Source: Acidimicrobiia bacterium
GTDB lineage: Bacteria; Actinomycetota; Acidimicrobiia; Spongiisociales; ZC4RG35
Length of the DNA: 64,000 bases
Assembly: GCA_036525795.1 (NCBI GenBank)
Contig: DATCZS010000123.1
Span: 10,717 to 74,716 of the forward strand
Direction: 5' to 3'
In this document: positions 1 through 64,000 of the stretch, in pieces
Layout of the letters: each line of letters opens with the position of its first letter
Position numbering within the stretch: position 1 is the stretch's first letter
Made by a program: the position numbers and the translations under genes
Notes under the pieces: generated by a model
Told to the model about the DNA's origin: nothing
The model's database searches: none
What the model saw: only the letters and a program-made list of their open reading frames with translations

Positions 1-528
1 ATGATCCCGCTGGTGTCCACGGTGCGTGAGCTCAGCCGGATGCGCGAGATGATCGAAGGCATCATGGACCGCGTGGCCAACGAGACCGGCCACGCACTCC
101 ACATTCCGATCGGCACGATGATCGAGCTTCCGAGGGCCGCATTGACCGCAGCGGAGATCGCCGGGGTGGCCGAGTTCTTCTCGTTCGGTACCAACGACCT
201 GACCCAGATGACCTTCGGTCTCAGCCGCGACGACGCAGAAGGCCTGTTCCTCGGCGACTACCTCGAACGCGGGATTCTGACCAGCGACCCCTTCCAGACC
301 ATCGACGTCGAAGGCGTCGGCCGTCTGATCCGGCTGGCTGTGGAAGAGGGGCGGCGCGCCAACCCTCTCATCCAGCTCGGCGTATGCGGCGAGCACGGGG
401 GTGACCCCGCTTCGATCGCCTTCTGCCGTGAGGTGGGCCTCGACTACGTGTCCTGCAGCCCTCCCCGCATCCATGTCGCCCGCCTCGCCGCCGCACAGGC
501 CGAGTTGCCGCCCCCCGAACGGGACTGA
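1..528 (+). CDS. ppdK: Pyruvate, phosphate dikinase, C-terminal fragment (5' end lies outside the window)
   Basis: PEP-utilising-enzyme C-terminal motifs ([25 protein letters not shown]). The ORF is open at the window start. Confidence 0.8.
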
Positions 529-644
529 ACGTCAGAGATGCGAAACGAGAGGCCCGGCCTGCGCCGCGGCGAGCCCGGTTTTTGGGAACCTCGGCTGCCG
601 CTGCGCCCCTCGACCTGACGTCGGACGCCTGACCGGGCGGTCCT

Positions 645-1604
645 CTACCCGAGTTCCCTCGCCGCCGTCCACGGATCGGTCGCCCGGTCGATGACGCGGG
701 AGACGATCTCCTCAGGGATGGGTCGCGAATGGATCTCGGCGGCCAGGCGAGCCGTGATCGCGCGGCGAATGGTGAGCTCGAGCTGTCGACGCCTCCGAAG
801 GGAACCCGCCGTCCCGGACAGGTGGATGCGATGGTCATCGATCGCTGCCAGCACCCCATCGACTCCCTCGCCGGTGACGGCCGAACACGCCACGGTCGGC
901 GGCTGCCAGGCGCGGTCCGGTCCCAGCTCCAGCATCTGCGCCAGTTCGCGCATCACCTGATCGGCCCCGCCGAGGTCGGCCTTGTTGACCGCGAACACGT
1001 CGCCGATTTCGAGGATCCCGGCCTTGGCTGCCTGGACCCCGTCACCCCATGCCGGTGTGAGCACCACGACGCAGGTGTCGGCGGTCTCGACCACCTCGAT
1101 CTCGCTCTGACCCACCCCCACCGTCTCTACCAGGATCGGGTCGAATCCGGCGGCATCGAAAAGCGCCACCACCTGTGCGGTGGCGTCTGCCAGGCCTCCG
1201 AGGTGGCCGCGGCTCGACATCGACCGGACGTACACCCCTTCGTCGCCCACGTGATCCTGCATACGGATGCGGTCACCGAGCAGCGCTCCTCCGGTGAACG
1301 GGCTTGCCGGGTCGACCGCCACCACCCCGACGAGTCGATCCGACGCGCGATATCCGGCGATCAACCGGTCGACCAGGGTGGACTTGCCTGCACCGGGCGA
1401 GCCGGTGATCCCCACGATGTGGGCACCCCCGCCGCGGGCGTACGCCTCTGCAACGATTGCGTCTGCCCCGGCCCGGCGGTCCTCCACCACAGAGATCGCC
1501 CGTGCCAGCGCCCGGCGGTCGCCACCGGCCAGCGCATCCACGAGCGAGCCGGGTTCGGTGGGGGCGGGCATCGCGGAGAGGGTAGTGACCGGCCGGCGTC
1601 CCAT
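645..1604 (-). CDS. meaB: Methylmalonyl-CoA mutase-associated GTPase MeaB/ArgK
   Basis: P-loop GITGSPGAGKST, NKAD motif, about 319 aa, overall MeaB-like layout. Confidence 0.8.
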   Translation of the reverse strand: MGRRPVTTLSAMPAPTEPGSLVDALAGGDRRALARAISVVEDRRAGADAIVAEAYARGGGAHIVGITGSPGAGKSTLVDRLIAGYRASDRLVGVVAVDPASPFTGGALLGDRIRMQDHVGDEGVYVRSMSSRGHLGGLADATAQVVALFDAAGFDPILVETVGVGQSEIEVVETADTCVVVLTPAWGDGVQAAKAGILEIGDVFAVNKADLGGADQVMRELAQMLELGPDRAWQPPTVACSAVTGEGVDGVLAAIDDHRIHLSGTAGSLRRRRQLELTIRRAITARLAAEIHSRPIPEEIVSRVIDRATDPWTAARELG

Positions 1605-1614
1605 CCGGAAGGGT

Positions 1615-1944
1615 TCAGGCCGAGGCGACGACCTCTTCGACCCCCGGCACCCGATCCTTGAGGATCCGCTCGATGCCCGCCTTCAAGGTCATCATCGACA
1701 TGGGGCATCCACCGCATGCGCCCACCATCTGCAGGCTCACGGTGCCGTCATCGACTCCCAGAAGGACGATGTCCCCTCCATCCATCTGCACCGCCGGGCG
1801 GATGTAGTCGAGGGTCGCCTCGAGCTTGGCGATGTCGATCTCACCGGCGGTCTCTTCCGAGCCGCGGGCGCTTGAGCTGATCTGAACGGGAGTCGTTGTC
1901 TGGTCCATTGGTATCTGGTCCGTTGGAATGGGGTCCGTCGGCAT
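1615..1944 (-). CDS. NifU/Nfu-like Fe-S cluster assembly scaffold (short form)
   Basis: C-terminal NifU-like domain with a GACGGC motif. The tool ORF is over-extended in the 5' direction; I trimmed it to the internal Met (MPTDPIPTDQ...). Confidence 0.6.
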   Translation of the reverse strand: MPTDPIPTDQIPMDQTTTPVQISSSARGSEETAGEIDIAKLEATLDYIRPAVQMDGGDIVLLGVDDGTVSLQMVGACGGCPMSMMTLKAGIERILKDRVPGVEEVVASA

Positions 1945-1997
1945 CGCGGATGGTAGTGCCGGTGCAGCGACTTCTCTCAACGCCCTTCCGGCTCCGT

Positions 1998-3611
1998 TCA
2001 TTCCGCCCGCGACAGCAGGCGCAGCCGGCCCCGGTCCGATCCGAGCGAGGATCGAGCCTCGACGGTGATCGTCACCGCCTGCTCGCCACCGAAGCCGAGG
2101 GCCTTCAAGTCGATGGTGATCACTCCTGCCTCCGACAGCGCGGCGCCCGAGTCGTACCTGCGCCCTCGATCGCCCACCACCAGCACCCGCACCTCGGCCG
2201 CCGTGGCCGAGTCGACCCTCACCTTCGCCACGCGGCCCGATGCGTCGAAATCGAGGCGCCACCCGCCGATCGACGGCGGGAGCCCGAGACCGATCGGCGG
2301 CGTGACCAGGACCCGGTCGTCGGTCGACGCCACCCTCCAAGAGCCGAGCTGATCCTCCGCCACGACGCGCCCGTCCACGACCACCCGGACCGGGCCGTCG
2401 GGGACGACGACCACCTCCTCGAGGTCCGTGGCGAGCCCCACGCGCACCCGGTCGGGAAGGACGTTCGACCCGAGCAGCGGACGCAGCCCGCCGTAGTAGT
2501 GGGCCAGGATCTCGTCGTATGAGGCTCCGGCGGCGGCCATCGCCTCGGCCCCGAACTGACTCATCCCCACCAGGTGCCCCCACCCGCCGCCCTGCACCTC
2601 GAACCGCGGCTCCCACTCCAGGGGATTGCGGTAGCGGGGTACCCCGTATCGGTACTCGTCGAAGGCGGCGAAGATCGTGGAGATGGTGAAGCCGGGCGAC
2701 ATGATCGTCTGCGGGTACCGGCGTCCCGATCCCGGCCGAAACGCCGGAAACCGGTCGGGGTAGAGCTCGGCCGCCGCCCGGTTGATTCGCGAGCGCAACG
2801 ACCAGGTGTCGATCGAGGAGGCGCCATCGGTCCCGACGATCGTCACCTCCCACGGACCCGGCCCCGAGCGCTCGGTCGAGATCCTCGCCAGCTCGCCGGA
2901 GACGAGCCCGGCATGGCGCAACAGCCGGTTCATCACCGCGTACGGCACCGAGAACGACCACTCCACGAACGGTGACGACTCACCAGGCGAATCCACAGAA
3001 CGCAGGTAGGGCACCGCAGGCGAACCCACGAACACGTCCTCGACATCGCGGGTCCGCCCGTCCGACGTGGAGCTGTAGAGCGCCTGAGCGGGCGCGCCCT
3101 CGAACAGGAGGACCTCGGAGCGGGTCGACTCGACCGCCGCGCGCCACCGGTCGCCGTCTGGGCCACCCACGGCGGCAAGCCCGGCATACACCTGGCAGGC
3201 GACGGTGGCGCAGATGTCGTATCCGAATCGACGGCCGTTGGCGCTCCTCCCCCGATCGAGGGTCCACGCCAGGTAGGTTCGGGCGGCGACCGCCTGGGCT
3301 CTGAGCGCTTCCGCCGGCCAGGAGAACGGCACCTCCCGGATCCCCAACAGGTAGCGGTCCACCGTGGTCTCCTCGACCATTGCGAGCCCGCCGACGTGGC
3401 CCTCGAGGCTGAGCTCACCGGCGTAGATGCGGTCGGCCACCCCGAGCCGGGTGTCACCGAGCGGCTCGATCACCACCTCGCGGGCGAGGATGCGATCGTC
3501 GTCGACCGTCTGGGCGACGGCGAGCGGCGGAGCGACGGCCATTGCCGCCGCCAGTACCACCACACCGGAGGCCTGACGCCTCCTGCGCCTACCGGCGGGT
3601 GATCTCGGCAC
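1998..3611 (-). CDS. SpoIID/LytB domain protein (secreted; signal peptide with an Arg-rich N-region)
   Basis: AARTYLAW and [13 protein letters not shown] motifs typical of SpoIID/LytB amidase-enhancer domains. The N-terminus is [26 protein letters not shown]. Confidence 0.75.
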
Positions 3612-4845
3612 CGAGCGAGGCGAGTCTCCCCACGAAATTCTCGTACCCCCTGTCGATGTGATGGGCGTCTCCGACCACGGTCTCCCCGTCCGCCCGCAAC
3701 CCGGCCAGGACCAGCGCCGCCCCCGCCCGGATGTCAGGAGCGAGCACGGGCGCCCCGGACAGCCGCTCCACCCCGCGGATCACGGCGTGCTGCCACTCGG
3801 TGGTGATGTCCGCCCCCATCCTCGCCAGCTCGCCGACGTAGCGGAACCGGGCGTCGTACAGGTTCTCGGTGACCACCGACGTGCCGTCGGCGGTGGCGAG
3901 ATAGGCGACCATCTGCGGCTGCATGTCCGTGTGGAAGCCAGGAAAGGGGAGGGTGGCCAGATCCACCGCCTTCGGCCGGTCCGGTCCGCGCACTCGCAGC
4001 CATCCGTCGCCGCGTTCGATCCCGGCACCCGTCTCCTCGAGTTTGATCAGCTCCATTCGCAGTAGATCGGGCTGACAACCCGTCACCGTCACATCACCAC
4101 GGGAGATGGCTCCCGCCACCGCATAGGTGCCGGCCTCGAGCCGGTCGGGGATGACCCGGTGTGCGGAAGGGCGCAGCTCCGACACTCCCTCGATGTGGAT
4201 GATGGCGGTGCCCTCCCCTGCGATCCGTGCCCCCATCCCCCTGAGCATCCGGCACAGGTCGACGATCTCCGGCTCGCGGGCGGCGTTGACGATCACCGTC
4301 TCCCCCTGGGCCAGGGTTGCGGCCAGGAGGACGTTCTCGGTGGCCCCCACGCTGGGAAACGGGAGTTCGACCTCTGATCCCCGCAGCCGTCCGTCGACGG
4401 CGCCATGCAACTCGCCGTGCACGAGTTCGAACGAGGCCCCCATCTGCTCCAGTCCGCCGAGGTGGAAGTCGATCGGCCGGGCGCCCAGATCGTCACCGCC
4501 GGGCAGGGCGACGCGCGCCTCGCCGCATCGGGCCAGCATCGGGCCGAGCACGACGATGGAGGCGCGCATCTGCCTGACGAGATCGATCGGGGCTTCCGGC
4601 GTGATGATCTGCGGCACGACGACGCTCAGTTCGTGGCCGGTGAGGTCGCAATGCGCACCGACGTGTCTGAGCACCTCGCCCATCAGCTCCACGTCGAGGA
4701 TGCCGGGGACGTTGTCGATCTTGTGACGTCCCGGGGCCAGCAATGTTGCCGCCATCACCTTGAGGACGGCGTTCTTGGCCCCGAGCACACCGACCGTCCC
4801 CCGGAGTGGGGCGCCACCGACGACGTGGATCTCGCTCACGTCCAT
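3589..4845 (-). CDS. murA: UDP-N-acetylglucosamine 1-carboxyvinyltransferase
   Basis: Full-length EPSP-synthase-fold protein of 418 aa that starts [16 protein letters not shown], typical of MurA. Confidence 0.85.
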
Positions 4846-4942
4846 GACGGTAGCGGTGGGGACCGCCAGTGCCGTCTACCCCGGCGGCCGGCCCGCGGCA
4901 GGCCGGTGACTCCGGCAGTTGCCGGCCACTACGCTCACCTGC

Positions 4943-5383
4943 ATGCGCGTCGCACTCGGATCGGATCACGCAGGCTATGCCCTCAAGCAGGTGCTCGCCG
5001 TGGCGCTGGCAGACGCCGGCCAGCCGGTGTTCGATCTCGGCACCCACGACGAGGAGTCGGTGGACTACCCCGACTATGCGGCCGCAGTCGGACGGGCCGT
5101 CGCCGATGGACGCGCCGACCGGGGGATCGTCGTGTGTGGATCGGGAGCGGGGGCGTGCATCGCCGCCAACAAGCTGAAGGGGATCAGGGCCGCCACCGCC
5201 CACGACACCTACACCGCCCACCAGATGGTCGAGCACGACGACGTCAACGTGCTGTGCCTCGGGAGCCGTGTGATCGGCGAAGCGGTGGCCCTGGAGGTCG
5301 TGACGACATTTCTCGCAGCCCGTTTCAGCAACGAGGAGCGCCACGTCCGTCGCCTGAACAAGGTGATTGCACTGGAGGGCTGA
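4943..5383 (+). CDS. rpiB: Ribose-5-phosphate isomerase B
   Basis: [16 protein letters not shown]-terminus and a CGSGAG motif, about 146 aa (RpiB/LacAB family). Confidence 0.85.
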
Positions 5384-5408
5384 GAGCCCTTTTCGGCGCC
5401 TCGTCAGG

Positions 5409-5984
5409 TCAGCGGGAGGCGGCGATGTCGAGCAACTGGAGGATGCCCTCTCGCCCGATCTCACCGGCAAGGCGCCCGGACACGACGCCATCGGAACCGA
5501 CCACCGCCCAGAACGGGAAGGACGTCACGCCATAGGCAGCGGCGGCGCTGTTCCGCTGGTCGTCGAAGATCAGCGGCGAACTCCATCCCTCGCGCTCCAG
5601 CCAGGCCCCCGGCGGGTAGTTGACCTGGGTCTCATTGGTGGAGGTCGCCACACCCACCACCCTGAGGTCCTGCGGCACCAGCCCTTCGTCGACGATCGCC
5701 TGCAGGACCGGGACCTCGTTGCGGCAATGGGAGCACCAGTGCGCCAGAAACACCAGCACGGTCGGCCCCTGGCCGGGCGTGAAGGTGTAGTCGTCGCCCT
5801 GGATCGACGGCGCCGGCATCCCGACCGCACCATCGGACCCGGCTTCGTATGCCGGCAGCGGGTCGCCGACGACGCCGACGGTTCCGAACGCCGTGCGGTT
5901 CGAGGTATCGCCGTCCGATCCTCCTCCACCTGCCAGCACGAGGGCGACCGCCACCACCGCCAACCCCACGACTCCCAACCACAT
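5409..5984 (-). CDS. TlpA/ResA-like thiol:disulfide oxidoreductase, membrane-anchored
   Basis: Thioredoxin-fold WCSHC active site and an N-terminal transmembrane helix. The tool ORF was trimmed to MWLGVVGLAVV. Confidence 0.7.
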   Translation of the reverse strand: MWLGVVGLAVVAVALVLAGGGGSDGDTSNRTAFGTVGVVGDPLPAYEAGSDGAVGMPAPSIQGDDYTFTPGQGPTVLVFLAHWCSHCRNEVPVLQAIVDEGLVPQDLRVVGVATSTNETQVNYPPGAWLEREGWSSPLIFDDQRNSAAAAYGVTSFPFWAVVGSDGVVSGRLAGEIGREGILQLLDIAASR

Positions 5985-5992
5985 CCAGTTCT

Positions 5993-6514
5993 TCACGGCT
6001 GCACCTCTTGGGTATCCAGCGCGGCCGCCAGCCACGCGAACGCCAGTATCGCCAGGAACCCGGCGAGCGCCATGAACGGGATCGTGACGAACCCGAACTC
6101 CTCCACATAGCGCACCGAGCAGGGGATGCCGAGGACGCACGCCCCGATGTCGACAGGCGTCCACTGTTCGATCAGGTGGATGATGCTGATCGTCGCTCCG
6201 ACTCCCGCCAGCGACGCCGCGTACCGAAACGCGCGGCCGTCTGCGAACACGATCGCCAGTCCGAAGACCAGCACCAACGGATACATGGCGATCCGCTGAT
6301 ACCAGCACAGGACGCACGGTTCCATGTTGTAGACCTCGGAATAGCCCAGGCTGCCCAGCGTCGAGGCGAGCGCAACCGCCAGTCCGCCGGAGAGGGCCAT
6401 GCGAACCGTGAACCCGCCTGCCAGGCGCCGGCGAAACACCACGACGACGAACGCCCCGGCCAGCGCCATCAGCGCCAACAGGGACGTGAAACGGGCGTAG
6501 GAAGCTGCACTCAT
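5993..6514 (-). CDS. Disulfide bond formation protein B (DsbB/BdbC family)
   Basis: Four-TM protein with CVLCWYQR and a second Cys pair (GACVLGIPC). The ORF was trimmed to MSAASYARF. It lies immediately upstream of the thioredoxin gene. Confidence 0.65.
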   Translation of the reverse strand: MSAASYARFTSLLALMALAGAFVVVVFRRRLAGGFTVRMALSGGLAVALASTLGSLGYSEVYNMEPCVLCWYQRIAMYPLVLVFGLAIVFADGRAFRYAASLAGVGATISIIHLIEQWTPVDIGACVLGIPCSVRYVEEFGFVTIPFMALAGFLAILAFAWLAAALDTQEVQP

Positions 6515-6530
6515 CGGTTCATCTCGGACA

Positions 6531-6580
6531 TCGGCAGCCCCGACCAGGTTCGAACCGACGTTTCCGGCTTGAAAGGCCGG
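6531..6580 (-). repeat. 50-nt direct repeat equal to the 3' half of tRNA-Glu (anticodon stem through CCA region). It has no 5' half, so it reads as a partial tRNA copy or att-like scar.
   Basis: 6531-6580 matches 8380-8429 at 48 of 50 positions. The upstream sequence cannot supply acceptor or D arms. Confidence 0.75.
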
Positions 6581-6816
6581 AGCAGGCCCGATCCAGACAT
6601 TCTGACCATGAGGGAGAACTCTAAACCGGCCTCGTAGACCCGATTCATTCCGCTCAGTCGTGGACACGGATTCGAGCGATGTTCAGACCTCACACGGCCC
6701 GGACCGCCAAACAAACCCGTTCCGACCGCCGCTCCGAAACAGCCATGGACACTGCCGCCACCCTCCGTGGTTCGCCGAGATCCGCGAACGCACGCGGACG
6801 GCTACGAGGTGGACAG

Positions 6817-8196
6817 TCAGCGGTCTACGGCGTAGACGCGCCACGACCCTGGCACGCCCCGCAGCTCGTGCTCGCCCCGGTCCACGAACGACACGCCCGA
6901 CCCGGCGCTGATGTCCCGCACCGAGCCCGACACCAGGATCTCCCCCGCTCCCGCCATCCCGGCGATCCGCGCCCCGATGTGCACCGCCAACCCGGCGATG
7001 TCGTCGCCAACCAACTCGACCTCGCCCGTGTGAACCCCCGCCCGCACCTCCAGCCCGTGGCGAACCGCCTCGTCGATGATCGCCTCCGCGCACCGGATCG
7101 CCCGCCCAGGCCCGTCGAACCGGGCGAGGAACCCGTCACCCGCCGACCCGACCTCGATCCCACGGTGGGCAGCGATCTCGCGTCTGGCGGCCGCATGGTG
7201 GGTTTCCAGCAGACCGCGCCACGCGGCGTCACCCATCCGGGCCGCCCGATCGGTCGAGCCCACGAGGTCGGTGAACAGCACGGTGGCCAGCACCCGCTCC
7301 GCCTCGGGCTCCATCCGTTCACCGGTGAGGAACTCCCGAATGTCGGGGACCACGGCCTCGGGCTTCATCCAGGCCAGGTGCTCGGTCCCCGACCGTTCGA
7401 CCAACCGGCCCCCGGGAATGTGCTCGGCGAGGTACCGGCCGCTCTCGATCGGCACCACCCGGTCACCGATGCAGTGGAGGACGAGCGCCGGGACGCGGAT
7501 ACTCGGAAGGACCGACCGGACGTCGATCTCACGGGACGCGAGCTGCCATGCGAGAGCCTCTCGGGGACTGGCGGCGTTGCGGAGCAGACGCGAGAGGTGC
7601 TCGGTCGCCCACGCCGGGTCGTCCAAATCCTCGCCGAAGAGGCCGATCGCCCACCCTTCGGACGCCGAGCCCCAGCGGTCCTTGAAGCTGGCGAGGTACT
7701 CCTCGAACCATTCGTCGTCGCCATCGCCCCAGGGCCATTCTTCGTCGGACCGCTCGCGGACTTCGGCGCCCTGGAGCACGAGATGGGTGACCCGCTCGGG
7801 GTGGGCGGCGGCGAAGAGCATCGAGAGCGGCCCACCCTCCGACTCGCCCATGACGGCAGCCCGCTCGATGCCGGCGTGGTCGAGGACGGCGCGGATGTCG
7901 TCCATGCGTGTCTCGAGCGGGGTGCCCGGGGTGCCACGCGACGAAAGACCCATGCCGCGCTTGTCGTAGACGATGAGCCGGCAGAACTCCCCCAGCGCCT
8001 CGGAGAAGCGACGGAAGAGCGGAAATGCCCAGTTGACGTCGAGATGGCTGACATACCCGAGGGTCCAGATGAGCGGGATGTCGCCCTCACCCGTGATCGT
8101 GTAGGCGATGTCGGCCTCATCGGCGGGCGCGTAGTGGATCTCGGGCATGGAGTCAGGGTACCCATTCGTCGCGATCGTCCTCATTGGTCGGTCCAC
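6817..8196 (-). CDS. Alpha/beta-hydrolase fused to a class III adenylate/guanylate cyclase catalytic domain (LipJ/Rv1900c-like)
   Basis: The N-terminal half is an alpha/beta hydrolase fold. The C-terminal half has cyclase-homology-domain motifs (VLFTDLVGST, GDGFLARF, RAGVHTGEVE). Confidence 0.8.
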   Translation of the reverse strand: MDRPMRTIATNGYPDSMPEIHYAPADEADIAYTITGEGDIPLIWTLGYVSHLDVNWAFPLFRRFSEALGEFCRLIVYDKRGMGLSSRGTPGTPLETRMDDIRAVLDHAGIERAAVMGESEGGPLSMLFAAAHPERVTHLVLQGAEVRERSDEEWPWGDGDDEWFEEYLASFKDRWGSASEGWAIGLFGEDLDDPAWATEHLSRLLRNAASPREALAWQLASREIDVRSVLPSIRVPALVLHCIGDRVVPIESGRYLAEHIPGGRLVERSGTEHLAWMKPEAVVPDIREFLTGERMEPEAERVLATVLFTDLVGSTDRAARMGDAAWRGLLETHHAAARREIAAHRGIEVGSAGDGFLARFDGPGRAIRCAEAIIDEAVRHGLEVRAGVHTGEVELVGDDIAGLAVHIGARIAGMAGAGEILVSGSVRDISAGSGVSFVDRGEHELRGVPGSWRVYAVDR

Positions 8197-8381
8197 TGGA
8201 TCTGCTTCTGCGGGCGGTTCGACGCCGCCTCATCGGATGCGTATGTCCGCGGAAGGAGAGACCAAACTCGGGGGCACCGCCAACCCGCGGCCAGCCGCCC
8301 AAAGCGGCCCGGCCGGGCGAATCCGGGGAATCGACGGAACGCAGGTCCGTGAAGCGCCCACCACAGCAGGCGATGTGAATC

Positions 8382-8456
8382 GGCAGCCCCGACCAGGTTC
8401 GAACTGGCGTTTCCGGCTTGAAAGGCCGGCGTCCTAGACCACTGGACGACGGGGCC
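8382..8456 (-). tRNA. tRNA-Glu (anticodon UUC)
   Basis: Hand-folded cloverleaf. Acceptor GGCCCCG/CGGGGCU, D arm GUCC..GGAC, anticodon stem CCGGC/GCCGG with loop CUUUCAA, T arm GCCAG-UUCGAAC-CUGGU, discriminator G, and CC encoded. Confidence 0.85.
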
Positions 8457-8464
8457 AGGTTGTA

Positions 8465-8482
8465 CGGGGGTCCGCCCCCGGG
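8465..8482 (-). terminator. GC-rich hairpin between gltX and tRNA-Glu, a candidate factor-independent terminator
   Basis: cgggggtccgcccccg forms a 6-bp G/C stem. There is no U-tract, which is common in high-GC actinobacteria. Confidence 0.3.
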
Positions 8483-8564
8483 ACAAGAGGCTAATCGGGC
8501 GGCAGGAGTGCCTCGACGCACCGGCGCTGCCGCGAACCCCGGTTCCGGTCGGTGACCTCCGAGG

Positions 8565-9986
8565 TCAGTCGAATCGCCGGCGGGCGGATCGGATCCGCTC
8601 CAGCGTACGGTCGGGGCCGAGAACGGCGATCGACTCGAACAGCGGCGGGCTGACCGTGGATCCGGTCACCGCCACCCGCACCGGCTGCAACCCCTTGCGG
8701 GCTCCGATCTGGAGTTGCTCGAGCATCGACCGCAGCGCCTGTTCCACCGACTCGTGATCGAAGGCCTCGAGCGCATCGAGCTTCTCGGCCGCCACGTCGA
8801 GCACCGCTCCCACCCCGTCGGCGGTCATCACCTTCTCCCACGACTCCTCCTCGATGGCGAGATCGTCCGTGTAGAGAAACGCCACCTGGGAGGGCACCTC
8901 GGTCAGCACCTTCGTCCGCTCCTGGACGAGAGGGGCGATGCGCTCGAACGTCGCCCGCTGGCCCTCGTCGGGAGGGTGGCCCAGCCCGGCGGCGAGGAAC
9001 GGCATCGCCTGTTCGATGAAGACGGCGGGCGGCATCGCCCGCAGATACTCGCCGTTCATCCACTGGAGCTTGTCCTCGTCGAAGATCGCCGGGTTCTTCG
9101 AGACCTTGTCGAGGTCGAACGCTCCAATCGCCTCGTCGACGGTGAAGATCGTGCGGTCCTCTCCCGGAGACCAGCCCAGCAGGGCGAGCGCGTTGAAGAT
9201 GGCGTCCCGGAGGTATCCCGCATCGATGTAGTGCCGCAACGAGGTATCGCCGTGGCGCTTCGACAGCTTCTTGCCGTCCGGGCCGAACAACAGCGGAAGG
9301 TGGGCGTAGACCGCCGGATCGGCGCCCATCGCCCGGGCGAGCAGGATGTGCTTGGGCGTCGACGACAGCAGGTCCTCGCCCCGCACCACGTGGGTGATGC
9401 CGTAGTCGACGTCGTCGACGGTGGACGCCAGGTGGTAGGTGGGCGTTCCGTCCGAGCGCAGGATCACGAAGTCGTCGACGCTGTCGGCCTCGAACCGCAT
9501 GTCGTCGCGAACCACATCGTGGAACTCGATGGCCTCATCTGCGGGGACCGCCATCCGAATGACCCCCGAGTCGGCCTCTTCTTCGAGACGGCGGATGTAG
9601 AAGCCGGGATGACGACCCTCCTTCTGCGCCTTGGTCCGCAACTCCTCGAGCAGCTCGGCGGGACGGTCGTCGTAGTAGGCGGCGCCCGACTCCACCAGGG
9701 ACTGTGCGACCTGGCGGTACCGCTCGAAACGATCCGACTGCCGGTACGTCCCGTGGGGACCGCCGACCTCCACCCCCTCGTCCCAGTCCAGCCCGAGCCA
9801 GCGGAGCGAGCCGAGGATGTCCTCCTCGAACCGGGCTTCGGACCGCTCGGTGTCGGTGTCGTCGATCCGAACGATGAAGGTGCCGCCGTGGTGGCGGGCG
9901 AAGAGCCAGTTGAACAGCGCCGAGCGGGCCGTGCCCACGTGCAGGAATCCGGTGGGCGACGGGGCGATGCGGACCCGCACGGTCAT
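8565..9986 (-). CDS. gltX: Glutamyl-tRNA synthetase
   Basis: Class I aaRS HIGH-like PSPTGFLHVGT and KLSKR (KMSKS) motifs. The ORF was trimmed to MTVRVRIAPSPTG. Its ATG overlaps the upstream gene's stop as ATGA. Confidence 0.9.
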   Translation of the reverse strand: MTVRVRIAPSPTGFLHVGTARSALFNWLFARHHGGTFIVRIDDTDTERSEARFEEDILGSLRWLGLDWDEGVEVGGPHGTYRQSDRFERYRQVAQSLVESGAAYYDDRPAELLEELRTKAQKEGRHPGFYIRRLEEEADSGVIRMAVPADEAIEFHDVVRDDMRFEADSVDDFVILRSDGTPTYHLASTVDDVDYGITHVVRGEDLLSSTPKHILLARAMGADPAVYAHLPLLFGPDGKKLSKRHGDTSLRHYIDAGYLRDAIFNALALLGWSPGEDRTIFTVDEAIGAFDLDKVSKNPAIFDEDKLQWMNGEYLRAMPPAVFIEQAMPFLAAGLGHPPDEGQRATFERIAPLVQERTKVLTEVPSQVAFLYTDDLAIEEESWEKVMTADGVGAVLDVAAEKLDALEAFDHESVEQALRSMLEQLQIGARKGLQPVRVAVTGSTVSPPLFESIAVLGPDRTLERIRSARRRFD

Positions 9987-10750
9987 GCCCGCGTGCCCAC
10001 GGCGTGGTTGGCCAGCACACCGATCCCGTCGATCTCCACCTCGACCAGATCCCCGGCGGTGATCGGGCCCACCCCCGATGGGGTGCCCGTGAGGATCACA
10101 TCTCCCGGAAGCAGCGTCATCACCGACGAGATGAACTCGAGCGACTCTGCCACCCCGAACACCATCTCGGAGGTGAAGCCGGCCTGGCGTATCTCGCCGT
10201 TCACCCTGCACATCACCGCCATCTTCTCCAGCGGGTCGAACTCGGTCTCGATGGCCGGACCGAGCGGGCAGAACGTGTCGAACCCCTTCGCCCGGGTCAG
10301 ATCGCGATCCTGGCGCTGCAGGTCACGGGCGGTCACGTCGTTGGCCGCCGTATAGCCGAGGATGTACTGCGACGCGTCCTCTGCGGCCACGTTCCGTGCG
10401 ATCTTGCCGACGACCACGGCCAACTCGGCCTCGTGATGCACTTCGCGGGACTGTGGAGGGAGGACGATGCGGGCGTCGGGACCGATCACGCTCGTCGCCG
10501 GCTTCAGGAAGATCTGGGGCTCCTCGGCGACCTCGCCCCCCATCTCGTCCGCGTGGTCGACGTAGTTGCGGCCCAGACACACCAGTTTGGAGGGAAGAAC
10601 CGGCGAGAGCAGCTGGACCCGTTCCCACGGAATCATCGTCTCGGTGGCCTCCCAGGCGAAGAAGGGGCTTCCGTGGTAGAGGGTGACACCCCCCCCTTCG
10701 GCCAGTCCGTAGGCAATGTCGTCGTCTGTGCGGAATCGAACGATCTTCAT
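9983..10750 (-). CDS. Fumarylacetoacetate hydrolase (FAH) family protein
   Basis: FAH-family fold of 255 aa with C-terminal ...GDVILTGTPSGVGP. Confidence 0.75.
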   Translation of the reverse strand: MKIVRFRTDDDIAYGLAEGGGVTLYHGSPFFAWEATETMIPWERVQLLSPVLPSKLVCLGRNYVDHADEMGGEVAEEPQIFLKPATSVIGPDARIVLPPQSREVHHEAELAVVVGKIARNVAAEDASQYILGYTAANDVTARDLQRQDRDLTRAKGFDTFCPLGPAIETEFDPLEKMAVMCRVNGEIRQAGFTSEMVFGVAESLEFISSVMTLLPGDVILTGTPSGVGPITAGDLVEVEIDGIGVLANHAVGTRA

Positions 10751-10807
10751 CGGAGAGGAGAGTAGGGAACCGGGCGACGAAGCGGCGAAGCGGCCCGCCG
10801 CCGCGCC

Positions 10808-11287
10808 TCAGTCCCGGGCGAGGCGACCGCTCAACTCGGTGGGGTCGAGGCGCAGCAGATCCGTTCCGACCTCGGCGACGGCCTTGCGGCCCCTGGGCTT
10901 TTCGTGGGCGGTGGCCTCTACCCAGCTCTGCCTGCGCTCGGCGAGGTCCTCGCGGGGAACCTCGCCCAAGCCGCAGAGCAGCCTGGCCACCTCGAGGTCC
11001 TCATTGGTGGGGGCACGGCCGAACAACGCCGCACGCGCCCCCATCAGCGCAGCGAGCACCTGCTCGAGCGGTTCGGTTCGATCAGGGAGGTCGGCTGCCC
11101 GGATGAGACGGTAGGCGAACCCGGTGTCCGGGCCGGGAGTGCCGAACCCGTCTCCGCGCGGGACCTGATCCGGGGCCGTGATGACACCGGGCTTGGAGCT
11201 CGGGGCCCAGCGCCGGGCGGCAGCAGGCCTGGGCTCGGATCTGGGTCGATCGCCGGGGGTCAGTTCGATGTTGGGCTGCTGAGCCAC
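10808..11287 (-). CDS. Hypothetical protein
   Basis: Clean 159-aa ORF with coding-like composition. I recognise no family. Confidence 0.4.
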   Translation of the reverse strand: MAQQPNIELTPGDRPRSEPRPAAARRWAPSSKPGVITAPDQVPRGDGFGTPGPDTGFAYRLIRAADLPDRTEPLEQVLAALMGARAALFGRAPTNEDLEVARLLCGLGEVPREDLAERRQSWVEATAHEKPRGRKAVAEVGTDLLRLDPTELSGRLARD

Positions 11288-11353
11288 CGTGCGGGTTCAC
11301 TCCGTGATGCGGGCCGCCTGATCATGCCGCCCGGCATTGGCTCAGGCAAGTCC

Positions 11354-11833
11354 TCATCCACCCAGTGCCAGCGTCACCAGCGCACCGGCCGCCAGCCCGT
11401 AGCCGCCCGCCACGAGATCGTCGGCCGTGATGCCCACGCCGCCGCCGAGCCGTTCCGCCGCGGCCACACCGGGAAATGCCGATTTGAAGATGTCCGCAGC
11501 CCGGAACACGGCCCACGCCACCAGGGCCGCCGGGACTCCCAGACCGATCGTCGCCACGAAGGTCCCGGCCGCCTCGTCGACGACCACCCAGCCGGGGTCA
11601 CCTTCCTTGCCTCCCTCCCGGGCCGGGTCGGAGGCAAAGGGCGAGCTGGCCCACACCGAGACGATCCCCACGACGACCGCCGCCGCCAGCTGCGCCCCCC
11701 ATCCGAGCCGACCGAGAAGAAGCGCCATCCCGAGCGCGAGGACCGACCCGACGGTGCCGGACCCCATGTCGGAGCCACGCCACCGCCGCAGGAGCAAACC
11801 TGTCCCGAACCACGAGGCGATGAGGCGGCGCAT
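11354..11833 (-). CDS. pgpA: Phosphatidylglycerophosphatase A
   Basis: PgpA-like membrane protein (DPGWVVVDE motif, about 159 aa). Confidence 0.7.
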   Translation of the reverse strand: MRRLIASWFGTGLLLRRWRGSDMGSGTVGSVLALGMALLLGRLGWGAQLAAAVVVGIVSVWASSPFASDPAREGGKEGDPGWVVVDEAAGTFVATIGLGVPAALVAWAVFRAADIFKSAFPGVAAAERLGGGVGITADDLVAGGYGLAAGALVTLALGG

Positions 11834-11886
11834 GCCAGGCAGCGTACCGATGGGCGGTATCGTCGGCGCTCAAACCTGGAGGAGCC

Positions 11887-13773
11887 TTGAAGCCAGCCGA
11901 TCTCGAACGCATCGTCACCGCCGGGTCCCCGGCCGTCCACGGCGATCGGATCGCGTATGTGGTCACCAGAATGGATCTGGAAGGTGACCGCTACGTCAGA
12001 GAGGTCTGGCTGGCCAGAGGCTCCCAGACCGCCCGGCTCACCGCCGGGCCCGGCGATGCTGCACCGGAGTGGAGCCCGGACGGCACCCGCCTCGCATTCC
12101 TCCGTCGCGTGGGAGACAAGCCCCAGGTGGCGGTGATACCCGTCGACGGCGGGGAGGCCGAGGTGCTCACGGACTTCGCATTGGGGGCGGAGGCGATTCG
12201 ATGGTCGCCGGCCGGCGACGCCATCGTGGCGGTCGGAGTCGAATGGATCGACGAGTGGTCCGGGATGGACGACGAGGAGCGCGCCAGACGCCCGAGGCGC
12301 GTGACGACGGTCCCCTACCGCTTCGACAACAAGGGATGGACCCACGACCGCAGGCGGCGGCTGTTCCTGGTGGATCCGGCAGGCGACGAGCCGCCCCGCC
12401 GGCTCACATCAGGCGATCACGACGAGGAGATGCCGTGCTGGTCGCCGGACGGGAATTCGGTGGCCTACCTGTCGGACCGGAGCAGGCACAAGGGCCTGGA
12501 GCGCGGCATCGACGTGTACGCCGTTGATGTCGCCTCGGGTGAGTCACATTCGATCGCGCCGCGCGGGAGGTGGACCGCCGCCGGATATCGACCGGACGGC
12601 GCGCTTCACCTGCTGGGCGAGGCCGGGCTGGAATGGCCCGGCGTGACCCGGGTGATCCGGGTGGAGGACGACGGAGACCTCACCGATCTCACCGGCCATC
12701 TCGACCGGGCCGCCGTCTCGATCTCGGCTGGACTCCCGACGCTTCGATTCGCAGGAGACGATGTCTACGCCGGGCTCGAGGACGCGGGCAGGTTCGGGAT
12801 CGTGCGCATTCGCCCCGACGGCGAGGTGGACCATCTCGTGTCGGACCGCCGGGTGGTGACCGGGTTCGACATCGACCAGACGGGCGCAACGATCGCCTTC
12901 ACGTCCACGACCGTCGACCGGCCTTCGGACCTGTTCGTGCTGGAGAACGACGAGGTACGCCAGGTCACCGAGCTGACGGCAGCCGGTGACCTCGACCTGG
13001 TCGCCGGTGAGTGGTTTCAGGTCTACTCGGAGGGCCACGAGATCGACGCCTGGGCCTACCTGCCGCCGGGCGCCGACCCGGTGCCGCTGCTCCTGAACAT
13101 CCACGGCGGGCCTGCCTCGCAATACGGGTTCGGCTTCTTCGACGAATTCCAGGTCTACGCCGCCGCCGGGTACGGCGTGATCGCCTGCAATCCCCGCGGA
13201 TCGTCGGGCCGGGGCGAGGACCACGTGCGAGCCGTGGCCGGCGACGGCTGGGGAGTGGTCGACCTCGCAGACGTCACCGCAGTCGTCGAAGAGGCCCTCA
13301 GCCGCTATCCGCGCCTCGACCCGAACCGGATGGGCGTGATGGGTGGGTCCTACGGGGGGTTCCTCGCCGCCTGGATCACCGGTCACGAGGATCGATGGCG
13401 CTCCGCCGTCGTCGAGCGCGCCCTCCTGTCGTGGCCGAGCTTCTCGGGCACGTCAGACATCGGAGGAACGTTTGCCGAGGACTACCTGAAGGTCGCCTAT
13501 CCGGAAGGATTCGACCGCTGGTGGCAGGCGAGTCCCCTGGCGCTCGCCTCCCGCGTCACCACGCCCACGCTGATCGTCCACGCCGAGAACGACCATCGCT
13601 GTCCGATCGAGCAAGCCGAACAGTATTTCATGGCCTTGATCCGCAACGGCACACCGGCAGAGATGGTCCGGTTCCCGAACGAGGGCCACGAGATGAGCCG
13701 CTCCGGTTCGCCCCGACACCGCCTGGAGCGGTTCGAGGCGATCCTCGACTGGCACGCCCGCCACCTGGGGTGA
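11887..13773 (+). CDS. S9 family peptidase (acylaminoacyl-peptidase/prolyl-oligopeptidase type)
   Basis: N-terminal beta-propeller region plus a C-terminal alpha/beta hydrolase domain with nucleophile elbow GGSYGGF and a His near the C-terminus. Confidence 0.8.
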   Translation: MKPADLERIVTAGSPAVHGDRIAYVVTRMDLEGDRYVREVWLARGSQTARLTAGPGDAAPEWSPDGTRLAFLRRVGDKPQVAVIPVDGGEAEVLTDFALGAEAIRWSPAGDAIVAVGVEWIDEWSGMDDEERARRPRRVTTVPYRFDNKGWTHDRRRRLFLVDPAGDEPPRRLTSGDHDEEMPCWSPDGNSVAYLSDRSRHKGLERGIDVYAVDVASGESHSIAPRGRWTAAGYRPDGALHLLGEAGLEWPGVTRVIRVEDDGDLTDLTGHLDRAAVSISAGLPTLRFAGDDVYAGLEDAGRFGIVRIRPDGEVDHLVSDRRVVTGFDIDQTGATIAFTSTTVDRPSDLFVLENDEVRQVTELTAAGDLDLVAGEWFQVYSEGHEIDAWAYLPPGADPVPLLLNIHGGPASQYGFGFFDEFQVYAAAGYGVIACNPRGSSGRGEDHVRAVAGDGWGVVDLADVTAVVEEALSRYPRLDPNRMGVMGGSYGGFLAAWITGHEDRWRSAVVERALLSWPSFSGTSDIGGTFAEDYLKVAYPEGFDRWWQASPLALASRVTTPTLIVHAENDHRCPIEQAEQYFMALIRNGTPAEMVRFPNEGHEMSRSGSPRHRLERFEAILDWHARHLG

Positions 13774-13779
13774 GCCCGG

Positions 13780-15357
13780 TCAGAGCTCGAGATACGTCGC
13801 TTCGATGATCCCCGGCAGCGAGCGAAGCGCCTCGACCTGGGTGTCGGTCATCGCCTCGTCGAGATTCAATCCCATGAGCGCCGATTCCCCGGTGATCACC
13901 GACCGGCCCACCACCATGTTGGCGATGTTGACGCGCTCCTGACCCAGGTAGGTACCGACCCGTCCGATCACCCCGGGGGTGTCTGCGTTGCGGACGATCG
14001 CCATGTGCTCGGAGAGCGGCAGCTCCACCTCGTGGCCCATGATGTCGACCAGCATCGGGCCCTTGCGCGCAATCGTGCCCGCCAGCGAGACCTCGTGGTC
14101 CTCGAAGGTGCCTGAGAGCCGGAGCACCGAGATGTACTCGTCGGTCTCGGACGACGCCTCGAGATCGATGCGCAGTCCGCGCTCCTCCGCGATCCTGCTC
14201 GCATTCACATACGTGACCGGTTCGGCCGACACGCCCGACAGGAGCCCCTTGACCACCGCAAGCCGGATGGGCTTGAGGTCGTAGTCGGCCAGGCGCCCCT
14301 CGGCCCTCAGCGTGATCGAGGCCGAGAGGTCGCGACCGAGGCCGACGAATGCCTTCCCGAGACGCTCTGCCAATGGGAGGAATGCCCGCACATCCTCCCC
14401 CACCTCACGTCCCAGGTCGACGTTGACCGCCGAGAGCACCAGCTCGCCCGCGAGGGCAGCGGCGACCGCAGCGGCGACATCGGTCCCCGCCTTGTCCTGG
14501 GCCTCGGTGGTCGACGCCCCCAGATGCGGGGTGAGCACCACCGAGGGAAGCTCGAACAGGCGGCTTTCGGTCAGCGGCTCGACTGCGAAGACATCGAGCG
14601 CCGCCCCGCCGACGTGGCCGGAGGCAACCGAGTCCGCCAGCGCGTCCTCGTCGATGATCCCCCCGCGGGACGTGTTGACGATCCGGACCCCCGGCTTCAA
14701 CTTCGCCAGGTTCTCCGCGCCGAGCAGGCCCTCGGTCTCTTTCGTCTTGGGCAGGTGGATGGTGATGAAGTCCGCCACCGCGAAGAGGTCGTCGAGAGCC
14801 AGGATGTCGACTCCCAGGCGACGCCCGCGCTCGTCGGAGACGAACGGGTCGTACGCGACCACTCGCATCCCGAAGGCGAGCGCACGTTGCGCGACCAGCG
14901 TCCCGATCTTGCCGAGCCCGATCACTCCCAGGGTCTTGCCGTGGAGCTCGACGCCCTGGTAGCTCTTCCTGTCCCACGACCCCCTCACGAGCGCGCCGTG
15001 GGCCTGGGGAATGTTGCGGGCCTGCGACAGCAGGAGGGCGAGCGTGTGCTCGGCGGCCGAAATGGTGTTGGCATGGGGGGCGTTCACCACCAGCACCCCG
15101 CGACTGGTGGCGACGGGGAGGTCGATGTTGTCGACGCCGATGCCGGCCCGGCCGATCACCCTGAGCTGAGGAGCGGCCTCGATCATCTGACGGTCCACCT
15201 GGGTGGCGGAGCGCACGACCAGTCCGTGAGCCCCGGCGAGGCGCCCGAGCAACTCCTCCCGATCCACGCCGACGGCGACATCCACCTCGCAGGAGGCTGC
15301 CAGGGCATCGATGCCGGCCGGGGCGATCGACTCGGCGACTACGACCTTCGGTTTCAC
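13780..15357 (-). CDS. serA: D-3-phosphoglycerate dehydrogenase with C-terminal ACT domain
   Basis: 2-hydroxyacid dehydrogenase motifs (GVIGLGKIG, the RGG..D region), 525 aa with ASB/ACT tail. Confidence 0.88.
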   Translation of the reverse strand: MKPKVVVAESIAPAGIDALAASCEVDVAVGVDREELLGRLAGAHGLVVRSATQVDRQMIEAAPQLRVIGRAGIGVDNIDLPVATSRGVLVVNAPHANTISAAEHTLALLLSQARNIPQAHGALVRGSWDRKSYQGVELHGKTLGVIGLGKIGTLVAQRALAFGMRVVAYDPFVSDERGRRLGVDILALDDLFAVADFITIHLPKTKETEGLLGAENLAKLKPGVRIVNTSRGGIIDEDALADSVASGHVGGAALDVFAVEPLTESRLFELPSVVLTPHLGASTTEAQDKAGTDVAAAVAAALAGELVLSAVNVDLGREVGEDVRAFLPLAERLGKAFVGLGRDLSASITLRAEGRLADYDLKPIRLAVVKGLLSGVSAEPVTYVNASRIAEERGLRIDLEASSETDEYISVLRLSGTFEDHEVSLAGTIARKGPMLVDIMGHEVELPLSEHMAIVRNADTPGVIGRVGTYLGQERVNIANMVVGRSVITGESALMGLNLDEAMTDTQVEALRSLPGIIEATYLEL

Positions 15358-15457
15358 AGTCTTCGGCTCCGTTCGAGGAAAGAGCCATTGTGCAGATTCG
15401 AACCGGCGTCGCCAAGACGACGCGTAGGGTTGAGGTCAACCGATCTCGGAGGACCGC

Positions 15458-15898
15458 ATGACATGGGACGCCAGCCACATCGTTGCCGCCGTCGACGGCT
15501 CCGATTCATCGCTCCGGGCGGCGCGGGCGGCGCTCGAGCTGGCTCGCTCGTCTGAGGGCGAAGTGACCCTGATCACCGTCGTCCGCCCTCCCGAGGGCTA
15601 CTGGGGAATCGACGGCGCCCCACCCAGCCCCGAGGCGATGGCGGCCGCCATCGTGCGAGCCAGGACCGAGGTCCTCGATGCCGCACTGAAGGCACTGGAA
15701 ACGGACGGGCTGACCGTGAACACGGTGGAAGAGATCGGCGATCCGGCCACGTCGATCCTCAACCACTGCGCCGAGGCGGGAACCACGGTGCTCTTCGTGG
15801 GCAGGCGGGGATCGGGATTCGTGGAGAGGCTGATGCTCGGGTCGGTGGCCGACAGGCTGGCCCACAACTCTCCGTGTCCGGTGGTGATCGTGCCGTGA
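15458..15898 (+). CDS. Universal stress protein (UspA family)
   Basis: 146 aa with C-terminal GSVADRLAHNSPCPVVIV typical of Usp. Confidence 0.75.
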   Translation: MTWDASHIVAAVDGSDSSLRAARAALELARSSEGEVTLITVVRPPEGYWGIDGAPPSPEAMAAAIVRARTEVLDAALKALETDGLTVNTVEEIGDPATSILNHCAEAGTTVLFVGRRGSGFVERLMLGSVADRLAHNSPCPVVIVP

Positions 15899-15935
15899 AC
15901 AGGGCCTCACGTCCGCCAGAGGACCGGGCCGCCCC

Positions 15936-16754
15936 GTGACGCTGGCGCGACCTCTCCGCGACGCCATCGAGCCTTTCCACAGGCTGTGCTACTTCGCTCC
16001 CGAGGTGCGCCGGCCATACATCGAAGGCCTCGGACTGCACCCGTGGACGGCGTACTTCGGCCAGCGGGCGGCACCCATGGGAAAGGTCGAGGCGCCCGTG
16101 GTCACCGCCACCTTCTACGGCTTCAGCCCCCGCCTCGTCGGTCGCTCCATTCCATCCGTGTGGGAGGTGATCTCCCCGACCGAGGCGACCCGGTTGCGCC
16201 TGTCCACGACCGCCGAAGCCCTGCGGCGGGTGCTGGGCGACCTCGACCCGCTGGTCATCGCAGAGGCGAATGATCTCGCCCAGACCGCCGTCGATGGCTG
16301 CGAGTTCGCCGGCCGGCCACTCGCGGCCGGTCACCACGCCATCCCGCCCGACGAGGATCCGCTGGCCGAACTCTGGAGGAACATCGCGGTGCTCCGCGAA
16401 TACCGGGGTGACGGCCACGTCACGGCCCTGGTCCACATCGGCCTCGGTCCGGTCGAATCACTGCTGACCTCCCGCGGCTTCGCCGATCTCGATCCGCACA
16501 GCTACCGCACCTCCCGGGGCTGGAGCGACGACGAGTGGGGGGCAGCCTTCGAACGGTGCCGGGAAGCCGGATGGCTCGACCGGGAAGGGCACCTCACCGA
16601 CGCAGGCACCGCCGTGCGCTGGGAGATCGAATCCGAGACCGACCGCCTGTTCGAGGGCCCGCTGGAGGCCATGGGGCCGACCGCAACCGGACGCCTCACC
16701 GAACTCGTCGGCGGCATGTCGGCGGCGGTGCTCGCCTCCGGAGAGATCGGATGA
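15936..16754 (+). CDS. Conserved hypothetical protein
   Basis: 272-aa ORF. Its stop overlaps the next gene's ATG. I could assign no family. Confidence 0.4.
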   Translation: MTLARPLRDAIEPFHRLCYFAPEVRRPYIEGLGLHPWTAYFGQRAAPMGKVEAPVVTATFYGFSPRLVGRSIPSVWEVISPTEATRLRLSTTAEALRRVLGDLDPLVIAEANDLAQTAVDGCEFAGRPLAAGHHAIPPDEDPLAELWRNIAVLREYRGDGHVTALVHIGLGPVESLLTSRGFADLDPHSYRTSRGWSDDEWGAAFERCREAGWLDREGHLTDAGTAVRWEIESETDRLFEGPLEAMGPTATGRLTELVGGMSAAVLASGEIG

Positions 16755-17650
16755 CGTACTCCGAGCGGGACGGCGAACCGATCGCCCGCGCCCCTGACTC
16801 CGACTCCATCGGCGACCGACTCGACGCCGTCAGCCGGCCCCTGGCAGAGCGCGTGCTCAAACGCGCCATCGAACTCCACCACGACGATGTCCACGGTCCC
16901 GATCGGATCGCACGCACCACCCTCGACGAGATCGCATCCGAACTGGGAGTGGCGCCGGAGTACGTCAGACGGGCCCTCGCCGACGAACTCGAGACCACGC
17001 GTCACCCACCTCGCTCGATCCGGGAGCGGATGCTCGCCCCGGTCCGGGTCACCGGCGGGCGCGTCGTCACGCTCGACGCCGCCGAGACCCGGGCGTCGAT
17101 CGTGGCGTGGATGGGCGGCCAGGAGGGTCTGCGGCCCAGGGCCCGGGTGGGAGATGGCGTGCGGTGGGAAAGAGACCGCCACTGGACGACCAAGCTCCGG
17201 ATCGGCATCGGACGATCAGACGCCACCGGGGGGCTGCGAACCATCCCGACGGTGACCCACCGCCAGACCGAGATCTCCGGGTCCGAGCAACTCGTCGAAC
17301 TCGATGCGGACACTCGCATCATCTCCCAGGTGGCGGCAGGGATCGGCGGCGGCCTCACGGGCGCCGGGGCGCTCGGCGGCATCATCACCGCGGCGGCGAT
17401 GTCCGGCGGATCCGACCTCCTCCAGTTCCTGATCCCCTTCGCCCCCGCTGCAGCGGTGGGCGTCGGCACCGCCGTCATCGTCGCCAAGTCGTGGCTGGCG
17501 GCAGTCCGAAAAGGCATCGCCCGCGCACTCGACGGCATCGCCAACCCGACCATCCACGAGGCTCGCAGACGGCGCCCCTCCGACCGCCGGAGCGGGTTCT
17601 CCCGGGTCCTCCAGGACATCGCAGACGCCCTCGACGACCTCGGCCGCTGA
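16751..17650 (+). CDS. Hypothetical protein with a Gly-rich hydrophobic C-terminal region
   Basis: Starts at an ATG that overlaps the upstream stop (ATGA). About 299 aa; residues about 200-260 are hydrophobic and Gly-rich. Confidence 0.4.
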   Translation: MTYSERDGEPIARAPDSDSIGDRLDAVSRPLAERVLKRAIELHHDDVHGPDRIARTTLDEIASELGVAPEYVRRALADELETTRHPPRSIRERMLAPVRVTGGRVVTLDAAETRASIVAWMGGQEGLRPRARVGDGVRWERDRHWTTKLRIGIGRSDATGGLRTIPTVTHRQTEISGSEQLVELDADTRIISQVAAGIGGGLTGAGALGGIITAAAMSGGSDLLQFLIPFAPAAAVGVGTAVIVAKSWLAAVRKGIARALDGIANPTIHEARRRRPSDRRSGFSRVLQDIADALDDLGR

Positions 17651-17682
17651 CGTCGAACCCTGGGTTCACCGACGCCCGACGG

Positions 17683-18675
17683 CTATGCCAGTGCCGGGAT
17701 GACGTCGCGGGCGAACCGCTCGAGGCCAGACGAGTCGTACGCCGATTCGGCGAAATAGCAGATGGCGTAGGACATCCCCGCCTCGGCCCACGGGCGCAGC
17801 CTGGCAACCAGTTGCTCGGGGGTCCCCGCCATCGCCCGATACTGCCGCGCCACCCGTTCGGCCCTGTCCTGTGGGACGAACTCCGCGAAGTGGTTCCGAA
17901 TCCAGGCGAGGCGGTCCTCAACCGCTGCCTCGGTCTCCTCACAGACCACGTTGAAGTTGGACGACCGCACGATCGACTCGAAATCGGTTCCCACGTCGTC
18001 GCAATGGCCGCGCAGCACCTCCGACTTGTGGGCGAACTCGTCGACCGTCACGGCGAAATTGGTGTAGCGGGCGTATCTGGCAGCGACGTTGAGGGTCAAC
18101 TGCTCTCCACCCCCGGCGACCCACAGAGGGATGTGCGGCTGCTGGACCGGCTTGGGCTGGCAGATGGCGCCCTTCAGCGAGTAGTGCTCGCCCTCGAAGT
18201 GGACTTCGTCCTCGGTCCACATCCGCTGCATGATCTCGACCGCTTCGCGCAGCATCCCGATCCGCACCGAGGGCGCCGGGAACTCGTAGCCGTAGCCGTC
18301 ATACTCGTGCTCGTACCAGCCGGCACCGATCCCCATCTCGAGGCGTCCGTTCGAGATGACGTCGATGGTGGCCGCCACCTTGGCGAGGTATGCCGGGGGC
18401 CGGTAGGAGTTGCAGGTGCACATCTGTCCGAGCCTCACCGTGTCGGTGACGGTGGCGAGCGCTCCCATCAAGGTCCACGCCTCGTAGGTGACCTGCTGGG
18501 TGGGGACGGGGACGGTGTGGAAGTGGTCGTAGACCCACAGGGACTCGTATCCGGCCCGTTCGATGGTCCGGGCGACCGACGCCATCGTCGGCCAATGCTG
18601 GGCCCGGTCGACGCCGACCAGGTCGAGACGCCACCCCTGGGGGACGAAGGCTCCGAAGCGCATGAACCCGACCAT
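17683..18675 (-). CDS. LLM-class (luciferase-like) F420-dependent oxidoreductase
   Basis: Luciferase-like monooxygenase TIM-barrel family; about 330 aa beginning MVGFMRFGAF. Confidence 0.7.
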   Translation of the reverse strand: MVGFMRFGAFVPQGWRLDLVGVDRAQHWPTMASVARTIERAGYESLWVYDHFHTVPVPTQQVTYEAWTLMGALATVTDTVRLGQMCTCNSYRPPAYLAKVAATIDVISNGRLEMGIGAGWYEHEYDGYGYEFPAPSVRIGMLREAVEIMQRMWTEDEVHFEGEHYSLKGAICQPKPVQQPHIPLWVAGGGEQLTLNVAARYARYTNFAVTVDEFAHKSEVLRGHCDDVGTDFESIVRSSNFNVVCEETEAAVEDRLAWIRNHFAEFVPQDRAERVARQYRAMAGTPEQLVARLRPWAEAGMSYAICYFAESAYDSSGLERFARDVIPALA

Positions 18676-18823
18676 ACCGCGCTCACGAGGATCCCATCGG
18701 GGGCGGGGCGTTCCCGCCGGGCGCGCCCGGCCGTTCGCGGCGGACCCGACGGCGGGCAGGGCCCCCGGTGCAGCCGGAGGGTCGCTCCGGGCCGATCGGA
18801 CGCCGGCGCTAGCCTCCGGCGCC

Positions 18824-19426
18824 GTGGCTCCACCCATCATCGCCATCCCCGTCAAGCCGTTCGACATCGCCAAACGGCGACTGGCGTCGGTGGTTCCACC
18901 ACACATCCGGGGAGCACTCAGCCGCGCCCTGGCCGAGCACACCGTGGAGGTGGTGGCCCGCACAGACGCCATCCCCCTGGTGCTGTCGGCGGACGACGGG
19001 GTGACCGCCTGGGCAGAGGGCCGGGGCACCGATGTGCTCACGGACGAGGGCTCGTCTCTCGACCGCGCCGCCCATGGCGCAGTCACCTGGGCAGCCGAGC
19101 GTTCCTCTCCGTGGGCCATCCTCCACGCCGACCTGCCCCTGCTCCAGCCGATCGATCTGGAACTCGTGATCGACCACCTGGCGGCAGGCCGTTACGTCCT
19201 CGCACCGTCATCGGACGGCGGCACGTCGCTCATCGGCGGCCACGATCGAGTTCGATTCGCGTTCGGTCCCGCAAGCTTCCACCGGCATCTCGCCCGGGTG
19301 GCGGCGGCATCGCCGGCGGTCGTCCACCGCACGGGACTCGCCCTCGACCTCGACGAGCCCGCAGACCTCGCCGCCGCGCTGGCCCACCCCCGCGGCCGCT
19401 GGCTGGAGACCGTTCTCAGTGGATAG
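18824..19426 (+). CDS. cofC: 2-phospho-L-lactate guanylyltransferase (F420 biosynthesis; CofC/FbiD)
   Basis: MobA-like nucleotidyltransferase with IIAIPVKPF...KRRL at the N-terminus, about 200 aa. A GTG start is inferred. Confidence 0.65.
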   Translation: MAPPIIAIPVKPFDIAKRRLASVVPPHIRGALSRALAEHTVEVVARTDAIPLVLSADDGVTAWAEGRGTDVLTDEGSSLDRAAHGAVTWAAERSSPWAILHADLPLLQPIDLELVIDHLAAGRYVLAPSSDGGTSLIGGHDRVRFAFGPASFHRHLARVAAASPAVVHRTGLALDLDEPADLAAALAHPRGRWLETVLSG

Positions 19427-19432
19427 CCTGGT

Positions 19433-20209
19433 GTGATGCCGAGCCGACCCGTCGATCTCTTCTCCGAGGCACGCCGCGAGCCGTCTGCGGTGCTCCCCAC
19501 CCCGCAGCGCGCGCTGGCGATCGGCGCCCACCCCGACGACGCCGAGTTCGGGGCGGGCGGAACGCTGGCGAAGTGGGCGGCCGCCGGGTGCGAGGTCTCG
19601 ATCCTCATCGCCACGGACGGTTCCAAGGGAAGCTGGGACCCGGGCCAGGATCCGGCGGAGTTGATCGCACAGCGCCGGGAGGAGACCGCCCGTGCCGCAG
19701 AGGTGCTCGGAGCGTCCGGGGAGATCGTGTTCCTCGATCACGTCGATGGTGAACTGGTCCATTCGATCCGGCTTCGCGAGCAGCTGTCGCTGTGGATACG
19801 GCGGCTCCGTCCCGAGGTGGTGCTCAGCTGGGATCCCTGGAAGCGCTACATGCTCCATCCGGACCATCGCGAGATCGGGTGGGGAGCAGTCGACGGAGTG
19901 GTGGCAGCGCGGGATCACCTGTTCTTCCCCCATCAGCTTGTCGACGGTGTCGAGAAGTGGCGGCCGGACGCGGTGCTGCTCTTCGCCGCCGACGAGCCCG
20001 ATCACTGGGAGGACATCACAGACAGCTTCGACACCAAGATCGACGCGCTCCTGTGCCACACCTCCCAGAGCCAGAGCACCATGCAGAACGCCGTCACCGA
20101 CGGGGAAGGCCTCGACCACTTCCGCGCCCGCATCCACGACTGGTGCACCGAGATGGGAGCCCCGGCCGGTCTGGAGCTGGCCGAAGCCTTCAAACTGGTG
20201 CGTCCCTAG
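19433..20209 (+). CDS. PIG-L/LmbE family deacetylase (MshB/Mca-like)
   Basis: HPDDAEFG motif and an LmbE-like fold of 258 aa. Confidence 0.75.
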   Translation: MMPSRPVDLFSEARREPSAVLPTPQRALAIGAHPDDAEFGAGGTLAKWAAAGCEVSILIATDGSKGSWDPGQDPAELIAQRREETARAAEVLGASGEIVFLDHVDGELVHSIRLREQLSLWIRRLRPEVVLSWDPWKRYMLHPDHREIGWGAVDGVVAARDHLFFPHQLVDGVEKWRPDAVLLFAADEPDHWEDITDSFDTKIDALLCHTSQSQSTMQNAVTDGEGLDHFRARIHDWCTEMGAPAGLELAEAFKLVRP

Positions 20210-20217
20210 ACAACCGG

Positions 20218-20718
20218 TCAGGCAGACGCGAGCAGACGGCGGTAAAGGTCGGTGGCGGCCTCGTCGAAGCCCACCAGCACCACCCGCTCCACCGAGGTGG
20301 GACTCAGCCCGGACAGCGCGTCGATCGCCACGGCTGCCGCCTCCGCCTTGGGGTACCCGTAGACACCCGTCGAGATCGCCGGAAAGGCGACGGTCTTCGC
20401 ACCGATGCGGTCCGCCTCCTCGATCGACCGGCGATAGCAGCTCGCCAGGAGCTCAGGTTCGCCGCTCGAGCCGCCCTGCCACACCGGGCCGACCGTGTGA
20501 ATCACCCACGTGGCCGGAAGACGGAACCCCGGGGTGGCCTTGGCGTCCCCCGTATCGCATCCGCCGAGCGGGCGGCACGCCTCGAGCAACTCCGGTCCTG
20601 CCGCCCGGTGGATGGCCCCGTCCACCCCGCCGCCCCCTCGCAGCGACGAATTGGCGGCGTTGACGATGGCATCCACCTCCAGAGTGGTGATGTCGGCGGT
20701 GATCGCCTCGAGCAGCAT
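20218..20718 (-). CDS. Macro domain protein (O-acetyl-ADP-ribose deacetylase-like)
   Basis: Macro domain motifs ([25 protein letters not shown]), 166 aa. Confidence 0.8.
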
Positions 20719-20764
20719 TCACCGGCTCCCGGAGAACGGAGGGAACTGCCCGGCGCCCCGGACG

Positions 20765-21262
20765 TCAGGCTGCCCCGACACGCAGCTCCTGAGCGATCTC
20801 CTCCGCCCACTCGCGGATCTCGTCCCACGGGCGGAAGTCGCCGTCGGGGGTCCTGACCGCCGCCACCACCGCCTTCTCTCCGAACGACAACCGCGAACGT
20901 TCGAGCTTGCCGGGGAACACGCGGTGCGCCCTGGCGCCGGTTCGATCCAGGATCCCGGCGATGTCGACCGGATCCTCCTCGGGTACCGGCGGGTCGCCGA
21001 TCGGACCGCTCGAAAACAGCCACACCTGGCGGGCTGCCAGCGCGTCGGCGCACCGGTCGACGAACTCGCGGGACGTCTCCAGCCAGCGCCCCATGTAGAC
21101 CGCACTTCCGATCACCACCGCGTCGTACTCCTCGATCGAACCGACCTGGCCTGGTTCGGCCAGATCGACGTCCGCTCCTTCGCCGGCCAGCACCTCACCG
21201 ATCATCCGGGCCATCTCGGTGGTGGCCCCGTGTTTCGATCCGGCGGTCACGAGGACCCGCAT
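20765..21262 (-). CDS. Flavodoxin-like fold protein
   Basis: MRVLVTAGSKHGATTE flavodoxin-type N-terminus. The tool ORF was trimmed to the internal Met. Confidence 0.55.
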   Translation of the reverse strand: MRVLVTAGSKHGATTEMARMIGEVLAGEGADVDLAEPGQVGSIEEYDAVVIGSAVYMGRWLETSREFVDRCADALAARQVWLFSSGPIGDPPVPEEDPVDIAGILDRTGARAHRVFPGKLERSRLSFGEKAVVAAVRTPDGDFRPWDEIREWAEEIAQELRVGAA

Positions 21263-21389
21263 ACGTCCGCTCCTTTCATCCCGACTGCCAACGTATCGGT
21301 CCGCGCCCGGGTCGAGCAGGGCCCATCGCCCCACCCACCGGCAGCCCGGCCGGCGGTAGCATCGATGGTATGCCGGGTCCTGTTCTCGG

Positions 21390-22322
21390 ATGAGTGGATG
21401 GCGCGCCGCCCTGGTGGCGCTCATCGTGGGCGCCGTCATCCTGGGAATCGGCTATCTCGTCCCCCGTCTGGGCGCCGACCCCGCTCCGCCAGACGAGGGC
21501 GACGCCGAAGACACCACGGGTGTGGTGCTGGTGTGCGTTCCGGTCCTCCAACAGGCATGCCAGGCCGTCGCAGACGAACTGGACCTCGACACCGCCCGCC
21601 TCGAGCCGGGCCGATCCCTCCCGGATCGGCACGTGCTGGTCGCCCCTGCGTCCGAACTGCCGGAGGGTTCCGAGCCCGGGCCCCCGCTGGTGAGGAGCCC
21701 GATCGTGATCGGGGCGTGGCTCGAGCGGTCGCAGATCCTCTCCGCGCGCTGCGGCACGATCGACCTCGACTGCCTGGCGGGCGCGGTCGGCGAACGCTGG
21801 GAGGACCTCGGCGGCAACGACACCTGGGGAGACTTCAAGCTGGGGCTGGCGAGCCCCGCAACGTCGGAGTCTGGCGTCCTGGCGCTGTCGCTGCTCACCC
21901 CCGTGGTGGAGCGATCGGATCTGGCCGCCAGCCTGCGTCTGGTCGCCCAAAACGACGCCCGTCTCACCGAGGACTTGGTCCTGTTCGGGGACTCCCGGGC
22001 AGACGTGGTGGTCACGACCGAGGTGTCGGTGTTCAACCAGATGGCGAATGCCATCGGCAGGGGCGGGCGGCTGGAGGTGTTCTACCCGGCGTCGTCCCCC
22101 TGGGTCGAATACGTGACGGTCGCGAAGGGATTCGGCGCAGGCAGGGTGGTCGATCGGCTCTCGGACCCCGCCATCCTGGGGCTGTTCGCCGGGTCCGGGG
22201 TACGGCCCGTCACCGGCACGTGGGACCTCCCGTCGGGACTCGGCACCGCCGGGGCGACGGCCGCACCGCCCGATTCCGGGACCCGTGCCACACTGCTGGA
22301 AGTATGGGAGCAACTCAGATGA
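21390..22322 (+). CDS. Membrane-anchored extracellular protein (substrate-binding-domain-like)
   Basis: N-terminal TM helix. Its stop overlaps the ATG of the vWA gene (ATGA). Confidence 0.45.
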   Translation: MSGWRAALVALIVGAVILGIGYLVPRLGADPAPPDEGDAEDTTGVVLVCVPVLQQACQAVADELDLDTARLEPGRSLPDRHVLVAPASELPEGSEPGPPLVRSPIVIGAWLERSQILSARCGTIDLDCLAGAVGERWEDLGGNDTWGDFKLGLASPATSESGVLALSLLTPVVERSDLAASLRLVAQNDARLTEDLVLFGDSRADVVVTTEVSVFNQMANAIGRGGRLEVFYPASSPWVEYVTVAKGFGAGRVVDRLSDPAILGLFAGSGVRPVTGTWDLPSGLGTAGATAAPPDSGTRATLLEVWEQLR

Positions 22323-24091
22323 AACGGATGGCACTCGTTCTGTCGGTCGCCATGCTGGCACCGGCCTGCACCTCATTCGACGATGCGGACACCGACGGGC
22401 CCATCACCGTTCCCTCCGACTGCCGGGAGATCCCGGCCCACGTGTCTTCCGAGAAGCTGACCCTCATCACCGATCTCGCCCAGGCCTTCAACGCCACCGG
22501 CCCCGAATTCGGCGGCGAGTGCGTTGCGGTGACCGTGTACCGGACGGCGTCAGGCCGCGGGGCGTCACTGCTGGCCGAAGGGTGGCCCACGGACGGCTCG
22601 GCCGGGCCGGAGCCGGTGCTGTGGAGCCCGGCCTCGGCGGCCTGGGGAGCGGTGGTCAACGAGCGACTGGGCCGGCGAGGACAGGCCCCGATCGCCAACG
22701 ACTTCCAGAGGATCATGCTGACTCCGCTGGTGCTGGCGATGCCCAGGCCGATGGCCGAGGCGCTTGGATGGCCGGAAGCCGAGATCGGCTGGTCGGATAT
22801 CCTCGAGCTGAGCCGGGCCGAGGACGGCTGGGGGGCGTACGGGCACCCCGAGTGGGGTCCGTTCAAACTCGGAAAGACCAACCCAAACTTCTCGACGTCT
22901 GGCCTTTCCGCCACCGTTGCGATCTACTACGCAGCCACGGGCAAGCGCACCCCGCTCACACTCGACGACGTCGGCAGCCAGAGCGTGGGCGAGTTCGTCC
23001 GCGGCGTCGAGGCGGCCACCGTGCACTACGGCGACACCACGCTGACGTTCCTCGAGAACATGCTGCGCGAGGACCTGGCCGGGAGACCACTCGTCTACGC
23101 CTCCGCCGTCGCCGTCGAGGAGGTCAGCGTGATCGCATACAACCGGGGCGACCCGGCCGATCGCGGGCTCGAGAACCCGACGCCCCCCAATGTCCCGCTG
23201 GTGGCGATCTACCCGAAGGAGGGGACGCTGTTCAGCGACAACCCGGCGTACATCCTCGACGCCGCCTGGGTGGATGAGACCGAGCGGCAGGCGGCGGAGG
23301 CCTTCCGCGAATTCGTGGTCGGCGACCCCGAGAACCAGCGCAAGGCACTCGACTTCGGGTTCCGTCCCGGGAACCCGTCTGTGGCGATCAGCGACCCGAT
23401 CTCGGCCGCGAACGGCCTCAACCCCTCACAGCCCGAGACCGAGCTGCAGGTGCCCGAGCCTGCGGTGCTGGCCGCCCTCATCGACTCGTGGGAGGTGTAC
23501 CGCAAGCCTGCCCGGGTGCTGATGGTGCTCGACGTGTCCGGCTCGATGGCGGAACTGGCCGGTGAGGGCTTCACCAAGCTCGATCTGGCCAAGCGGGCGG
23601 TGTTGTCGAGCCTCGACCAGTTCAAGCCAGAAGACGAGGTGGGGTTGTGGATCTTCTCCACCCGCCTGGCCGGCGACGACCAGGACTGGCTCGAACTGGT
23701 CCCACCGCAGCCTCTGTCCCAGGGAGCCTCCGCCATCCGCAGCAGCGTCCAGTCTCTGATCGCAGACGGGGGAACCGGCCTCTACGACACGACGACGGCG
23801 GCAGTCCGGGAGATCAGGGCGACGTTCGACACCTCCCGAATCAACGCCGTGGTGTTGTTGAGCGACGGCATGTGCGACGACTACGACGACGGGTGCGCCA
23901 TCGAGCCGCTGCTGCGTCTGCTGTCTTCCAACGAGCGGGACCCGGTACGGGTGTTCCCGGTCGCGTACGGAAGCGGAGCGGACATCGAGGCGCTGACTGC
24001 GATCGCCAACGCCTCCCAGGCCCGGGTCTACGACGCCTCCGACCCCCTCACGATCGAGCGGGTGTTCGAGGCGGTGATCTCCAACTTCTGA
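22319..24091 (+). CDS. Lipoprotein with a C-terminal von Willebrand factor type A (vWA) domain
   Basis: Lipobox MKRMALVLSVAMLAPAC. vWA motifs (VLMVLDVSGSM, GGTGLYD, VVLLSDG), 590 aa. Confidence 0.7.
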   Translation: MKRMALVLSVAMLAPACTSFDDADTDGPITVPSDCREIPAHVSSEKLTLITDLAQAFNATGPEFGGECVAVTVYRTASGRGASLLAEGWPTDGSAGPEPVLWSPASAAWGAVVNERLGRRGQAPIANDFQRIMLTPLVLAMPRPMAEALGWPEAEIGWSDILELSRAEDGWGAYGHPEWGPFKLGKTNPNFSTSGLSATVAIYYAATGKRTPLTLDDVGSQSVGEFVRGVEAATVHYGDTTLTFLENMLREDLAGRPLVYASAVAVEEVSVIAYNRGDPADRGLENPTPPNVPLVAIYPKEGTLFSDNPAYILDAAWVDETERQAAEAFREFVVGDPENQRKALDFGFRPGNPSVAISDPISAANGLNPSQPETELQVPEPAVLAALIDSWEVYRKPARVLMVLDVSGSMAELAGEGFTKLDLAKRAVLSSLDQFKPEDEVGLWIFSTRLAGDDQDWLELVPPQPLSQGASAIRSSVQSLIADGGTGLYDTTTAAVREIRATFDTSRINAVVLLSDGMCDDYDDGCAIEPLLRLLSSNERDPVRVFPVAYGSGADIEALTAIANASQARVYDASDPLTIERVFEAVISNF

Positions 24092-24861
24092 TGACGCTCC
24101 GGCACGATCCACGCGTTCGGCGAGGGAGGATCCTGGCAAAGGCAACGCTGTCGCCCGCCGGGGTGGTCACCGGAGGCGCCCTGGCCGGCATCGGGCTGGC
24201 AGCCGGGATCGCGCTGCCGTGGGTGATCGCCGCCGCCGTCGGAGCGTGGCTCACCTCGGCGGTGCTCCATCTCCGCGACCCCAAGCTGATCGGGGCACTG
24301 GTCGCCCCCGACTTCGGCAAAGACATGACCCGGCTGACCGGCGAGTACCGCCGGTCGATGGTGGCCGGCCTCGACGCCAGGGCCCGGTTCGAGGCGGCGA
24401 CCGCACAGCTCGACCAGGACGATGACGATTCGCTCGGGTCGGACGACTTCGGGGGGATGAGGGTTCGCATCATCAACGCCCTCGACCGGCTCTACGACTC
24501 GCTGGTGTGGGCGCAGCGGGCGGGCGAGTTCCTCGCCTCGGTGGATCCCGACGGTCTGCAGCGTCGGCTCCTCGACCTCCCGAAGACCTCTCCGATCGCC
24601 CGGGAGCTCGAGGCGCAACTCGAGGAGGCGAGGGACGTCGACCGGAAGCGCCGGGAGATCATGGCGCGCAGCTCGACCACCATCACCGGAATCGAGACGC
24701 TGGCCATCAAGGTCGGGTCGCTCGCCCTCGACGTGTCCGCCCCCGGGAGGCACGACCATCTCGACGACATCGGGGCGATCCGCCGCGAGCTCGACGGCTA
24801 CCTGCAGGGGTTGGAGGAGATTCAGTCGGCGCTCGAGATCCTTCCCCCGTCGACCGGTTGA
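24091..24861 (+). CDS. Hypothetical membrane protein (vWA-associated)
   Basis: ATG overlaps the vWA stop. One TM region is followed by a charged helical region. 256 aa. Confidence 0.4.
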   Translation: MTLRHDPRVRRGRILAKATLSPAGVVTGGALAGIGLAAGIALPWVIAAAVGAWLTSAVLHLRDPKLIGALVAPDFGKDMTRLTGEYRRSMVAGLDARARFEAATAQLDQDDDDSLGSDDFGGMRVRIINALDRLYDSLVWAQRAGEFLASVDPDGLQRRLLDLPKTSPIARELEAQLEEARDVDRKRREIMARSSTTITGIETLAIKVGSLALDVSAPGRHDHLDDIGAIRRELDGYLQGLEEIQSALEILPPSTG

Positions 24862-24919
24862 ACCCGACCGGTCCGGCATGCGGCGCCACCGGCCGCTTCC
24901 CGCCTGACAGAATCAGCCC

Positions 24920-26119
24920 ATGGACGGCGCGACCGTACGGGATCGGATGCTGGCGGCGTTTCGAGCGGCCACAGAGGCCGCCGACCCGTTCCGCGCCACC
25001 GTGGCTGCGCTGGCCTGCGAGCGGCTGCCTGACCGCGTCGCCGTGGTGGCACTGGGGAAGGCGTCGCCGGCGATGGCCCGCGGCGCCGCCCATGCACTGG
25101 GAGGAAGGCTGGCAGGCGGCCTGGTCGTGTGCGATCGCGAAGAGCCGGTGCCCGAACCTCTGCGTCTCGCCGTCGGCTCGCATCCGACGCCTGACGCCTC
25201 ATCGCTGCGCGCCGGGCGGCTGGTGATGGAGGAGGCGGCGCGAACCGACGTGGAACTGGTGCTCGTCCTCGTCTCGGGAGGGGGATCGTCCATGGCCGAG
25301 GTGCCGCGGGCCCCCGCCTCGATCGGAGACATCGCCGAGGTCGCCGATCGGCTCATGTCCAGGGGGGCGCCGATCGAAGACCTGAACACGGTCCGGCGTC
25401 ACCTGTCGAAGACGAAGAACGGCGGGTTGCTGCGCGTCGCCCGTGTCCCGGTGCTGACCCTGCTCATCAGCGACGTGGCCGGGGCAGCCGCCACGGCCAT
25501 CGCCTCCGGCCCGACGCTCCAGGACGGTTCGTCGCCGGCCACAGCCGCGGCGGTCCTCGCCCGGTACGGCATCGATCCCTCTCCCCGGATCCGGGAGGCG
25601 CTCACGTCGGAAGCCGACACCCGCCAGACCGGGGTTGCCCACCGGTGGAAGACGATCGCAGACGGGGAGACCGCCGCCCGGGCGGCCGCCTCGGTCCTCG
25701 ACGATGCCCCGATCCTCACCACCGACCTGCACGGCGAGGCGGCCGAGGCGGCGCTCGGATGGATTCGTCGCGCTCCGCCCGGCTTTGCGGTCCTCACCGG
25801 CGAGACGACGGTCACCGTGTCCGGCGACGGCCTCGGTGGCCGCAACCAGCACGCCGCCCTCGCGGTCTCGGACGCCATCGAAGGCACGGGAGTGAGCTTC
25901 GCGGCCCTCGGCACCGACGGCCGGGACGGCCCCACCGATGCCGCCGGGGCGATCGTGGACGGGCGCACCGCGGCTGCGATCCGGGCGGCGGGAGTCGATC
26001 CCCTGAGGTCGCTCTCCCGGCACGACTCGCATCGCGCCCTGGACGCCGGACGGGCCCTCGTGCGGACCGGACCGACAGGTACGAACGTCGGCGACCTCTG
26101 GATGGTCCATCGTCCGTGA
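24920..26119 (+). CDS. Glycerate 2-kinase (MOFRL family; GckA/TtuD-like)
   Basis: MOFRL family signatures GKASPAMA, SGGGS and GGRNQ, 399 aa. Confidence 0.75.
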   Translation: MDGATVRDRMLAAFRAATEAADPFRATVAALACERLPDRVAVVALGKASPAMARGAAHALGGRLAGGLVVCDREEPVPEPLRLAVGSHPTPDASSLRAGRLVMEEAARTDVELVLVLVSGGGSSMAEVPRAPASIGDIAEVADRLMSRGAPIEDLNTVRRHLSKTKNGGLLRVARVPVLTLLISDVAGAAATAIASGPTLQDGSSPATAAAVLARYGIDPSPRIREALTSEADTRQTGVAHRWKTIADGETAARAAASVLDDAPILTTDLHGEAAEAALGWIRRAPPGFAVLTGETTVTVSGDGLGGRNQHAALAVSDAIEGTGVSFAALGTDGRDGPTDAAGAIVDGRTAAAIRAAGVDPLRSLSRHDSHRALDAGRALVRTGPTGTNVGDLWMVHRP

Positions 26120-26137
26120 CCCGGCAGACCGCCGAAG

Positions 26138-26695
26138 TCAGTCGACGACGAGCCGGCCCTGATGCAGGACGACCGGCCGGATCCCGGTCACGTCGAGCAC
26201 CGTCGAGACCTCCCCCTCGGGGCAGGTGCCGGGGAGATACAGCGCGACGGAATCACCGAAGATCGCCCTGGCCTGTTCGTCCGAGGTCGCCGGAGACTCC
26301 CCCGAACGGCCGGCGGAGGCGACCGCCAGCGGACCCGTCTCGGAAACCAGGTCGAGGACGACGTCGCTGTCCGGCATCCGTACTCCCACCGTTCGGCCTC
26401 GATCTCCTATCCACTCGGGGAGCGGCCGGGCCGCCCGGGCGATCAGCGTGAGCGCGCCGGGCCAATGCGCCGCGGCCAGCGCCCAGGCGCCCACCCCGAG
26501 GGCGACGATTTCGGCCGCCTGGTCCACAGAGGCCACCAACAGACCGATCGCCCCCCGTTGCGGTTCACCCTTCAACGAGTGGAGCCGGGCCACCGCCTCC
26601 GGATTCTGCGGGTCTGCCGCCAACCCGTACACGGTGTCGGTCGGAAGCCCGATGACGTCTCCCCTCCTCAGCGCGTCGAGGGCGGCACCGTTCAC
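26138..26695 (-). CDS. tsaC: L-threonylcarbamoyladenylate synthase (TsaC/YrdC family)
   Basis: YrdC domain (GLPTDTVYGLAADP), 185 aa. Adjacent to prmC as in many genomes. Confidence 0.8.
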   Translation of the reverse strand: MNGAALDALRRGDVIGLPTDTVYGLAADPQNPEAVARLHSLKGEPQRGAIGLLVASVDQAAEIVALGVGAWALAAAHWPGALTLIARAARPLPEWIGDRGRTVGVRMPDSDVVLDLVSETGPLAVASAGRSGESPATSDEQARAIFGDSVALYLPGTCPEGEVSTVLDVTGIRPVVLHQGRLVVD

Positions 26696-27498
26696 CGGCG
26701 TCTCCCCACCACGAATCGGTCACGGCCCGTCAGATCGGTCATGATCTCCACCTCTGCCAGGGCGGTCGAGAAGAGCTCCCGGCACGCCCGGCCCTGGGTC
26801 TCCCCGATCTCGCACGCCACCCCGCCTCCCGGCGCCATCCACCGTTCGGCTCCTGCGACGATTCGCTCGAGCACCTCGAGACCGGTCGGTCCGGCCACAA
26901 GCGCCTCCCGCGGCTCCTGTCTGACGTCCGGAGGAAGCTCCTCCCATTCGTGCGCCGCGACGTAGGGAGGGTTGGAAACCACCAGGTCCACCCGCCCCTC
27001 CAGGTCCCGGTCGAGGGCCTCCCACAGGTCGCCGTGGCACCACTCGACCTCGATGCCCAGGCGGGCGCCATTGAGCCGGGCGACGTCGAGGGCGTCCGCG
27101 GAGAGGTCCACTCCGATCACACGGGCATCCGGATGATCGGCTTTCAACGCCAGCGCCATCGCCCCGGAACCCGTGCCGAGGTCGACGATGGTCGAGGGGC
27201 TCATCACCAGCCCGGTCGCGAGCTCCCACAGCTGCTCGGTCTCCGGTCGCGGAATCAGCACACGGTCGTCGACGACCAGCTCGAGCGGCCCGAACGCGGC
27301 AGAACCCTCGAGGTACTGGAGCGGACGGCCCCCCAGCCGTCTTGCTTCGAGGGAGCGGAAGGTCGCCTCCGGATCGGCCGACGCACACGCCACCGTCCAC
27401 AGCCGCGCCGCCTCGTGAACGGGGAGTCGGCTTTCCGGCACGGAGGCACGCATGTCCCCAGTCTCCCAGATCGCGCGTTCGGCTCGAGGCGGTGCCAC
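26692..27498 (-). CDS. prmC: Release factor glutamine N5-methyltransferase
   Basis: SAM-binding DLGTGSGA and the NPPY motif (VSNPPYV). Confidence 0.85.
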   Translation of the reverse strand: MAPPRAERAIWETGDMRASVPESRLPVHEAARLWTVACASADPEATFRSLEARRLGGRPLQYLEGSAAFGPLELVVDDRVLIPRPETEQLWELATGLVMSPSTIVDLGTGSGAMALALKADHPDARVIGVDLSADALDVARLNGARLGIEVEWCHGDLWEALDRDLEGRVDLVVSNPPYVAAHEWEELPPDVRQEPREALVAGPTGLEVLERIVAGAERWMAPGGGVACEIGETQGRACRELFSTALAEVEIMTDLTGRDRFVVGRRR

Positions 27499-27513
27499 CG
27501 AACCGGGTCGCCC

Positions 27514-28446
27514 TCACTCCAGGCCGGAGATCCGCTCGACGAGAAGCCGGGCGAACCGCTCCGAATCCACCGTCATCCCGACAGCCACGTTGGGCGGGCG
27601 TCCGGTGACGCGGAAGCGATCGACGAGCGTGCGGCCGGCGGAGGGCCCGTCGGTGGTGTCGATCTCGACCGCCAACGGCTCGGTCGAGACCAGGTCCGGC
27701 CAGATGACGTGGGCCACGGCCAGGGCGTCGTGGATCGGGGCGCCGTCGAATCCCATCCGCCTGCGGTAGTTCGGGAGGAAGTAGTCGAGGAGTTCGGCCA
27801 CGAAGCGCCCGCACCGACCGGTCTGGCGCAGGGCGTCTGCGTGCGCCGACCCCAGCCGGGCGTGATGGGTCACGTCGAGCCCGATCATGGTGACCGCGAT
27901 CGGGGAGCCGAACACCACCGCCGCCGCCTCGGGGTCCACGAAGATGTTGAACTCGGCCGCCGGGGTGATGTTGCCGAGTCCGATGGCTCCCCCCATCAGG
28001 ACGATCCGCTCGATGCGGTCCATCACCTCCGGGTGCCCGGTCAGCAGCCGGGCGATGTTGGTGAGAGGACCGACAGGGATCAACGTCACGGGGGTCTCGG
28101 CCGCCTCCAACAGCTCGGCGAGGAAGGGAACGGCGCCGTGCGCGTGCGTTGGTGTGGATGGGTCCGAGATGTGGGGGCCGTCGAGCCCGGTGGTCCCGTG
28201 CACGTGTTCGGCGGTGACCAGCGGCCGCCGCAGGGGCTGCTCGGAGCCGGCCGCGACCGGTACGTCCGACCGCCCGGCGAGTTCGAGGGTCGCCAGGGCG
28301 TTGCGCGTGGTCTTGTCGAGCGTCGTGTTGCCCGCCACCGTGGTCACCCCGAGCAGCTCGACCTCGGGGCTGGCCACCGCCAGCAGGAGGGCGATGGCGT
28401 CGTCGTGCCCCGGGTCGCAATCGATGATGATCGGCATCCGACTCAC
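27514..28446 (-). CDS. Nucleoside hydrolase (IunH/RihA-like)
   Basis: DCDPGHDDA N-terminal motif; 310 aa. Confidence 0.85.
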   Translation of the reverse strand: MSRMPIIIDCDPGHDDAIALLLAVASPEVELLGVTTVAGNTTLDKTTRNALATLELAGRSDVPVAAGSEQPLRRPLVTAEHVHGTTGLDGPHISDPSTPTHAHGAVPFLAELLEAAETPVTLIPVGPLTNIARLLTGHPEVMDRIERIVLMGGAIGLGNITPAAEFNIFVDPEAAAVVFGSPIAVTMIGLDVTHHARLGSAHADALRQTGRCGRFVAELLDYFLPNYRRRMGFDGAPIHDALAVAHVIWPDLVSTEPLAVEIDTTDGPSAGRTLVDRFRVTGRPPNVAVGMTVDSERFARLLVERISGLE

Positions 28447-29285
28447 AGCAGGTCCTCCACGGCGGCGAGCGTAGGCAGCGACGGCTGCGCCCCGTGGACC
28501 GTGGCGGCCAGGGCGCCGGCCACAACCGACCGCCTCAGCGACTCGGCTTCGTCGAATCCCGCCGCCAGCGAGGCGACCATGGCGCCGACGAAGGTGTCAC
28601 CGGCGCCCGTCGTGTCGACGACTTCCACCCTGGGGGGTCGGGCAGATGCGATCTGCCGACCGCCCCGGTACAGCTCGGCACCGTCCGCACCCCGGGTCAG
28701 CGCCACCATCCCGCCGGCACGATGGATGCGCGGACCGAGCTGGGAGGCCTCCACCTCGTTGACCACGAGCAGGTCGACGCGCTCGAGCACCGCGTCGGGG
28801 ATCGGCCGAACCGGAGCAGCATTCAGACAGAACATCCCCGTGCACGCAGTCGCTGCCGCCTCGACGACCTCGACGGGGATCTCCAACTGGCAGACGACGT
28901 AGCCGGCGCCGGCCACCTCGACGTGCGCCGGCAGCAGGGCCCGGTTGGCGCCGGGGGCCACGACGATCTGGTTCTCGCCGTCGTCCGCCACCACGATGAG
29001 GGCGACACCGGTGCCAGCCGATTCGTCCACCCCCACCCCGGCGAGGTCGACCGTGCTCTGACGCAGCAGTCGGAGTGCCAGGTCGGCGTTCGGGTCGGCA
29101 CCGACCCGACCCACCAGCGAGACATCGGCTCCCATCCTGGCCGCAGCCAGCGCCTGGTTGGCACCCTTTCCCCCCGGATGCTCGGAGAGCACCGCATCTG
29201 TGACGGTCTCGCCCGGACCGGGGAGCCGAGAGGCGCGGGCGACGATGTCGAGATTGATGCTGCCGACCACCGTCACCCGGTCCAT
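28443..29285 (-). CDS. rbsK: Ribokinase
   Basis: PfkB family motifs (GGKGANQA and the C-terminal DTTGAGDTF). Translationally coupled to the nucleoside hydrolase. Confidence 0.8.
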   Translation of the reverse strand: MDRVTVVGSINLDIVARASRLPGPGETVTDAVLSEHPGGKGANQALAAARMGADVSLVGRVGADPNADLALRLLRQSTVDLAGVGVDESAGTGVALIVVADDGENQIVVAPGANRALLPAHVEVAGAGYVVCQLEIPVEVVEAAATACTGMFCLNAAPVRPIPDAVLERVDLLVVNEVEASQLGPRIHRAGGMVALTRGADGAELYRGGRQIASARPPRVEVVDTTGAGDTFVGAMVASLAAGFDEAESLRRSVVAGALAATVHGAQPSLPTLAAVEDLL

Positions 29286-29407
29286 GGGAGAGACGGTAGA
29301 GGATCACCGGTGACGTCACACAGCCGGGGCGGACGCCGCGCCGGGCCTTCGACCCTCTCGCTGGGGGACGAAGCTGCCAGAGTGGTGATGTCGAACCCAA
29401 CACACCG

Positions 29408-30235
29408 ATGGACATGACCCCAGAAGACTCGGGGAGGCCCCGAAGCGAACTCCCGTCGGCAATCTCGTCATTCGGGGAGATTGCCGCTCGACTGCGAGGC
29501 GCCACCCCGGCGGTGTTCCTCGACTACGACGGCGTGCTGACCCCCATCGTCGCCCACCCCGATCTGGCGGTGATCCCCCCATCCATGCGCGACACGGTGA
29601 CCCGGCTCGCCACCCGGGTCACCGTCGCCGTGATCAGCGGACGAGACACCGAAGACGTACGGGCGAAGGTCGGGGTGGCGGGTGTCTACTACGCCGGGAG
29701 CCACGGCTTCGACATCGTCGATCCAGGGGGCCGCCCGGTGGGCGGCCTCGACCGCTTCAACCGGTACCTCGCCCCCCTGGGGGCGGCCGCAGACGCCATC
29801 GAGGACGCCACGCCGCAGTACCCCGGCACCCACGTCGAGCGCAAGCGATTCGCGGTGGCAGTCCACTTCCGGCAGGCGGATCCTGCGGCAGGGCCGGAGC
29901 TGGAGAAGCTCGTCCGCCAGGTGGCGCGCCGTACCCCGGGACTGACGGTCACCGGGGGGAAGAAGATCTTCGAGGTGCGGCCAGATGTCGACTGGGACAA
30001 GGGCCGAGCCCTCGTGTGGCTCCTCCGCGAACTGGACATGGATCGGCCCGATGTCATCCCCGTGTACCTGGGTGACGACGTCACCGACGAGGACGCCTTC
30101 CGGGCGATCCGCGCCTCGGGGATCGGAATCGTCGTCGGCCACGACGGGCCGCCGAGTCTCGCCCGGTACCGCCTCGACGACACGGCTGCCGTCGAGAGGT
30201 TGCTCACCCTCCTCCACGACGAGGCGGCTCCATGA
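29408..30235 (+). CDS. otsB: Trehalose-6-phosphate phosphatase
   Basis: HAD motif FLDYDGVLTPI and the overall OtsB layout. Confidence 0.75.
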   Translation: MDMTPEDSGRPRSELPSAISSFGEIAARLRGATPAVFLDYDGVLTPIVAHPDLAVIPPSMRDTVTRLATRVTVAVISGRDTEDVRAKVGVAGVYYAGSHGFDIVDPGGRPVGGLDRFNRYLAPLGAAADAIEDATPQYPGTHVERKRFAVAVHFRQADPAAGPELEKLVRQVARRTPGLTVTGGKKIFEVRPDVDWDKGRALVWLLRELDMDRPDVIPVYLGDDVTDEDAFRAIRASGIGIVVGHDGPPSLARYRLDDTAAVERLLTLLHDEAAP

Positions 30236-30265
30236 GCCGCCAGATGCCGGCCCGCCGGGCCCGCC

Positions 30266-32584
30266 TCAGAGCGCCATCCCCGCCTCCCGCAGCGCCCGCC
30301 ACACCCGCTCGGCGGTGAAGGGGGTCTCGGTCAGCCACACTCCGGTTGCGTCGTGGACGGCGTTGGCGATGGTGGGAATCGGGGCGTTGATGCCGATCTC
30401 GGAAATCGACTTCGCCCCCATCGGGCCGGTCGGCTCGAACGACTCGACGAGGACCACCCGCAGCGGGGGCATGTCGACGGTGCTGGGGATCTTGTACCGG
30501 GCGAAATCGGGCGTTCGGCACCGGCCGCTGTCGGTGAACACCATCTCCTCCATCAGGGCATAGCCGATCCCGTTGGCGATCGCCCCTTCCACCTGACCCT
30601 CGGCCAGGCGGGGGTTCACCGCCGTCCCGCAGTCGACCGCCGCCACGAAGTCGGCGATCTCCAGCCTGCCGGTGCGCAGGTCCACCCCCACCTCGGCGAA
30701 GCTCGCCAGGAACGGCGGCGGCGACAGTTCGGGCAGGAACGACGCCATCGCCCCGATCTGGCGCTGGTCCTCGCCGTACAGGCTGCGCAGCGCCACCTCC
30801 GAGAGGGTGACGCTCTCCCCCTCGGGGATCCCCACCCGCTCGTCGACCAGCTCGAGGTCTGCGGGATCGGCCTCCAGCATCGCCGCGGCCGCCTCCCTGA
30901 TCTGGACGGCGACCTGGCGCGCCGCCCGCTCGACCGCCATCCCCGAGACGTAGGTCGTCGACGAGGCGTATGCCCCGGTGTCGAACGGCGTCAGGTCGGT
31001 GTCGGATGACAGCACCACGATCTTCTCCAGCGGCACCCCCAGGACCTCGGCGGCGATCTGGGCCAGGATCGTGTCCGAACCGGTCCCGAGATCGGTGGCA
31101 CCGACCGCAAGGTTGAAGGAGCCGTCGTCGTTCATCTTGAGGTTCGCCGACCCCATGTCGATCATCGGGATCCCCGACCCCTGCATGTGGATCGACATCC
31201 CGACCCCGTACACGACGTCGCCCTCCCGCCGCCTGCTCCCCCGCTTCGCCGACCAGCCGATGTGATCGGCCCCGACGCGGATGCACTCGTCGAGAACGCA
31301 GGAGGTGATGGTCTGATCGACGCCTTCCCGTCCTTCCCCGAGCGCCCGGAACATGGGCGAGGTCTCGCCGCTGCGCACGTGGTTGATCCGCCGCAGCTCC
31401 AGGGCGTCCATCCCGATCGCTTCGGCCAGGCGGTCGATCGCCGTCTCGAGCGGGAAGTACCCCTGGGTGGCCCCGTACCCGCGATAAGCGCCGCCCACCG
31501 GGAGGTTGGTGTACACGGCCTCGCCCCAGAACCGGACGTGGGCCGCCTTGTTGTACAGGGGGAGCGTCTTCGAACCGACGTTGGACAGAACGGTCAGGGC
31601 GTGGGTGCCGTAGGCGCCGGTGTTGGACAGCACGTCCATGCCGATGGCGTTGATCTTCCCGTCGCGCGTGGCTCCGAGCCGGACCCTGATCCGCATGGGA
31701 TGGCGCGTCCGCGACGACACGAACTCCTCTTCCCGGTCGAACTCGAGCACGGCGGGACGTCCCGTGCGATGGGTCACCATCGCCACCAGGTCCTCGATGA
31801 GGATCTCCTGTTTCACTCCGAAGCCCCCGCCGATGCGCGGCTTCACGACCCGAATCCGGTGGACCGGGACCTCGAGAAGGCCGGCGACGATCCGCCTCAC
31901 GTGGAAGGGAACCTGGGTCGACGACACGATGACGAGCCGCTCCTCGGTGTCGAGGTAGCTCGTGGCCACGTGGGTCTCGAGCGGAGCGTGCTGGCCGTAG
32001 TGGGTCTCGCAGGTGACGTCCACCACCGCGTCCGCCTCGGCCAGGCCGGTTTCGATGTCTCCCGAAGTGGCCACCACGTGTGACGCACAGTTCCGCTCGG
32101 CGGCCCACACGTCCAATGCGTCGGTCTCGTCGTGGATCACCGGGGCGCCGTCGGCGACGGCCTGGTCGATGGACAGCACCGGCTCGAGCATCTCGTACTC
32201 GACTTCGATCGCCTGACAGGCTTCGCGTGCCGTCTCCGGCGAGTCGGCGGCCACCGCCGCCACCCGGTCGCCTACGAAGCGCACCTTGGTGTCGAACATG
32301 CGGGCGTCATAAGGAGACGGCTCGGGATACCCCTGTCCGGCGGTGGTGTATCGCCTGGAGGGAGTGTTCATGTGCGTGAGCACCAGGGCCACACCCTGCA
32401 TCTCCTCGGCCGCCGACACGTCGATCGACCTGATGCGGGCGTGGGCGTGGGGGCTCCTCAGCAGCGCAACGTGGAGGAGGCCCTGGCGTTCGGTCATGTC
32501 TGCGACGAACACCGGCCGGCCGGTGGCCAGTGCCCGGCCGTCCACCCGGCGCTCGCTCTGGCCGACGACCGCGTACTTCCCCAT
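30266..32584 (-). CDS. Xanthine dehydrogenase-family molybdopterin-binding large subunit (set 1)
   Basis: GGGFGVK and AYRGYGATQ motifs. 772 aa starting MGKYAVVGQ, whose ATG overlaps the stop of the 2Fe-2S subunit gene. Confidence 0.85.
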   Translation of the reverse strand: MGKYAVVGQSERRVDGRALATGRPVFVADMTERQGLLHVALLRSPHAHARIRSIDVSAAEEMQGVALVLTHMNTPSRRYTTAGQGYPEPSPYDARMFDTKVRFVGDRVAAVAADSPETAREACQAIEVEYEMLEPVLSIDQAVADGAPVIHDETDALDVWAAERNCASHVVATSGDIETGLAEADAVVDVTCETHYGQHAPLETHVATSYLDTEERLVIVSSTQVPFHVRRIVAGLLEVPVHRIRVVKPRIGGGFGVKQEILIEDLVAMVTHRTGRPAVLEFDREEEFVSSRTRHPMRIRVRLGATRDGKINAIGMDVLSNTGAYGTHALTVLSNVGSKTLPLYNKAAHVRFWGEAVYTNLPVGGAYRGYGATQGYFPLETAIDRLAEAIGMDALELRRINHVRSGETSPMFRALGEGREGVDQTITSCVLDECIRVGADHIGWSAKRGSRRREGDVVYGVGMSIHMQGSGIPMIDMGSANLKMNDDGSFNLAVGATDLGTGSDTILAQIAAEVLGVPLEKIVVLSSDTDLTPFDTGAYASSTTYVSGMAVERAARQVAVQIREAAAAMLEADPADLELVDERVGIPEGESVTLSEVALRSLYGEDQRQIGAMASFLPELSPPPFLASFAEVGVDLRTGRLEIADFVAAVDCGTAVNPRLAEGQVEGAIANGIGYALMEEMVFTDSGRCRTPDFARYKIPSTVDMPPLRVVLVESFEPTGPMGAKSISEIGINAPIPTIANAVHDATGVWLTETPFTAERVWRALREAGMAL

Positions 32585-33054
32585 CAGGCCCCACCCCCTT
32601 CGATGCGTTCGGCGGCGAGAAGGACGCCCTCGACGATCTTGACGTAGCCGGTGCAGCGGCACAGGTTCCCGGCCAGAGCCTCTCGCACCTCGCGTTCGGT
32701 TGGATGTGGAACGCGATCGAGCAGCTCGGCCGCCGTCAGGATGATCCCGGGGGTGCAGAACCCGCATTGGATCCCGCCGGTGTCGAGCAGCGCCGACTGC
32801 AGCGGATGCAGCCCTTCGTCGCCCGCCAGTGATTCGACCGTCGTCACCCGGCGACCATCGACCTGGGCGGCGAACAGCAAACACGAGGTCACGGCCCGGC
32901 CGTCGACCAGCACCGCACACGTCCCGCAGTCGCCGTGGGCACACCCGTTCTTGACCCCGGCGAAGCCGCGCTCGCGCAACATCTCCATGAGCGTGGCACC
33001 CGGATGCACCTCGGCCTCGATGGCCAGTCCGTTGACCGTCAGCGAGATCCTCAT
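32584..33054 (-). CDS. Xanthine dehydrogenase-family (2Fe-2S)-binding small subunit (set 1)
   Basis: Plant-type ferredoxin Cys cluster CAHGDCGTC plus QCGFCTPG and CRCTGY. Confidence 0.88.
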   Translation of the reverse strand: MRISLTVNGLAIEAEVHPGATLMEMLRERGFAGVKNGCAHGDCGTCAVLVDGRAVTSCLLFAAQVDGRRVTTVESLAGDEGLHPLQSALLDTGGIQCGFCTPGIILTAAELLDRVPHPTEREVREALAGNLCRCTGYVKIVEGVLLAAERIEGGGA

Positions 33055-33896
33055 GCGCCACCTCCCAGCCGGTCCCTTGCCACCCTCAGGCACCGGTCGA
33101 CGAGGGTGACCGCCAGATGCGATCGGTATTCGGCCGAGGCGGTCCAGCTGGAATGGGTGGGGAGGTCGCCCGCCAGCCTGGCGGCATCCGCAATCGCCTC
33201 GTCGTCGAGGGTCGATCCGACCAGCCTGCCGGCGGCCTCGGCCAGCACCCGGGCGACACCGGGGCCGGCCCCGACGGCGAGCCTCGCCTCGTCGACGATG
33301 CCGTCGACGGCCCGCACGCGACAGGCCGTGTTGGCGAGGGCGTGGTCGAAACCCGAGCGCGAGAACCGCAGAAATGCGGCCACCTCCTCCGCCGGCGGAG
33401 GGAGGAACACGGCGGTGACGACGTGAAGCGTGTCGTGCACCGAGTCGTGGTAGTAGGAGTCGAGCGGCAGCCGGCGGGTCTGCCCGTCGAAGACCTCGAT
33501 CTCGGCATCGAGGGCCAGCAGGACGGGAACCACATCCGACAGGTACCCCCGGGCGAGATGACCGCCGATGGTTGCGGCGTTGCGCAACAGCGGCGATCCG
33601 ACCTGCACGAGCATCTCGGGGATCACCCCCGAGGCCATCCGGCGGAGCTCGGGGTGCTCGAGCATTCCGGTGAGCGTCGCCATCGCCCCGATCCGGATCG
33701 TTCCGTCGCTCTCGACGTCGATCCCCTCGATACCCAGATGCGACAGGTCCACCAGCACTCGCACCTCGGCCGGACAGTGGATCGTCAGGTCGGTGCCCCC
33801 TCCCACGAGCCTCACCTGAGGGCCTTCCTGCAGGAGATGCCACACCTGCATGATCCGGTCCGGGCGGTGGAAGGCGCGGATCTGACTCACCGGCAT
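33051..33896 (-). CDS. Xanthine dehydrogenase-family FAD-binding subunit (set 1)
   Basis: CoxM/XdhB-like FAD-binding domain (LVGGGTDL, AATIGG), 281 aa. Confidence 0.8.
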   Translation of the reverse strand: MPVSQIRAFHRPDRIMQVWHLLQEGPQVRLVGGGTDLTIHCPAEVRVLVDLSHLGIEGIDVESDGTIRIGAMATLTGMLEHPELRRMASGVIPEMLVQVGSPLLRNAATIGGHLARGYLSDVVPVLLALDAEIEVFDGQTRRLPLDSYYHDSVHDTLHVVTAVFLPPPAEEVAAFLRFSRSGFDHALANTACRVRAVDGIVDEARLAVGAGPGVARVLAEAAGRLVGSTLDDEAIADAARLAGDLPTHSSWTASAEYRSHLAVTLVDRCLRVARDRLGGGA

Positions 33897-33899
33897 CGT

Positions 33900-35387
33900 T
33901 CATCCTCCTCGCACACGCCGATTGAACTCGCCGATCAGATGGTCGATCTCGTCGACCTGACCCTGCACGGTGGTCCAGTAGTCGGGGTCGTGCCACTGGG
34001 CGTCGAGCTCGGCCGTCTCGCGCCCCTGCTGCTCGATCCACGTGAAGTACTTGAGATCGTGGATGCGTCTGCGGTCCCAGTGATCGAGCTCCCGCATGTG
34101 ATCCGTGCTCAGACCCATCACCCAACGACCATATGCCACCTCGGCATCGGTGGCGGTGAATTCCCCGCGGTCGGCGTTCATCTCGGCGAGCCTGCTCCGG
34201 TACATGTCGATGGAATCCGTCGCCATCGTCAGGACCACGTCGGTCGGGCCGAGCTCGAACCACCGTGCGAACTTGATGGCGCCGATCAGGTTGGCCACCG
34301 ACGAGATCCCCAGCTCGGGCAGCCGGGCGATCACCTCGTCGCCGACACCGTGACTCGCGAGGCACTCGACGCCGGCAGGCTCGTTGAACAGCCGGACCAG
34401 CGACATCGGACCTTCGTCGTCGATGGCGATCACGACGTCGGTGTTCTTGACGTTGTGGATCCAGGGCACGTGCTTGTCGCCGATGCCCTCGATCCGATGG
34501 TCGCCGTGTCCCGAATAGAGGAGGGTCGGACACTGGAGGGCCTCACCGGCGGCGATCAGCGATCCCGGCCAGCGTTGCTTGAGCCGGTCACCCGATCCGA
34601 TCGTGCCGGCCGAACCGGTCGTCAGCACCACCCCCCGGTAGCGGTCACCGGGGCGCATCGCCTCCTCGACCACCTCGATCATGGCGCTCCCCGTGACCTC
34701 GTAGTGCCACAGGTAGTTCCCCAGTTCGTCGAACTGGTTGAAGATCACGACGTCCTCCCCGGAGACCCGCATCCGGTTGCACTCGTCGAAGATCTCCTTC
34801 ACGTTGGACTCGGTGCCCGGGGTGGTCACGATCTCTCCCGCCACCGACTCGAGCCAGTCGAATCGCTCCCGGCTCATGCCTTCGGGAAGAATCGCGACGG
34901 ACTCGCACGCCAGCAGATTCGCGTCGTACGCCCCGCCCCGGCAGTAGTTGCCGGTCGACGGCCACACCGACTTCTGACTCGTCGGATCGAACTGCCCCGT
35001 CACGAGCCGGGGAACCAGACAGCCGAAGGCGGCGCCCACCTTGTGGGCGCCCGTGGGGAACCACTTGCCGACCAGGGTGATGATCCTCGCATCCACCCCG
35101 GTGAGAGAGGGGGGAAACTCGATGGTGTTGACCGGCCCGAACGCGCCGCCGGTGGCGACCGGCTCGTTGTGCCAGTTGATGCGGAACAGGTTGAGCGGAT
35201 CCAGATCCCACAAGCCCAGTCCACCCAGCCTCCCGGTCACCTCTGGCGGAATCGACGCGGGGTCGCGCATCTGCTCGAACGTCGGGACCACGATGTCGCG
35301 TTCGCCTGCCCGCCGGACGGCACGGTCGAGTGCGTCGGGTCTGATCGTCAGGTCGATCCCCCGGTTCCATCGGGCGGCGGCGGTCAT
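33900..35387 (-). CDS. PLP-dependent fold-type II enzyme (Trp-synthase-beta-like, GAHK lysine motif), specificity unknown
   Basis: 495 aa. PTGAHKVGAAF resembles the TrpB HTGAHK PLP-lysine region, and a Gly-rich GSAGTIGSG loop is present. Its ATG overlaps the stop of the upstream threonine-synthase-like gene. Confidence 0.6.
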   Translation of the reverse strand: MTAAARWNRGIDLTIRPDALDRAVRRAGERDIVVPTFEQMRDPASIPPEVTGRLGGLGLWDLDPLNLFRINWHNEPVATGGAFGPVNTIEFPPSLTGVDARIITLVGKWFPTGAHKVGAAFGCLVPRLVTGQFDPTSQKSVWPSTGNYCRGGAYDANLLACESVAILPEGMSRERFDWLESVAGEIVTTPGTESNVKEIFDECNRMRVSGEDVVIFNQFDELGNYLWHYEVTGSAMIEVVEEAMRPGDRYRGVVLTTGSAGTIGSGDRLKQRWPGSLIAAGEALQCPTLLYSGHGDHRIEGIGDKHVPWIHNVKNTDVVIAIDDEGPMSLVRLFNEPAGVECLASHGVGDEVIARLPELGISSVANLIGAIKFARWFELGPTDVVLTMATDSIDMYRSRLAEMNADRGEFTATDAEVAYGRWVMGLSTDHMRELDHWDRRRIHDLKYFTWIEQQGRETAELDAQWHDPDYWTTVQGQVDEIDHLIGEFNRRVRGG

Positions 35388-36655
35388 GGGTGTCCTCCTG
35401 TCGTCGTTCCGAACACCGCCTCCACCGCGTCGAGGCGGGGACTCACGTGGTGGGCGACGTCTCCGGCGGCCTCCACTGCCCGGATCGCGGCGGGAACGTC
35501 CTTGAGTCCGGTGCCGGTGCTGACCAGCACGATGCGGTCGCGATTCAACACGAGCCCCATTGCGGCCGCCCGCACCAGCCCGGCGTATGCCGCCGCCGCG
35601 GCCGGCTCGGCGAACACCCCCGAGGCCCTGGCCAGGAGCGGGATGGAGGCAAGGATCTCCTCGTCGGTGACCGTGACGAACGCCCCGTCGGTGTCGTGCA
35701 CCGCCCGCATCGCCTTGAGCCGGTCCCTCGGCAGCCCGGCCGAGATCGAGTCGGCGACCGTGTGGGCGGCGATCGCCGGTTTGGTGAGGACGTCCTCTCC
35801 CCGGCGCCACGCCTCGGCGAGGAACGCCGAGCCCTCTGCCTGCACGCCGATCAGCCGGGGGACGTGGGTGATCCATCCCAGGGCGACGAGGTCGCGAAAG
35901 CCCTTGTGCAGGCCGCCGATGATGCACCCGTCCCCCACGGAGACGAAGACCACGTCGGGTGCCTGCCAGCCGAGTTGCTCGACGATCTCCACCGCCGCCG
36001 TCTTCTTGCCCTCCGACATGTACGGGTTGAAGCCGGTCGTGCGGTTGTACCACCCGAAGCGGTCCGCCGCCTGGAGGCACAGCTCCACCGCGTCGTCGTA
36101 CGAGCCGTCCACGAGCAGCACGGTCGAGCCGTATGCCAGCAGTTGCGCCACCTTGGCCTGGGGGGCGTCCGCCGGAACGAAGATCACGTTGGGTTGCTTC
36201 ACGGAGGCGCACACCCCGGCGAGGGCGGCTGCGGCGTTCCCGGTGGAAGCGGTCGTGACGACCGACGCGCCCCGTTCGGTGGCCTTCACCACCGCCACGG
36301 CACTCGCCCGGTCCTTGAGCGACCCCGTGGGCTGGACTCCCTCGTCCTTGACCCACACGTCCCGGAGACCGAGGCTCGCTGCGAGCCTCGGCGTCTCGTA
36401 CAGGGGAGTCCACCCGACCCTGAGCGGAGGCACCGCAGAGGCCTGTCCGATGGGCAGCAGAGCCCGGTACCGCCACATCGACTCGATCCCCGATTGCGCC
36501 ACTCCGCCGCGGCTGAAGCCTGACTCGATGCGGTCGTAGTCGTAGGCCACGTCGAGGGTCCCGTCTGCGCCGTGGTCGGGACACACGTAGTCCACTTCAT
36601 CTGCGGCGTAGCGCGATCCGCAGATCATGCAGTCGAGCCCCAGCACGTGGTTCAT
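35384..36655 (-). CDS. Threonine synthase-like PLP enzyme with an N-terminal Zn-ribbon
   Basis: CxxC...C N-terminus (CMICGSRYAADEVDYVCPDHG) and a SLKDR PLP-lysine motif. 423 aa after trimming to MNHVLG. Confidence 0.7.
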   Translation of the reverse strand: MNHVLGLDCMICGSRYAADEVDYVCPDHGADGTLDVAYDYDRIESGFSRGGVAQSGIESMWRYRALLPIGQASAVPPLRVGWTPLYETPRLAASLGLRDVWVKDEGVQPTGSLKDRASAVAVVKATERGASVVTTASTGNAAAALAGVCASVKQPNVIFVPADAPQAKVAQLLAYGSTVLLVDGSYDDAVELCLQAADRFGWYNRTTGFNPYMSEGKKTAAVEIVEQLGWQAPDVVFVSVGDGCIIGGLHKGFRDLVALGWITHVPRLIGVQAEGSAFLAEAWRRGEDVLTKPAIAAHTVADSISAGLPRDRLKAMRAVHDTDGAFVTVTDEEILASIPLLARASGVFAEPAAAAAYAGLVRAAAMGLVLNRDRIVLVSTGTGLKDVPAAIRAVEAAGDVAHHVSPRLDAVEAVFGTTTGGHP

Positions 36656-36674
36656 GCCGGCTCCTTCGCCCGTC

Positions 36675-37622
36675 TCATGGCGTGATCCGCGTCCCGGTGT
36701 GGCCGGCCAGGGCTCTGTCGATCTGATCGGGACTGGTGATGATGGCCTGAGACCCCCCGCCTTCCAGGAAGTCGACGACCGCCTCGATCTTGGGGGCCAT
36801 GCTTCCCGGACGGAAGTGCCGCCCTTCCGCCAGGCGACGCTTCGCCTCGTCGAGGGTGAGGTGGTCGACCCACCGCTGATCGGGGGTCCCGAAGTCGAGC
36901 GCAACGCGTTCCACCGAGGTCGAGATCAACAGGAGGTCTGCGGCGATCTCCCTGGCGAGCAAGGCAGAGGCCCGGTCTTTGTCGATCACGGCCGGAACTC
37001 CCCGCAGGTTGCCTGCCCCGTCGGACACGACCGGAATGCCGCCGCCCCCACAGGCGATCACCACGAACCCGCCGTCGAGAAGGAACCGGATCGCCTCGAT
37101 CTCCACGATTCTCATCGGCAGCGGAGATGCGACCACGCGCCGCCATCCCCGCCCCGCGTCCTCCACCACCTCCCAGCCGTCCATCCGGGCCCTCGTCTCG
37201 GCCTCTTGGGCCGTCAGGAACGAGCCGATCGGCTTGGACGGCAGACGGAAGGCCGGATCGTCCGGGTCGACCTCCACCTGGGTGACGACGGTGACGGCCT
37301 CCTTGGCGATGCCAAGACGCCGAAAGTCACCGACCAGGTTCTGCTGAAGCAGATAGCCGATCGCCCCTTGTGTGTCCGCCCCGCACACGTCGAGCGGCAC
37401 CTCGTGCAGCTCGTTGCGCGCCAGTTCCGAGCGGCGCAGGATGAATCCGATCTGGGGCCCGTTGCCGTGGGTGATCACCACCTCACATCCGTGGGCAACG
37501 AGATTGGCGATGTGATGATCCGTCTCGGCCGCGGCCAGGTACTGGTCCTCGACCGTCTGGTGCTCCGGATCGGTGATGAGGCTGTTGCCTCCGATCGCCA
37601 CCACCACCCGCTGATGTTCCAT
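36675..37622 (-). CDS. arcC: Carbamate kinase
   Basis: MEHQRVVVAIGGN N-terminus and an amino-acid-kinase fold of 315 aa with GGGGIPVV. Confidence 0.85.
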   Translation of the reverse strand: MEHQRVVVAIGGNSLITDPEHQTVEDQYLAAAETDHHIANLVAHGCEVVITHGNGPQIGFILRRSELARNELHEVPLDVCGADTQGAIGYLLQQNLVGDFRRLGIAKEAVTVVTQVEVDPDDPAFRLPSKPIGSFLTAQEAETRARMDGWEVVEDAGRGWRRVVASPLPMRIVEIEAIRFLLDGGFVVIACGGGGIPVVSDGAGNLRGVPAVIDKDRASALLAREIAADLLLISTSVERVALDFGTPDQRWVDHLTLDEAKRRLAEGRHFRPGSMAPKIEAVVDFLEGGGSQAIITSPDQIDRALAGHTGTRITP

Positions 37623-37681
37623 CTCCTCGCTCGCTCCCTCCTCTTCTCCGACACCCGACACCGCCCGCCTCCGGAGCGGGC

Positions 37682-38656
37682 TCACATGGTGAGGGCCATC
37701 ACGGCCTTCTGGACGTGGAGGCGGTTCTCCGCCTGGTCGTAGACGGCGCTCTGCGGGCCGTCGATCACGGTGTCGGTCACCTCGATGTTGCGGTCGGCGG
37801 GCAGCGGGTGCATGTAGATCGCGCCCGGGTCGGCCAGCGCCATCCGCTCCGTGTCGGTGATCCAGTCCTGGTATCTCGCACCGATCGCGGCGGACTCGGC
37901 CTCGTCGGCGGTGGCGAGCATCGCTCCCCACGACTTGGCGTAGACGACGTCTGCGCCCCGCATCCCCGCTGCGAAGTCCTCCACGACCTCGAACCCCCCT
38001 CCTGCCCGTTTGGCGTTCTCGGCCGCCTGATCCATGACGTCGTCCATGAGCGCGAACTCGGGAGGCCGGGTGAGGCGCACATCCATTCCGAACCGCGTGG
38101 CGAGGAGGATCAGGCTCTGCGGCACCGAGAGCGGCTTCTGGTAGCTGGAGGCGTACGCATAGCTGACGTCCAGCGTCACCCGGCGGGGATCCCCCTTCTT
38201 CTCGATGATCGTCATCAGGTCGGCCAGCGCCTGGAACGGATGGAACCAATCGCACTGCATGTTGAGGACCGGGACGCGCGACGCCGCCGCCACGTCCCGG
38301 ATGTACCCGTTTCCCACCCCCCAGTCGACCTGTCGTATGGCGATGCCGTCGTTGTAACGGCCGAGGATCTCTCCGATCTCCTTGGCGGTGTCGCCATGAG
38401 CGATCTGGGTCGTCTTCGACTCGATGAACTGGGCGTGACCGCCCAGCTGTGCCATGCCCGCCTCGAAGCTGGCCCTCGTCCGCGTCGACGAGAAGAAGAA
38501 CAGCATTGCGAGCACCTTGTCACGAAGGATCGGGTGGGCCTCGCCGAGAGCCCTCCGGCGCTTGAGATCGAATGCCACCTCCAGAACCGAGTCGAGCTCG
38601 TCCTTGGTCCACTCCTGGGTGGTGATCATGTCGCGCCCGCGCAAGCCGGTCTGCAT
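37682..38656 (-). CDS. YgeW-type carbamoyltransferase (unknown-substrate branch of the OTC/ATC superfamily)
   Basis: STRTR, HPFQ and HPLP motifs. Extended identity to E. coli YgeW segments from memory (SYQKPLSVPQ...TRFGMDV, VVYAKSWG, YMHPLPAD). Confidence 0.75.
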   Translation of the reverse strand: MQTGLRGRDMITTQEWTKDELDSVLEVAFDLKRRRALGEAHPILRDKVLAMLFFFSSTRTRASFEAGMAQLGGHAQFIESKTTQIAHGDTAKEIGEILGRYNDGIAIRQVDWGVGNGYIRDVAAASRVPVLNMQCDWFHPFQALADLMTIIEKKGDPRRVTLDVSYAYASSYQKPLSVPQSLILLATRFGMDVRLTRPPEFALMDDVMDQAAENAKRAGGGFEVVEDFAAGMRGADVVYAKSWGAMLATADEAESAAIGARYQDWITDTERMALADPGAIYMHPLPADRNIEVTDTVIDGPQSAVYDQAENRLHVQKAVMALTM

Positions 38657-38664
38657 CGCTCACC

Positions 38665-39621
38665 TCACTCCATCGCGCCCATGATCAGGGCGAGGAGGCC
38701 CATTCGCATGACGACCCCGTAGTACGCCTCCTGCCAGTAGCGGGCGTGCCGGGTGGCATCGACGTCCGGGGGAAGCTCGTCCATCCGCGGGAGCGAATGG
38801 AGGATGATCGAGTGGCTCTGGGCCTTCTCGGAGAGGAGTGCCCGCGTGACCCGATAGTTGTCCGGGGTGTTCCCCACCGAGCCGTCGCCGCGTTCTTCGC
38901 GGCTCGCCGTGTAATCGGCCTGGACGACCGGCTCCATGTAGATGACGTCGGCTTCTCCGATGGCATCGGCCACGTGCTCGGCCCGCTCGATCCGCACGTT
39001 GAGGGCGTCCATCTCGGCCAGGAACTCCTCGGTCGGCCCCATGTCGTCGGGACACACATAGATGATCTTCGAGTCGAACTGGCTCATCGCGTAGCCGAGA
39101 GAATGCATCGTGCGCATGCGCCAGTCGCCGACCGCCAGGAAGGTGAGCCCGTCGACCGTGCCCAGTTCCCGGCGTGTCGTGTACAGGTCGGTGAGCACCT
39201 GGGTGGGATGCTCTCCCCACCCGTCCCCTCCGTTGATCACGGGAACACTCGACCAGCGGGCGGCTTCGTGAGGCGCTCCCTGCTGGAAATGGCGCATCAC
39301 GATCGCATCCCCGTAGAACTCGAGCATGTGGACGGTGTCCTTGATCGACTCCTGGTAGAAGTCGCCTGCCCTGGTCATCTTCGGGTCGGCGAACCCGCAC
39401 ACGTGCCCGCCCAGCCGGTGCATCGCCGCCTCGTGGGCAAGGCGGGTCCGGGTGGATGGCTGATAGAAGGCGGTGACCAGCGTCTTCTCGGCGAGCAGAT
39501 CCGTGTTCCGCCGTTCCCGCGCGATCGGCTCGAGCTCGTCGCACGCCTCGAAGACGTGTTCGAACTCGGCCCGCTCGAAGCCGTTCAGCGACAGGATGTC
39601 CCGCCCGGCGAAGCTCCTCAT
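38665..39621 (-). CDS. Aspartate-carbamoyltransferase-like (PyrB-like) carbamoyltransferase
   Basis: STRTR, HPTQ and HSLPR motifs; 318 aa. It sits in a catabolic gene context rather than a pyr operon. Confidence 0.7.
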   Translation of the reverse strand: MRSFAGRDILSLNGFERAEFEHVFEACDELEPIARERRNTDLLAEKTLVTAFYQPSTRTRLAHEAAMHRLGGHVCGFADPKMTRAGDFYQESIKDTVHMLEFYGDAIVMRHFQQGAPHEAARWSSVPVINGGDGWGEHPTQVLTDLYTTRRELGTVDGLTFLAVGDWRMRTMHSLGYAMSQFDSKIIYVCPDDMGPTEEFLAEMDALNVRIERAEHVADAIGEADVIYMEPVVQADYTASREERGDGSVGNTPDNYRVTRALLSEKAQSHSIILHSLPRMDELPPDVDATRHARYWQEAYYGVVMRMGLLALIMGAME

Positions 39622-39766
39622 GATCCTCCCTCAACTGTCTCCGCGAACAAGGGTTTGCCCGCCGAAGCGGGCCATCAACACAGGCTGCGCAATCGCTGGC
39701 CCACCGGGTAGAGACGAACGGCCACAACCCCTGGGCCCCTGACCTCTCTGCGGTCGCCGGCCGAAT

Positions 39767-40615
39767 GTGACGCTTGACCCCGCAACCGGGGACCTGTTGG
39801 GAGTAGGTTCCCTTGCGATGGACATCGCCAGACCGAGGGGCCTCGACGAGGCCCTGGCCGCCCTCGCCGCCTCTCCCTCAGCGACGTTGCTGGCGGGAGG
39901 AACCGACCTGATGGTCGACGTCAACCTCGCGCACCGCCGCCCTGAAGAGGTGATCGCACTCCGCAGGGTGCCCGAACTGGCCGAGATGGCCCCTGCGTTC
40001 ATCGGGGCGGGGGTCACGTTTGCCCGCCTGGAGGGCTCGCCCCATGCCGCCCTCGCCGAACTCGCCCGCACGGTCGGGTCGCCGCAGATCCGGGCGGCGG
40101 GCACCATCGGGGGGAACCTGGGCACGGCCAGCCCGGCCGGCGACTCGCTGCCCTGGCTGGCGGCGCTCGACGCCACCGTCGTGCTCGCCTCGGTCGACGG
40201 TGAGCGCCGGGCGAGATGGGACGAGTTCTTCGTCGGCCCCAAGCGGACGGCGAGGCGCCCCGGCGAGTTGATCGTCGGCGTCGAACTGCCGGATCGCCGC
40301 CCCGTGCGCGAGGCGTTTGCGAAGGTCGGGATACGCCAGGCGATGGTCATCGCCACCGTGTCGTGCTGTGTGGCCCGATTCGACGACGGCGAGATCCGGG
40401 TGGCGCTCGGAGCCGTCGGACCCACCGTGCTCCGTGCCCGGCGGGCAGAGGCCTTCCTCGCCGACCGGGCCATCACATCAGACGAGGACCTCGCCGCCTT
40501 CGCCCGAATGGTCGCAGACGAAGTCCGGCCGATCACAGACCACCGATCGACGGAGGCCTACCGCCGCCACGCGGCAGGGGTGATCGCCCGGCGAACACTG
40601 GAGCGAGTGATGTGA
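39767..40615 (+). CDS. Xanthine dehydrogenase-family FAD-binding subunit (set 2)
   Basis: LLAGGTDL and GTIGGNL motifs. The true start may be the internal Met. Confidence 0.8.
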   Translation: MTLDPATGDLLGVGSLAMDIARPRGLDEALAALAASPSATLLAGGTDLMVDVNLAHRRPEEVIALRRVPELAEMAPAFIGAGVTFARLEGSPHAALAELARTVGSPQIRAAGTIGGNLGTASPAGDSLPWLAALDATVVLASVDGERRARWDEFFVGPKRTARRPGELIVGVELPDRRPVREAFAKVGIRQAMVIATVSCCVARFDDGEIRVALGAVGPTVLRARRAEAFLADRAITSDEDLAAFARMVADEVRPITDHRSTEAYRRHAAGVIARRTLERVM

Positions 40616-41082
40616 TCATCGAACTCACCGTCAACGGGGAACGGAGGTCCGTCCAGGTGGACGGCTGGGAGAGCCTCCTGTGGGTGCTGCGTGAGCAGCT
40701 CGGTCTGCCCGGATCCAAGCCTGCCTGCGAGCAGGGTGAGTGCGGAGCCTGCTCGGTGATCCTGGACGGCGACCTGGTGTGCAGCTGTCTCGTGATGGCC
40801 GCGGACGCCGAAGCCGGCACGGTCGTCACCGTGGAAGGCCTCGGGACCGCAGAGGACCTGCATCCGGTGCAGGCGGCGTTTCACGCCCACGGCGCGGTGC
40901 AGTGCGGGTTCTGCACGCCCGGGCTGGTCGTCGCCGCCGCCCACCTGCTCGAGCATGCCAGGAACCCTTCGATGGAGGACATCCGCGAGGCGCTGTCAGG
41001 CAACATCTGTCGATGCACCGGGTACGGCTCGGTGCTCAGGGCGGTCGCCTCGGTCGTCGCCGACCGGGAGGAGACGCCGTGA
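40612..41082 (+). CDS. Xanthine dehydrogenase-family (2Fe-2S)-binding subunit (set 2)
   Basis: GTG start overlapping the upstream stop (GTGA). Motifs CEQGECGAC, QCGFCTPG and CRCTGY. Confidence 0.85.
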   Translation: MIIELTVNGERRSVQVDGWESLLWVLREQLGLPGSKPACEQGECGACSVILDGDLVCSCLVMAADAEAGTVVTVEGLGTAEDLHPVQAAFHAHGAVQCGFCTPGLVVAAAHLLEHARNPSMEDIREALSGNICRCTGYGSVLRAVASVVADREETP

Positions 41083-43304
41083 CCACGTCGGTCGGCGAGC
41101 GGCGAAAGGTGTCCGGCGGGGTCGGCGAGCCGGTGCTCCGACCAGATGGCATCCCCAAGGTCACCGGGGCCTTCGAGTATGTGAACGACCTCCATGCGGA
41201 CGGGATGCTGTGGGCCGTGACGCGTCGGGCACACGCCGCTCACGCCCGCATCGTCCGCCTCGACACCACTGCGGCGAGGACCATGCCGGGGGTTGTCGAC
41301 GTCATCACCGTCGACGACGTGGCCGGTCACCGCTATCAGGGCCAGATCGTCACCGACCAGCCCGTGCTCGCCGAAGCCGAGATCCGCCATTGGGGTGAGG
41401 CGGTGGCGGTGGTGGCCGCCGAGACACGGGAACAGGCGCGGCGGGCCGCCGAGGCGATAGATCTCGAACTCGAGGCCCTGCCCGCCGTCACCGACCTCGA
41501 GGCCGCGCTCGAGCAGGGGGCGATCTTCCGGGCGATCACGGTCCGTCACGGCGACCAGGACCGCCACGGCGAGGTGGTGGTGGAAGGACGCTACGAGGTG
41601 GGGATCCAGGACCAGGCCCCGCTGGGGACCGAGGCGGGGCTGGCCGTTCCGGACGGCGTCGGTGGTGTCGACGTCTGGGGTCCCACCCAGTGGACACACG
41701 TCGACCGCCGTCAACTCGCGGCCTGTCTCGGCCTCGACGAGTCGGCGGTCCGCGTCCACTCGGTGGGCCTGGGCGGAGCGTTTGGCGCCCGCGAGGATCT
41801 CTCGGTCCAGACCCACCTGGCCATGCTCGCCCTCCGCACGGGACGTCCGGTCAAGATGGCGTTCGACCGCACCGAGAGCTTCGCCGCCCACGTCAAGCGA
41901 CACGGAGCGGTGATGGAGTACCGCCACGAGGCAGACGCCGACGGGACGCTGGTGCGGGTCGACGCCCGGCTGCTGCTCGATTCGGGGGCCTACCACATGA
42001 CCTCCGACGCCGTGATCGCCAACTCCGCCTACTTCGCGGTCGGCCCCTACCGCTGTGAGACCACCTCCGTCGACGCCTGGGCACTGCGCACCAACCATCC
42101 ACCCGCTGGAGCCATGCGCGGGTTCGGGGCCAACCAGCCGTGCTTCGCGGCCGAGGCCCAGATGGACCGCCTTGCAGCCGCCCTCGGAATGGATCCGGTC
42201 GAACTGCGCCTGCGCAACGCCTTGGGCCGTGGAGACACCCTCCCGACCACCGGCCAGCTCATCGAATACCCGCTCCCCACCGCCGAGGTGATCCGCTCGG
42301 TGGCCGCCATCCCGCTACCCGACCCCGAGGACCGGAGCGACGTACGCCTCCTCCCTGGAGGCACGGGCCGGACCACCGGCCGCGGCCACGTCCGGCGCGG
42401 CGTGGGCTACGCCGTCGGCATCAAGAACCTCGAGTTCTCGGAGGGTTTCGACGACTTCGCCGAGGCCGAAGTCGAGCTCACCGCCGCAGGGGCGGTGATC
42501 CACACCGCCGCCATCGAGGTCGGTCAGGGCCTGGTGACCGCCCTCACCCAGATCGCCCGGTCGGCGCTTGGCATCGAGTCGGTGACCGTGGACTTCGACC
42601 ACACGGGCCGGATCGGGTCGGCCGGATCGACGTCGGCATCCCGTCAAACCCAGATGAGCGGCGGTGCCGTGCTGCGGGCGGCGCAGGCGGTGCGGGCGGC
42701 CGTCCTCGACCGCCACGGCGCCGACGACCTCACAGACGAAGGCGTGTGGCGGAACGGGGAGCTGGTGGCATCGCTCGCCGCCGTCGTCGGCGACGGTCCG
42801 GTCGCCGAGCGAGTGCGGTTCAGGCACCCCGGGACCGATACCCCAGACGAGTTCGGACAGGGCAAGCTCCACGTCGACTTCTGCGTTGCGGCCCACAGGG
42901 CGATCGTCGACGTCGACCCCGAGCTCGGGCTGGTGCGGGTGGTACGAATCGACACCGCCCAGGACGTCGGCCGGGCGCTCAACCCCCTCTCCGTGCTCGG
43001 CCAGATCGAAGGCGGCATCGCCCAGGGCATGGGCCTGGCCATCATGGAGGAGCTGGTCGTCGACGGCGGCATCGTCCGCAACCCCACGTTCACCGACTAC
43101 CTGCTGCCCACCACCCTCGACATGCCAGACGTCGAGGCGGTGCTGGTCGAGGAACCCAGCCCCTGGGGGCCGTTCGGGGCCAAGGGTTTCGCCGAGCTCC
43201 CGACCGTCTCATCGACGCCGGCGGTGGTGGCGGCGCTGCGGGCCGCCACGGGCATGGCGCTGAACCGGGTGCCGGTTCGACCCCAGGACATCGTCGGTCT
43301 CTGA
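41079..43304 (+). CDS. Xanthine dehydrogenase-family molybdopterin-binding subunit (set 2)
   Basis: GTG start overlapping the upstream stop. GGAFGARE and AMRGFGANQ motifs; about 741 aa. Confidence 0.82.
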   Translation: MTTSVGERRKVSGGVGEPVLRPDGIPKVTGAFEYVNDLHADGMLWAVTRRAHAAHARIVRLDTTAARTMPGVVDVITVDDVAGHRYQGQIVTDQPVLAEAEIRHWGEAVAVVAAETREQARRAAEAIDLELEALPAVTDLEAALEQGAIFRAITVRHGDQDRHGEVVVEGRYEVGIQDQAPLGTEAGLAVPDGVGGVDVWGPTQWTHVDRRQLAACLGLDESAVRVHSVGLGGAFGAREDLSVQTHLAMLALRTGRPVKMAFDRTESFAAHVKRHGAVMEYRHEADADGTLVRVDARLLLDSGAYHMTSDAVIANSAYFAVGPYRCETTSVDAWALRTNHPPAGAMRGFGANQPCFAAEAQMDRLAAALGMDPVELRLRNALGRGDTLPTTGQLIEYPLPTAEVIRSVAAIPLPDPEDRSDVRLLPGGTGRTTGRGHVRRGVGYAVGIKNLEFSEGFDDFAEAEVELTAAGAVIHTAAIEVGQGLVTALTQIARSALGIESVTVDFDHTGRIGSAGSTSASRQTQMSGGAVLRAAQAVRAAVLDRHGADDLTDEGVWRNGELVASLAAVVGDGPVAERVRFRHPGTDTPDEFGQGKLHVDFCVAAHRAIVDVDPELGLVRVVRIDTAQDVGRALNPLSVLGQIEGGIAQGMGLAIMEELVVDGGIVRNPTFTDYLLPTTLDMPDVEAVLVEEPSPWGPFGAKGFAELPTVSSTPAVVAALRAATGMALNRVPVRPQDIVGL

Positions 43305-43319
43305 GCGAAAGGATCCGCA

Positions 43320-44528
43320 TTGGATTTCTCGATCACGCCCGAACTGCACGAGACGCTGCGCGCGGTCCGCGAGTTCATCGACAGAGAGGTGATCCCCCTC
43401 GAGGCCCGGCTCCTGACCGAGGGGTTCGAGGCGACGGCGGGGGACCTGGGGCATCTGAGGGAGCGGGCGAAGACCCTGGGACTGTGGGCCCCTGCCATCC
43501 CCCGCGAGGCGGGCGGAGCCGGACTGGGGCTGATCGACTTCGCCCATCTCAGTGAAGAACTGGGGCGGACGCCGGCCGGCCACTACGTGTTCAACGCCCA
43601 GGCGCCCGACATCGGCAACATGGAGCTGCTGCTGCGCCACGGGTCCGATGCGCAGCGTCGCCGATGGCTCGAGCCCCTCGTGGCCGGCGAGATCCGGAGC
43701 TGTTTCTCGATGACCGAGCCGGGGCGGGCCGGGTCGAACCCCGCCTGGCTCTCTGCCACCGCCGAACGGGACGGCGACCAGTACGTGCTCAACGGCGACA
43801 AGTGGTTCACCTCGGCCGCCGACGGGGCCGCCTTCACCATCGCCATGATGGTCACGAACCCCCAGGCGGAGAGCCGCTACGCCCGCGCCAGCCAGATCAT
43901 CGTCCCCACCGACACTCCCGGGTTCACCCGCGTTCGCAACACCCCGGTGATGGGCGAGGCGGGTTCTGGTTGGGCCAGCCACTCCGAGGTGAGCTTCACC
44001 GACTGTCGGGTCCCGGTCACCAACCGGATCGGCGATGAGGGCGCCGGATTCGTCCTCGCCCAGGAGCGCCTGGGCCCGGGTCGCATCCACCACTGCATGC
44101 GATGGCTGGGCATCTGCGAACGGTCGCTCGACCTGATGTGCGAGTACGCGGTCAATCGGGAGCTGGCGCCGGGCCGGCCACTGGCGGATCAGCAGGTGGT
44201 GCAGCACTGGATCGCCGACAGCCGGACCGAGATCGACGCCGCCCGGCTCATGGTGCTGCGTGCCGCATGGAAGATCGAGCGGGAAGGCAACCACGCCGCC
44301 CGCACCGAGGTCTCGCAGATCAAGTTCTTCGTGGCCAACACGCTCCAGCGGGTGATCGACCGGGCGCTCCAGGTGCACGGCGGCATGGGGATGACCGACT
44401 ACACGCCGCTGGCGTGGTGGTACCGGCACGAACGGGCCGCCCGGATCTACGACGGCGCCGACGAGGTCCACCGCAACGTCGTCGCCCGTCACGAGCTCGG
44501 CAGGCACGGGTACGGGCGGAAGAGCTGA
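43320..44528 (+). CDS. Acyl-CoA dehydrogenase family protein
   Basis: ACAD fold of 402 aa with C-terminal YDGADEVHR. Confidence 0.75.
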   Translation: MDFSITPELHETLRAVREFIDREVIPLEARLLTEGFEATAGDLGHLRERAKTLGLWAPAIPREAGGAGLGLIDFAHLSEELGRTPAGHYVFNAQAPDIGNMELLLRHGSDAQRRRWLEPLVAGEIRSCFSMTEPGRAGSNPAWLSATAERDGDQYVLNGDKWFTSAADGAAFTIAMMVTNPQAESRYARASQIIVPTDTPGFTRVRNTPVMGEAGSGWASHSEVSFTDCRVPVTNRIGDEGAGFVLAQERLGPGRIHHCMRWLGICERSLDLMCEYAVNRELAPGRPLADQQVVQHWIADSRTEIDAARLMVLRAAWKIEREGNHAARTEVSQIKFFVANTLQRVIDRALQVHGGMGMTDYTPLAWWYRHERAARIYDGADEVHRNVVARHELGRHGYGRKS

Positions 44529-44532
44529 ACCG

Positions 44533-45477
44533 GTGCCGATTCCCCTCCTGTTGCTCCTCGCCCTGCCTGCGTCCGGCAAGTCGGAGCTCCGCCGCTATCT
44601 CGACCTGCTGGACGAGCACGACCGTCTCGAGCTGGGGCTGGGACCCACCGTGCAGCTCGACGACTACCCGTACGTGGCGCTGATGCGGGCGATCTCCCGG
44701 AGATTGCTGGCCGGCGGGCGCCACCCGGTGTTCTTCGCCTCGGACGATCTGCCGTTCGCCGACCCGCGGGATTGGCTCACGCTGATCCACCTGCTCAACG
44801 AGGACCACCAATCGGTCGTCCAGGGAGCGACACTGCCAGACGATCCGGGCCGGTGGATCCTCGACCGTCTGGACAGGGCCCGGACCCTCGCCGGGGCTCC
44901 GGCCCTGACCGATGGGCTCCCCGGAGACGCAACGGCTGTCCTGGTCGACGCGTGCAGGTCGCCAGGATCCGACATCGCCGCCGCCCTCGTCAGCCGGCGA
45001 TGCACCGAGGGTTCGACGATCGTCGTGGAATTCGCCCGGGGTGGCCCCCGGGGCTCGGCGATGCCGCTCCCCCATCCCCACGGGTACGTTCACTCGCTCG
45101 CCGCGCTCTCGCCGGCGATCCTCGACCACGCCGCGGCCCTCTACATCCGGGTTACCCCCGAACAGAGCCGCGCGAAGAACCTGGAGCGGGCGCGCCCGGA
45201 CGGCGAAGGATCGATTCTCCACCACGGCGTACCCGAGACCGTCATGGACCGCGACTACGGCACCGACGACTTCGTCTGGCTGCTCGAGACGTCCGATCGG
45301 CGCGGCACGATCCGCATCGAGAGGGACGAACGCGCCTTTCGCCTGCCCGCCGCAGTGTTCGACAACCGGGAGGACCTCACGACCTTCCTGCGCGACGACC
45401 CTGAGACCTGGCCTGCGGAAATGGTGACAGCACTGCATGCCAGGCTGCGGGCGGCACTCGCAGCCCTTCGGCCGTGA
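44533..45477 (+). CDS. Hypothetical P-loop protein (Walker A-like ALPASGKS)
   Basis: The N-terminus LLLALPASGKSELRRYL resembles kinase P-loops. 314 aa, no family assigned. Confidence 0.4.
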   Translation: MPIPLLLLLALPASGKSELRRYLDLLDEHDRLELGLGPTVQLDDYPYVALMRAISRRLLAGGRHPVFFASDDLPFADPRDWLTLIHLLNEDHQSVVQGATLPDDPGRWILDRLDRARTLAGAPALTDGLPGDATAVLVDACRSPGSDIAAALVSRRCTEGSTIVVEFARGGPRGSAMPLPHPHGYVHSLAALSPAILDHAAALYIRVTPEQSRAKNLERARPDGEGSILHHGVPETVMDRDYGTDDFVWLLETSDRRGTIRIERDERAFRLPAAVFDNREDLTTFLRDDPETWPAEMVTALHARLRAALAALRP

Positions 45478-45492
45478 CGGGGCGACGGGCGA

Positions 45493-46866
45493 TCAACCGT
45501 CGACCAGCGAGCGGGATGCGGCGTTGTGCAGGACCGTCAGCCGTTCGGGGTCGATCGTCTCCACCTGTCCGGCGGTGACCACCGCCCGCCCGTGCACCCA
45601 GGTCTCGTCGACCTGAACAGGGGCGCACAGCATCAGCGCCGCCACGGGATCATGGAGCGCACCGGCGAATTCCACCCGGTCGAGCTTCACGGCGAAGAAA
45701 TCGGCCGCCTTCCCCACCTCGAGCGAGCCGATATCGGGACGGCCCAGCACCGCCGCCCCTCCCCGGGTGGCGATCTCCAGTGCCTCGCGTGCCGGCATCA
45801 CCACTCCCGGTCCCCGGTCAGGCGCGGGCGCCGCCGCCAGCCGGGCGAGCAGCATCGCCTGCCGTGCCTCGCCCAGCAGGTGGCTGCCGTCGTTGGAGGC
45901 AGAACCGTCGACACCCAGACCGGTTCGCACGCCGGCGTCTCTGTACGCCCGCACCGGGGCGATGCCGGAAGAAAGGCGCATGTTGGACGAGGGGCAGTGC
46001 GCCACCCCGGTCCCGCTGGACGCCATCCGTCGGATGCCGCCGGCATCGACCCACACGCCGTGGGCGAACCACACCTCGTCGCCCAGCCAGCCCACCGACT
46101 CGGCGTAGTCGAGAGGCCGCATGCCGAACGACTCGAGGCAGAACCGCTCCTCGTCGATCGTCTCGGCGAGGTGGGTGTGCATCGTCACCCCGAAGGATCT
46201 GGCCACTTCGGCGGACGCGGCCATCACCTCGCGGGTCACCGAGAACGGCGAACAGGGAGCCACGACGATGCGGGTCATCGCCCCCGGTGCAGGATCGTGG
46301 AACTCGGTGATCACCCGAACGGTGTCGGCGAGGATGGCGTCTGCCTCCTCCACGACCGAGTCCGGCGGAAGACCGCCGTCGCTCTCCCCCAGGCTCATCG
46401 ACCCCCGGGATGCGTGAAGACGCAGACCCACCTGGCGGGCGGCCTCGATCTGGTCATCCAGCCGCGACCCGTTGGGAAACAGATACAGGTGGTCGGACGC
46501 GGTGGTGCAGCCGGACCGGGCCAGCTCGACCAGACCGAGCTGGGTCGACAGACGGATGTGATCGGGCGTCATCCGCGCCCAGATGGGATAGAGCGCCTTC
46601 AACCACTCGAACAGGCCGGCGTCCTGGGCGGCGGGAACCGCCCTCGTGAGCGTCTGGTAGAGGTGATGGTGGGTGTTGACGAGCCCGGGAGCCGCAACGT
46701 GGCCGGAGAGGTCGAGGACTTCGTCGGCAGAGGCGGGGAGCTCCGAAGTCGGTCCGACCGCTTCGATCCAGCCGTCACGGGCGAACAGCCCTCCGTCGAC
46801 GATCTCCCGACGATCGGCGTCCATCGTGACGAGGACGGCGGCATTCTTCACCAGCAGCGTCGACAT
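45493..46866 (-). CDS. Amidohydrolase, COG0402 type (guanine/8-oxoguanine deaminase/SsnA-like)
   Basis: HHHLYQT metal-binding motif near the N-terminus and an overall 457-aa amidohydrolase layout (MSTLLVKNAAVLVTMD...). Confidence 0.7.
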   Translation of the reverse strand: MSTLLVKNAAVLVTMDADRREIVDGGLFARDGWIEAVGPTSELPASADEVLDLSGHVAAPGLVNTHHHLYQTLTRAVPAAQDAGLFEWLKALYPIWARMTPDHIRLSTQLGLVELARSGCTTASDHLYLFPNGSRLDDQIEAARQVGLRLHASRGSMSLGESDGGLPPDSVVEEADAILADTVRVITEFHDPAPGAMTRIVVAPCSPFSVTREVMAASAEVARSFGVTMHTHLAETIDEERFCLESFGMRPLDYAESVGWLGDEVWFAHGVWVDAGGIRRMASSGTGVAHCPSSNMRLSSGIAPVRAYRDAGVRTGLGVDGSASNDGSHLLGEARQAMLLARLAAAPAPDRGPGVVMPAREALEIATRGGAAVLGRPDIGSLEVGKAADFFAVKLDRVEFAGALHDPVAALMLCAPVQVDETWVHGRAVVTAGQVETIDPERLTVLHNAASRSLVDG

Positions 46867-46968
46867 GGAGCCACGGTATGGCCCGGCTGTCCGGGCGGGG
46901 AGGGACCGACGGCCCTTCCGGCCGAAGCCCTCGTGCGAGACAGGGTCGACCGGGGACGGCGGGCGCAG

Positions 46969-47451
46969 CTACAGCTTGTACCCGAACTGGCGGAGCAGGC
47001 CCTTCCGGGCCACGACATCCTCTTCGGTCTCGACCCCGAGCGGGGACCCGCCGTCGACCACCCCGATGATCCCCCTGCCCTGGTCGGTCTCGGCCACCAG
47101 CACCTCCACAGGATTGGCGGTGGCGCAGAAGATCCGACACACCTCCGGCACGGCTTTCACCGCGTTGAGCACGGACACCGGGAACCCGTTGCGAAGGAAG
47201 ACGATGAAGCTGTGGCCGGATCCGACGGCTACGGCATTGCGGACCGCCAGTTCGACGAGGTCGTCGGCGTTGCCCGAACGGCGCACCAGGCGCGGGCCGG
47301 ACGCCTCGCAGAAGGCGAGCCCGAATTCGAGCGAGCCGGACGATTGGGCGAGCACCTCGTGCAGGTCCTCCACCGTCTTGATGAAGTGGCTCTGCCCCAG
47401 GATCAGGTTGAGCTCTTCGGGGTTCTCGATCGGGACGGATTGGATCTCCAT
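46969..47451 (-). CDS. Adenosine-specific-kinase-like small protein (PF04008-like), tentative
   Basis: 160 aa. GQSHFIKTVEDLHE matches my recollection of this family. The family call is uncertain; the ORF itself is clean. Confidence 0.45.
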   Translation of the reverse strand: MEIQSVPIENPEELNLILGQSHFIKTVEDLHEVLAQSSGSLEFGLAFCEASGPRLVRRSGNADDLVELAVRNAVAVGSGHSFIVFLRNGFPVSVLNAVKAVPEVCRIFCATANPVEVLVAETDQGRGIIGVVDGGSPLGVETEEDVVARKGLLRQFGYKL

Positions 47452-47548
47452 GGCCCAAACGTAGTCCCTGCCGGTACCCGGCCATGGGTCATGGGTCCCT
47501 GGTCATCTGACCACCGGCCCTGCCGCGTGTGCGGGACTGCGCATAGGG

Positions 47549-48607
47549 TTGAGCCGAGAGACACAGAGCGGAGGTGTGTGCGTGGAGTCGTTTGCACGCG
47601 GGCTGCCGAAGGCCGAGTTGCACGTTCACATCGAGGGGACCCTCGAGCCGGAGATGGTGTTCGATCTGGCACGACGGAACCGGATGGAGCTCCGGTACGA
47701 CTCGATCGAGGCACTGCGGGCGGCATACGAGTTCACCGACCTCCAATCGTTCCTCGACGTCTACTACGAGGCGGCCGGCGTGCTGTTCGACACCGAGGAC
47801 TTCCACGACATGACGTGGGCGTATCTTCGGCGGGCGGCGGCAGACGGGGTCGCTCGCGCCGAGGTCTTCTTCGACCCCCAGACGCACACGGAGCGAGGGG
47901 TGCCGTTCGCCACGGTGGTCGAGGGGATCGGGTCGGCGCTCGACCGGGCCGAACTCGAGCTGGGCATGTCGACCGGCCTGATCCTGTGTTTCCTCCGCCA
48001 CCTTCCCGCCGAGAAGGCGATGGAGACCCTCCAACAGGCGGAGCCGCACCTGGACCGCCTCCTGGGGGTTGGACTCGACTCGTCCGAAGTGGGGTTCCCA
48101 CCCGAGTTGTTCGTCGATGCGTTCGGCCGGGCCCGTTCGCTCGGGCTCCGGGTGGTGGCCCACGCCGGGGAAGAGGGTCCTCCGGAGTACGTGTGGCAGG
48201 CCCTCGACCTCCTCGGCGCCGAACGGATCGAACACGGCGTCAGGAGCATGGAGGATCCGGCGCTCGTCGAACGGCTGGCACGGGACCGAGTTCCGCTCAC
48301 CGTATGTCCGCTCTCGAACGTGCGGCTGAAGGTGGTCGACCGCGCCGAGGACCACCCGCTGCGCAAGATGCTCGAGGCCGGGCTCAACGTCTCGATCAAC
48401 TCGGATGATCCCGCCTACTTCGGTGGCTACATCGGCGACGCCTACCTCCAAACCGCCCGGGCGCTGGATCTGTCGGAGGGACAACTGGCGACGGTCGCAC
48501 GCAACTCGCTCGAGGCCTGTTTCGTCTCCGACGCCGAACGGGCCGCCCTGACTGCGCGCCTCGACGACTACCTGGGCGCCCGCCCGGCGGGTGCCGAAGG
48601 GGAGTAG
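47549..48607 (+). CDS. add: Adenosine deaminase
   Basis: ELHVHIEG and SINSDDPA motifs. The true start may be a few codons downstream. Confidence 0.85.
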   Translation: MSRETQSGGVCVESFARGLPKAELHVHIEGTLEPEMVFDLARRNRMELRYDSIEALRAAYEFTDLQSFLDVYYEAAGVLFDTEDFHDMTWAYLRRAAADGVARAEVFFDPQTHTERGVPFATVVEGIGSALDRAELELGMSTGLILCFLRHLPAEKAMETLQQAEPHLDRLLGVGLDSSEVGFPPELFVDAFGRARSLGLRVVAHAGEEGPPEYVWQALDLLGAERIEHGVRSMEDPALVERLARDRVPLTVCPLSNVRLKVVDRAEDHPLRKMLEAGLNVSINSDDPAYFGGYIGDAYLQTARALDLSEGQLATVARNSLEACFVSDAERAALTARLDDYLGARPAGAEGE

Positions 48608-48609
48608 CG

Positions 48610-49635
48610 ATGTCTGCGATCACTCCGGGACTGGTGTGCGCCCATCATCACCTCTACTCGACGCTGGCCAGAGGCATGCCGCCTCCGCCGCGCACACCGC
48701 ATGGCTTCGGCGAGATCCTCGAACTCGTCTGGTGGAGGCTCGATACGGCCCTCGACCTCGAGATGATCAGATGGTCGGCGATGCTCGGGGCGCTGGAGGC
48801 TCTCGAACACGGGACCACCGCCATCGTCGACCACCACGAGTCCCCCAACGCCATCGAAGGGAGCCTGGAGGTGATTGCGGACGCCTGCGCCGAGGTCGGT
48901 GTGCGGGTCGTGTGCGCCTACGGAGTCACCGATCGTCACGGGCCAAACGGGGCACTGCGCGGACTCGAAGAGAACCGGCGGTTCATCGCAGGCGGAGGCC
49001 GGGGCCTGGTGGGGGTTCACGCCGCCTTCACCTGCACCGATGACACGCTGGTCGCAGCCGCCGAGATGGCGGCCGGGCTCGGAGTCGGGGTGCACATCCA
49101 TGTGTGCGAGGGCGAAATCGATCGAGAGGCCCCCGACCGCCTCCGGCGGCTCACCACAGACGATTGGGTGCTCGCCCACGGTGTCCACCTCTCCGAGGAG
49201 TCCGGACTGGCCGGGACCGTCGTGCACAACCCTCGATCGAACCTGAACAACGCCGTGGGCTACGCCCACCCTTCGCGATTCGCCAACCCCGTCGCCCTCG
49301 GATCGGACGGGATCGGCGCGGCGATGCTCGAGGAGTTCGGACTGGCCTACGTCCTGGCGCGCAGCCACGACATCACCACCGAACCCTCCACCGCCTGGCA
49401 GTGGCTCGAGAACGGCTGGCTCCTCGTCCCTGAGGCCCGGTCAGACGTCGTCGAATGGGGCTATGCGCCGATGGACCCCTGGCACGTGGCGTTCACCCCG
49501 GGGATCAGACCGCTGCGGATCACCGTCGACGAAGAAGTGGTGTTCGAGAACGGGCGTCCGACCCGCGTCGACGCATCCGAGATCAGGGCGAAGGCCGCCG
49601 AACAGGCCAGACGGCTGCATGCCCGACTGCTGTGA
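48610..49635 (+). CDS. Amidohydrolase family protein (short SsnA/chlorohydrolase-like, N-terminally truncated form)
   Basis: AHHHLYSTL metal-binding motif, 341 aa. Starts 3 nt after add. Confidence 0.6.
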   Translation: MSAITPGLVCAHHHLYSTLARGMPPPPRTPHGFGEILELVWWRLDTALDLEMIRWSAMLGALEALEHGTTAIVDHHESPNAIEGSLEVIADACAEVGVRVVCAYGVTDRHGPNGALRGLEENRRFIAGGGRGLVGVHAAFTCTDDTLVAAAEMAAGLGVGVHIHVCEGEIDREAPDRLRRLTTDDWVLAHGVHLSEESGLAGTVVHNPRSNLNNAVGYAHPSRFANPVALGSDGIGAAMLEEFGLAYVLARSHDITTEPSTAWQWLENGWLLVPEARSDVVEWGYAPMDPWHVAFTPGIRPLRITVDEEVVFENGRPTRVDASEIRAKAAEQARRLHARLL

Positions 49636-49645
49636 GGAGATCACG

Positions 49646-51454
49646 ATGAACCCGATGCATCGCGGCCCGCTGTCCCCCTATCCGCTCGAGGTCCTGCTCG
49701 GGCGGGTGGCGCATGAATGGGGGACCAGGCATCGGATCTTCGACCTCCCCACCGGCCGCTTCTACCACGCCGACCCGGCCCACGACCTCTCGATCCACCT
49801 CGGTGCTCGCAGCGCTTCCACCCCCCTGGGTCCGGCCGCAGGGCCCCACACCCAGCTCGCCCAGAACTTCGTGCTTGGGTGGCTGGCAGGCGCCCGGGTG
49901 TTCGAGGCCAAGACCGTGCAGGTCCTCGACGAGCTCGACATCGAACGACCGTGCATCGACATGGAGGCCGAAGGCTACAACGTCGAATGGAGCCAGGAGC
50001 TCACCCTCGAACAGTCGCTCCTGGAGTACGTCAAGGCCTGGATGATGCTCGATATCCTGCGCCGCTGGCCGGAGCTGTGGCCGATCGTGGGCCGCGTGCC
50101 GGGACCACACGTCTTCGACATGTCGGTGGGCTACGACCTCGCAGGGATCCGTTCGCCGCGGGTGGCCGAATTCATCAGGGGCATGCTGGATGCATCGGCG
50201 GTGATCGACGGGCTGCGATCGCACATCCCTGAGCCCTTCCAGCTCTTCCACGACCACTCCTTCGAGACCCAGCTCGTCACGGCCGCCACCGTCTCGACGT
50301 TCCACGGTTGCCCCCCTGACGAGATCGAGGCGATCGCCCGTCACCTGATGGACGACTACGGCCTTGACGTCGTCGTCAAGCTCAACCCGACCCTGCTCGG
50401 ATTCGACGACACGGCCCGCATCCTCCACGACAGGCTCGGATACGCCGGCGTCGAGCTCGACCCCGGCGCCTTCGCGGCCGATCTCCAGTTCGATCGCGCC
50501 ATCGCGATGATCCCCTCCCTCGCCGCCCACGCCGCCGAGCGGGGGCTCCGCTTCGGAATCAAGCTCACCAACACGCTCGTGGTGGCGAACCATCGCGGCA
50601 GGCTGCCAGGCGACCGGATGTACCTTTCCGGTCCGCCTCTCCACGTCATCGCCATGACGCTGCTCGACCGTCTCGTGGATGCCCTGCCCGGCGTCTTCGA
50701 CCTCGGCGAAGGCGACGGCGGCGTGGACGTGTCGTGGTCGGCCGGAGTCGACGCCGACAACTTCGCCGCGACCGCCGGTCTGGGACTCGGCCCGATCACT
50801 GCCTGCTCCCAGCTGCTCAAGCCGGGCGGCTACGGCCACCTGTCGGCGATGCTGAGGAAGCTCAACGAGGAGATGACGGCCGCCGCCATCCCCGACCTCG
50901 CCGGCTGGGTCGGCCATCAGCACGCCAGTGCCCGGCTGGCAGGTCATCGCGACGCCGTCGCCGCGTACGTCGCCTCCCTGGCCACCGCCGAAGGGGCGGC
51001 TCGATACGGCTCGACACGGGTGGCCCGCAGGCTCCGCCAGGTCGACCACGCCCTGGAGCTGTGGGGATGCGTGGCATGCAACGTGTGCGTGACGGTGTGC
51101 CCGAACGATGCCGTGCTCCACATCCGCACCCCCGAGACTCTGGGCGGCGTGTCAGACGCCAACTGGCAATACGTCGTGCTGGCCGAACTGTGCAACGAAT
51201 GCGGAAACTGCACGACCTTCTGCCCCGAAGACGGCGAACCCTGGCTGGTCAAGCCGAGGCTGTTCCTCGACGAGGGCCGCTTTGCGGCCGACCCGGACGG
51301 GAGACCGGCGTTCCTGGTGGAGGCCGGTGCCGGAGGCTTCGCGGTGACGGCCTCCGACGGGTTCGATTCCCACGCCGGCTCCCTGACCGCCCTCCTCAAC
51401 GACGATGAGGGATTGCCGTTCCGCCCGGAGACGCTGGAGGCGATCCTGGCCTGA
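49646..51454 (+). CDS. Dihydroorotate/dihydropyrimidine-dehydrogenase-family TIM-barrel flavoenzyme with C-terminal 2x[4Fe-4S] ferredoxin domain (PreA-like), about 100-aa N-terminal extension
   Basis: VVVKLNPTL and GIKLTNT DHOD-family motifs. Two CxxCxxCxxxCP clusters (CVACNVCVTVCP, CNECGNCTTFCP). A GAGGAG Shine-Dalgarno sits 6 nt before the ATG. Confidence 0.65.
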   Translation: MNPMHRGPLSPYPLEVLLGRVAHEWGTRHRIFDLPTGRFYHADPAHDLSIHLGARSASTPLGPAAGPHTQLAQNFVLGWLAGARVFEAKTVQVLDELDIERPCIDMEAEGYNVEWSQELTLEQSLLEYVKAWMMLDILRRWPELWPIVGRVPGPHVFDMSVGYDLAGIRSPRVAEFIRGMLDASAVIDGLRSHIPEPFQLFHDHSFETQLVTAATVSTFHGCPPDEIEAIARHLMDDYGLDVVVKLNPTLLGFDDTARILHDRLGYAGVELDPGAFAADLQFDRAIAMIPSLAAHAAERGLRFGIKLTNTLVVANHRGRLPGDRMYLSGPPLHVIAMTLLDRLVDALPGVFDLGEGDGGVDVSWSAGVDADNFAATAGLGLGPITACSQLLKPGGYGHLSAMLRKLNEEMTAAAIPDLAGWVGHQHASARLAGHRDAVAAYVASLATAEGAARYGSTRVARRLRQVDHALELWGCVACNVCVTVCPNDAVLHIRTPETLGGVSDANWQYVVLAELCNECGNCTTFCPEDGEPWLVKPRLFLDEGRFAADPDGRPAFLVEAGAGGFAVTASDGFDSHAGSLTALLNDDEGLPFRPETLEAILA

Positions 51455-51462
51455 TCCCGGGA

Positions 51463-52407
51463 TCAGGCCAGCGAGAAACCCTTGCGGTGGGGATGGAGCA
51501 GGCGGTCCTCGACGAAGCCGAGCGAACGGTACAGGGCGCGGGCCGGGTCATTCGACTCTCTCACCGAGAGGTGGACCCAGGTCGCACCGCGTGACAGGCC
51601 TTCCTGGATGGCCGCCGTCACCAACGCGCTCCCGAGGCCTCTACGCCGCGCCGACGGATCCACACCGAGGAAATCGATGTAGAGCGACCGGTCGTGCTGG
51701 AGTTCGGTGGCGACGTATCCGGCAATGCCGCGCTCTGTCCGGGCCACCAGGATCGCCCTTCGCCCGTCTGCCAGGGAGACCAGCCGATCGCCGGTGGTGT
51801 GGGTGCCGGGGAACAGCTCGTCGTGGAGGATCCCCACCGGCTCCCGGTCGGACTCCTCCATCGGGCGGATGACATGGTGCCGCTCGCGCCGGGCGGACAC
51901 ATCACGCAAGGACAGAAGTGCCGACCCCTCTTCGCGATGGAAGCCGTGCCGCTCGGCGAAGGCGGCCAGGATCGTCGACCGCGAATCGGAGACCATCTCC
52001 TCCTGCGGGTAGGCCAGCCCGGAAGCGGCGGCGTGATAGAGCAGGTCCGCTGCCTGGTCCCAGGCCGATCCGTGCTCGACGAATGGACCCCACCACCACA
52101 CCCGGCCCAGGTCGGGATCGGTCTCTCCCAGAAGCCAACCAACCACCCGGTCGCCCGACCACGCCGTCCACGTCCGGTCCGTCCAGTTGTCGACGTCGCC
52201 GATCTCGGCGGCGATCACCGTTGCGCGCACGCCGACATAGGCGATGTGGCGCTGAGGGTCGGACTGGCAGGCAGAGGCGAGCTCGGAGAGCGCTTCGATC
52301 TGGTCTTCGACCGCGGGTTGAACGCGCATCCGCCAAGGATGCCATCTCGGGTCCGACCGGACAGCGGACGCCCGGGCGAGGATTCGGACGATCCCCGGTT
52401 CGCCCAC
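51463..52407 (-). CDS. Tandem-GNAT N-acetyltransferase (mycothiol synthase MshD-like)
   Basis: Two GNAT domains (the C-terminal one carries RRRGLGSAL), 314 aa. Confidence 0.6.
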   Translation of the reverse strand: MGEPGIVRILARASAVRSDPRWHPWRMRVQPAVEDQIEALSELASACQSDPQRHIAYVGVRATVIAAEIGDVDNWTDRTWTAWSGDRVVGWLLGETDPDLGRVWWWGPFVEHGSAWDQAADLLYHAAASGLAYPQEEMVSDSRSTILAAFAERHGFHREEGSALLSLRDVSARRERHHVIRPMEESDREPVGILHDELFPGTHTTGDRLVSLADGRRAILVARTERGIAGYVATELQHDRSLYIDFLGVDPSARRRGLGSALVTAAIQEGLSRGATWVHLSVRESNDPARALYRSLGFVEDRLLHPHRKGFSLA

Positions 52408-52431
52408 CCTGAGCAGATAGGCTCACCCGCC

Positions 52432-52623
52432 ATGTTCTGCAGGTGGTGCGGCGCGACGATGGGCTACGTGCACGGCCATGCCGCCTGTCTCGACGGCGCT
52501 TGCGCGATGTTCGGGCTCAACCAGGACGAGTGCTGCTCCGGCGACACGGCCGCCACCTGTCCCACTCCGACATCCGCCGTCGCCTCGCGCATCCCCTCGG
52601 GCACCTCCTCGCCCGCCCGCTGA
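52432..52623 (+). CDS. Small Cys-rich hypothetical protein (63 aa)
   Basis: MFCRWCGATMGYVHGHAACLDGACAMFGLNQDECCSGD: eight Cys in the first 40 residues. Low support. Confidence 0.25.
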   Translation: MFCRWCGATMGYVHGHAACLDGACAMFGLNQDECCSGDTAATCPTPTSAVASRIPSGTSSPAR

Positions 52624-52665
52624 CCGCCATCGAACGCCAGAACGGACCGATAGGCTGGTGTCAGC

Positions 52666-53457
52666 ATGGACCAACCCCGCGGCGGATTCACTGACGAATG
52701 GCGGTCGATGGACCGGTGGCAGCAGGTCGTGCTGGTCTCGCTTGGCGCACTCGTCGTGGCGCTCGCCGCCATCGCCCTGGCGCTGGCCGGTGGCGGCGAC
52801 GAACAGACCGCAGCTCCCGGGAGCACCGTGACCACCACCACGACCGCCACCTCGACGACCGCCACACCGTCGACCACGACCACCACGGAACCGCCCACCA
52901 CCACCTCCACGGAACCGCCCACCACCACCACGATCGCCACGACCACCACGACCGTCGCTCCCGAGTCGGTCCTGACGATGCGGCCAGACGGGTTGGGTGA
53001 GGTTCTGTTCGGCGACGACGCAGACGCCGCGGTCGCCGCCCTATCCGCAGTGCTCGGCGAGCCTTCCGACGACACGGGATGGCTGACAGACGCCGAGACC
53101 TGCATCGGGTCCGAAGTGCGATTCGTCACGTGGGGGTCGCTGCGGGCGTTCTTCTCCGACGGCCCCAGCGATTGGGCTCCGGCGGGGGTGAGGCACTTCG
53201 CCAGCTACGACCAGTCCCCCGCCATCGGCAGTCCGCTGCTCGAACTGCAGACCACCGAGGGGGTCGGAATCGGAAGTCCGGTGGGCGACGTCCGTGCCAT
53301 CTACGGCGATGACGCCGTGATCACGGGCGACCCGCTCTTCGGGGACCTGTTCCAGGTGGTCACCTCCGGGGCGGGCTACCTGTGGGGCCTGCTCACCGGA
53401 CCGGATGCCACCGACACGGTTGCCTCGATCAGCGGTGGGTTCTCCTGCGGGGAGTGA
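52666..53457 (+). CDS. Membrane-anchored protein with a poly-Thr/Pro linker
   Basis: TM helix, then a TVTTTTTATSTTATPSTTTTTEPPTTTSTEPPTTTT linker, then a globular domain. Confidence 0.5.
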   Translation: MDQPRGGFTDEWRSMDRWQQVVLVSLGALVVALAAIALALAGGGDEQTAAPGSTVTTTTTATSTTATPSTTTTTEPPTTTSTEPPTTTTIATTTTTVAPESVLTMRPDGLGEVLFGDDADAAVAALSAVLGEPSDDTGWLTDAETCIGSEVRFVTWGSLRAFFSDGPSDWAPAGVRHFASYDQSPAIGSPLLELQTTEGVGIGSPVGDVRAIYGDDAVITGDPLFGDLFQVVTSGAGYLWGLLTGPDATDTVASISGGFSCGE

Positions 53458-53515
53458 TCCGGGCCGTCGCATCGCCCCGGATCGACATCCACCGATCTTT
53501 CCTACACTGCGCTGC

Positions 53516-54565
53516 GTGTCCAGGACCCCGAGACTCCTTCTCGCGCTCGCGTTGATCGCAGCCGCCTGCGGCGAGGCCGTCGCCGAGACGACGACCACCA
53601 CGACGACCACCACGACGACCACCGCTCCCACCACGACGACCACCACGACGACAACCACGACCACCACCCTGCCCGTCGACCCGGTGTCGCCGATCTCGGG
53701 GCTCCCGGTCGAAGACATCTCCATGCTCGACCAGCGGGCGTACCTGATCAAGGTCGACAACTCTCCCCCCGCCCGGCCCCAGACGGGCATCCTCGAGGCG
53801 GACGGCGTCATCGAACTCTCGGTCGAAGGCATCACGCGTCTGGCGGTGGTCCTCCACATGGGGAGCCCCGACGTGCTGGGTCCCGTCAGGTCGGCTCGAC
53901 CCACCGACTACCAGCTCGCCCGTCTGATCGGTGCGCCCCTGGTGGTGTCCGGCGGACAGGATTGGGTCCTCGAAGACAACAGGCAGGGGGGCGCAGCCAT
54001 CATCGGCGACCTCGGCCGCCCGCTCACCTTCCGCAGTTCCTCCCGGCGCGCACCGCACAACCTGTACCTCCGCACCGCCGAACTGCGAGACCTCGCCGAC
54101 CGTCTCGACCTCCCGGCCGAAGCTCCCCAGGCGCTGTGGACATTCGGCCCTCTCCCCGCCGGGGCCGAGGACGCGACGGCCATCACCATGGACTTCTCTC
54201 CGTCGCTGGTGGCAGGGTGGACCTGGGACGGGACGAGATACCTGCGCACAACCAATGGGGTCGAGCACAAATGGGTCGACTCGGAGGGCGTCGTCGACCA
54301 GATCGCAGCAGACACCCTCGTCGTGTTGTTCACAGGGACGTTCCTGCAGAGCGACCCGTCCGGGGGCCCTGCGCAGGCCGTCATCTCGATCGGCAGCGGG
54401 AGAGCGCTGGTGTTCGCCGGTGGTTCGGTCGTCGAGGGGCACTGGCAGCGACGCCGGGCAACCGACCCGTTCACGCTCACCACCGAGGACGGCGAAACCC
54501 TCGAGGTCCCGCCCGGGTTCCCCTGGATCTCGCTGTTCCCTCGCAACGGCGAGGTGTCGTGGTGA
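53516..54565 (+). CDS. Lipoprotein with a poly-Thr linker
   Basis: GTG start. Lipobox LLLALALIAAAC followed by about 30 Thr. 349 aa. From memory it may be DUF3048-like; I could not confirm this. Confidence 0.5.
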   Translation: MSRTPRLLLALALIAAACGEAVAETTTTTTTTTTTTAPTTTTTTTTTTTTTLPVDPVSPISGLPVEDISMLDQRAYLIKVDNSPPARPQTGILEADGVIELSVEGITRLAVVLHMGSPDVLGPVRSARPTDYQLARLIGAPLVVSGGQDWVLEDNRQGGAAIIGDLGRPLTFRSSSRRAPHNLYLRTAELRDLADRLDLPAEAPQALWTFGPLPAGAEDATAITMDFSPSLVAGWTWDGTRYLRTTNGVEHKWVDSEGVVDQIAADTLVVLFTGTFLQSDPSGGPAQAVISIGSGRALVFAGGSVVEGHWQRRRATDPFTLTTEDGETLEVPPGFPWISLFPRNGEVSW

Positions 54566-55956
54566 GCCTCGAGGCCTCCCGGCTCGCCCGCGAGATCCGG
54601 ACCGCCGACCGGACCGCCCGGGACACGGTCGCCGGCGCCGTCACGGCCGCCCTGGCGCAACAGGAGCGCCTCAACGCCTCTGTCATGGTGGACGCCGACC
54701 GGGCCATAGAGAGAGCCGAGGAGATCGACGCCCTCATCGCCCGCGGCACCGACCCGGGACCTCTCGCAGGCGTCCCGATCGCCCTCAAAGACCTGATCGA
54801 TCACGCCGGAAGGGTCACGACGTGCGGGTCGGCGTTCTACCGGCACGAAGCCGACCGTTCCGCCACCGTCGTCGAGCGCCTCGAAGGAGCCGGCGCGGTC
54901 ATCATCTCGCGAACCGGCCTCCACGAATTCGCATACGGGTTCTCCTCGGAGAACGACTGGTTCGGCCCTGTGCGCAACCCTCTCGATCCGACGCTCTCCC
55001 CGGGAGGCTCGAGCGGCGGATCGGCCGCGGCCGTCGGCGGCGGGCAGGTGCCGATCGCCATCGGGACCGACACGGGCGGATCCGTTCGAGTCCCCGCTGC
55101 ACTCTGCGGCGTGTTCGGCCTCAAGGTGACGCATGGCAGGGTTCCGCTCACCGGGGTGTTCCCCCTGGCGCCGTCGCTGGACACCGTGGGCCCGATCGCC
55201 GGGTCGGTGGCCGATCTCGCGCTGGCATATGGGGTGATGGCGGGCCACGACCCCGCCGATCCCTGGTCGCGCCCCCAGCCCGTGGTCTCCCCCGGACCTG
55301 CCCGGGACGACCTCCGCGGGCTCCGGGTGGCCATCCCCGTTCCCTGGATCGACGAGGCGCCGGTCGACGATCACGTGGCGACCGCCTTCGTCCGGGCGAT
55401 GGCCGCGTTGACCGAACTGGGGGCGACCGTCGAGGAGTTCGACGACCCCCAGCTCGCTCCTCCCGGCATGATCCACGCTCTGGTCGCCGGGGAGGCCGCC
55501 TCTGTCCACCGGGAGTGGCTCGGCGAAGAGCGCCCGTACGGCGACGAGGTTCGCAGCCGCCTGGAGGAGGCCATGGCGGTGACCCTCGACGAATACGTGG
55601 CTGCAACCGCCTGGCGAGCCGGAGTTCAGGCCCGGGCGGCCTCCGCGTTCGGAACGTTCGACCTGTTCGCCACCCCGGCAACGGGTGCGACCCGCAAGGT
55701 CATCGGTGAGCCGACCATCCCGGTCCAGGATCGAGACGTCTCCTACCGGCCCGTGCTGTCCTACTTCTCCGCACTGGTGAACTCGATGGCGTGCCCCGCC
55801 ATCGTCGGGCCACTCGACGCTCCGTCCGTACCCCCGCCGGCCCTCCAGTTGATCGGTCCCCGGTGGTCCGAGCACCGCCTCCTCGAGGTCGCCGCCACCC
55901 TGGAGCGGCACGGAATCATGGTCAGGCCGGGCGCAGCGCCGGAAGCGCCTGCCTAG
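54562..55956 (+). CDS. Amidase (amidase-signature family)
   Basis: GGSSGGSAAAV AS signature and a Ser-cisSer-Lys layout. The GTG start overlaps the upstream stop. Confidence 0.8.
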   Translation: MSLEASRLAREIRTADRTARDTVAGAVTAALAQQERLNASVMVDADRAIERAEEIDALIARGTDPGPLAGVPIALKDLIDHAGRVTTCGSAFYRHEADRSATVVERLEGAGAVIISRTGLHEFAYGFSSENDWFGPVRNPLDPTLSPGGSSGGSAAAVGGGQVPIAIGTDTGGSVRVPAALCGVFGLKVTHGRVPLTGVFPLAPSLDTVGPIAGSVADLALAYGVMAGHDPADPWSRPQPVVSPGPARDDLRGLRVAIPVPWIDEAPVDDHVATAFVRAMAALTELGATVEEFDDPQLAPPGMIHALVAGEAASVHREWLGEERPYGDEVRSRLEEAMAVTLDEYVAATAWRAGVQARAASAFGTFDLFATPATGATRKVIGEPTIPVQDRDVSYRPVLSYFSALVNSMACPAIVGPLDAPSVPPPALQLIGPRWSEHRLLEVAATLERHGIMVRPGAAPEAPA

Positions 55957-56096
55957 CCCCGAGAGTGTTTACACTGGCCGTCGCCGGAGGTTCGATGGTA
56001 CGGGTGGAGCCCGGCGCAGTCGACTGCCAGGACGGCCTTCAACACACATCCGATATCGCCCCGGGTTCACACGCGCATGTATCCACAAGGAAGTGA

Positions 56097-57971
56097 TTGG
56101 AAGTGAGTGACAACACCGTCACCATCGACACGCCAACCGACGTCGAGGAGATCGACAAGGTCGTAATTCGACTGGCCGGGGACTCGGGCGACGGAATGCA
56201 GCTCGCCGGCAGCCGGTTCACAGATGCCTCGGCGGCGTTCGGCAACGATCTCGCCACCCTTCCGAGCTTCCCCGCCGAGATCCGGGCCCCTGCCGGCACC
56301 TTGCCGGGCGTGAGCTCGTTCCAGGTGCAGATCGCCGACTTCGACATCCTCACCGCAGGGGACCAGCCGGACTGTCTCGTGGCCATGAATCCGGCCGCGT
56401 TGAAGGCGAATCTCGCCGACCTCCGTCAGGGCGGCACGCTGATCGTCAACGAAGACGCCTTCGAGGAGCGCAACCTCACCAAGGCCGGGTACGAGGCAAA
56501 CCCCCTCGAGGACGGAACGCTCACCGGCTACAAGGTCATCTCGGTGCCGATGGAACGGCTCACCAAGGAGGCAGTGAAGGACAGCGGCGTCTCCGGGCGC
56601 GACGTCCTGCGCTCGAAGAACATGTTCGCGCTCGGTCTCCTCGCCTGGCTCTACCAACGGCCCCAGGATCCGACCATCAAATGGGTCGAGAGCAAGTTCG
56701 GCAAGCGCCCCGAGGTGGCCGAGGCGAACATCCTCGCCTTCAAGGCCGGATACACATACGGACTGGCCACCGAGGCCATCAAGACGACATACATTGTCAA
56801 GCCCGCCGCTCTGGAGCCGGGTACCTACACCAACGTCACGGGGAACACCGCGCTGGCCTGGGGGCTCGTCGCCGCCGCCCAGGCGGCCAACCTGCCGCTC
56901 TTCTACGGCACCTATCCGATCACCCCGGCGTCGGACATCCTGCACGAGCTGTCCAGACACAAGAACTTCGGCGTGAGGACGTTCCAGGCCGAAGACGAGA
57001 TCGCGGGCGTGGGTGCGGCGATCGGCGCCTCGTTCGGAGGGAGCCTGGCAGTCACCGGTTCATCCGGTCCGGGAATCGCGCTGAAGAGCGAGGCGATCAG
57101 CCTGGCGCTCATGACCGAACTGCCTCTCATCGTGATCAACGTCCAGCGCGGCGGCCCATCCACCGGCCTCCCCACCAAGCCGGAGCAATCGGATCTTCTC
57201 TTCTCCCTGTTCGGACGCCACGGCGAATCACCCCTTCCGGTGCTCGCCGCCGCCTCGCCCTCCGATGCGTTCGACATCGCCATCGAGGCGGCCCGCATCG
57301 CCCTGAAGTACATGACCCCGGTGATCCTGCTGTCGGACAACCTGATCGCCAACGGATCCGAGCCGTGGCGTCTCCCCGATCTCGAGGCGTTGCCTGACAT
57401 CAGCGTTCCCTTCGCCACCAGGCCCAACGGCCCCAACGGGACGTTCCTGCCGTACCTGCGCGATCCCGAGACCTTCGCCCGGCCATGGGCCGTGCCAGGC
57501 ACGGCGGGGCTCGAGCATCGTATCGGTGGTCTCGAGAAGGCCGAAGTCACCGGAAACGTGTCGTACAACCCGGACAACCACCAGCTGATGACGGACACGA
57601 GGGCCTGGAAGATCGATCACATCGCCGCCGACATTCCCCCGGTGGAGATCGTCGGAGACGAGGACGCCAAACTCCTCGTCCTGGGCTGGGGATCCCAGCT
57701 CGGCGTCATCCGGGCGGCGGCGCGGCGAGTGAGGAATCGCGGCGAGAAGGTTGCCACCGCCCATCTGCGTCACCTCCACCCCCTCCCCGCCAATCTCGGC
57801 GAGGTTCTCGCTCGCTTCGAGCGAGTCCTCATTCCCGAACTCAACAGCGGGCAGTTGCGGTTCCTGATTCGCGCCAGATACCTGGTTCCGGCGGAAGGCC
57901 TCAACAAGGTCGCCGGCGTTCCGTTCAAGATCCACGAACTCGAAGAAAAGATCCTGGAGATGTTGAAATGA
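56097..57971 (+). CDS. korA: 2-oxoglutarate:ferredoxin oxidoreductase alpha subunit (fused gamma-alpha type)
   Basis: OFOR family: N-terminal gamma-like region followed by the TPP-binding alpha region. 624 aa. AAGGAAG Shine-Dalgarno; TTG or GTG start. Confidence 0.8.
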   Translation: MEVSDNTVTIDTPTDVEEIDKVVIRLAGDSGDGMQLAGSRFTDASAAFGNDLATLPSFPAEIRAPAGTLPGVSSFQVQIADFDILTAGDQPDCLVAMNPAALKANLADLRQGGTLIVNEDAFEERNLTKAGYEANPLEDGTLTGYKVISVPMERLTKEAVKDSGVSGRDVLRSKNMFALGLLAWLYQRPQDPTIKWVESKFGKRPEVAEANILAFKAGYTYGLATEAIKTTYIVKPAALEPGTYTNVTGNTALAWGLVAAAQAANLPLFYGTYPITPASDILHELSRHKNFGVRTFQAEDEIAGVGAAIGASFGGSLAVTGSSGPGIALKSEAISLALMTELPLIVINVQRGGPSTGLPTKPEQSDLLFSLFGRHGESPLPVLAAASPSDAFDIAIEAARIALKYMTPVILLSDNLIANGSEPWRLPDLEALPDISVPFATRPNGPNGTFLPYLRDPETFARPWAVPGTAGLEHRIGGLEKAEVTGNVSYNPDNHQLMTDTRAWKIDHIAADIPPVEIVGDEDAKLLVLGWGSQLGVIRAAARRVRNRGEKVATAHLRHLHPLPANLGEVLARFERVLIPELNSGQLRFLIRARYLVPAEGLNKVAGVPFKIHELEEKILEMLK

Positions 57972-58978
57972 CGGCCTCCACCTACACCCGCTCCGACTTC
58001 CAGACCGATCAAGAGGTCCGGTGGTGTCCCGGATGCGGCGACTACACGATCCTCGCCTCGGTACAGAACTTCCTCGCCGGACTGGGGGTGGAGCGCGAGA
58101 AGATGGTGTTCGTCAGCGGCATCGGGTGTTCCTCGCGTTTCCCGTACTACGTGAACACCTACGGGATGCACTCCATCCACGGCCGGGCACCGGCGATCGC
58201 ATCCGGCCTCGCCTCCAGTCGGCCGGACCTGTCGGTGTTCGTGATCACCGGCGACGGCGATGCCCTCTCGATCGGCGGGAACCACCTCATCCACGCCCTG
58301 CGGCGCAACGTCAATCTGAAGATCCTGTTGTTCAACAACCAGATCTACGGCCTCACCAAGGGTCAGTACTCGCCGACGTCCGAAGTCGGGAAGCGCACCA
58401 AGTCCACCCCGCTCGGTTCGATCGACTACCCGTTCAACCCGGTCAGTCTGGCGATCGGCGCCGAGGCCTCCTTCATCGCCAGGACCATCGACATGGATCG
58501 ACCCCACACCCAGGAGATGCTGGAGGCGGCATATCGCCACCGGGGTTCGGCATTCATCGAGATCTACCAGAACTGCAACGTGTTCAACGACAAGGCGTTT
58601 CTCCAGCTCACGGGCAAGGCAGAGCGCGTGGTCAATCGGATCGACCTCGAGCCTGGGAAGCCGATCGTGTTCGGACCGGACGACTCGAAGGCCGTCGTGT
58701 TCCGCGACGGCAGTGCGCAGATCGTGGATCGGGCATCGGTGGCGGACTCCGAGATCCTGGTTCACGACCCCAGCCGCCCCGACCCGACCGTCGCGTTCGC
58801 GTTGAGCCGGCTCTCCCACGGCCCGTACGGCCCAACCCCGATCGGCGTGTTCCGGGACGTCCCCCGCCCGACCTACGAGGACACGATGCAGCACCAGCTG
58901 GTCGATGCCCAGGCCAAGAAGGGGCCGGGCGACCTCGCAGCGCTCATCCGGTCCCAAGGGACCTGGGAAGTCTCCTGA
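57968..58978 (+). CDS. korB: 2-oxoglutarate:ferredoxin oxidoreductase beta subunit
   Basis: WCPGCGDY motif and TPP-binding GDGD. ATG overlaps the korA stop. Confidence 0.85.
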   Translation: MTASTYTRSDFQTDQEVRWCPGCGDYTILASVQNFLAGLGVEREKMVFVSGIGCSSRFPYYVNTYGMHSIHGRAPAIASGLASSRPDLSVFVITGDGDALSIGGNHLIHALRRNVNLKILLFNNQIYGLTKGQYSPTSEVGKRTKSTPLGSIDYPFNPVSLAIGAEASFIARTIDMDRPHTQEMLEAAYRHRGSAFIEIYQNCNVFNDKAFLQLTGKAERVVNRIDLEPGKPIVFGPDDSKAVVFRDGSAQIVDRASVADSEILVHDPSRPDPTVAFALSRLSHGPYGPTPIGVFRDVPRPTYEDTMQHQLVDAQAKKGPGDLAALIRSQGTWEVS

Positions 58979-59082
58979 ACGCCGCTCTCTGAGGCGAGCC
59001 GGACCCGGCTTCCAACCGGCGCCGATTGCGCGTCATCCGCCCCTCCCGGGTGCTTGGATGACAGCAACGAGACGGAGGAAGC

Positions 59083-59610
59083 ATGGACTTCAACGCCATC
59101 TGGGCGAGGGTGCAACGGGCGATCCGACTGGAGCCGGGGGTGTACGCCGAGATAGGAGGCGACCAGAAGGCCACCGCTGAAGCACTGGCCGTCGCCATCG
59201 GCGCGTCTCTGATCAGCGGTCTTGGGTCCATCCTCCCCGGGGGGGCCGCATTCGGCTTCGGTTCGTGGGTATTCGCCGGGGTGGTCGGCGTTCCCATCGG
59301 CCTCGCCATCGGCACAGGCTTTCTCTGGCTGGTCTCGCGGCTGTTCGGAGCGAGAGGCGAGTACATCAACCTGTTCAGAGGGCTCGGATATGCCTCGGCT
59401 CCCCAGGCACTCGGCTTCATCCCGTTGATCGGGATCGTGGGCTCCATCTGGTCGCTGGTTCTCGCGATCCGGGCGGTGAAGGAGACCCAGAGCGTCAGCG
59501 ACGGTCAGGCGATCGCGATCGTTCTCATCCCGGTGGTGATCAGCGTCATCCTCTTCGTCCTGATCGCCGCCGCCGCCTTCGTCGCGTTCCTCGGGTTCGC
59601 CGACTCGTGA
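59083..59610 (+). CDS. Yip1-family integral membrane protein
   Basis: Five predicted TM segments, 175 aa, Yip1-like topology. Confidence 0.5.
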   Translation: MDFNAIWARVQRAIRLEPGVYAEIGGDQKATAEALAVAIGASLISGLGSILPGGAAFGFGSWVFAGVVGVPIGLAIGTGFLWLVSRLFGARGEYINLFRGLGYASAPQALGFIPLIGIVGSIWSLVLAIRAVKETQSVSDGQAIAIVLIPVVISVILFVLIAAAAFVAFLGFADS

Positions 59611-59617
59611 CCTGATC

Positions 59618-61228
<1,611 letters not shown>

Positions 61229-61270
61229 GGTACTCGGATGCCGCCGCCGGAATGCTGGAGGCGGAGGCGG

Positions 61271-62482
61271 CTACGCCAGCGCCTCGGCCAACGCGTCGAT
61301 GGTCTTGTCGATCTGTGCGTCGGTGATGACCAATGGGGGGCACATGGCGAGCGCGTTGCCGAGCGGCCTCACGATCACGCCACTGTCGAGGAGCGCATTG
61401 CGCACCGCAGCCGCGTTCTTCGACTCGGGCAACTCGACGGCCCACACCGCCCCTTCTCCCCGCACCTCCGTCACGAGGTCGTCACCCGCCAGGCTGTCGA
61501 GTCCCGCTTTCAGACGGCTCCCCACGTGGGTCGCGCGATCGAGCAGTCCGTCCCGTTCCTGGATCTCGATGGCGGTGAGGCCTGCGGTCGCGGCGAGAGG
61601 ATGACCCGAATAGGTGTAGCCGTGACGGAGCAAGAACTCGTCGTCGGATTCGAGCGGCTCGACCACGGTCGGTCCGAGGATCACCCCGCCCAGTGGGATG
61701 TACCCCGAGCTGACGGCCTTGGCGAAGGTGATCATGTCCGGGGTCACGCCGTAGTGCTGGGCTCCGAACCACTTCCCCAATCGACCGAACCCGCATATCA
61801 CCTCGTCGAAGATCAGGAATGCCCCATGCTCGTCGCACAGGCGCCGCACTCCTTCGAGGAATCCTTCCGGCGGTGGGTAGACGCCACCGGCACCCTGGAG
61901 CGGTTCGGTCAGGACGGCTGCGATCCGGTCACCGTGCTGGGTGAATTCCCGGGTGATCGCCTCGAGATCGCCCACCGCCACAGGGGTGACATCGCCCACC
62001 ACCGGACCCCAGCCCTCCCGGTTGGGGGCGATGCCCTGAGCAGACGTGCCACCGAAGTTGGTCCCGTGATAGCCGCGCTCGCGGCTGAGCACGATCGTCT
62101 TCTCGGGATGTCCGGCAAGCCGCTGGGCAGCCCGCGCCAGCTTGATGGCGGTGTCCACCGCCTCAGATCCGGAACACCCGAAGAACACCCGGGAGCGATC
62201 GAACGGGGAGAGCTCTGCAATCCGGGAGGCGAGGCGGTCGCTCGGCTCGTTGGTGAAGGGGGAGAACGTGTGATACGAGGCGAGTGTCGCTGCCTGCGCC
62301 GAGATCGCCTCGACCATCTCGCGGCGACCGTGCCCCACATTCATGTACCAGAGACTCGCCATGGCATCGACGTAGCGGTTGCCCTGGTCGTCCCAGATCT
62401 CGGCTCCCTCGCCGCCCACGATGTTGATGAAGGAGGTCTGCGTCGGAGGACTGAAAGGATGCAGGAAGGCCGGAGTCGTCAT
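61271..62482 (-). CDS. Class III (omega) aminotransferase
   Basis: Aspartate-aminotransferase fold I, subfamily III (DEVICGFGRLG, the TFAK Lys region), 403 aa. Confidence 0.8.
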   Translation of the reverse strand: MTTPAFLHPFSPPTQTSFINIVGGEGAEIWDDQGNRYVDAMASLWYMNVGHGRREMVEAISAQAATLASYHTFSPFTNEPSDRLASRIAELSPFDRSRVFFGCSGSEAVDTAIKLARAAQRLAGHPEKTIVLSRERGYHGTNFGGTSAQGIAPNREGWGPVVGDVTPVAVGDLEAITREFTQHGDRIAAVLTEPLQGAGGVYPPPEGFLEGVRRLCDEHGAFLIFDEVICGFGRLGKWFGAQHYGVTPDMITFAKAVSSGYIPLGGVILGPTVVEPLESDDEFLLRHGYTYSGHPLAATAGLTAIEIQERDGLLDRATHVGSRLKAGLDSLAGDDLVTEVRGEGAVWAVELPESKNAAAVRNALLDSGVIVRPLGNALAMCPPLVITDAQIDKTIDALAEALA

Positions 62483-62521
62483 GCGCGCAGCATAGGCCTG
62501 GCACGCCTGCGGGGACCGACT

Positions 62522-63334
62522 TCAGGGCACTCGCCACCAGATGGTCACGAGCTCACGCTGTTCGTCCCCCACGTAGAGCCGGCCGTCGACCTCGGTGAGG
62601 TCGAGCACCGCGTCGAGCTCCGTCCAGCGGTCGCGGGGAAGGACCAAGCGCCGCCCGAACACCTCCCTCAGCTCGTCCATGCTCTCGAAGTACAGCCCGC
62701 CCTGTCTGGTCCACCGATCGACATTGGGCGAACGCCCGATCAGGGCAGCCACCACCTCCGCGAGGAGGTCGGCGGTCGGACCGCTGGGGCGGTCGAGCCC
62801 GTGAAGGATCCGGTAGTACGGTGCCAAACCGGCCCACGGGTGCCGATCGCTCAACTCGAGCGCCACGCCCACCCCGGCACGGTCGATCATGGCCTCCAGG
62901 AAGGGAACGATGTCCCAGACGTCGTACACCACGTGGGCGCTCATCACGACGTCGGCGGGTTCCACCGTCTCCGCAGCCTCCGGCCACGGCAGCGGCACCA
63001 CCTCGACTGCGACCCCCAGCGCGGCCGCCTCCTCGGCCAGTCCGGCCGCCATGCCCGGATCGGGCTCGACTGCCGTCACACGACATCCGGCCACGGCGAG
63101 CGGCAGCGATGCCCTCCCCCGCCCGGCCCCGACGTCGAGCACCGATCCCGCCGCCCCGACCAGGGATCTGACCACCTTGGTGGTGTGCGGCTCGGGAGCG
63201 TCGGCCGCCACCGCCGAGCGCCGCTTCCAGAACCGTTGTGGCCAGCCATACGGCGACTCGTCGACACCGGCCAGGAGCTCGTCGGGAATCCGCCACGCCT
63301 CCAGCTCCGATCGCCAGCGTTCCGCCGGCGTCAT
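62522..63334 (-). CDS. Class I SAM-dependent methyltransferase
   Basis: Motif I VLDVGAGRGR. The tool ORF was trimmed to MTPAERW, whose ATG overlaps the ferritin stop (ATGA). Confidence 0.6.
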   Translation of the reverse strand: MTPAERWRSELEAWRIPDELLAGVDESPYGWPQRFWKRRSAVAADAPEPHTTKVVRSLVGAAGSVLDVGAGRGRASLPLAVAGCRVTAVEPDPGMAAGLAEEAAALGVAVEVVPLPWPEAAETVEPADVVMSAHVVYDVWDIVPFLEAMIDRAGVGVALELSDRHPWAGLAPYYRILHGLDRPSGPTADLLAEVVAALIGRSPNVDRWTRQGGLYFESMDELREVFGRRLVLPRDRWTELDAVLDLTEVDGRLYVGDEQRELVTIWWRVP

Positions 63335-63840
63335 TCCCCCTCTGCCCCGGCCGTGCGCCCCCCCAGCTCGCGGTCGAGCAACAGCAGAGCGGCGCCGTTG
63401 CCTTCGATCATCCGCAGCTGTGCGAGCAACTCCGAGATGGCAGCCTCCTCTTCGACCTGCTCCGCGAGGAACCATTGGAGCAGCGGGAAACTGGCGGCGT
63501 CCGCCGCGGCCGACGCCTCCTGGTACAACTCGCCGATGGCCTGAGTCACCCGGCGCTCCTGCTCCAGGGCGACGGCGAACACATCTGCCGGCGATTCGAA
63601 CCCGCCCGCCGGGGCGGGAAGAGGCCCGAGCTGCACCACGTTTCCGCGATCCAGGACATAGTCGAAGAACTTGAGGGCGTGCACCCGCTCCTCTTCGGAC
63701 TGGACCCGCATCCACGACGCAAACCCCGACAGACTCCGATCCTCGAAATAGGCGGCCATCTGCAGGTAGGCATTCGACGATTCGAGTTCCAGGTCGATCT
63801 GGGTGTTGAAGGCGTGGGCGAGAGATTGGGGCATTTCCAT
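63331..63840 (-). CDS. Ferritin (non-haem bacterial ferritin-like)
   Basis: Ferritin four-helix-bundle diiron residues (E..H in EEERVHALKFF). Trimmed to MEMPQSL. Confidence 0.7.
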   Translation of the reverse strand: MEMPQSLAHAFNTQIDLELESSNAYLQMAAYFEDRSLSGFASWMRVQSEEERVHALKFFDYVLDRGNVVQLGPLPAPAGGFESPADVFAVALEQERRVTQAIGELYQEASAAADAASFPLLQWFLAEQVEEEAAISELLAQLRMIEGNGAALLLLDRELGGRTAGAEGE

Positions 63841-63906
63841 GGGACCCACGATATCCCGTGGCGATCGGCAGGGCGCCTGCCGAGCCGGGCTCTGCACTCA
63901 GCCATC

Positions 63907-63990
63907 AGCCTCAGGACTCAGGACTCGAGACTCGAGACTCAAGACTCAAGACTCGAGACTCGAGACTCGAGACTCGAGACTCAGAACTCG
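63907..63990. repeat. Heptanucleotide tandem repeat (GACTCRR)x12, immediately upstream of the ferritin start
   Basis: Direct reading gives gactcag gactcag gactcga gactcga gactcaa gactcaa gactcga x4 gactcag aactcgg. A 7-nt unit cannot keep a reading frame. Confidence 0.8.
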
Positions 63991-64000
63991 GGATCAGCCG

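Follow-up and report, generated by a model that had tools for sequence, protein, structure and literature searches.

A single-gene islet beside tRNA-Glu(UUC) in an acidimicrobial genome as a probable remnant of a tRNA-integrated element

Actinobacterial elements that integrate into tRNA genes include pSAM2, SLP1 and mycobacteriophage L5, and an anticodon-loop sublocation class of tRNA integration was reportedly set out by Williams in 2002. The original work on CIMEs is said to have been carried out in Streptococcus thermophilus. Islands and prophages of the tyrosine-integrase type are marked by the Islander signature, a regenerated tDNA together with a displaced fragment (Hudson, Lau & Williams 2015, PMC4383910), and CIMEs are att-flanked remnants of ICEs or IMEs from which the integration and transfer genes have been lost (ICEberg 2.0, PMC6323972). 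Our study revealed a locus that resembles both in the 64-kb stretch of DNA analysed here (the window), where 1.85 kb separates tRNA-Glu(UUC) from dsbB. We regard this interval as the remnant of an integrative element that entered the tRNA gene in the manner of tyrosine-integrase elements and has lost its integrase (probability about 0.75).

In common with Islander-type tRNA islands, the window has an intact tRNA, a direct-repeat fragment on the 3' side of that tRNA and a repeated block running from the anticodon stem to just beyond the 3' end, as well as empty-site alleles, a hypervariable hot spot and, in the relatives L021, L013, L006 and L014, a cognate integrase beside the tRNA. It differs from them in that the insert is only 1.8 kb long with a single gene, and the interval, having no integrase, would be rejected by Islander's integrase filter. 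As in CIMEs, both attL and attR are kept (49/51 identical, with an identical anticodon arm), no recombinase or other integration or transfer genes are present, and cargo alone remains at a site used by integrase-bearing relatives. However, the host is an uncultured member of the Acidimicrobiia rather than a firmicute, the repeat is already diverging (2/51), and the likeness here is one of att sites and gene content, not of mobilization. As a case of a known process the islet is clean but ordinary; it gives a well-documented instance of tRNA hot-spot evolution in a poorly known, uncultured actinobacterial class.

ARAGORN found one tRNA in the window, a tRNA-Glu(UUC) on the minus strand at 8382-8456, which is intact (Rfam RF00005, 63.7 bits) and represents the regenerated target gene on the attL side. 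A repeat search revealed a 51-nt direct repeat, also on the minus strand, with copy A at 6530-6580, copy B at 8379-8429, a spacing of 1849 and 49/51 positions identical (blastn-short E = 7e-20 for the second copy); no third copy was found by blastn-short anywhere in the 64 kb. This bears out the original prediction of a 50-nt repeat with 48/50 identities between 6531-6580 and 8380-8429, to which our figures are equivalent. Copy B is the att identity block within the functional tRNA and spans tRNA positions 28-75 plus 3 nt; the block takes in the whole anticodon stem-loop, the variable loop, the T arm and the 3' strand of the acceptor stem plus those 3 nt, so that copy B makes up the 3' two-thirds of the tRNA. 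It had been correctly recognized as a 3' portion of the gene, but its start had been placed at the 3' strand of the anticodon stem, which leaves out part of the stem-loop that the repeat includes.

Copy A is the displaced 3' fragment of the tRNA and forms the attR core. The anticodon arm is identical between the two copies, and the two mismatches (6556/8405 and 6558/8407) amount to C50>U and A52>G in the 5' strand of the T stem of copy A. Copy A is the decaying one: all related tRNAs with the same T-loop carry GCCAG/CUGGU, as in copy B. The T arm of the window tRNA-Glu is the same as in L171 and L172, and the whole tRNA-Glu sequence is identical to that of L001-L003. As had been claimed, copy A lacks a 5' half and is not a second tRNA: it scored 16.6 bits against Rfam (E 7.4, threshold 29), ARAGORN called no tRNA there, and the 70 nt 5' of it bore no resemblance to tRNA positions 1-27, with a score of 13 where shuffled sequences gave 11.8 +/- 2.2. 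The intact tRNA and a fragment of the same tRNA lie on one replicon in direct orientation, with the fragment on the 3' side, and the shared block, which begins in the anticodon arm and reaches as far as the tRNA 3' end, restores the tRNA, as in tRNA-integrated islands.

The absence of the insert from related genomes was established in the two closest relatives with usable contigs, L171 and L172; the closest relative of all, L170 (gltX 98 %), was uninformative, as its contig ends 8 nt past gltX. L171 (gltX 86 % amino acid identity) has the order fah-gltX-tRNA-Glu-18 nt-dsbB-redoxin-rpiB-murA-spoIID, and in L172 (gltX 90 %) tRNA-Glu is followed after ~20 nt by the ATG of dsbB (MSAASY). The uninterrupted attB that the original prediction proposed to look for, with dsbB abutting tRNA-Glu, is thus present in both, at a distance of 18-20 nt. 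An empty site also occurs in L015 and, less tightly, in L043. Collinearity between L171 and the window extends to 8380 and resumes at 6580, the breaks falling exactly at these positions, and bases 2483-2532 of L171 (50 nt) align to both window copies. A four-way alignment showed attL to correspond to the left half and attR to the right half of the empty site, and delimited an insert of 1798 bp on the minus strand (6581-8378) that is missing from L171 and L172. The predicted empty-site junction would read tRNA positions 1-75 followed by GATGTCCGAGATGAACCGATG, and the predicted attP would consist of ...GGATCGGGCCTGCT, the 51-nt core and TCACATCGCCTGC... in that order. Two changes in 51 nt on one lineage would fit an insertion that took place after the window lineage had separated from L172 and L171 (gltX dS 0.63-0.67). 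With empty-site relatives to hand, integrase-less islets of this kind, which are dropped by integrase-requiring finders such as Islander, can be mapped to the nucleotide.

The genes on either side are native to the locus. Upstream of the tRNA lies gltX, encoding glutamyl-tRNA synthetase (8565-9986, minus strand; Pfam), a conserved neighbour, and the fah-gltX-tRNA-Glu synteny is held in relatives. On the far side of the insert is a gene for a dsbB-type disulfide oxidoreductase (5993-6514, minus strand; Pfam DsbB 2e-11, NCBIfam PRK03113 1.9e-32), which shares 74 % amino acid identity with DsbB of L171, is the native neighbour of the tRNA and begins at 6514, at a distance of 18 nt from the copy A end. 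It forms an operon with a gene for a redoxin or TlpA-like thiol-disulfide protein (5409-5996, minus strand; Pfam AhpC-TSA and Redoxin), in the same gene order as in L171. It had been remarked that copy A overlaps the dsbB promoter region and that the insertion could have rewired dsbB. The remark needs other wording, in that copy A is simply the sequence native to the upstream side of dsbB. In empty-site genomes dsbB is probably co-transcribed with the tRNA, because it starts 18 nt past it. The insert would have moved the predicted tRNA promoter 1.85 kb from dsbB, which makes rewiring of dsbB plausible; the dsbB-redoxin pair would now be apart from the promoter on which, by this prediction, it most likely depended, and its transcription path now includes a signalling enzyme in which a cAMP/cGMP cyclase is joined to a hydrolase. 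A promoter/terminator scan of 5900-8700 returned no promoter-like site and only one terminator-like hairpin (6717-6742), which is not above chance expectation.

More distant Acidimicrobiia in which the same site is occupied reveal what kind of element uses it. In L021 a 5.6-kb island sits at the same tRNA-Glu site, directly before dsbB; its borders are formed by a perfect 47-nt repeat that covers tRNA positions 28-74 and so has the same start, position 28, as the window repeat. A Phage_integrase ORF (1.8e-20) adjoins the tRNA in this island, and homologs of its product are found beside the tRNA in L013 (93 %), L006 (90 %) and L014 (56 %). In L018 the site holds an integrase pseudogene of which only residues 309-408 are left, and L008 and L010 carry partial tRNA copies 60-80 nt past the tRNA. 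Across the relatives the interval after tRNA-Glu is variously empty or occupied by dsbB-redoxin only, LtrA, an Na/H exchanger, a CMD protein, an MBL hydrolase, an ABC ATPase or a serine recombinase, and the site is a tRNA hot spot. The states form a series, from the empty site to an integrase-bearing island, an integrase pseudogene, an integrase-less single-gene islet and a near-empty scar. These islands, with the same repeat geometry at the same site, and the empty-site alleles together support the original reading of the repeats as attL and attR.

No integrase accompanies the window repeat. All six frames of the whole 64-kb window were searched by tblastn and with an integrase HMM built from 4 sequences, and no integrase of the tested family was found in the insert or the window (best E 0.18). 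Within the interval there is no tyrosine integrase, the only family-matching ORF being the hydrolase-cyclase gene. The earlier statement that an integrase is missing therefore holds for the insert and, as regards the integrase family tested, for the window as a whole.

The flanks of the cargo gene, both on the minus strand, hold few clues. The tRNA-proximal flank (8229-8378), whose sequence is unique, could be what is left of an integrase-proximal arm, to which a local alignment and a motif point weakly. The alignment with the L021 arm scored 28 against 17.8 +/- 2.9, a value reached by 3/500 shuffles before correction for six comparisons, and TCGATTCCC ... TTTGGGCGGC at 8294-8303 is a weak candidate for the arm vestige. 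The motif TTTGGGCCGC has 7 matches in the window against 4.3 expected, so that the single one among them in this flank is a weak signal; in L021 all three matches are at the island ends, and the TTTGGGCCGC-like motif of the flank has the same orientation as the candidate arm sites there. In the distal flank (6581-6816) the first ~15 nt past the cargo stop codon (6802-6816) are similar to the 3' end of SpoU, the convergent gene of the ancestral locus, and the remainder is unique apart from the hairpin at 6717-6742. Comparison of 6581-6816 and 8229-8378 with 12 collected islands (tblastx, blastn) gave only noise, with no remnants of an integrase or of island genes, and no integrase pseudogene was recognisable in the insert, where short motif similarity is the sole trace.

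The cargo is an intact gene (6817-8148, minus strand) for a LipJ-like protein of 443 aa in which an alpha/beta-hydrolase is joined to a class III nucleotide cyclase, as shown by Pfam (Abhydrolase_1 2.8e-20, Guanylate_cyc 2.6e-9), NCBIfam and PDB (1YBT, the LipJ cyclase domain, E 5.5e-48). It has the two-domain architecture of LipJ (Rv1900c) of Mycobacterium tuberculosis and aligns end to end with the NCBIfam LipJ model NF058673 (residues 2-441 on 8-449 of 449); however, its score of 376 bits is below the 800-bit equivalog cut-off, which makes it a relative rather than an ortholog. The prediction that this is the only cargo was right in that the LipJ-like gene is the sole family-matching ORF in the insert, but the start given at 8196 was not retained, as the ATG at 8148 is most likely the true one when compared with most close homologs, which are also 443 aa long. 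The gene is under purifying selection (dN/dS ~0.11 against the copies in L081 and L087). A comparison of codon usage and GC3 with flanking genes had been suggested as a check: GC3 is 0.88, well within the window range of 0.79-0.92, leaving the cargo compositionally native and composition uninformative.

Its origin was traced by comparing contexts. The ancestral locus is cyc-SpoU-DUF3179, and the cyc-SpoU arrangement is kept around the homologs in L194, L088, L085 and L086 (93, 89, 87 and 79 % amino acid identity). The copies in L081 and L087 are 96-97 % identical to that of the window, with which they have in common only the sequence from about -75 to +17 around the ORF, the part 3' of the ORF amounting to 1-17 nt. 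The leader (8149-8228, minus strand), of ~70-80 nt with TACCCT 6 nt before the ATG, travels with the gene, being 93-95 % identical to L081 and L087 and absent from the SpoU-linked copies. Judged from these comparisons, the cargo is a captured gene of its own lineage, made up of the ORF with a leader of ~75 nt before it and ~17 nt of flanking sequence 3' of it, and shows that retained cargo can be relocated rather than imported. In L087 the unit is 16 nt from a tRNA-Val(CAC) 3' fragment that likewise begins in the anticodon arm and continues to the 3' end; a truncated TetR gene belongs to the same context. In L081 it is 4.7 kb from tRNA-Asn; a repeated fragment of tRNA-Asn is lacking at that locus, and the neighbouring 367-aa ORF matches no Pfam family and shows no recognisable integrase domain. 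An integron gene cassette was considered for the 1.4-kb cargo unit and rejected, as there is no attC-like hairpin, only 1-17 nt are common 3' of the ORF and there is no integrase; folding of the leader in the window, L081 and L087 was not consistently above shuffles (z 0.6, 0.0 and -2.0).

Under the reading that we prefer, the attP of the element would have carried a tRNA copy that started at the first anticodon-stem base and ended 3 nt beyond the 3' end. Once this attP had recombined with attB, the chromosomal tRNA, a functional tRNA, of which copy B is part, would have been restored, and the original 3' portion, copy A, would have come to lie beside dsbB at the other end of the insert. Deletion would then have removed the integrase and nearly everything else, leaving arms of ~150 nt and ~220 nt and one expressed cargo gene, a copy of the resident gene of the cyc-SpoU-DUF3179 locus, taken up with ~17 nt of 3' flanking sequence and a leader of ~75 nt that is new to it. 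The comparisons show the insertion and its breakpoints, the empty sites and the active-looking elements at this site in relatives, the lack of the tested integrase family in the window and where the cargo came from. We infer that a tyrosine integrase made this particular insertion, that the element once had this integrase and lost it through deletion, and likewise the order of cargo capture and integrase loss. Of the two readings offered originally, a decayed island or another way of acquiring genes at tRNA sites, the former is favoured because of the integrase pseudogene at the site in L018 and the weak arm trace in the tRNA-proximal flank.

It is also conceivable, if unlikely, that the insert never had an integrase and is a minimal, non-autonomous CIME-like element, with att arms and one cargo gene, that was integrated in trans or moved by accretion through a tRNA-Glu-specific integrase encoded elsewhere in the cell or on a co-resident element, and is maybe still mobilizable. 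By definition a CIME has lost its integration and transfer genes and kept attL and attR (PMC6323972). Here both are nearly intact, the two copies agree fully over the anticodon arm, where crossover is presumed to occur, cognate integrases are present in the clade and the flank motif is oriented like the candidate arm sites of L021. The sharp, equal boundaries of the cargo unit in three contexts, one of them near the tRNA-Val(CAC) fragment of L087, fit a discrete mobile unit as well as they fit repeated decay. However, a second instance of the insert with its flanks was not found, the two substitutions in copy A suggest an idle site, the motif is weak evidence (7 matches in the window, 4.3 expected), plain integrase decay is seen at the site in L018, and IMG/VR viral contigs contained neither a relative of the cargo gene nor a match to the searched tRNA-side (attL) junction. 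A bolder version, in which the insert functions as a minimal cassette, comprising one gene and two att arms, that is inserted and removed in trans by tRNA-specific integrases encoded elsewhere, with the LipJ-like unit shuffled in this lineage among att-flanked shells at different tRNA genes, tRNA-Glu here and tRNA-Val in L087, we consider quite improbable; if true, such cassettes would represent integron-like gene exchange using tRNA att sites.

Two further explanations deserve far less credence. To judge from its close relatives, almost all of which are metagenome-assembled genomes, the window is probably part of the genome of an uncultured member of the Acidimicrobiia, and tRNA sequences are classic sites of mis-joining; the contig might thus be an assembly or binning artefact joined through the repeated tRNA sequence. 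This is very improbable, given that a single L171 contig is collinear with the window on either side of the insert, composition is uniform over the junctions and a mis-join would not yield a displaced fragment diverged at 2 positions. An ancient tandem duplication of tRNA-Glu, with loss of the 5' half of the distal copy and later insertion of the cyclase gene, had been named as the finding that would overturn the original prediction, and it would account for two tRNA-derived sequences in direct orientation. It is scarcely credible: copy A has no 5' half or significant similarity to tRNA positions 1-27 5' of it, it is contradicted by empty sites, which occur in the two nearest relatives that are informative and also in others further removed, and the repeat boundary falls exactly at the first anticodon-stem base, as in the integrase-bearing L021 island. 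About 40 nt 5' of copy A (~6626-6640) is a 13/15 match to tRNA positions 17-31, which could be taken for an older, third tRNA fragment within the insert; it is at chance level, however, as 56/269 real window segments score as high.

Exact look-ups of the cargo protein, in both its 459-aa and its 443-aa version, matched no record. Beyond the related genomes, metagenome contigs contained no close contexts of the cargo protein, with homologs at <=54 % identity, and one contig, L156, has only a 408-bp internal fragment of the cargo gene in common with the window and looks chimeric. Relatives of the L021-type integrase were found in IMG/VR at 30-37 % identity, save for one 60-residue fragment at 55 %.

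Our study identified a displaced tRNA fragment flanking a single-gene insert at a tRNA-Glu gene. A repeat search revealed a 51-nt direct repeat (6530–6580 and 8379–8429, 49 of 51 positions identical; blastn-short E-value of the second copy 7e-20), and no third copy was found in the 64-kb window by blastn-short. Copy B lies in tRNA-Glu(UUC) (8382–8456, minus strand), the sole tRNA of the window according to ARAGORN (Rfam, 63.7 bits), and comprises tRNA positions 28–75 plus 3 nt, i.e. the whole anticodon stem-loop, variable loop, T arm and acceptor 3′ strand. The original prediction had placed its start at the 3′ strand of the anticodon stem, one stem strand late, as the repeat begins at position 28. 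Copy A (6530–6580, minus strand) was correctly judged not to be a second tRNA, with no ARAGORN match and an Rfam score of 16.6 bits (E 7.4), and the 70 nt 5′ of it resembled tRNA positions 1–27 no more than shuffled sequences did. Copy A differs from copy B by C50>U and A52>G in its T-stem 5′ strand; both changes preserve wobble pairing, which we regard as coincidence. The surrounding minus-strand genes are an FAH-family hydrolase gene (9983–10750), gltX (8565–9986), the cargo gene between the copies (6817–8148; 443 aa, alpha/beta-hydrolase plus class III cyclase), dsbB (5993–6514) and a redoxin gene (5409–5996), after which come rpiB on the plus strand, murA and spoIID.

The organism belongs to the Acidimicrobiia, and uninterrupted sites were found among its relatives. 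Species-representative genomes reached a gltX identity of ≤68 %, and a larger protein collection offered relatives at 98, 92, 90 and 86 %. The empty-site allele that the original prediction had proposed to look for is present in two of these, with dsbB 18–20 nt after tRNA-Glu. The order in contig L171 (86 %; NCBI GCA_975970885.1) is FAH-gltX-tRNA-Glu-18 nt-dsbB-redoxin-rpiB-murA-spoIID-NifU, and in L172 (90 %) gltX and tRNA-Glu are followed by ~20 nt and the dsbB start, ATG MSAASY. By blastn, the window is collinear with L171 from the FAH gene to 8380 and again from 6580 through dsbB-redoxin, and both repeat copies match L171 2483–2532. A four-way alignment showed the empty site sharing its left side with attL, the tRNA-side junction, and its right side with attR, the dsbB-side junction; copy A is the native sequence upstream of dsbB. 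The contigs of the 98 % and 92 % relatives (L170 and L173) end 8 and 88 nt past gltX, respectively, and neither is informative on the site. In the more distant L015 and L043, dsbB directly follows the tRNA; L002, L004 and L012 are without dsbB and have rpiB after the tRNA.

The best-supported mechanism, to which we give a probability of roughly three in four, is insertion by an element with a tRNA-mimicking attP that was later stripped by deletion. An attP resembling tRNA-Glu between position 28 and a point shortly beyond its 3′ end would have recombined with the chromosomal gene. DNA of the element would thereby have restored the tRNA and left the original 3′ part as copy A. This copy may then have drifted, the copy B sequence being the one kept in all related tRNAs with a matching T-loop, and the integrase and remainder of the element would have been lost by deletions. 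The cyclase unit may have been original cargo or may have taken the place of the interior at a later time. The island reading of the original prediction is upheld by the empty sites and by integrase-bearing islands at the same site, and loss by deletion is a proposal. Two changes per 51 nt, accumulated along one lineage free of constraint, amount to ~0.08 in pairwise divergence, with wide error, so the insertion would postdate the split from L172 and L171, which agrees with the empty sites seen there. Both a tandem tRNA duplication and an assembly artefact are contradicted by the empty sites, by the clean boundary of the repeat and by collinearity with a single contig of a relative.

The main alternative, conceivable albeit unlikely, is that the 1.8 kb is a non-autonomous element resembling a cis-mobilizable element (CIME), inserted or still movable by an integrase acting in trans. 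CIMEs have lost the genes for integration and transfer but retain attL and attR (PMC6323972), a structural definition that the locus fits; mobilizability is a further CIME feature. The locus falls within a known kind of process rather than a new type. A regenerated tRNA accompanied by a displaced fragment was reportedly described by Reiter et al. in 1989 and by Williams in 2002. This combination is the textbook signature of tyrosine-integrase islands (Islander, PMC4383910), and the locus agrees with such islands on every criterion, the integrase gene alone being missing. The locus is well resolved, and its interest lies in the minimal size of the remnant and in a cargo gene that is lineage-native and repeatedly relocated.

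Site occupants vary across relatives, and the tRNA-Glu site is therefore an integration hot spot, with all stages between an intact element and a bare scar represented across lineages. L021 carries 5.6 kb between tRNA-Glu and dsbB, bounded by a perfect 47-nt repeat (tRNA positions 28–74) with the same start base as the window repeat. Its Phage_integrase-family ORF (1.8e-20) lies on the strand opposite to the tRNA and directly adjoins the 3′ end of that gene, and homologues occupy the same position in L013 (93 %), L006 (90 %) and L014 (56 %). The integrase ORFs of L021 (11470–12747), L013 (11475–12683) and L006 (11917–13125) cross the att core and end within the tRNA antisense, and therefore integration must alter the integrase C-terminus; such a change has reportedly been described for Mx8 IntP. 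L018 (11677–13108) has an L021-type integrase pseudogene (last ~100 codons) beside tRNA-Glu, followed by a second, intact and different Phage_integrase ORF on the other strand, which suggests successive or nested integrations. Other relatives hold unrelated cargo (LtrA, an Na/H exchanger, a CMD-family protein, an MBL-fold hydrolase and an ABC ATPase). Degenerate partial tRNA-Glu copies with altered anticodon loops, which begin in the 3′ strand of the D-stem and reach the 3′ end, lie 46–82 nt after the intact tRNA in L008 (11604–11655) and L010 (8216–8280). They resemble att scars that are nearly empty, or hybrid att sites; in L010, GGGGCTGCTCACTGTTKGT additionally occurs four times. In L011 (11453–12988), a large serine recombinase of 499 aa (Resolvase, Recombinase and Zn_ribbon_recom domains) lies on the opposite strand, its 3′ end overlapping tRNA-Glu(UUC). 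This merits attention, given the statement that tRNA-gene targeting is known for tyrosine-family integrases only (Islander, PMC4383910).

The original prediction of an insert without an integrase held for the L021-type family: none was found in the insert or the rest of the 64-kb window by tblastn with the L021 integrase or by a six-frame search with an HMM built from four integrases (best E 0.18). The sole tblastn match comprised the tRNA read in antisense and ‘AAQSGP’, the latter a stretch that corresponds to a DNA motif. TTTGGGCCGC...TGGGCCGC lies ~55 nt past the tRNA in the L021, L013 and L006 elements, and two further TTTGGGCCGC copies lie 136–147 nt before the distal repeat of L021. With ≤1 mismatch, TTTGGGCCGC has three matches in the 21.4-kb L021 locus (at 11652–11661 and 17032–17052), all on one strand and ≤150 nt from the two island ends, and these repeats are likely candidates for arm-type integrase-binding sites. 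Window 8294–8303 reads TTTGGGCGGC, 79 nt from the tRNA in the same orientation as in L021, and is preceded by TCGATTCCC, also found in L021. Local alignment of the window and L021 arms scored 28 against 17.8±2.9 for shuffles (3 of 500 reached the score; six arms were compared), and the window contains 7 instances of the motif where 4.3 are expected. We take this as a faint indication that the 150 nt of the insert closest to the tRNA may descend from an L021-like arm; the insert flanks otherwise matched none of the islands collected from relatives.

The ‘LipJ-like’ label of the cargo gene proved fair, as its protein could be aligned from end to end to the LipJ model of NCBIfam, scoring 376 bits and so falling short of the equivalog cut-off of 800 bits, and its cyclase domain matched PDB 1YBT (LipJ; E 5.5e-48). 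Composition gave no sign of foreignness, the check that the original prediction had proposed, as GC3 is 0.88, typical of the window (0.79–0.92). Homologues in L194, L088, L085 and L086 (93, 89, 87 and 79 % identity) have one common context, in which a convergent SpoU-type methylase overlaps the gene 3′ end and DUF3179 lies beyond where the contig is long enough; this is probably where the gene originally resided. The three closest copies occupy three unrelated contexts (window 6802–8228, L081 9929–11335 and L087 109–1535). Those of L081–L084 (97 % aa, 95 % nt) lie between an APH-family kinase gene and a convergent DUF4440 gene, and that of L087 (96 % aa, 93 % nt) follows a TetR gene truncated past its HTH. 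The window, L081 and L087 copies have in common only a ~70–80 nt leader, missing from the SpoU-linked copies, the ORF and 1–17 nt past the stop, of which ~15–17 nt have kept a resemblance to the 3′ end of SpoU in the window and L087. At L087 1521–1625, 16 nt past the stop, lies a fragment resembling tRNA-Val(CAC), which begins at the anticodon arm, extends to the 3′ end and agrees with a tRNA-Val of L152 at 9/9 acceptor-strand bases; a strong 13-bp hairpin comes next. ARAGORN found no complete tRNA there, and the region is probably the far boundary of a further element integrated at a tRNA. Two of the three relocated copies are thus the last gene ahead of a displaced tRNA fragment, and a single-gene unit of ~1.42 kb has been relocated repeatedly. 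It is under purifying selection (dN/dS ~0.11). Its dS to L081 and L087 (0.15–0.19) falls between the gltX values for the 98 % relative (0.10) and the 92 % relative (0.38), and its dS to L088, L085 and L086 (0.72–0.88) is similar to that of gltX to the empty-site relatives (0.63–0.67); thus the gene tree is compatible with the organismal tree. These comparisons indicate a gene native to the lineage, for which location is what changed.

The 18–20 nt between tRNA and dsbB start in empty-site genomes leave no room for a dsbB promoter. A conserved CCGATTA(C/G)CCT block ~35 nt upstream of tRNA-Glu (window 8490–8500, minus strand; L171 2415–2425; L172 1805–1815) is a candidate −10 element of TANNNT type, and the tRNA and dsbB-redoxin therefore probably share a transcript. 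The insert separates the two by 1.85 kb, including one gene in the same orientation, and contains one terminator-like hairpin (6717–6742), not above chance; rewired dsbB expression is plausible. The hexamer TACCCT also occurs 6 nt upstream of the ATG at which the LipJ-like gene starts (8157–8162 for the hexamer), a position that would fit a leaderless transcript.

Follow-up and report, generated by a model that had tools for sequence, protein, structure and literature searches.

A 21-kb gene block from an uncultured Acidimicrobiia bacterium probably encodes a variant of the reductive uric-acid pathway

We found that a 21-kb block (30266-51454) in the DNA of an uncultured Acidimicrobiia bacterium probably encodes a variant of the reductive uric-acid pathway that runs through 2,8-dioxopurine. 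The block is an environmental, widespread version of the oxygen-free uric-acid breakdown known from gut bacteria, and three of its enzymes are exchanged for different ones. An earlier note on this DNA had proposed a variant of the E. coli ygeW-ygfT/anaerobic urate cluster in an actinobacterium; the organism is placed in class Acidimicrobiia. The proposal is supported, and the checks that the note had named against itself (an ordinary argF, a housekeeping pyrB, CO dehydrogenases, missing co-conservation) all came out otherwise. Its description of the purine cluster as poorly resolved no longer applies, because the pathway was solved in 2025 in E. coli and Clostridia (10.1101/2025.04.24.650524; 10.1101/2025.05.19.654654).

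Genes were called by GC3 frame analysis in the window, the whole 64,000-nucleotide stretch that was analysed. Independent public gene calls, on contigs carrying these exact proteins, gave the same gene set and differed slightly in start codons alone (X2 FAD subunit, carbamate kinase and adenosine deaminase). Two open reading frames of 931 and 854 aa, taken for Mo subunits, were over-extended, since separate 2Fe-2S genes, read out of frame, account for their arginine-rich N-termini. The features are as follows, with the basis of each assignment in brackets.

24920-26119: MOFRL-family glycerate 2-kinase
27514-29285, minus strand: RihA-like nucleoside hydrolase and ribokinase (NCBIfam matches below cut-offs)
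30266-32584, minus strand: X1 Mo-binding subunit, 772 aa, XdhD-like (identity to E. coli XdhD)
32584-33054, minus strand: X1 2Fe-2S subunit, 156 aa (separate frame inside the 931-aa frame)
33051-33896, minus strand: X1 FAD-binding subunit, 281 aa (Pfam FAD_binding_5 and CO_deh_flav_C)
33900-35387, minus strand: PLP495, CysK/CBS-fold PLP enzyme with N- and C-terminal helical extensions (weak PALP match)
35384-36655, minus strand: ThrCl, threonine-synthase-like PLP enzyme with an N-terminal Zn-ribbon-like Cys motif (ThrC models)
36675-37622, minus strand: carbamate kinase, YqeA/ArcC type (TIGR00746)
37682-38656, minus strand: CT_OTCl, compact YgeW-like carbamoyltransferase, 324 aa (similarity to YgeW)
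38665-39621, minus strand: CT_ATCl, ATCase-like carbamoyltransferase, 318 aa (motifs and TIGR00670)
39622-39766, no strand: divergent intergenic (promoter) region of two operons (gene arrangement)
39767-40615, plus strand: X2 FAD-binding subunit (Pfam FAD_binding_5 and CO_deh_flav_C)
40612-41082, plus strand: X2 2Fe-2S subunit, 156 aa (Fer2_2 domain in public gene calls)
41079-43304, plus strand: X2 Mo-binding subunit, 741 aa, PucD-like (TIGR03196 pucD)
43320-44528, plus strand: acyl-CoA dehydrogenase family protein, accessory (Pfam)
44533-45477, plus strand: 314-aa protein with a Walker-A-like PASGKS, accessory (no family)
45493-46866, minus strand: 8-oxoguanine deaminase family amidohydrolase, COG0402 (NF006055)
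46969-47451, minus strand: small PF04008 ('adenosine specific kinase') protein (Pfam, E-value 1e-72)
47549-48607, plus strand: adenosine deaminase (NF006850)
48610-49635, plus strand: SsnAl, short SsnA-like amidohydrolase, 341 aa (identity to E. coli SsnA)
49646-51454, plus strand: short YgfK, 602 aa, DPD/DHODH-type FMN barrel with two [4Fe-4S] (identity to YgfK)
54562-55956: AtzE-like amidase, 3 kb downstream of the block

Gene calls and profile searches recovered all the gene classes that the earlier note had listed, at or near the places it gave. They included two full FAD/2Fe-2S/Mo trimers once the Mo/2Fe-2S limits were redrawn, the carbamate kinase, two fold-II PLP enzymes (both PALP-family), an adenosine deaminase and two amidohydrolases, one SsnA-like and the other an 8-oxoguanine deaminase. 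The Mo enzymes belong to the xanthine dehydrogenase (XDH) family, as the note had held; profile searches placed them as XdhD/XdhA-like and PucD-like, not as CO dehydrogenases. The acyl-CoA dehydrogenase, the P-loop protein, and the nucleoside hydrolase and ribokinase were likewise present. The glycerate kinase was too, but housekeeping genes separate it from the cluster, which leaves a link between the two unproven. Neither a regulator nor an Rfam element was found for the divergent intergenic region.

Five of the eight enzymes of the characterised pathway, namely XdhD, YgfK, SsnA, YgeW and YqeA, have homologues in the block, whereas HyuA, YgeY, YgeX and the selenium-cofactor genes yqeB/yqeC are absent from it. 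SsnAl, the short YgfK, X1 and CT_OTCl all score below the NCBIfam equivalog cut-offs. Homology to the E. coli enzymes nevertheless makes it rather likely that the block encodes a route from purines to central metabolites, with the chemistry taken from the published pathway (10.1101/2025.04.24.650524, 10.1101/2025.05.19.654654, PMC12990295). Adenosine deaminase, 8-oxoguanine deaminase and the PucD-like X2, whose families are assigned, would channel purines to urate. X1 would then reduce urate to 2,8-dioxopurine, the short YgfK would dearomatise this compound, and SsnAl would open the six-membered ring. Opening of the hydantoin would still be needed, by an enzyme encoded elsewhere or among the cluster proteins; HyuA (hydantoinase) was not found in the window and occurred in only 4/80 and 1/80 related loci, leaving one step unaccounted for. 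One ureido group of 2,3-diureidopropionate would be phosphorolysed by CT_OTCl and the other, most likely the alpha (2-) group, by CT_ATCl; in gut bacteria the alpha-ureido step is hydrolytic and carried out by the M20 amidase YgeY. Carbamate kinase would turn both carbamoyl phosphates into ATP. Finally, ThrCl and PLP495 would stand in for the diaminopropionate ammonia-lyase YgeX, converting 2,3-diaminopropionate to pyruvate and ammonia, or to serine.

The X1 Mo subunit was 41% identical to E. coli XdhD (572 bits) and 34% to XdhA, falling below the NCBIfam cut-offs for XdhA/XdhD. It carries the XdhD-specific loop LGEGREG with the equivalent of Glu606. Among 16 X1 orthologues of at least 65% identity the loop was kept in 12, that is, in every one where it could be located; the remaining four gave no match to the search pattern. 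The 2Fe-2S subunit was 45% identical to E. coli XdhC, and comparison with E. coli showed the FAD subunit to be XdhB/YgfM-like. X1 is thus a candidate urate/2,8-dioxopurine oxidoreductase, although it could be an ordinary XDH because the Gln of E. coli XdhD (AYQGYG) is an Arg in X1 (AYRGYG). X2, whose Mo subunit scored 726 bits against the pucD cut-off of 784, is probably a xanthine dehydrogenase, and in related loci an 8-oxoguanine deaminase gene usually adjoins it. That deaminase passed its model (NF006055, 673 bits against 532) and was present in 19/80 related loci. Adenosine deaminase also passed (NF006850, 514 against 419) and again adjoined the SsnA-like gene in loci L084 and L089.

SsnAl was 33% identical to residues 54-438 of E. 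coli SsnA, lacks about the first 55 SsnA residues and scored 244 bits on the SsnA model against a cut-off of 444. The same length was seen in 554 metagenome relatives (about 70-79% identity). The short YgfK matched YgfK residues 5-405 with 39% identity and residues 892-979 with 40%. Its AF2 model (pLDDT 89.6) had DPD and DHODH as best fold matches, and at least 120 clusters were all 580-628 aa long. The protein, described earlier as PreA-like, more exactly joins the N-terminal FMN domain of YgfK to the C-terminal YgfK domain with two [4Fe-4S] clusters. No GltD-like FAD/NAD(P)H module was found in it, so its electrons would have to come from a ferredoxin or a partner protein.

CT_OTCl was compared with three E. 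coli carbamoyltransferases and matched YgeW best (184 bits, 35% identity), followed by ArgI (152) and PyrB (75). It shares the motifs NxQCD, SYxKPLSVPQ and KSW with YgeW, and is 76-93% identical across several phyla. An ordinary argF was rejected on these grounds, together with a TIGR00658 score of 251.8 against 280.85 and the lack of the ornithine-binding DxxxSMG motif (the OTC SMG loop). The gene is therefore YgeW-like, as had been proposed, but to call it an orthologue was an overstatement given the 35% identity, the missing YgeW-specific insertions and the missed equivalog cut-off. The neighbouring carbamate kinase passed TIGR00746 (369 against 358) and was 48% identical to E. coli YqeA.

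CT_ATCl retains the carbamoyl-phosphate site (STRTR, HPTQ) and Arg167. In ATCase, Lys84 and Arg229 bind the beta-carboxylate of aspartate. Here Lys83-Lys84 is replaced by D-F-Y and Arg229 by Pro, as in 59 of 62 sequences. Across 62 loci CT_ATCl was present in 55 and YgeY in 7, with both or neither in none. YgeY lay on the strand of the YgeW-like gene in all 7, about 100-140 bp upstream of it in five, in the place held elsewhere by CT_ATCl, and 0.7-1.3 kb away in the other two. All YgeY-bearing loci were from Chloroflexota, so this exclusivity tracks phylogeny and the 62 loci are not 62 independent events. We propose that CT_ATCl is a phosphorolytic replacement for YgeY, and infer the second ureido group to be its target.

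ThrCl passed generic ThrC models including TIGR00260. However, the positions aligned with the phosphate-binding N154/S155/R160 of T. thermophilus threonine synthase are T/G/M here and in 52 ThrCl sequences; with this triad missing, a true ThrC was rejected. PLP495, translationally coupled to ThrCl, had an AF2 model (pLDDT 81.6) that matched CysK structures at TMt ~0.8, and its PLP Lys (TGAHK), Asn loop (PSTGNY) and GSAGT motifs were invariant in 44 orthologues. The two genes overlap and are operonic across several phyla, and YgeX was found in 0/80 and 1/80 related loci. Together the two enzymes probably replace YgeX. Against this reading, a simple substitute for YgeX would not need two PLP enzymes.

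The urate pathway could be the same while CT_ATCl is an ordinary or redundant pyrB that was recruited, an amidase encoded elsewhere hydrolyses the second ureido group, and the PLP enzymes are paralogues of threonine synthase and cysteine synthase whose roles are unrelated. The near pass of CT_ATCl on TIGR00670 (231.6 against 236.95), the pass of ThrCl on TIGR00260 and the AtzE-like amidase downstream all fit this idea. We consider it unlikely in view of the two lost aspartate-binding residues, the strict positional exchange with YgeY, the phosphate triad missing from 52/52 ThrCl sequences, the conserved ThrCl/PLP495 overlap and the lack of any pyr genes near CT_ATCl. The operon position and a TIGR00670 score that stays just short of the ATCase cut-off likewise speak against a housekeeping pyrB, in line with the earlier view of this gene as a cluster member.

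Co-conservation was surveyed in 80 species-level genomes anchored on one carbamoyltransferase and in 80 metagenome loci for which the SsnA-like gene served as anchor. The core genes were co-located in most of the former and recurred in the latter, more than expected by chance, and the earlier idea of a conserved cluster stands. The strongly co-conserved core (CT_ATCl, CT_OTCl, carbamate kinase, ThrCl and PLP495) recurred in Acidimicrobiia, in Chloroflexota and in other MAGs, where XdhD-like, SsnA-like and YgfK-like genes were often its neighbours. In the 32 loci whose flanks reached 8 kb or more on both sides of the YgeW-like gene, CT_ATCl was present in 28 (YgeY in the remaining 4), carbamate kinase in 26, ThrCl in 22 and an XDH-family Mo subunit in 21. 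Around the SsnA-like anchor, a YgfK-like gene came next in 33/44 loci, an XDH-family gene lay upstream in 29/36 and the carbamoyltransferase module was nearby in 8/15. Compact operons link X1 to CT_ATCl, CT_OTCl, (carbamate kinase), ThrCl, PLP495, SsnAl and YgfK in L011, L014, L015, L033, L056 and L061, and in L025 up to the contig end. Related clusters also hold PnrA-type purine-nucleoside ABC transporters.

Many related loci lack SsnA/YgfK within 10 kb of the carbamoyltransferase module, and about one third of the well-flanked loci have no XDH/SsnA gene within 8-10 kb. The module might therefore degrade another ureide with a loose link to purines, such as allantoate or ureidoglycine formed when purines are degraded oxidatively, N-carbamoyl-beta-amino acids of pyrimidine origin, or a citrulline-like compound. 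Allantoate also bears two ureido groups, and in some loci the YgeW-like gene is followed by genes for an aminotransferase, a 2-hydroxyacid dehydrogenase and a glutamate dehydrogenase. Against this, uricase, HIU hydrolase, allantoinase and allantoicase were found neither in the window nor in related loci, the module shares one operon with SsnAl and YgfK in at least 7 loci, YgeY of the characterised pathway fills the CT_ATCl slot in Chloroflexota, and the active-site motifs of the carbamoyltransferases agree with YgeW, making another substrate improbable.

ATC/OTC-type reactions thermodynamically favour carbamoylation, and PLP495 weakly matches the SbnA family (TIGR03945, E-value 2.8e-6), so the module could run biosynthetically, with carbamate kinase supplying carbamoyl phosphate, the PLP enzymes making diaminopropionate (SbnA-like) and the carbamoyltransferases making ureido amino acids (albizziin) for a secondary metabolite. 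This is very improbable, since NRPS, siderophore and tailoring genes are lacking, the genes that constantly accompany the module serve catabolism (XDH, purine deaminases, SsnA, YgfK, nucleoside transporters) and the homologous YgeW-YqeA pair has been shown by experiment to be catabolic and to make ATP (10.1101/2025.04.24.650524).

Other genes are not conserved with the cluster. The acyl-CoA dehydrogenase occurred in only 1/80 related loci, and the 314-aa PASGKS protein, with no match in Pfam, NCBIfam or PDB, in 0/80. The PF04008 protein, which was not in the earlier gene list, was not conserved in related loci either, and every relative it has in the PDB was deposited as a hypothetical protein. 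Nucleoside hydrolase and ribokinase were not found in related loci and are possible feeder steps.

On the reductive uric-acid reading, phosphorolysis of both ureido groups would give two carbamoyl phosphates per purine and hence 2 ATP instead of 1. If this is true, the enzyme swap may bring twice as much ATP from each purine.

Because the G+C content of the window is about 69%, shadow ORFs crowd its ORF lists. Genes were called from third-position GC, with start codons checked against ribosome-binding sites. By these calls, 19 genes, including the following, make up four transcription units in the block at 30266-51454.

Genes of the block (coordinates, strand, description)
38665-39621, minus: CT_ATCl, ATCase-like carbamoyltransferase
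37682-38656, minus: CT_OTCl, YgeW/OTC-like carbamoyltransferase
36675-37622, minus: carbamate kinase
35384-36655, minus: ThrCl, ThrC-like PLP enzyme
33900-35387, minus: PLP495, CysK-like PLP enzyme of 495 aa
33051-33896, minus: X1, FAD subunit
32584-33054, minus: X1, 2Fe-2S subunit
30266-32584, minus: X1, Mo subunit
39767-40615, plus: X2, FAD subunit, opening the divergent plus-strand unit
40612-41082, plus: X2, 2Fe-2S subunit
41079-43304, plus: X2, Mo subunit
In the X2 unit, plus: acyl-CoA dehydrogenase
44533-45477, plus: family-less protein of 314 aa, in the X2 unit with X2 and the acyl-CoA dehydrogenase
45493-46866, minus: 8-oxoguanine deaminase
46969-47451, minus: PF04008 protein, in the same unit as the 8-oxoguanine deaminase
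47549-48607, plus: adenosine deaminase, first of a unit with the next two genes
48610-49635, plus: SsnAl, short SsnA-like amidohydrolase
49646-51454, plus: short YgfK, YgfK-like protein of 602 aa

The eight genes from CT_ATCl to the Mo subunit of X1 form one minus-strand unit, with gaps of at most 60 nt or overlaps of 1-4 nt. Our gene calls, the family assignments and public gene calls all confirmed the gene content that the earlier note had listed for the block. On contigs with identical proteins, the public calls give the same gene set, with different start codons in three genes. Two ORFs of 931 and 854 aa could be taken for fused FeS-Mo proteins, but this was rejected: their N-termini are artefacts read out of frame, and each of these over-long ORFs had concealed a 2Fe-2S gene of its own. 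Membership of glycerate kinase in the cluster is unsupported, with Sua5/YciO and methyltransferase genes intervening and no counterpart found in related loci. No RNA element or riboswitch for the cluster was detected at Rfam gathering thresholds, and visual inspection of the two divergent intergenic regions revealed no operator common to them.

Two small proteins of the block deserve mention. The 314-aa protein carries a Walker-A-like PASGKS motif; it matched nothing in Pfam, NCBIfam or the sequences of the PDB, and none of the 80 related genome loci described below contains it. The PF04008 ('adenosine specific kinase') protein, of 160 aa, lies between the 8-oxoguanine deaminase and the adenosine deaminase. 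Its family name is putative, because all six solved relatives were deposited as hypothetical proteins; that it sits in the midst of purine genes is suggestive. Elsewhere in the window, at 6817-8196 (minus strand), an alpha/beta-hydrolase domain is fused to an adenylate/guanylate cyclase catalytic domain.

The 2,8-dioxopurine (reductive uric acid) pathway of E. coli and Clostridium was solved in 2025, with the gene set xdhD-ygfM, ygfK, ssnA, hyuA, ygeW, yqeA, ygeY as well as ygeX (Liu et al., 10.1101/2025.04.24.650524; Li et al., 10.1101/2025.05.19.654654). In this pathway urate is reduced by XdhD-YgfM (DOPDH) to 2,8-dioxopurine (step 1), which is reduced by YgfK (step 2); the hydantoin is opened by HyuA to 2,3-diureidopropionate (step 4), one ureido group is phosphorolysed by YgeW and the carbamoyl phosphate converted to ATP by YqeA (step 5), the other ureido group is hydrolysed by YgeY (step 6), and 2,3-diaminopropionate yields pyruvate and ammonia through YgeX (step 7) (10.1101/2025.04.24.650524; 10.1101/2025.05.19.654654). 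We used the proteins of the E. coli ygeW-ygfT locus as the reference for comparisons with the window. Like the E. coli/Clostridium cluster, the block has an XdhD-like Mo enzyme with a FAD subunit, a YgfK-like putative FMN/Fe-S reductase beside an SsnA-like amidohydrolase, a YgeW-like carbamoyltransferase beside a carbamate kinase, and XDH and purine deaminases. It differs, however, in having no HyuA, YgeY, YgeX or YqeB/YqeC. A second, ATCase-like carbamoyltransferase stands in the place of YgeY, and ThrC-like and CysK-like PLP enzymes stand instead of the diaminopropionate ammonia-lyase.

Taken together, these features may reflect a rebuilt, probably selenium-independent reductive purine pathway in environmental Acidimicrobiia, Chloroflexota and others, a reading that we put forward tentatively and rate somewhat below an even chance. 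Two carbamoyltransferases, one of them a repurposed ATCase, would take both ureido groups of 2,3-diureidopropionate to carbamoyl phosphate; the ThrC-like/CysK-like pair would process diaminopropionate; and the short, ferredoxin-type YgfK would couple the pathway to an electron donor other than NAD(P)H. Functions beyond family membership are proposed here on the basis of homology, of residues in the active sites and of neighbouring genes.

Co-conservation in related genomes, on which the earlier note had made its reading depend, was found around two anchors: 80 genome loci anchored on CT_OTCl and 80 metagenome loci anchored on SsnAl. With one genome scanned per species, CT_OTCl had 390 species-level relatives, the best 80 of which are 76-89% identical to it. 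The hosts of these 80 are Acidimicrobiia and other Actinomycetota, members of several classes of Chloroflexota, and a few MAGs with an Acidobacteria or Proteobacteria label; the environmental Acidimicrobiia and Chloroflexota differ from the gut anaerobes that carry the E. coli/Clostridium cluster. Mapping the window proteins to the 80 genome loci revealed a conserved core of CT_ATCl, CT_OTCl, carbamate kinase, ThrCl and PLP495. Of the 32 loci that extend 8 kb or more to either side of CT_OTCl, CT_ATCl was present in 28, carbamate kinase in 26, ThrCl in 22, an XDH-family Mo subunit in 21, a YgfK-like protein in 11 and SsnAl in 10. In L011, L014, L015, L033, L056 and L061, as well as in L025 up to the end of its contig, the genes are arranged as a compact divergon: X1 forms one arm, and CT_ATCl, CT_OTCl, (carbamate kinase), ThrCl, PLP495, SsnAl and YgfK form the other. 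None of these divergons contains a hydantoinase. In the metagenome loci, a YgfK-like gene follows SsnAl in 33/44, an XDH-family enzyme lies upstream in 29/36, and the carbamoyltransferase module is within reach in 8/15.

The related loci also carry genes outside this core. The commonest extra neighbour, in 33 loci (L063 1011-1742 and 32 others), is a GntR/UTRA-family regulator between divergent CT_OTCl and CT_ATCl. It is likely to be the pathway regulator in those genomes; the cluster in the window contains no regulator gene. After CT_OTCl, 8 loci have a D-2-hydroxyacid dehydrogenase, 5 a glutamate dehydrogenase and 11 a class I/II aminotransferase, and a carbon-nitrogen hydrolase resembling beta-ureidopropionase occurs in 10 (examples of these downstream and hydrolase genes are L046 7035-8177, L063 2818-4164, L077 3321-4529 and L003 7641-8570). 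The first three could mark alternative fates for the C3 product, with a branch to serine, hydroxypyruvate or lactate, and the hydrolase hints at an alternative ureido hydrolase. PnrA-type purine-nucleoside ABC transporters were found in related clusters, and a luciferase-like F420-type reductase in Chloroflexota-like loci.

Of the two carbamoyltransferases, CT_ATCl is 36% identical to E. coli PyrB. It keeps STRTR, HPTQ, Arg105, Arg167, Gln231 and HxLPR, of which STRTR, Arg105 and HPTQ belong to the carbamoyl-phosphate site. The aspartate-binding residues of ATCase are Lys84, Arg167, Arg229 and Gln231 (E. coli numbering), of which Lys84 and Arg229 contact the beta-carboxylate. In CT_ATCl, Lys83-Lys84 is replaced by Asp-Phe-Tyr, and Arg229 by Pro followed by an 8-residue insertion; the Lys84 and Arg229 replacements are conserved in 59 of 62 sequences. 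A housekeeping pyrB was rejected on these replacements, on a TIGR00670 score of 231.6 against a cut-off of 236.95, and on the catabolic context. The predicted pocket, in which the alpha-carboxylate ligand is kept and the cationic side-chain ligands are changed to Asp and aromatics, fits 2,3-diaminopropionate or its 3-ureido derivative. From this fit we infer that CT_ATCl would phosphorolyse the alpha (2-)ureido group.

The distribution of CT_ATCl was examined in the 62 loci with enough upstream sequence. CT_ATCl occurs without YgeY in 55 and YgeY without CT_ATCl in the other 7, and no locus has both or neither. The seven YgeY homologues are 41-43% identical to E. coli YgeY; all lie upstream of CT_OTCl on the same strand, five of them within about 100-140 bp, which is the usual slot of CT_ATCl. 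YgeY is absent from the window. All seven YgeY loci belong to Chloroflexota, so independent exchanges were few. The order of ureido cleavage has been highlighted as an open question (PMC12990295), and Liu et al. place YgeW at the 3-ureido and YgeY at the 2-ureido group (10.1101/2025.04.24.650524). If YgeY is indeed exchanged for an alpha-N-carbamoyl scaffold, that order would be favoured; under the tentative reading put forward above, the dispute would even be settled in this way.

CT_OTCl is 35% identical to YgeW and, among the three E. coli carbamoyltransferases compared, scores 184 bits against YgeW, 152 against ArgI and 75 against PyrB. It has the YgeW motifs NxQCD, SYxKPLSVPQ and KSW instead of the OTC motif DxxxSMG. 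In 81 sequences, comprising the window protein and 80 relatives, these were exactly matched in 71, 65 and 60, respectively, with the rest deviating from the exact pattern. In contrast to YgeW, CT_OTCl lacks the family-specific insertions DDGYKQGVLPQ and RTELLRANDHEGLKALEKQ in the alignment, and it scores 175-185 bits in the YgeW equivalog models TIGR03316 and NF005538 against cut-offs of 453-500. An ordinary argF (OTC) was rejected, given YAKSWGAM in place of DVWVSMG and a TIGR00658 score of 251.8 against 280.85. Judged by its sequence, CT_OTCl is YgeW-like in predicted function and lies outside the YgeW equivalog family. The carbamate kinase is 48% identical to YqeA and passes its cut-offs. 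Acting with it, CT_ATCl and CT_OTCl would yield two carbamoyl phosphates and from these two ATP per purine.

YgeX has no counterpart in the window and was found in none of the 80 genome loci and in 1 of the 80 metagenome loci. The similarity to it in the window is weak and fold-level, at 26% over about 190 residues to ThrCl; the diaminopropionate ammonia-lyase model NF006058 gave 68 bits (cut-off 276). ThrCl and PLP495, whose start and stop codons overlap, are nearly always present. ThrCl passes generic ThrC HMM cut-offs and retains the PLP lysine and the ASTGN loop. The phosphate ligands of threonine synthase are Asn154, Ser155 and Arg160 (T. thermophilus numbering) of the conserved NSxNPxR motif, with roles reportedly set out by Omi et al. 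in 2003. All four solved threonine synthase sequences read N-S-V-N-P-x-R. In ThrCl the ligand positions are T/G/M, and ThrCl and its 51 orthologues read T-G/A-x-N-P-x-M/T (52/52). With these positions replaced, ThrCl is not a phosphohomoserine enzyme, although pipelines would call it threonine synthase. PLP495 has invariant PLP-site motifs and a model with a CysK/CBS core (pLDDT 81.6, TMt about 0.8) and extensions of about 100 residues at both ends; PDB sequence, profile and fold searches returned the generic CysK/CBS fold only and no functional lead.

The simplest reading is that the ThrCl and PLP495 pair replaces YgeX. Possible reasons for having two PLP enzymes are the handling of D and L forms, a lyase combined with beta-replacement to serine, or a mono-ureido intermediate. 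A paralogous pair, with a PLP495-like protein of 45-50% and a ThrC-like protein of 26-30% identity (507-542 aa in L144), was observed beside SsnA-like clusters in L121, L130, L139, L152 and L144, at a distance of roughly 8-10 kb from the SsnA-like gene; in some of these clusters a luciferase-like reductase is used, along with an ABC transporter of PnrA type. The pair accompanies SsnA-like clusters even without a nearby carbamoyltransferase, which ties it to the pathway.

The short YgfK is 39% identical to YgfK residues 5-405 (FMN domain) and 40% to residues 892-979 (C-terminal ferredoxin), whereas the middle, GltD-like FAD/NAD(P)H module of 486 residues (406-891) is wholly missing, and TIGR03315 gives 425 against a cut-off of 835. 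A truncation was rejected: every one of its 120 best database relatives (at least 120 clusters) has a length of 580-628 aa. The AlphaFold model (pLDDT 89.6) matched best the FMN barrels of dihydropyrimidine dehydrogenase and dihydroorotate dehydrogenase. The 'PreA-like' label of the earlier note therefore holds for the architecture, while the sequence is YgfK-derived. Without the NAD(P)H/FAD module, an external electron donor is needed. At 56097-59083 (plus strand), 4.6 kb downstream, lies the alpha subunit of a 2-oxoacid:acceptor (ferredoxin) oxidoreductase (TIGR03710, 661 bits), followed by a presumed beta subunit. That this enzyme might oxidize pyruvate from the pathway and return reduced ferredoxin to the short YgfK is pure speculation.

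Directly upstream of the short YgfK gene, SsnAl is 33% identical to SsnA residues 54-438, carries the HxH motif and is about 100 residues shorter than SsnA; SsnA is its best-matching family (244 bits, cut-off 444). A frameshifted pseudogene was rejected, as the length of 341 aa is the norm in 554 metagenome relatives of about 70-79% identity and in public gene calls. HyuA had no tblastn match in the 64-kb window, and no hydantoinase was found elsewhere in it. HyuA occurs in 4/80 genome and 1/80 metagenome related loci (L143, L053, L078 and L034 among them), indicating that the hydantoin-opening step exists in the lineage, usually outside the cluster. In the proposed pathway, the hydantoin would be opened by one of the cluster proteins, or the step would be bypassed. 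A role of the 8-oxoguanine-deaminase-like amidohydrolase as the missing ring-opener is not supported: it clears the equivalog cut-off for 8-oxoguanine deaminase, and the compact operons lack it. An amidase-signature enzyme at 54562-55956 (plus strand), nearest to the AtzE family (1-carboxybiuret hydrolase type; 341 bits, cut-off 461), lies 3 kb downstream of the cluster, past a GNAT gene, two small unknown genes and a DUF3048 gene; it could be a pathway-linked ureide amidase, or unrelated.

X1 and X2 are both XDH-type trimers. The Mo subunit of X1 is 41% identical to E. coli XdhD and 34% to XdhA, and its 2Fe-2S domain is a separate subunit, whereas in XdhD it is fused. X1 shares with XdhD the specific loop of Glu606, a residue singled out by Li et al. 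(10.1101/2025.05.19.654654); the loop is kept in 12 of 16 close orthologues, which are all those in which it could be located. The X1 Mo subunit scores below NCBIfam cut-offs and has AYRGYG (Arg) where XdhD has AYQGYG (Gln), so that the direction and regiochemistry of X1 are proposals only. The Mo subunit of X2 scores 726 bits in the PucD model (cut-off 784), and by sequence X2 is likely a true xanthine dehydrogenase. CO dehydrogenase (CoxL) was rejected for both, with 206-370 bits in its models against 673-726 for XdhA/PucD and the motifs AYRGYG and AMRGFG. Neither yqeB/yqeC nor selD was found in the window or the 80 genome loci; a few metagenome loci, in which the X1-like enzymes show 50-52% identity, do contain yqeB/C. 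In most metagenome loci (L117, L119, L139, L143, L144, L159 and others), the short SsnA-like gene has immediately upstream of it a third XDH-family type, a 2Fe-2S and Mo pair 31-39% identical to X1/X2 and often without a FAD subunit. This third type is absent from the window and may be the urate reductase in those loci.

Other published systems share parts of this arrangement. In the C. difficile variant, UacX replaces YgfK and UacY replaces YgeW/YqeA (Li et al., 10.1101/2025.05.19.654654). As here, its reductase consists of FMN and Fe-S parts only, implying a donor other than NAD(P)H, and it demonstrates that ureido cleavage can be exchanged in evolution. However, that variant is fully hydrolytic and forms no carbamoyl phosphate, the opposite of a block with two carbamoyltransferases, and the reductase here is YgfK-derived and not of PydA/UacX type (Pfam DHO_dh was undetected). 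The arginine deiminase pathway, with catabolic OTC and carbamate kinase, also gains substrate-level ATP by ureido-group phosphorolysis. It differs in its substrate, in the arginine deiminase that is absent here, and in that a single molecule would here pass through two carbamoyltransferases in succession.

SsnA-family clusters in Actinomycetota and Chloroflexota already appear in the similarity network of Li et al., and in Chloroflexota they come with a luciferase-family F420-dependent reductase proposed to substitute for YgfK (10.1101/2025.05.19.654654). The clusters share the short SsnA-like family and PLP495-like/ThrC-like pairs (for example L139 and L152); in contrast, the window has the short YgfK, not a luciferase-like enzyme, beside SsnAl. 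A luciferase-like F420-dependent oxidoreductase does occur 11 kb from the cluster, at 17683-19119 (minus strand; TIGR03560, 285 bits, cut-off 231), and is extended at its N-terminus by about 150 additional residues. In the analysis of Li et al., PF00185 stood for YgeW and PF00291 for YgeX (Fig. 3; 10.1101/2025.05.19.654654). These proxies cannot separate the replacements from the canonical enzymes, so such surveys would count variant clusters as canonical and overlook how they differ. No description of the pathway in a form from Acidimicrobiia or linked to ThrC turned up in full-text literature searches.

If the proposed pathway is correct, substrate-level ATP would rise twofold, to 2 per purine, and the rebuilt version would be common in Acidimicrobiia and Chloroflexota of soil, sediment and wastewater (390 species-level genomes with the marker CT_OTCl and at least 554 metagenome contigs with the short SsnA-like gene). 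It would offer a putative ATCase turned catabolic, a ThrC that has lost its phosphate site and an extended enzyme of CysK fold, and the YgeY/ATCase exchange would provide independent evidence on the order of ureido removal. The cluster may also supply selenium-independent, more compact parts for the urate-lowering probiotics at which Liu et al. and Li et al. aim.

Follow-up and report, generated by a model that had tools for sequence, protein, structure and literature searches.

Gene organization of the locus

Analysis of the 64-kb window, the whole stretch of DNA considered here, revealed two consecutive genes for PLP enzymes of fold-type II on the minus strand. The first, at 35384..36655 (ATG at 36655, stop at 35386..35384), encodes a threonine synthase (ThrC)-like protein of 423 amino acids publicly annotated as "threonine synthase" (HEY5685702.1), and the second, at 33900..35387 (ATG at 35387, stop at 33902..33900), encodes a CysK/CBS-like protein of 495 amino acids, designated P495, publicly annotated as "pyridoxal-phosphate dependent enzyme" (HEY5685701.1). 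The stop codon of the ThrC-like gene and the start codon of P495 share the letters ATGA within the sequence cccATGAccg, so that the two genes are translationally coupled. Both products match the Pfam PALP domain, with 256.7 bits for the ThrC-like protein and 41.5 bits for P495.

The carbamate kinase gene (37622..36675, minus strand), a homologue of yqeA with 49% identity, ends 19 nt upstream of the ThrC-like gene and is itself preceded on the same strand by genes for an OTCase-like carbamoyltransferase (37682..38656), the closest homologue of E. coli YgeW in the window (35% identity), and an ATCase-like carbamoyltransferase (38665..39621), which alternates with the M20 peptidase YgeY across related loci. 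Downstream of P495, also on the minus strand, are the genes of an XdhD-type molybdenum hydroxylase in the order FAD-binding subunit (33051..33896), 2Fe-2S subunit (33054..32584) and molybdopterin subunit (32584..30266). The best E. coli match of the latter is XdhD (41% identity, E 9e-173), and it is presumed to be the reductase that converts urate to 2,8-dioxopurine. Coordinates, overlap and PALP matches agree with the first-pass annotation, which had described two coupled PLP fold-type II genes between carbamate kinase and an XDH trimer, while the 4-nt gap that it gave between P495 and the FAD-subunit gene (start at 33896) measured 3 nt.

The ORF lists and the GC3 periodicity support the gene calls around the pair, and all genes from carbamate kinase to the XdhD-type trimer lie on the minus strand. 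According to gene calls, the same 423/495/281/156-aa layout with the same 4-nt overlap is present on at least eight independently assembled contigs, and it is therefore not an assembly artefact. A second XDH trimer is transcribed divergently (39767..43304, plus strand), with FAD (39767..40615), FeS (40612..41082) and pucD-like molybdopterin (41079..43304) subunits, and presumably makes urate. Further along the plus strand are genes for a short SsnA-like amidohydrolase of 341 amino acids (48610..49635) and a YgfK-like reductase of 602 amino acids (49646..51454), which aligns with residues 5-405 and 892-979 of E. coli YgfK and lacks the central module of that protein.

Relation to the reductive uric-acid pathway

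The reductive uric-acid (2,8-dioxopurine) pathway was described in gut bacteria in 2025 and is encoded in E. coli and Clostridium by a cluster comprising XdhD-YgfM, YgfK, SsnA, HyuA, YgeW, YqeA, YgeY and YgeX (PMC12507026; bioRxiv 10.1101/2025.04.24.650524). In E. coli, YgeX alone is sufficient to form pyruvate and ammonia from 2,3-diaminopropionate (PMC12507026; bioRxiv 10.1101/2025.04.24.650524; PMC12990295), and the order in which the ureido groups are cleaved is still disputed (PMC12990295).

A tblastn search of the window with the E. coli cluster proteins identified XdhD, YgeW and YqeA at the identities given above, as well as SsnA (32%) and YgfK (40%, covering the N- and C-terminal parts only), and these pathway homologues cluster with purine-salvage and deaminase genes. 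No match to HyuA or YgeY and no YgeX homologue was found within the 64 kb, the only trace of YgeX being a weak match to the ThrC-like gene (26% over 174 aa). Since HyuA is absent from the window, the route to the diureido acid is incomplete here as annotated. Judged by this gene content, the reductive uric-acid cluster is present in the window as an environmental variant. The first-pass annotation had not recognised the published 2,8-dioxopurine pathway.

Conservation across related loci

Eighty related loci seeded on P495 were compared, originating from metagenome-assembled genomes of Acidimicrobiia, Chloroflexota, Desulfobacterota, Myxococcota, Terriglobia, Halanaerobiales, Spirochaetaceae and Burkholderiaceae, so that P495 loci span at least six phyla. 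The ThrC-like gene was present in 54 of them, on the same strand and upstream of P495 in 52 of the 54. Among the 42 fully flanked P495 loci, 31 carried the ThrC-like gene and 11 had none within 10 kb, while one ThrC-like locus had no P495 within 10 kb. Adjacency of the two genes is therefore not obligatory and their roles may be separable. Mirror-tree comparison of P495 and ThrC-like distances gave r = 0.49-0.51 (p = 0.001), barely above the value for P495 and carbamate kinase (r = 0.43), and thus does not discriminate.

Pathway homologues were frequent in the 80 loci (ygeW in 32, yqeA in 31, hyuA in 20, ssnA in 18, xdhD in 17, ygeY in 11 and ygfK in 7), and the occurrence of P495 near XDH genes, which might have been peculiar to this genome, is not confined to it. 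The ygeX gene, searched within 10 kb, was found in none of the 80. In clusters resembling that of E. coli, the pair occupies the place of ygeX: this was the case in locus L021 (YgeW 68% and YgeY 53% identical to the E. coli proteins), L040 (YgeY 69%) and L064 (XdhD 58%). A compact operon in L086 shows the order GntR, YgeY, OTCase-like, carbamate kinase, ThrC-like and P495. A gene for a second ureido-cleaving enzyme was nearly always present, being ATCase-like only in 18 loci, YgeY only in 10 and both in one, and the PLP enzymes should therefore meet the free diamino acid. Eight P495 loci had no pathway genes nearby, and no other conserved context was found in them.

Active site of the ThrC-like protein

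The ThrC-like protein carries its PLP lysine, K114, which is invariant across 52 orthologues, in the motif SLKDR (PTGSLKDRA) and has a Zn-ribbon-like site at its N-terminus (C9, C12, C25, H28). It passed the NCBIfam threonine synthase models NF006050, narrowly (306.4 bits, cutoff 303), and TIGR00260 (192.8 bits, cutoff 167.1), and its best PDB matches by both sequence and structure were threonine synthases with 34-38% identity. Against the YgeX model NF006058 it reached only 68 bits (cutoff 276), and BLASTP with E. coli YgeX gave 26% identity over 196 aa.

Residues T88, N154, S155, R160 and N188 (Thermus numbering), which we take to bind the phosphate of O-phosphohomoserine, are invariant in five solved ThrCs. 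Their equivalents in the ThrC-like protein are A141, T207, G208, M213 and D242, and none of the five original residues is restored in any of the 52 orthologues. A141 and D242 do not vary, T207 is kept in 50 of the 52, and position 208 is occupied by G or A. Arg never occurs at position 213, where 50 sequences have M or T, one has V and one has L. R205 is likewise invariant in the 52 sequences. The pattern fits an anion site turned neutral or acidic, which would suit an amine or ureido group better than a phosphate. In addition, hom/thrA and thrB were absent from the 64-kb window and from all 80 related loci. Because the presumed phosphate-site residues are replaced and hom/thrB lie neither in the window nor in the 80 loci, the identity of the gene as a housekeeping thrC, an alternative left open in the first-pass annotation, was rejected.

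Family and structure of P495

P495 has its PLP lysine, K116, in FPTGAHKVG and contains the motifs STGNYCRG, GSAGT, HRIEGIG and GISS. It is longer than typical CysK/CysM proteins (about 300-320 aa) and has helical extensions of about 95 aa at each terminus. The only NCBIfam matches were to CysK, CysM, CBS and SbnA, all well under cutoff (TIGR01139, 74 bits against 351; NF008735, 32 bits against 413), while hhalign with E. coli CysK gave 97% probability. In the AF2 model (pLDDT 83), the best 50 PDB neighbours by Foldseek were all CysK/CBS-type enzymes of beta-replacement or beta-elimination, with a target-normalised TM-score of about 0.8, and the O-ureidoserine synthase DcsD (3x43/3x44) was among the structural neighbours. 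By sequence and model, P495 retains the catalytic apparatus of the CysK type, and the PLP and alpha-carboxylate motifs of both proteins are intact. The homologues of P495 form a separate large family with 62-85% identity across phyla.

The protein had earlier been called TrpB-like. A TrpB model was not among its NCBIfam matches at E <= 1e-3 and TrpB was absent from the best 50 Foldseek matches, so that the HMM and fold comparisons rule out this identity and place P495 with the CysK/CBS type; the likeness in TGAHK is local only. An OrtB-type identity (2-amino-4-oxopentanoate thiolase), considered as a lead, was also rejected, the NCBIfam matches being only to CysK/CBS/SbnA-type families. The YgeX model NF006058 did not match P495, and BLASTP with E. 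coli YgeX returned a single stretch of 44 aa.

Proposed role of the pair

The pair sits where YgeX is missing and therefore probably performs the final step to pyruvate. The five pathway homologues in the window and the lack of ygeX in all 80 loci support the membership in the pathway, as a stand-in for YgeX, that had been suggested for the two genes, and comparative genomics makes it rather probable that the ThrC-like protein and P495 together constitute the terminal module converting 2,3-diaminopropionate to pyruvate and ammonia. Diaminopropionate as substrate, pyruvate as product and the split of work between the two proteins are what we infer.

The pathway proposed for the Acidimicrobiia genome on the basis of homology is as follows. 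Adenosine deaminase, 8-oxoguanine deaminase, nucleoside hydrolase and the pucD-like XDH would channel purines to urate, which the XdhD-like trimer would reduce; the YgfK-like protein would then dearomatise the ring and the SsnA-like protein would open it. The OTCase-like (YgeW-type) and ATCase-like carbamoyltransferases would phosphorolyse both ureido groups off 2,3-diureidopropionate, carbamate kinase would use the carbamoyl phosphate to form ATP, and the ThrC-like protein and P495 would jointly turn 2,3-diaminopropionate into pyruvate and ammonia. As a speculative division of labour, the highly conserved P495 may perform a beta-elimination or beta-replacement on diaminopropionate, while the ThrC-like protein may act on the other enantiomer, which it would racemise or convert in a D-specific manner, or else deaminate a serine-type product. 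A role on the other enantiomer is suggested because the pathway intermediates have been proposed to be D-configured.

Several observations count against a replacement of YgeX. Both proteins lack the Asp that YgeX has at position 120 (D120), presumably the base for the D-isomer; a single enzyme is enough in E. coli whereas two are found here; P495 and the ThrC-like gene each also occur without the other within 10 kb; and HyuA is absent from the window. In the literature searched, no paper ties a threonine or cysteine synthase to ssnA, ygfK, ygeW, hyuA or diaminopropionate, and within that literature the earlier statement that neither enzyme belongs to a described purine route holds. We tentatively raise the possibility, somewhat less probable than the YgeX replacement itself, that the two proteins are new PLP functions jointly forming a previously unknown route that leads from the C3 acid produced during urate degradation, in its diamino or ureido form, to pyruvate. 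Such a route could take the form of a racemase/lyase pair, a diaminopropionate-serine-pyruvate relay or a heteromeric enzyme.

The pair might instead belong to the pathway but act on a mono-ureido intermediate, namely albizziin (2-amino-3-ureidopropionate) or a relative, in a bypass or salvage branch that is not equivalent to YgeX. For example, the former phosphate pocket of the ThrC-like protein could receive the ureido group of albizziin, from which this enzyme would eliminate urea or carbamate, and P495 could take another species. The ThrC-like pocket, with R205 and D242 invariant, T207 nearly so and no equivalent of Arg160, seems sized for a group beyond the beta-amine of diaminopropionate, and the presence of DcsD among the structural neighbours of P495 indicates that CysK-type sites can take ureido groups; the dispute on the order of ureido cleavage (PMC12990295) also leaves room for such a substrate. 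We nevertheless regard this as unlikely. In the loci inspected by eye with judgeable flanks, two ureido-cleaving enzymes accompany the pair, so that free diaminopropionate should form, and no other gene of the cluster would use it. Moreover, ygeX is never present, and elimination of urea would lose carbamoyl phosphate that the clusters otherwise conserve.

A non-catabolic, auxiliary use of an intermediate or a common amino acid, such as the supply of serine, cysteine, or sulfur or selenium for maturation of the molybdenum hydroxylase, is clearly less probable still. It would agree with the CysK/CBS-like nature of P495, with its position immediately ahead of the hydroxylase genes in the window and with the selenium-dependent hydroxylases employed by the pathway in the gut (bioRxiv 10.1101/2025.04.24.650524), but in most loci the pair comes after the carbamoyltransferase and carbamate kinase genes, many loci have no XDH genes nearby (L086 and the Anaerolineae loci, for example), and the constant absence of ygeX would be left unaccounted for. 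A role in selenium-cofactor maturation in particular was rejected, since the window lacks homologues of yqeB and yqeC and the pair goes with the carbamoyltransferase genes and not with the hydroxylases. That a housekeeping threonine synthase and an ordinary cysteine synthase paralogue landed in a catabolic operon by chance is very improbable: the passed threonine synthase models, the nearest solved structures and the public labels "threonine synthase" and "cysteine synthase" speak for it, and the five replaced phosphate-site residues that no orthologue reverts, the lack of thrA/hom and thrB, the adjacency kept over at least six phyla, and the low CysK score of P495 with its roughly 190 additional residues speak against it.

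A large environmental branch of a pathway solved in gut bacteria in 2025 lacks its known last enzyme, and two highly conserved uncharacterised PLP families occupy the place, which makes the enzymological question open to direct test. Thousands of database entries in both families are named "threonine synthase" or "cysteine synthase", names that are probably wrong there. Phosphorolysis seems to remove both ureido groups, so that each urate would provide at most two carbamoyl phosphates, a yield that bears on the energy-conservation question of the discoverers and on the design of uricolytic probiotics. Should the two-enzyme route be true, the ThrC-like protein would be the first member of the threonine synthase family to use a substrate with an amine or ureido substituent, and the new route would be widely distributed among environmental Chloroflexota, Acidimicrobiia, Desulfobacterota and Acidobacteriota.

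Comparison with known systems

The ThrC-like protein resembles class I bacterial threonine synthases (EC 4.2.3.1; 1UIM, 6CGQ, 2ZSJ, 2D1F) in fold, PLP lysine motif and S-T-G-N loop, but differs in its extra N-terminal Zn-ribbon-like domain, its altered phosphate site and the location of its gene in a catabolic operon without hom/thrB context. P495 matches the CysK/CysM/CBS/Fn1055/DcsD/SbnA clade in core fold, PLP lysine, Asn loop, the equivalent of Q142, phosphate loop, H-x-I-x-G-I-G and GISS; in contrast to that clade, it shows only 18-24% identity, scores below all family cutoffs, has two extensions and reads STGNYCRG in the Asn loop. YgeX (DpaL, EC 4.3.1.15) is, like the pair, a fold-type II PLP enzyme in the same place of the cluster and presumably with the same substrate, and it has the GN(H/Y)xRG motif in common with P495, but it is one protein where two are found here, neither with the Asp at its position 120.

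The cluster of E. coli and Clostridium shares with the window the logic of releasing a C3 diamino acid and using carbamoyl phosphate to form ATP. The window differs in having two unrelated PLP fold-type II enzymes in the place of YgeX and an ATCase-like carbamoyltransferase in that of YgeY, in lacking HyuA (64 kb) and the central module of YgfK, and in its hydroxylase of three subunits and an SsnA about 100 aa shorter, and its host is an uncultured Acidimicrobiia bacterium instead of a gut anaerobe.

Organization of the Gene Pair

The window is part of a 118,706-bp contig in the MAG of an uncultured Acidimicrobiia bacterium. The G+C content of the window is ~69%, and therefore many long spurious ORFs are present; third-position GC periodicity and a GC3-filtered ORF list placed every real gene of the interval 30266..39621 on the minus strand. 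Two of them encode PLP enzymes: a threonine-synthase-like protein of 423 aa (ThrC-like; ATG at 36655, TGA at 35386..35384, -), publicly annotated as ‘threonine synthase’ (HEY5685702.1), and a CysK/CBS-like protein of 495 aa (P495; ATG at 35387, end at 33900, -), annotated as ‘pyridoxal-phosphate dependent enzyme’ (HEY5685701.1). The ATGA start-stop overlap described in the first-pass annotation was found again, this tetranucleotide being common to both genes. The ThrC-like gene starts 19 nt after the end of the carbamate kinase gene. The proximity of P495 to a hydroxylase FAD-subunit gene also held, with a spacer after the P495 stop of 3 nt rather than the 4 nt first given. The FAD subunit is followed by the 2Fe-2S and then the Mo subunit gene of a molybdenum hydroxylase, each overlapping the preceding gene. 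Independent gene calls showed the same arrangement on at least 8 contigs of different assemblies.

Sequence and Structure Analysis of P495 and the ThrC-Like Protein

P495 had been described as TrpB-like, a description that had to be abandoned: its NCBIfam matches were only CysK, CysM, CBS, and SbnA (27–74 bits, against cutoffs of 344–510), and all top 50 structural neighbours of its AF2 model (pLDDT 83, pTM 0.88) were of the CysK/CBS type, among them Fn1055, CysK, CBS, beta-cyanoalanine synthase, and O-ureidoserine synthase, at 18–26% identity. The Pfam PALP score barely passed (41.5 bits), and the top PDB sequence matches were cysteine synthases (E ~1e-13). Profile alignment with E. coli CysK (97% probability) paired STGN with TSGN, Q218 with Q142, HRIEGIG with HKIQGIG, and GISS with GISS, and K116 lies 28 residues ahead of the Asn loop, the same distance as for CysK K42. 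The core carries an extension of ~95 aa at either end. The family is very large, with more than 8000 90%-identity clusters scored and 62–85% identity across phyla, and no other protein of the cluster is as well conserved as P495.

The ThrC-like protein has a threonine-synthase fold. Its top PDB sequence matches were ThrC of Bacillus, Aquifex, Mycobacterium, and Thermus (E 1e-50 to 1e-57), which were also the closest solved structures to its AF2 model (pLDDT 86; 34–38% identity), while threonine deaminases, serine racemase, serine dehydratase, and YgeX ranked far lower among the structural matches. It exceeded the NCBIfam cutoff for ThrC in two models, in one case by only 3 bits. The five residues that we take to be the substrate phosphate site of Thermus ThrC (T88, N154, S155, R160, and N188, counted from the alignment) were invariant in five of five solved threonine synthases, and correspond in the window protein to A141, T207, G208, M213, and D242. 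Among 52 orthologues adjoining P495 genes, A141 and D242 were invariant, T207 occurred in 50, position 208 was G or A, and position 213 was M or T in 50, with one V and one L and never Arg. R205 and K217 are new invariant residues in this set, in which an N-terminal C9/C12/C25 plus H/D/C28 site was also conserved. Because the anion pocket has turned neutral or acidic, the sequence makes O-phosphohomoserine a very unlikely substrate. The possibility that this gene is the housekeeping thrC was rejected, since all five presumed phosphate-site residues are replaced and neither the window nor any of 80 loci seeded on P495 contains a thrA/hom or thrB homologue.

Purine Pathway Genes in the Window

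The reductive uric-acid pathway was established in 2025 in E. coli and clostridia (PMC12507026; bioRxiv 10.1101/2025.04.24.650524; commentary PMC12990295). According to the same three sources, urate is reduced to 2,8-dioxopurine by XdhD(-YgfM), YgfK and SsnA then yield ureidomethyl-hydantoin, HyuA gives 2,3-diureidopropionate, the two ureido groups are taken off by YgeW (phosphorolysis, coupled to the carbamate kinase YqeA) and YgeY, and YgeX converts 2,3-diaminopropionate to pyruvate and ammonia. When the E. coli K-12 cluster proteins were used as queries against the window, XdhD matched the Mo subunit adjoining P495 (41% identity, E 9e-173), YgeW the OTCase-like gene (35%), YqeA the carbamate kinase (49%), YgfK a gene at 49646..51454 (+; 40%), and SsnA a gene at 48610..49635 (+; 32%). 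YgeY had no match in the 64 kb, and YgeX only a weak partial one, to the ThrC-like gene (26% identity over 174 aa). No HyuA (hydantoinase) homologue was found in the window, nor in the 10-kb flanks of five Acidimicrobiia loci (L001, L008, L019, L023, and L027); a close relative, L084, carries one ~9 kb upstream (L084:328-1713; 42% identical to E. coli HyuA), and for the window this gene may be located on another part of the 118.7-kb contig.

The SsnA-like amidohydrolase has 341 aa, compared to 442 aa in E. coli; since this short form (~340 aa) is kept in all Acidimicrobiia loci, it is not a frameshift. The YgfK-like reductase (602 aa) aligned only to residues 5–405 and 892–979 of E. coli YgfK. 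The missing central part is presumably the NAD(P)H/FAD module, and its lack suggests another electron donor. A long YgfK-like form (~1180 aa) occurs in L027.

The window encodes further purine functions. A second, divergently transcribed XDH trimer (FAD 39767..40615, FeS 40612..41082, pucD-like Mo 41079..43304, +) shows GTGA start/stop overlaps, and is closely followed by an acyl-CoA-dehydrogenase-like gene (43320..44528, +) and a 314-aa ORF without family match (44533..45477, +). Around the cluster, genes for a nucleoside hydrolase, a ribokinase, an 8-oxoguanine deaminase (model score 673 bits, over the cutoff), a PF04008 ‘adenosine-specific kinase’ domain protein, and an adenosine deaminase are located at 27514..29285 (-) and 45493..48607. 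As judged from their sequences, the purine-related genes would together cover the whole way from purine nucleosides to urate and beyond. A pyruvate/2-oxoacid:ferredoxin oxidoreductase alpha-type gene (56097..57971, +), ~5 kb past the YgfK-like gene, could use the pyruvate of the pathway or be unrelated.

Conservation of the Gene Pair

When species-representative genomes were scanned with P495, at least 589 relatives were found. The best 80 loci, all from MAGs, were kept; they belong to Acidimicrobiia, Chloroflexota, Desulfobacterota, Myxococcota, Terriglobia, Halanaerobiales, Spirochaetaceae, and Burkholderiaceae. Tblastn with the window proteins revealed a recurrent block of ATCase-like, OTCase-like, carbamate kinase, ThrC-like, and P495 genes; in 52 of 54 cases, ThrC-like was upstream of P495 and in the same orientation. 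At a coverage of at least 50%, E. coli homologues were detected in the 80 loci as follows: ygeW in 32, yqeA in 31, hyuA in 20, ssnA in 18, xdhD in 17, ygeY in 11, and ygfK in 7. By the same measure ygeX occurred within 10 kb in none of these 80 MAG fragments, and this in-place swap, together with homology, supports the earlier proposal that the pair stands in for YgeX. Among the 42 loci flanked by at least 5 kb on either side of P495, ThrC-like was present in 31 and at least one pathway gene in 33; three loci (L014, L069, and L078) retained a pathway gene without ThrC-like, and eight of the 42 had neither, with no other conserved context found in those eight.

The most telling loci are those near the E. 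coli type but for the swap, each with ThrC-like and P495 and without ygeX: L021 (Terriglobia; YgeW 68%, YgeY 53% identity), L040 (YgeY 69%), L064 (XdhD 58%), and L076 (SsnA 51%, YgfK 44%). Loci seeded on ThrC-like showed the window's cluster again plus HyuA (L084), a compact operon of GntR, YgeY, OTCase-like, carbamate kinase, ThrC-like, and P495 (L086), and an operon of this last type with P495 not within 10 kb (L085).

Some loci carry additional genes. In one Chloroflexota genome, a BrnT/CopG-like toxin-antitoxin pair separates the ThrC-like gene from that of carbamate kinase (L085:9453-9993). Anaerolineae-type loci (L018, L030, L033, L034, L042, L051, L056, L065, L072, and others) have a family-2 glycosyltransferase gene between ThrC-like and P495 (22 loci), a 192-aa ORF without Pfam match after P495 (19 loci), a BMP/PnrA-type ABC transporter between carbamate kinase and ThrC-like, and a second ThrC-like subtype, 47–52% identical to that of the window, with T213 and N244.

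Proposed Function of the Gene Pair

The operon is headed by the ATCase-like carbamoyltransferase gene (38665..39621, -), which was nearly exclusive with YgeY across the P495 loci (ATCase-like only, 18; YgeY only, 10; both, 1). The second ureido group is probably removed through phosphorolysis by the ATCase-like enzyme, in which case two carbamoyl phosphates would be gained per urate. The use of an ATCase-like enzyme in place of YgeY hints that the substrate of YgeY is an N-alpha-carbamoyl acid, a point relevant to the dispute over which ureido group is cleaved first. In the loci examined by eye whose flank permits judgement, the pair occurs together with two enzymes that cleave ureido groups, and therefore it should receive free 2,3-diaminopropionate, which no other gene product of these clusters could consume.

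We infer the function of the pair and of the pathway variant from homology and synteny, on which the best-supported explanation is that the pair replaces YgeX. The two enzymes could act as a racemase and a lyase, or as two lyases each for one enantiomer. The pathway intermediates have been proposed to be D-configured (PMC12990295), YgeX takes both isomers, which is an unusual trait (PMC12507026), and cysteate offers a precedent for a racemase with a D-lyase (PMC11193023). In a relay, P495 would swap the beta-amine for water to give serine, which ThrC-like would then deaminate. This role of P495 would parallel that of its closest structural neighbour, Fn1055, which reportedly converts cysteine to serine. 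The two proteins might also form a heteromeric enzyme, or one of them might act on a mono-ureido acid; the ThrC-like pocket has the length to take a ureido group.

Comparison With Known Systems

No mention of an in-place swap of YgeX for two highly conserved PLP families was found in the searchable literature. The outcome is two orphan enzyme families for which a definite candidate substrate and an assay can be named, and their public names flag a probable large-scale misannotation. Since the pathway is already known, the system as such is not of a new kind. SsnA clusters in Chloroflexota and Actinomycetota have been noted, in a study that scored as ‘YgeX’ any PF00291 protein in the neighbourhood (PMC12507026), a criterion that would silently count ThrC-like and P495 as YgeX. 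In addition, a 52-kDa PF00291 protein of Bilophila wadsworthia (E5Y7Z0), set aside for its size in the work on cysteate (PMC11193023), may represent the P495 family in a gut bacterium that has been cultured.
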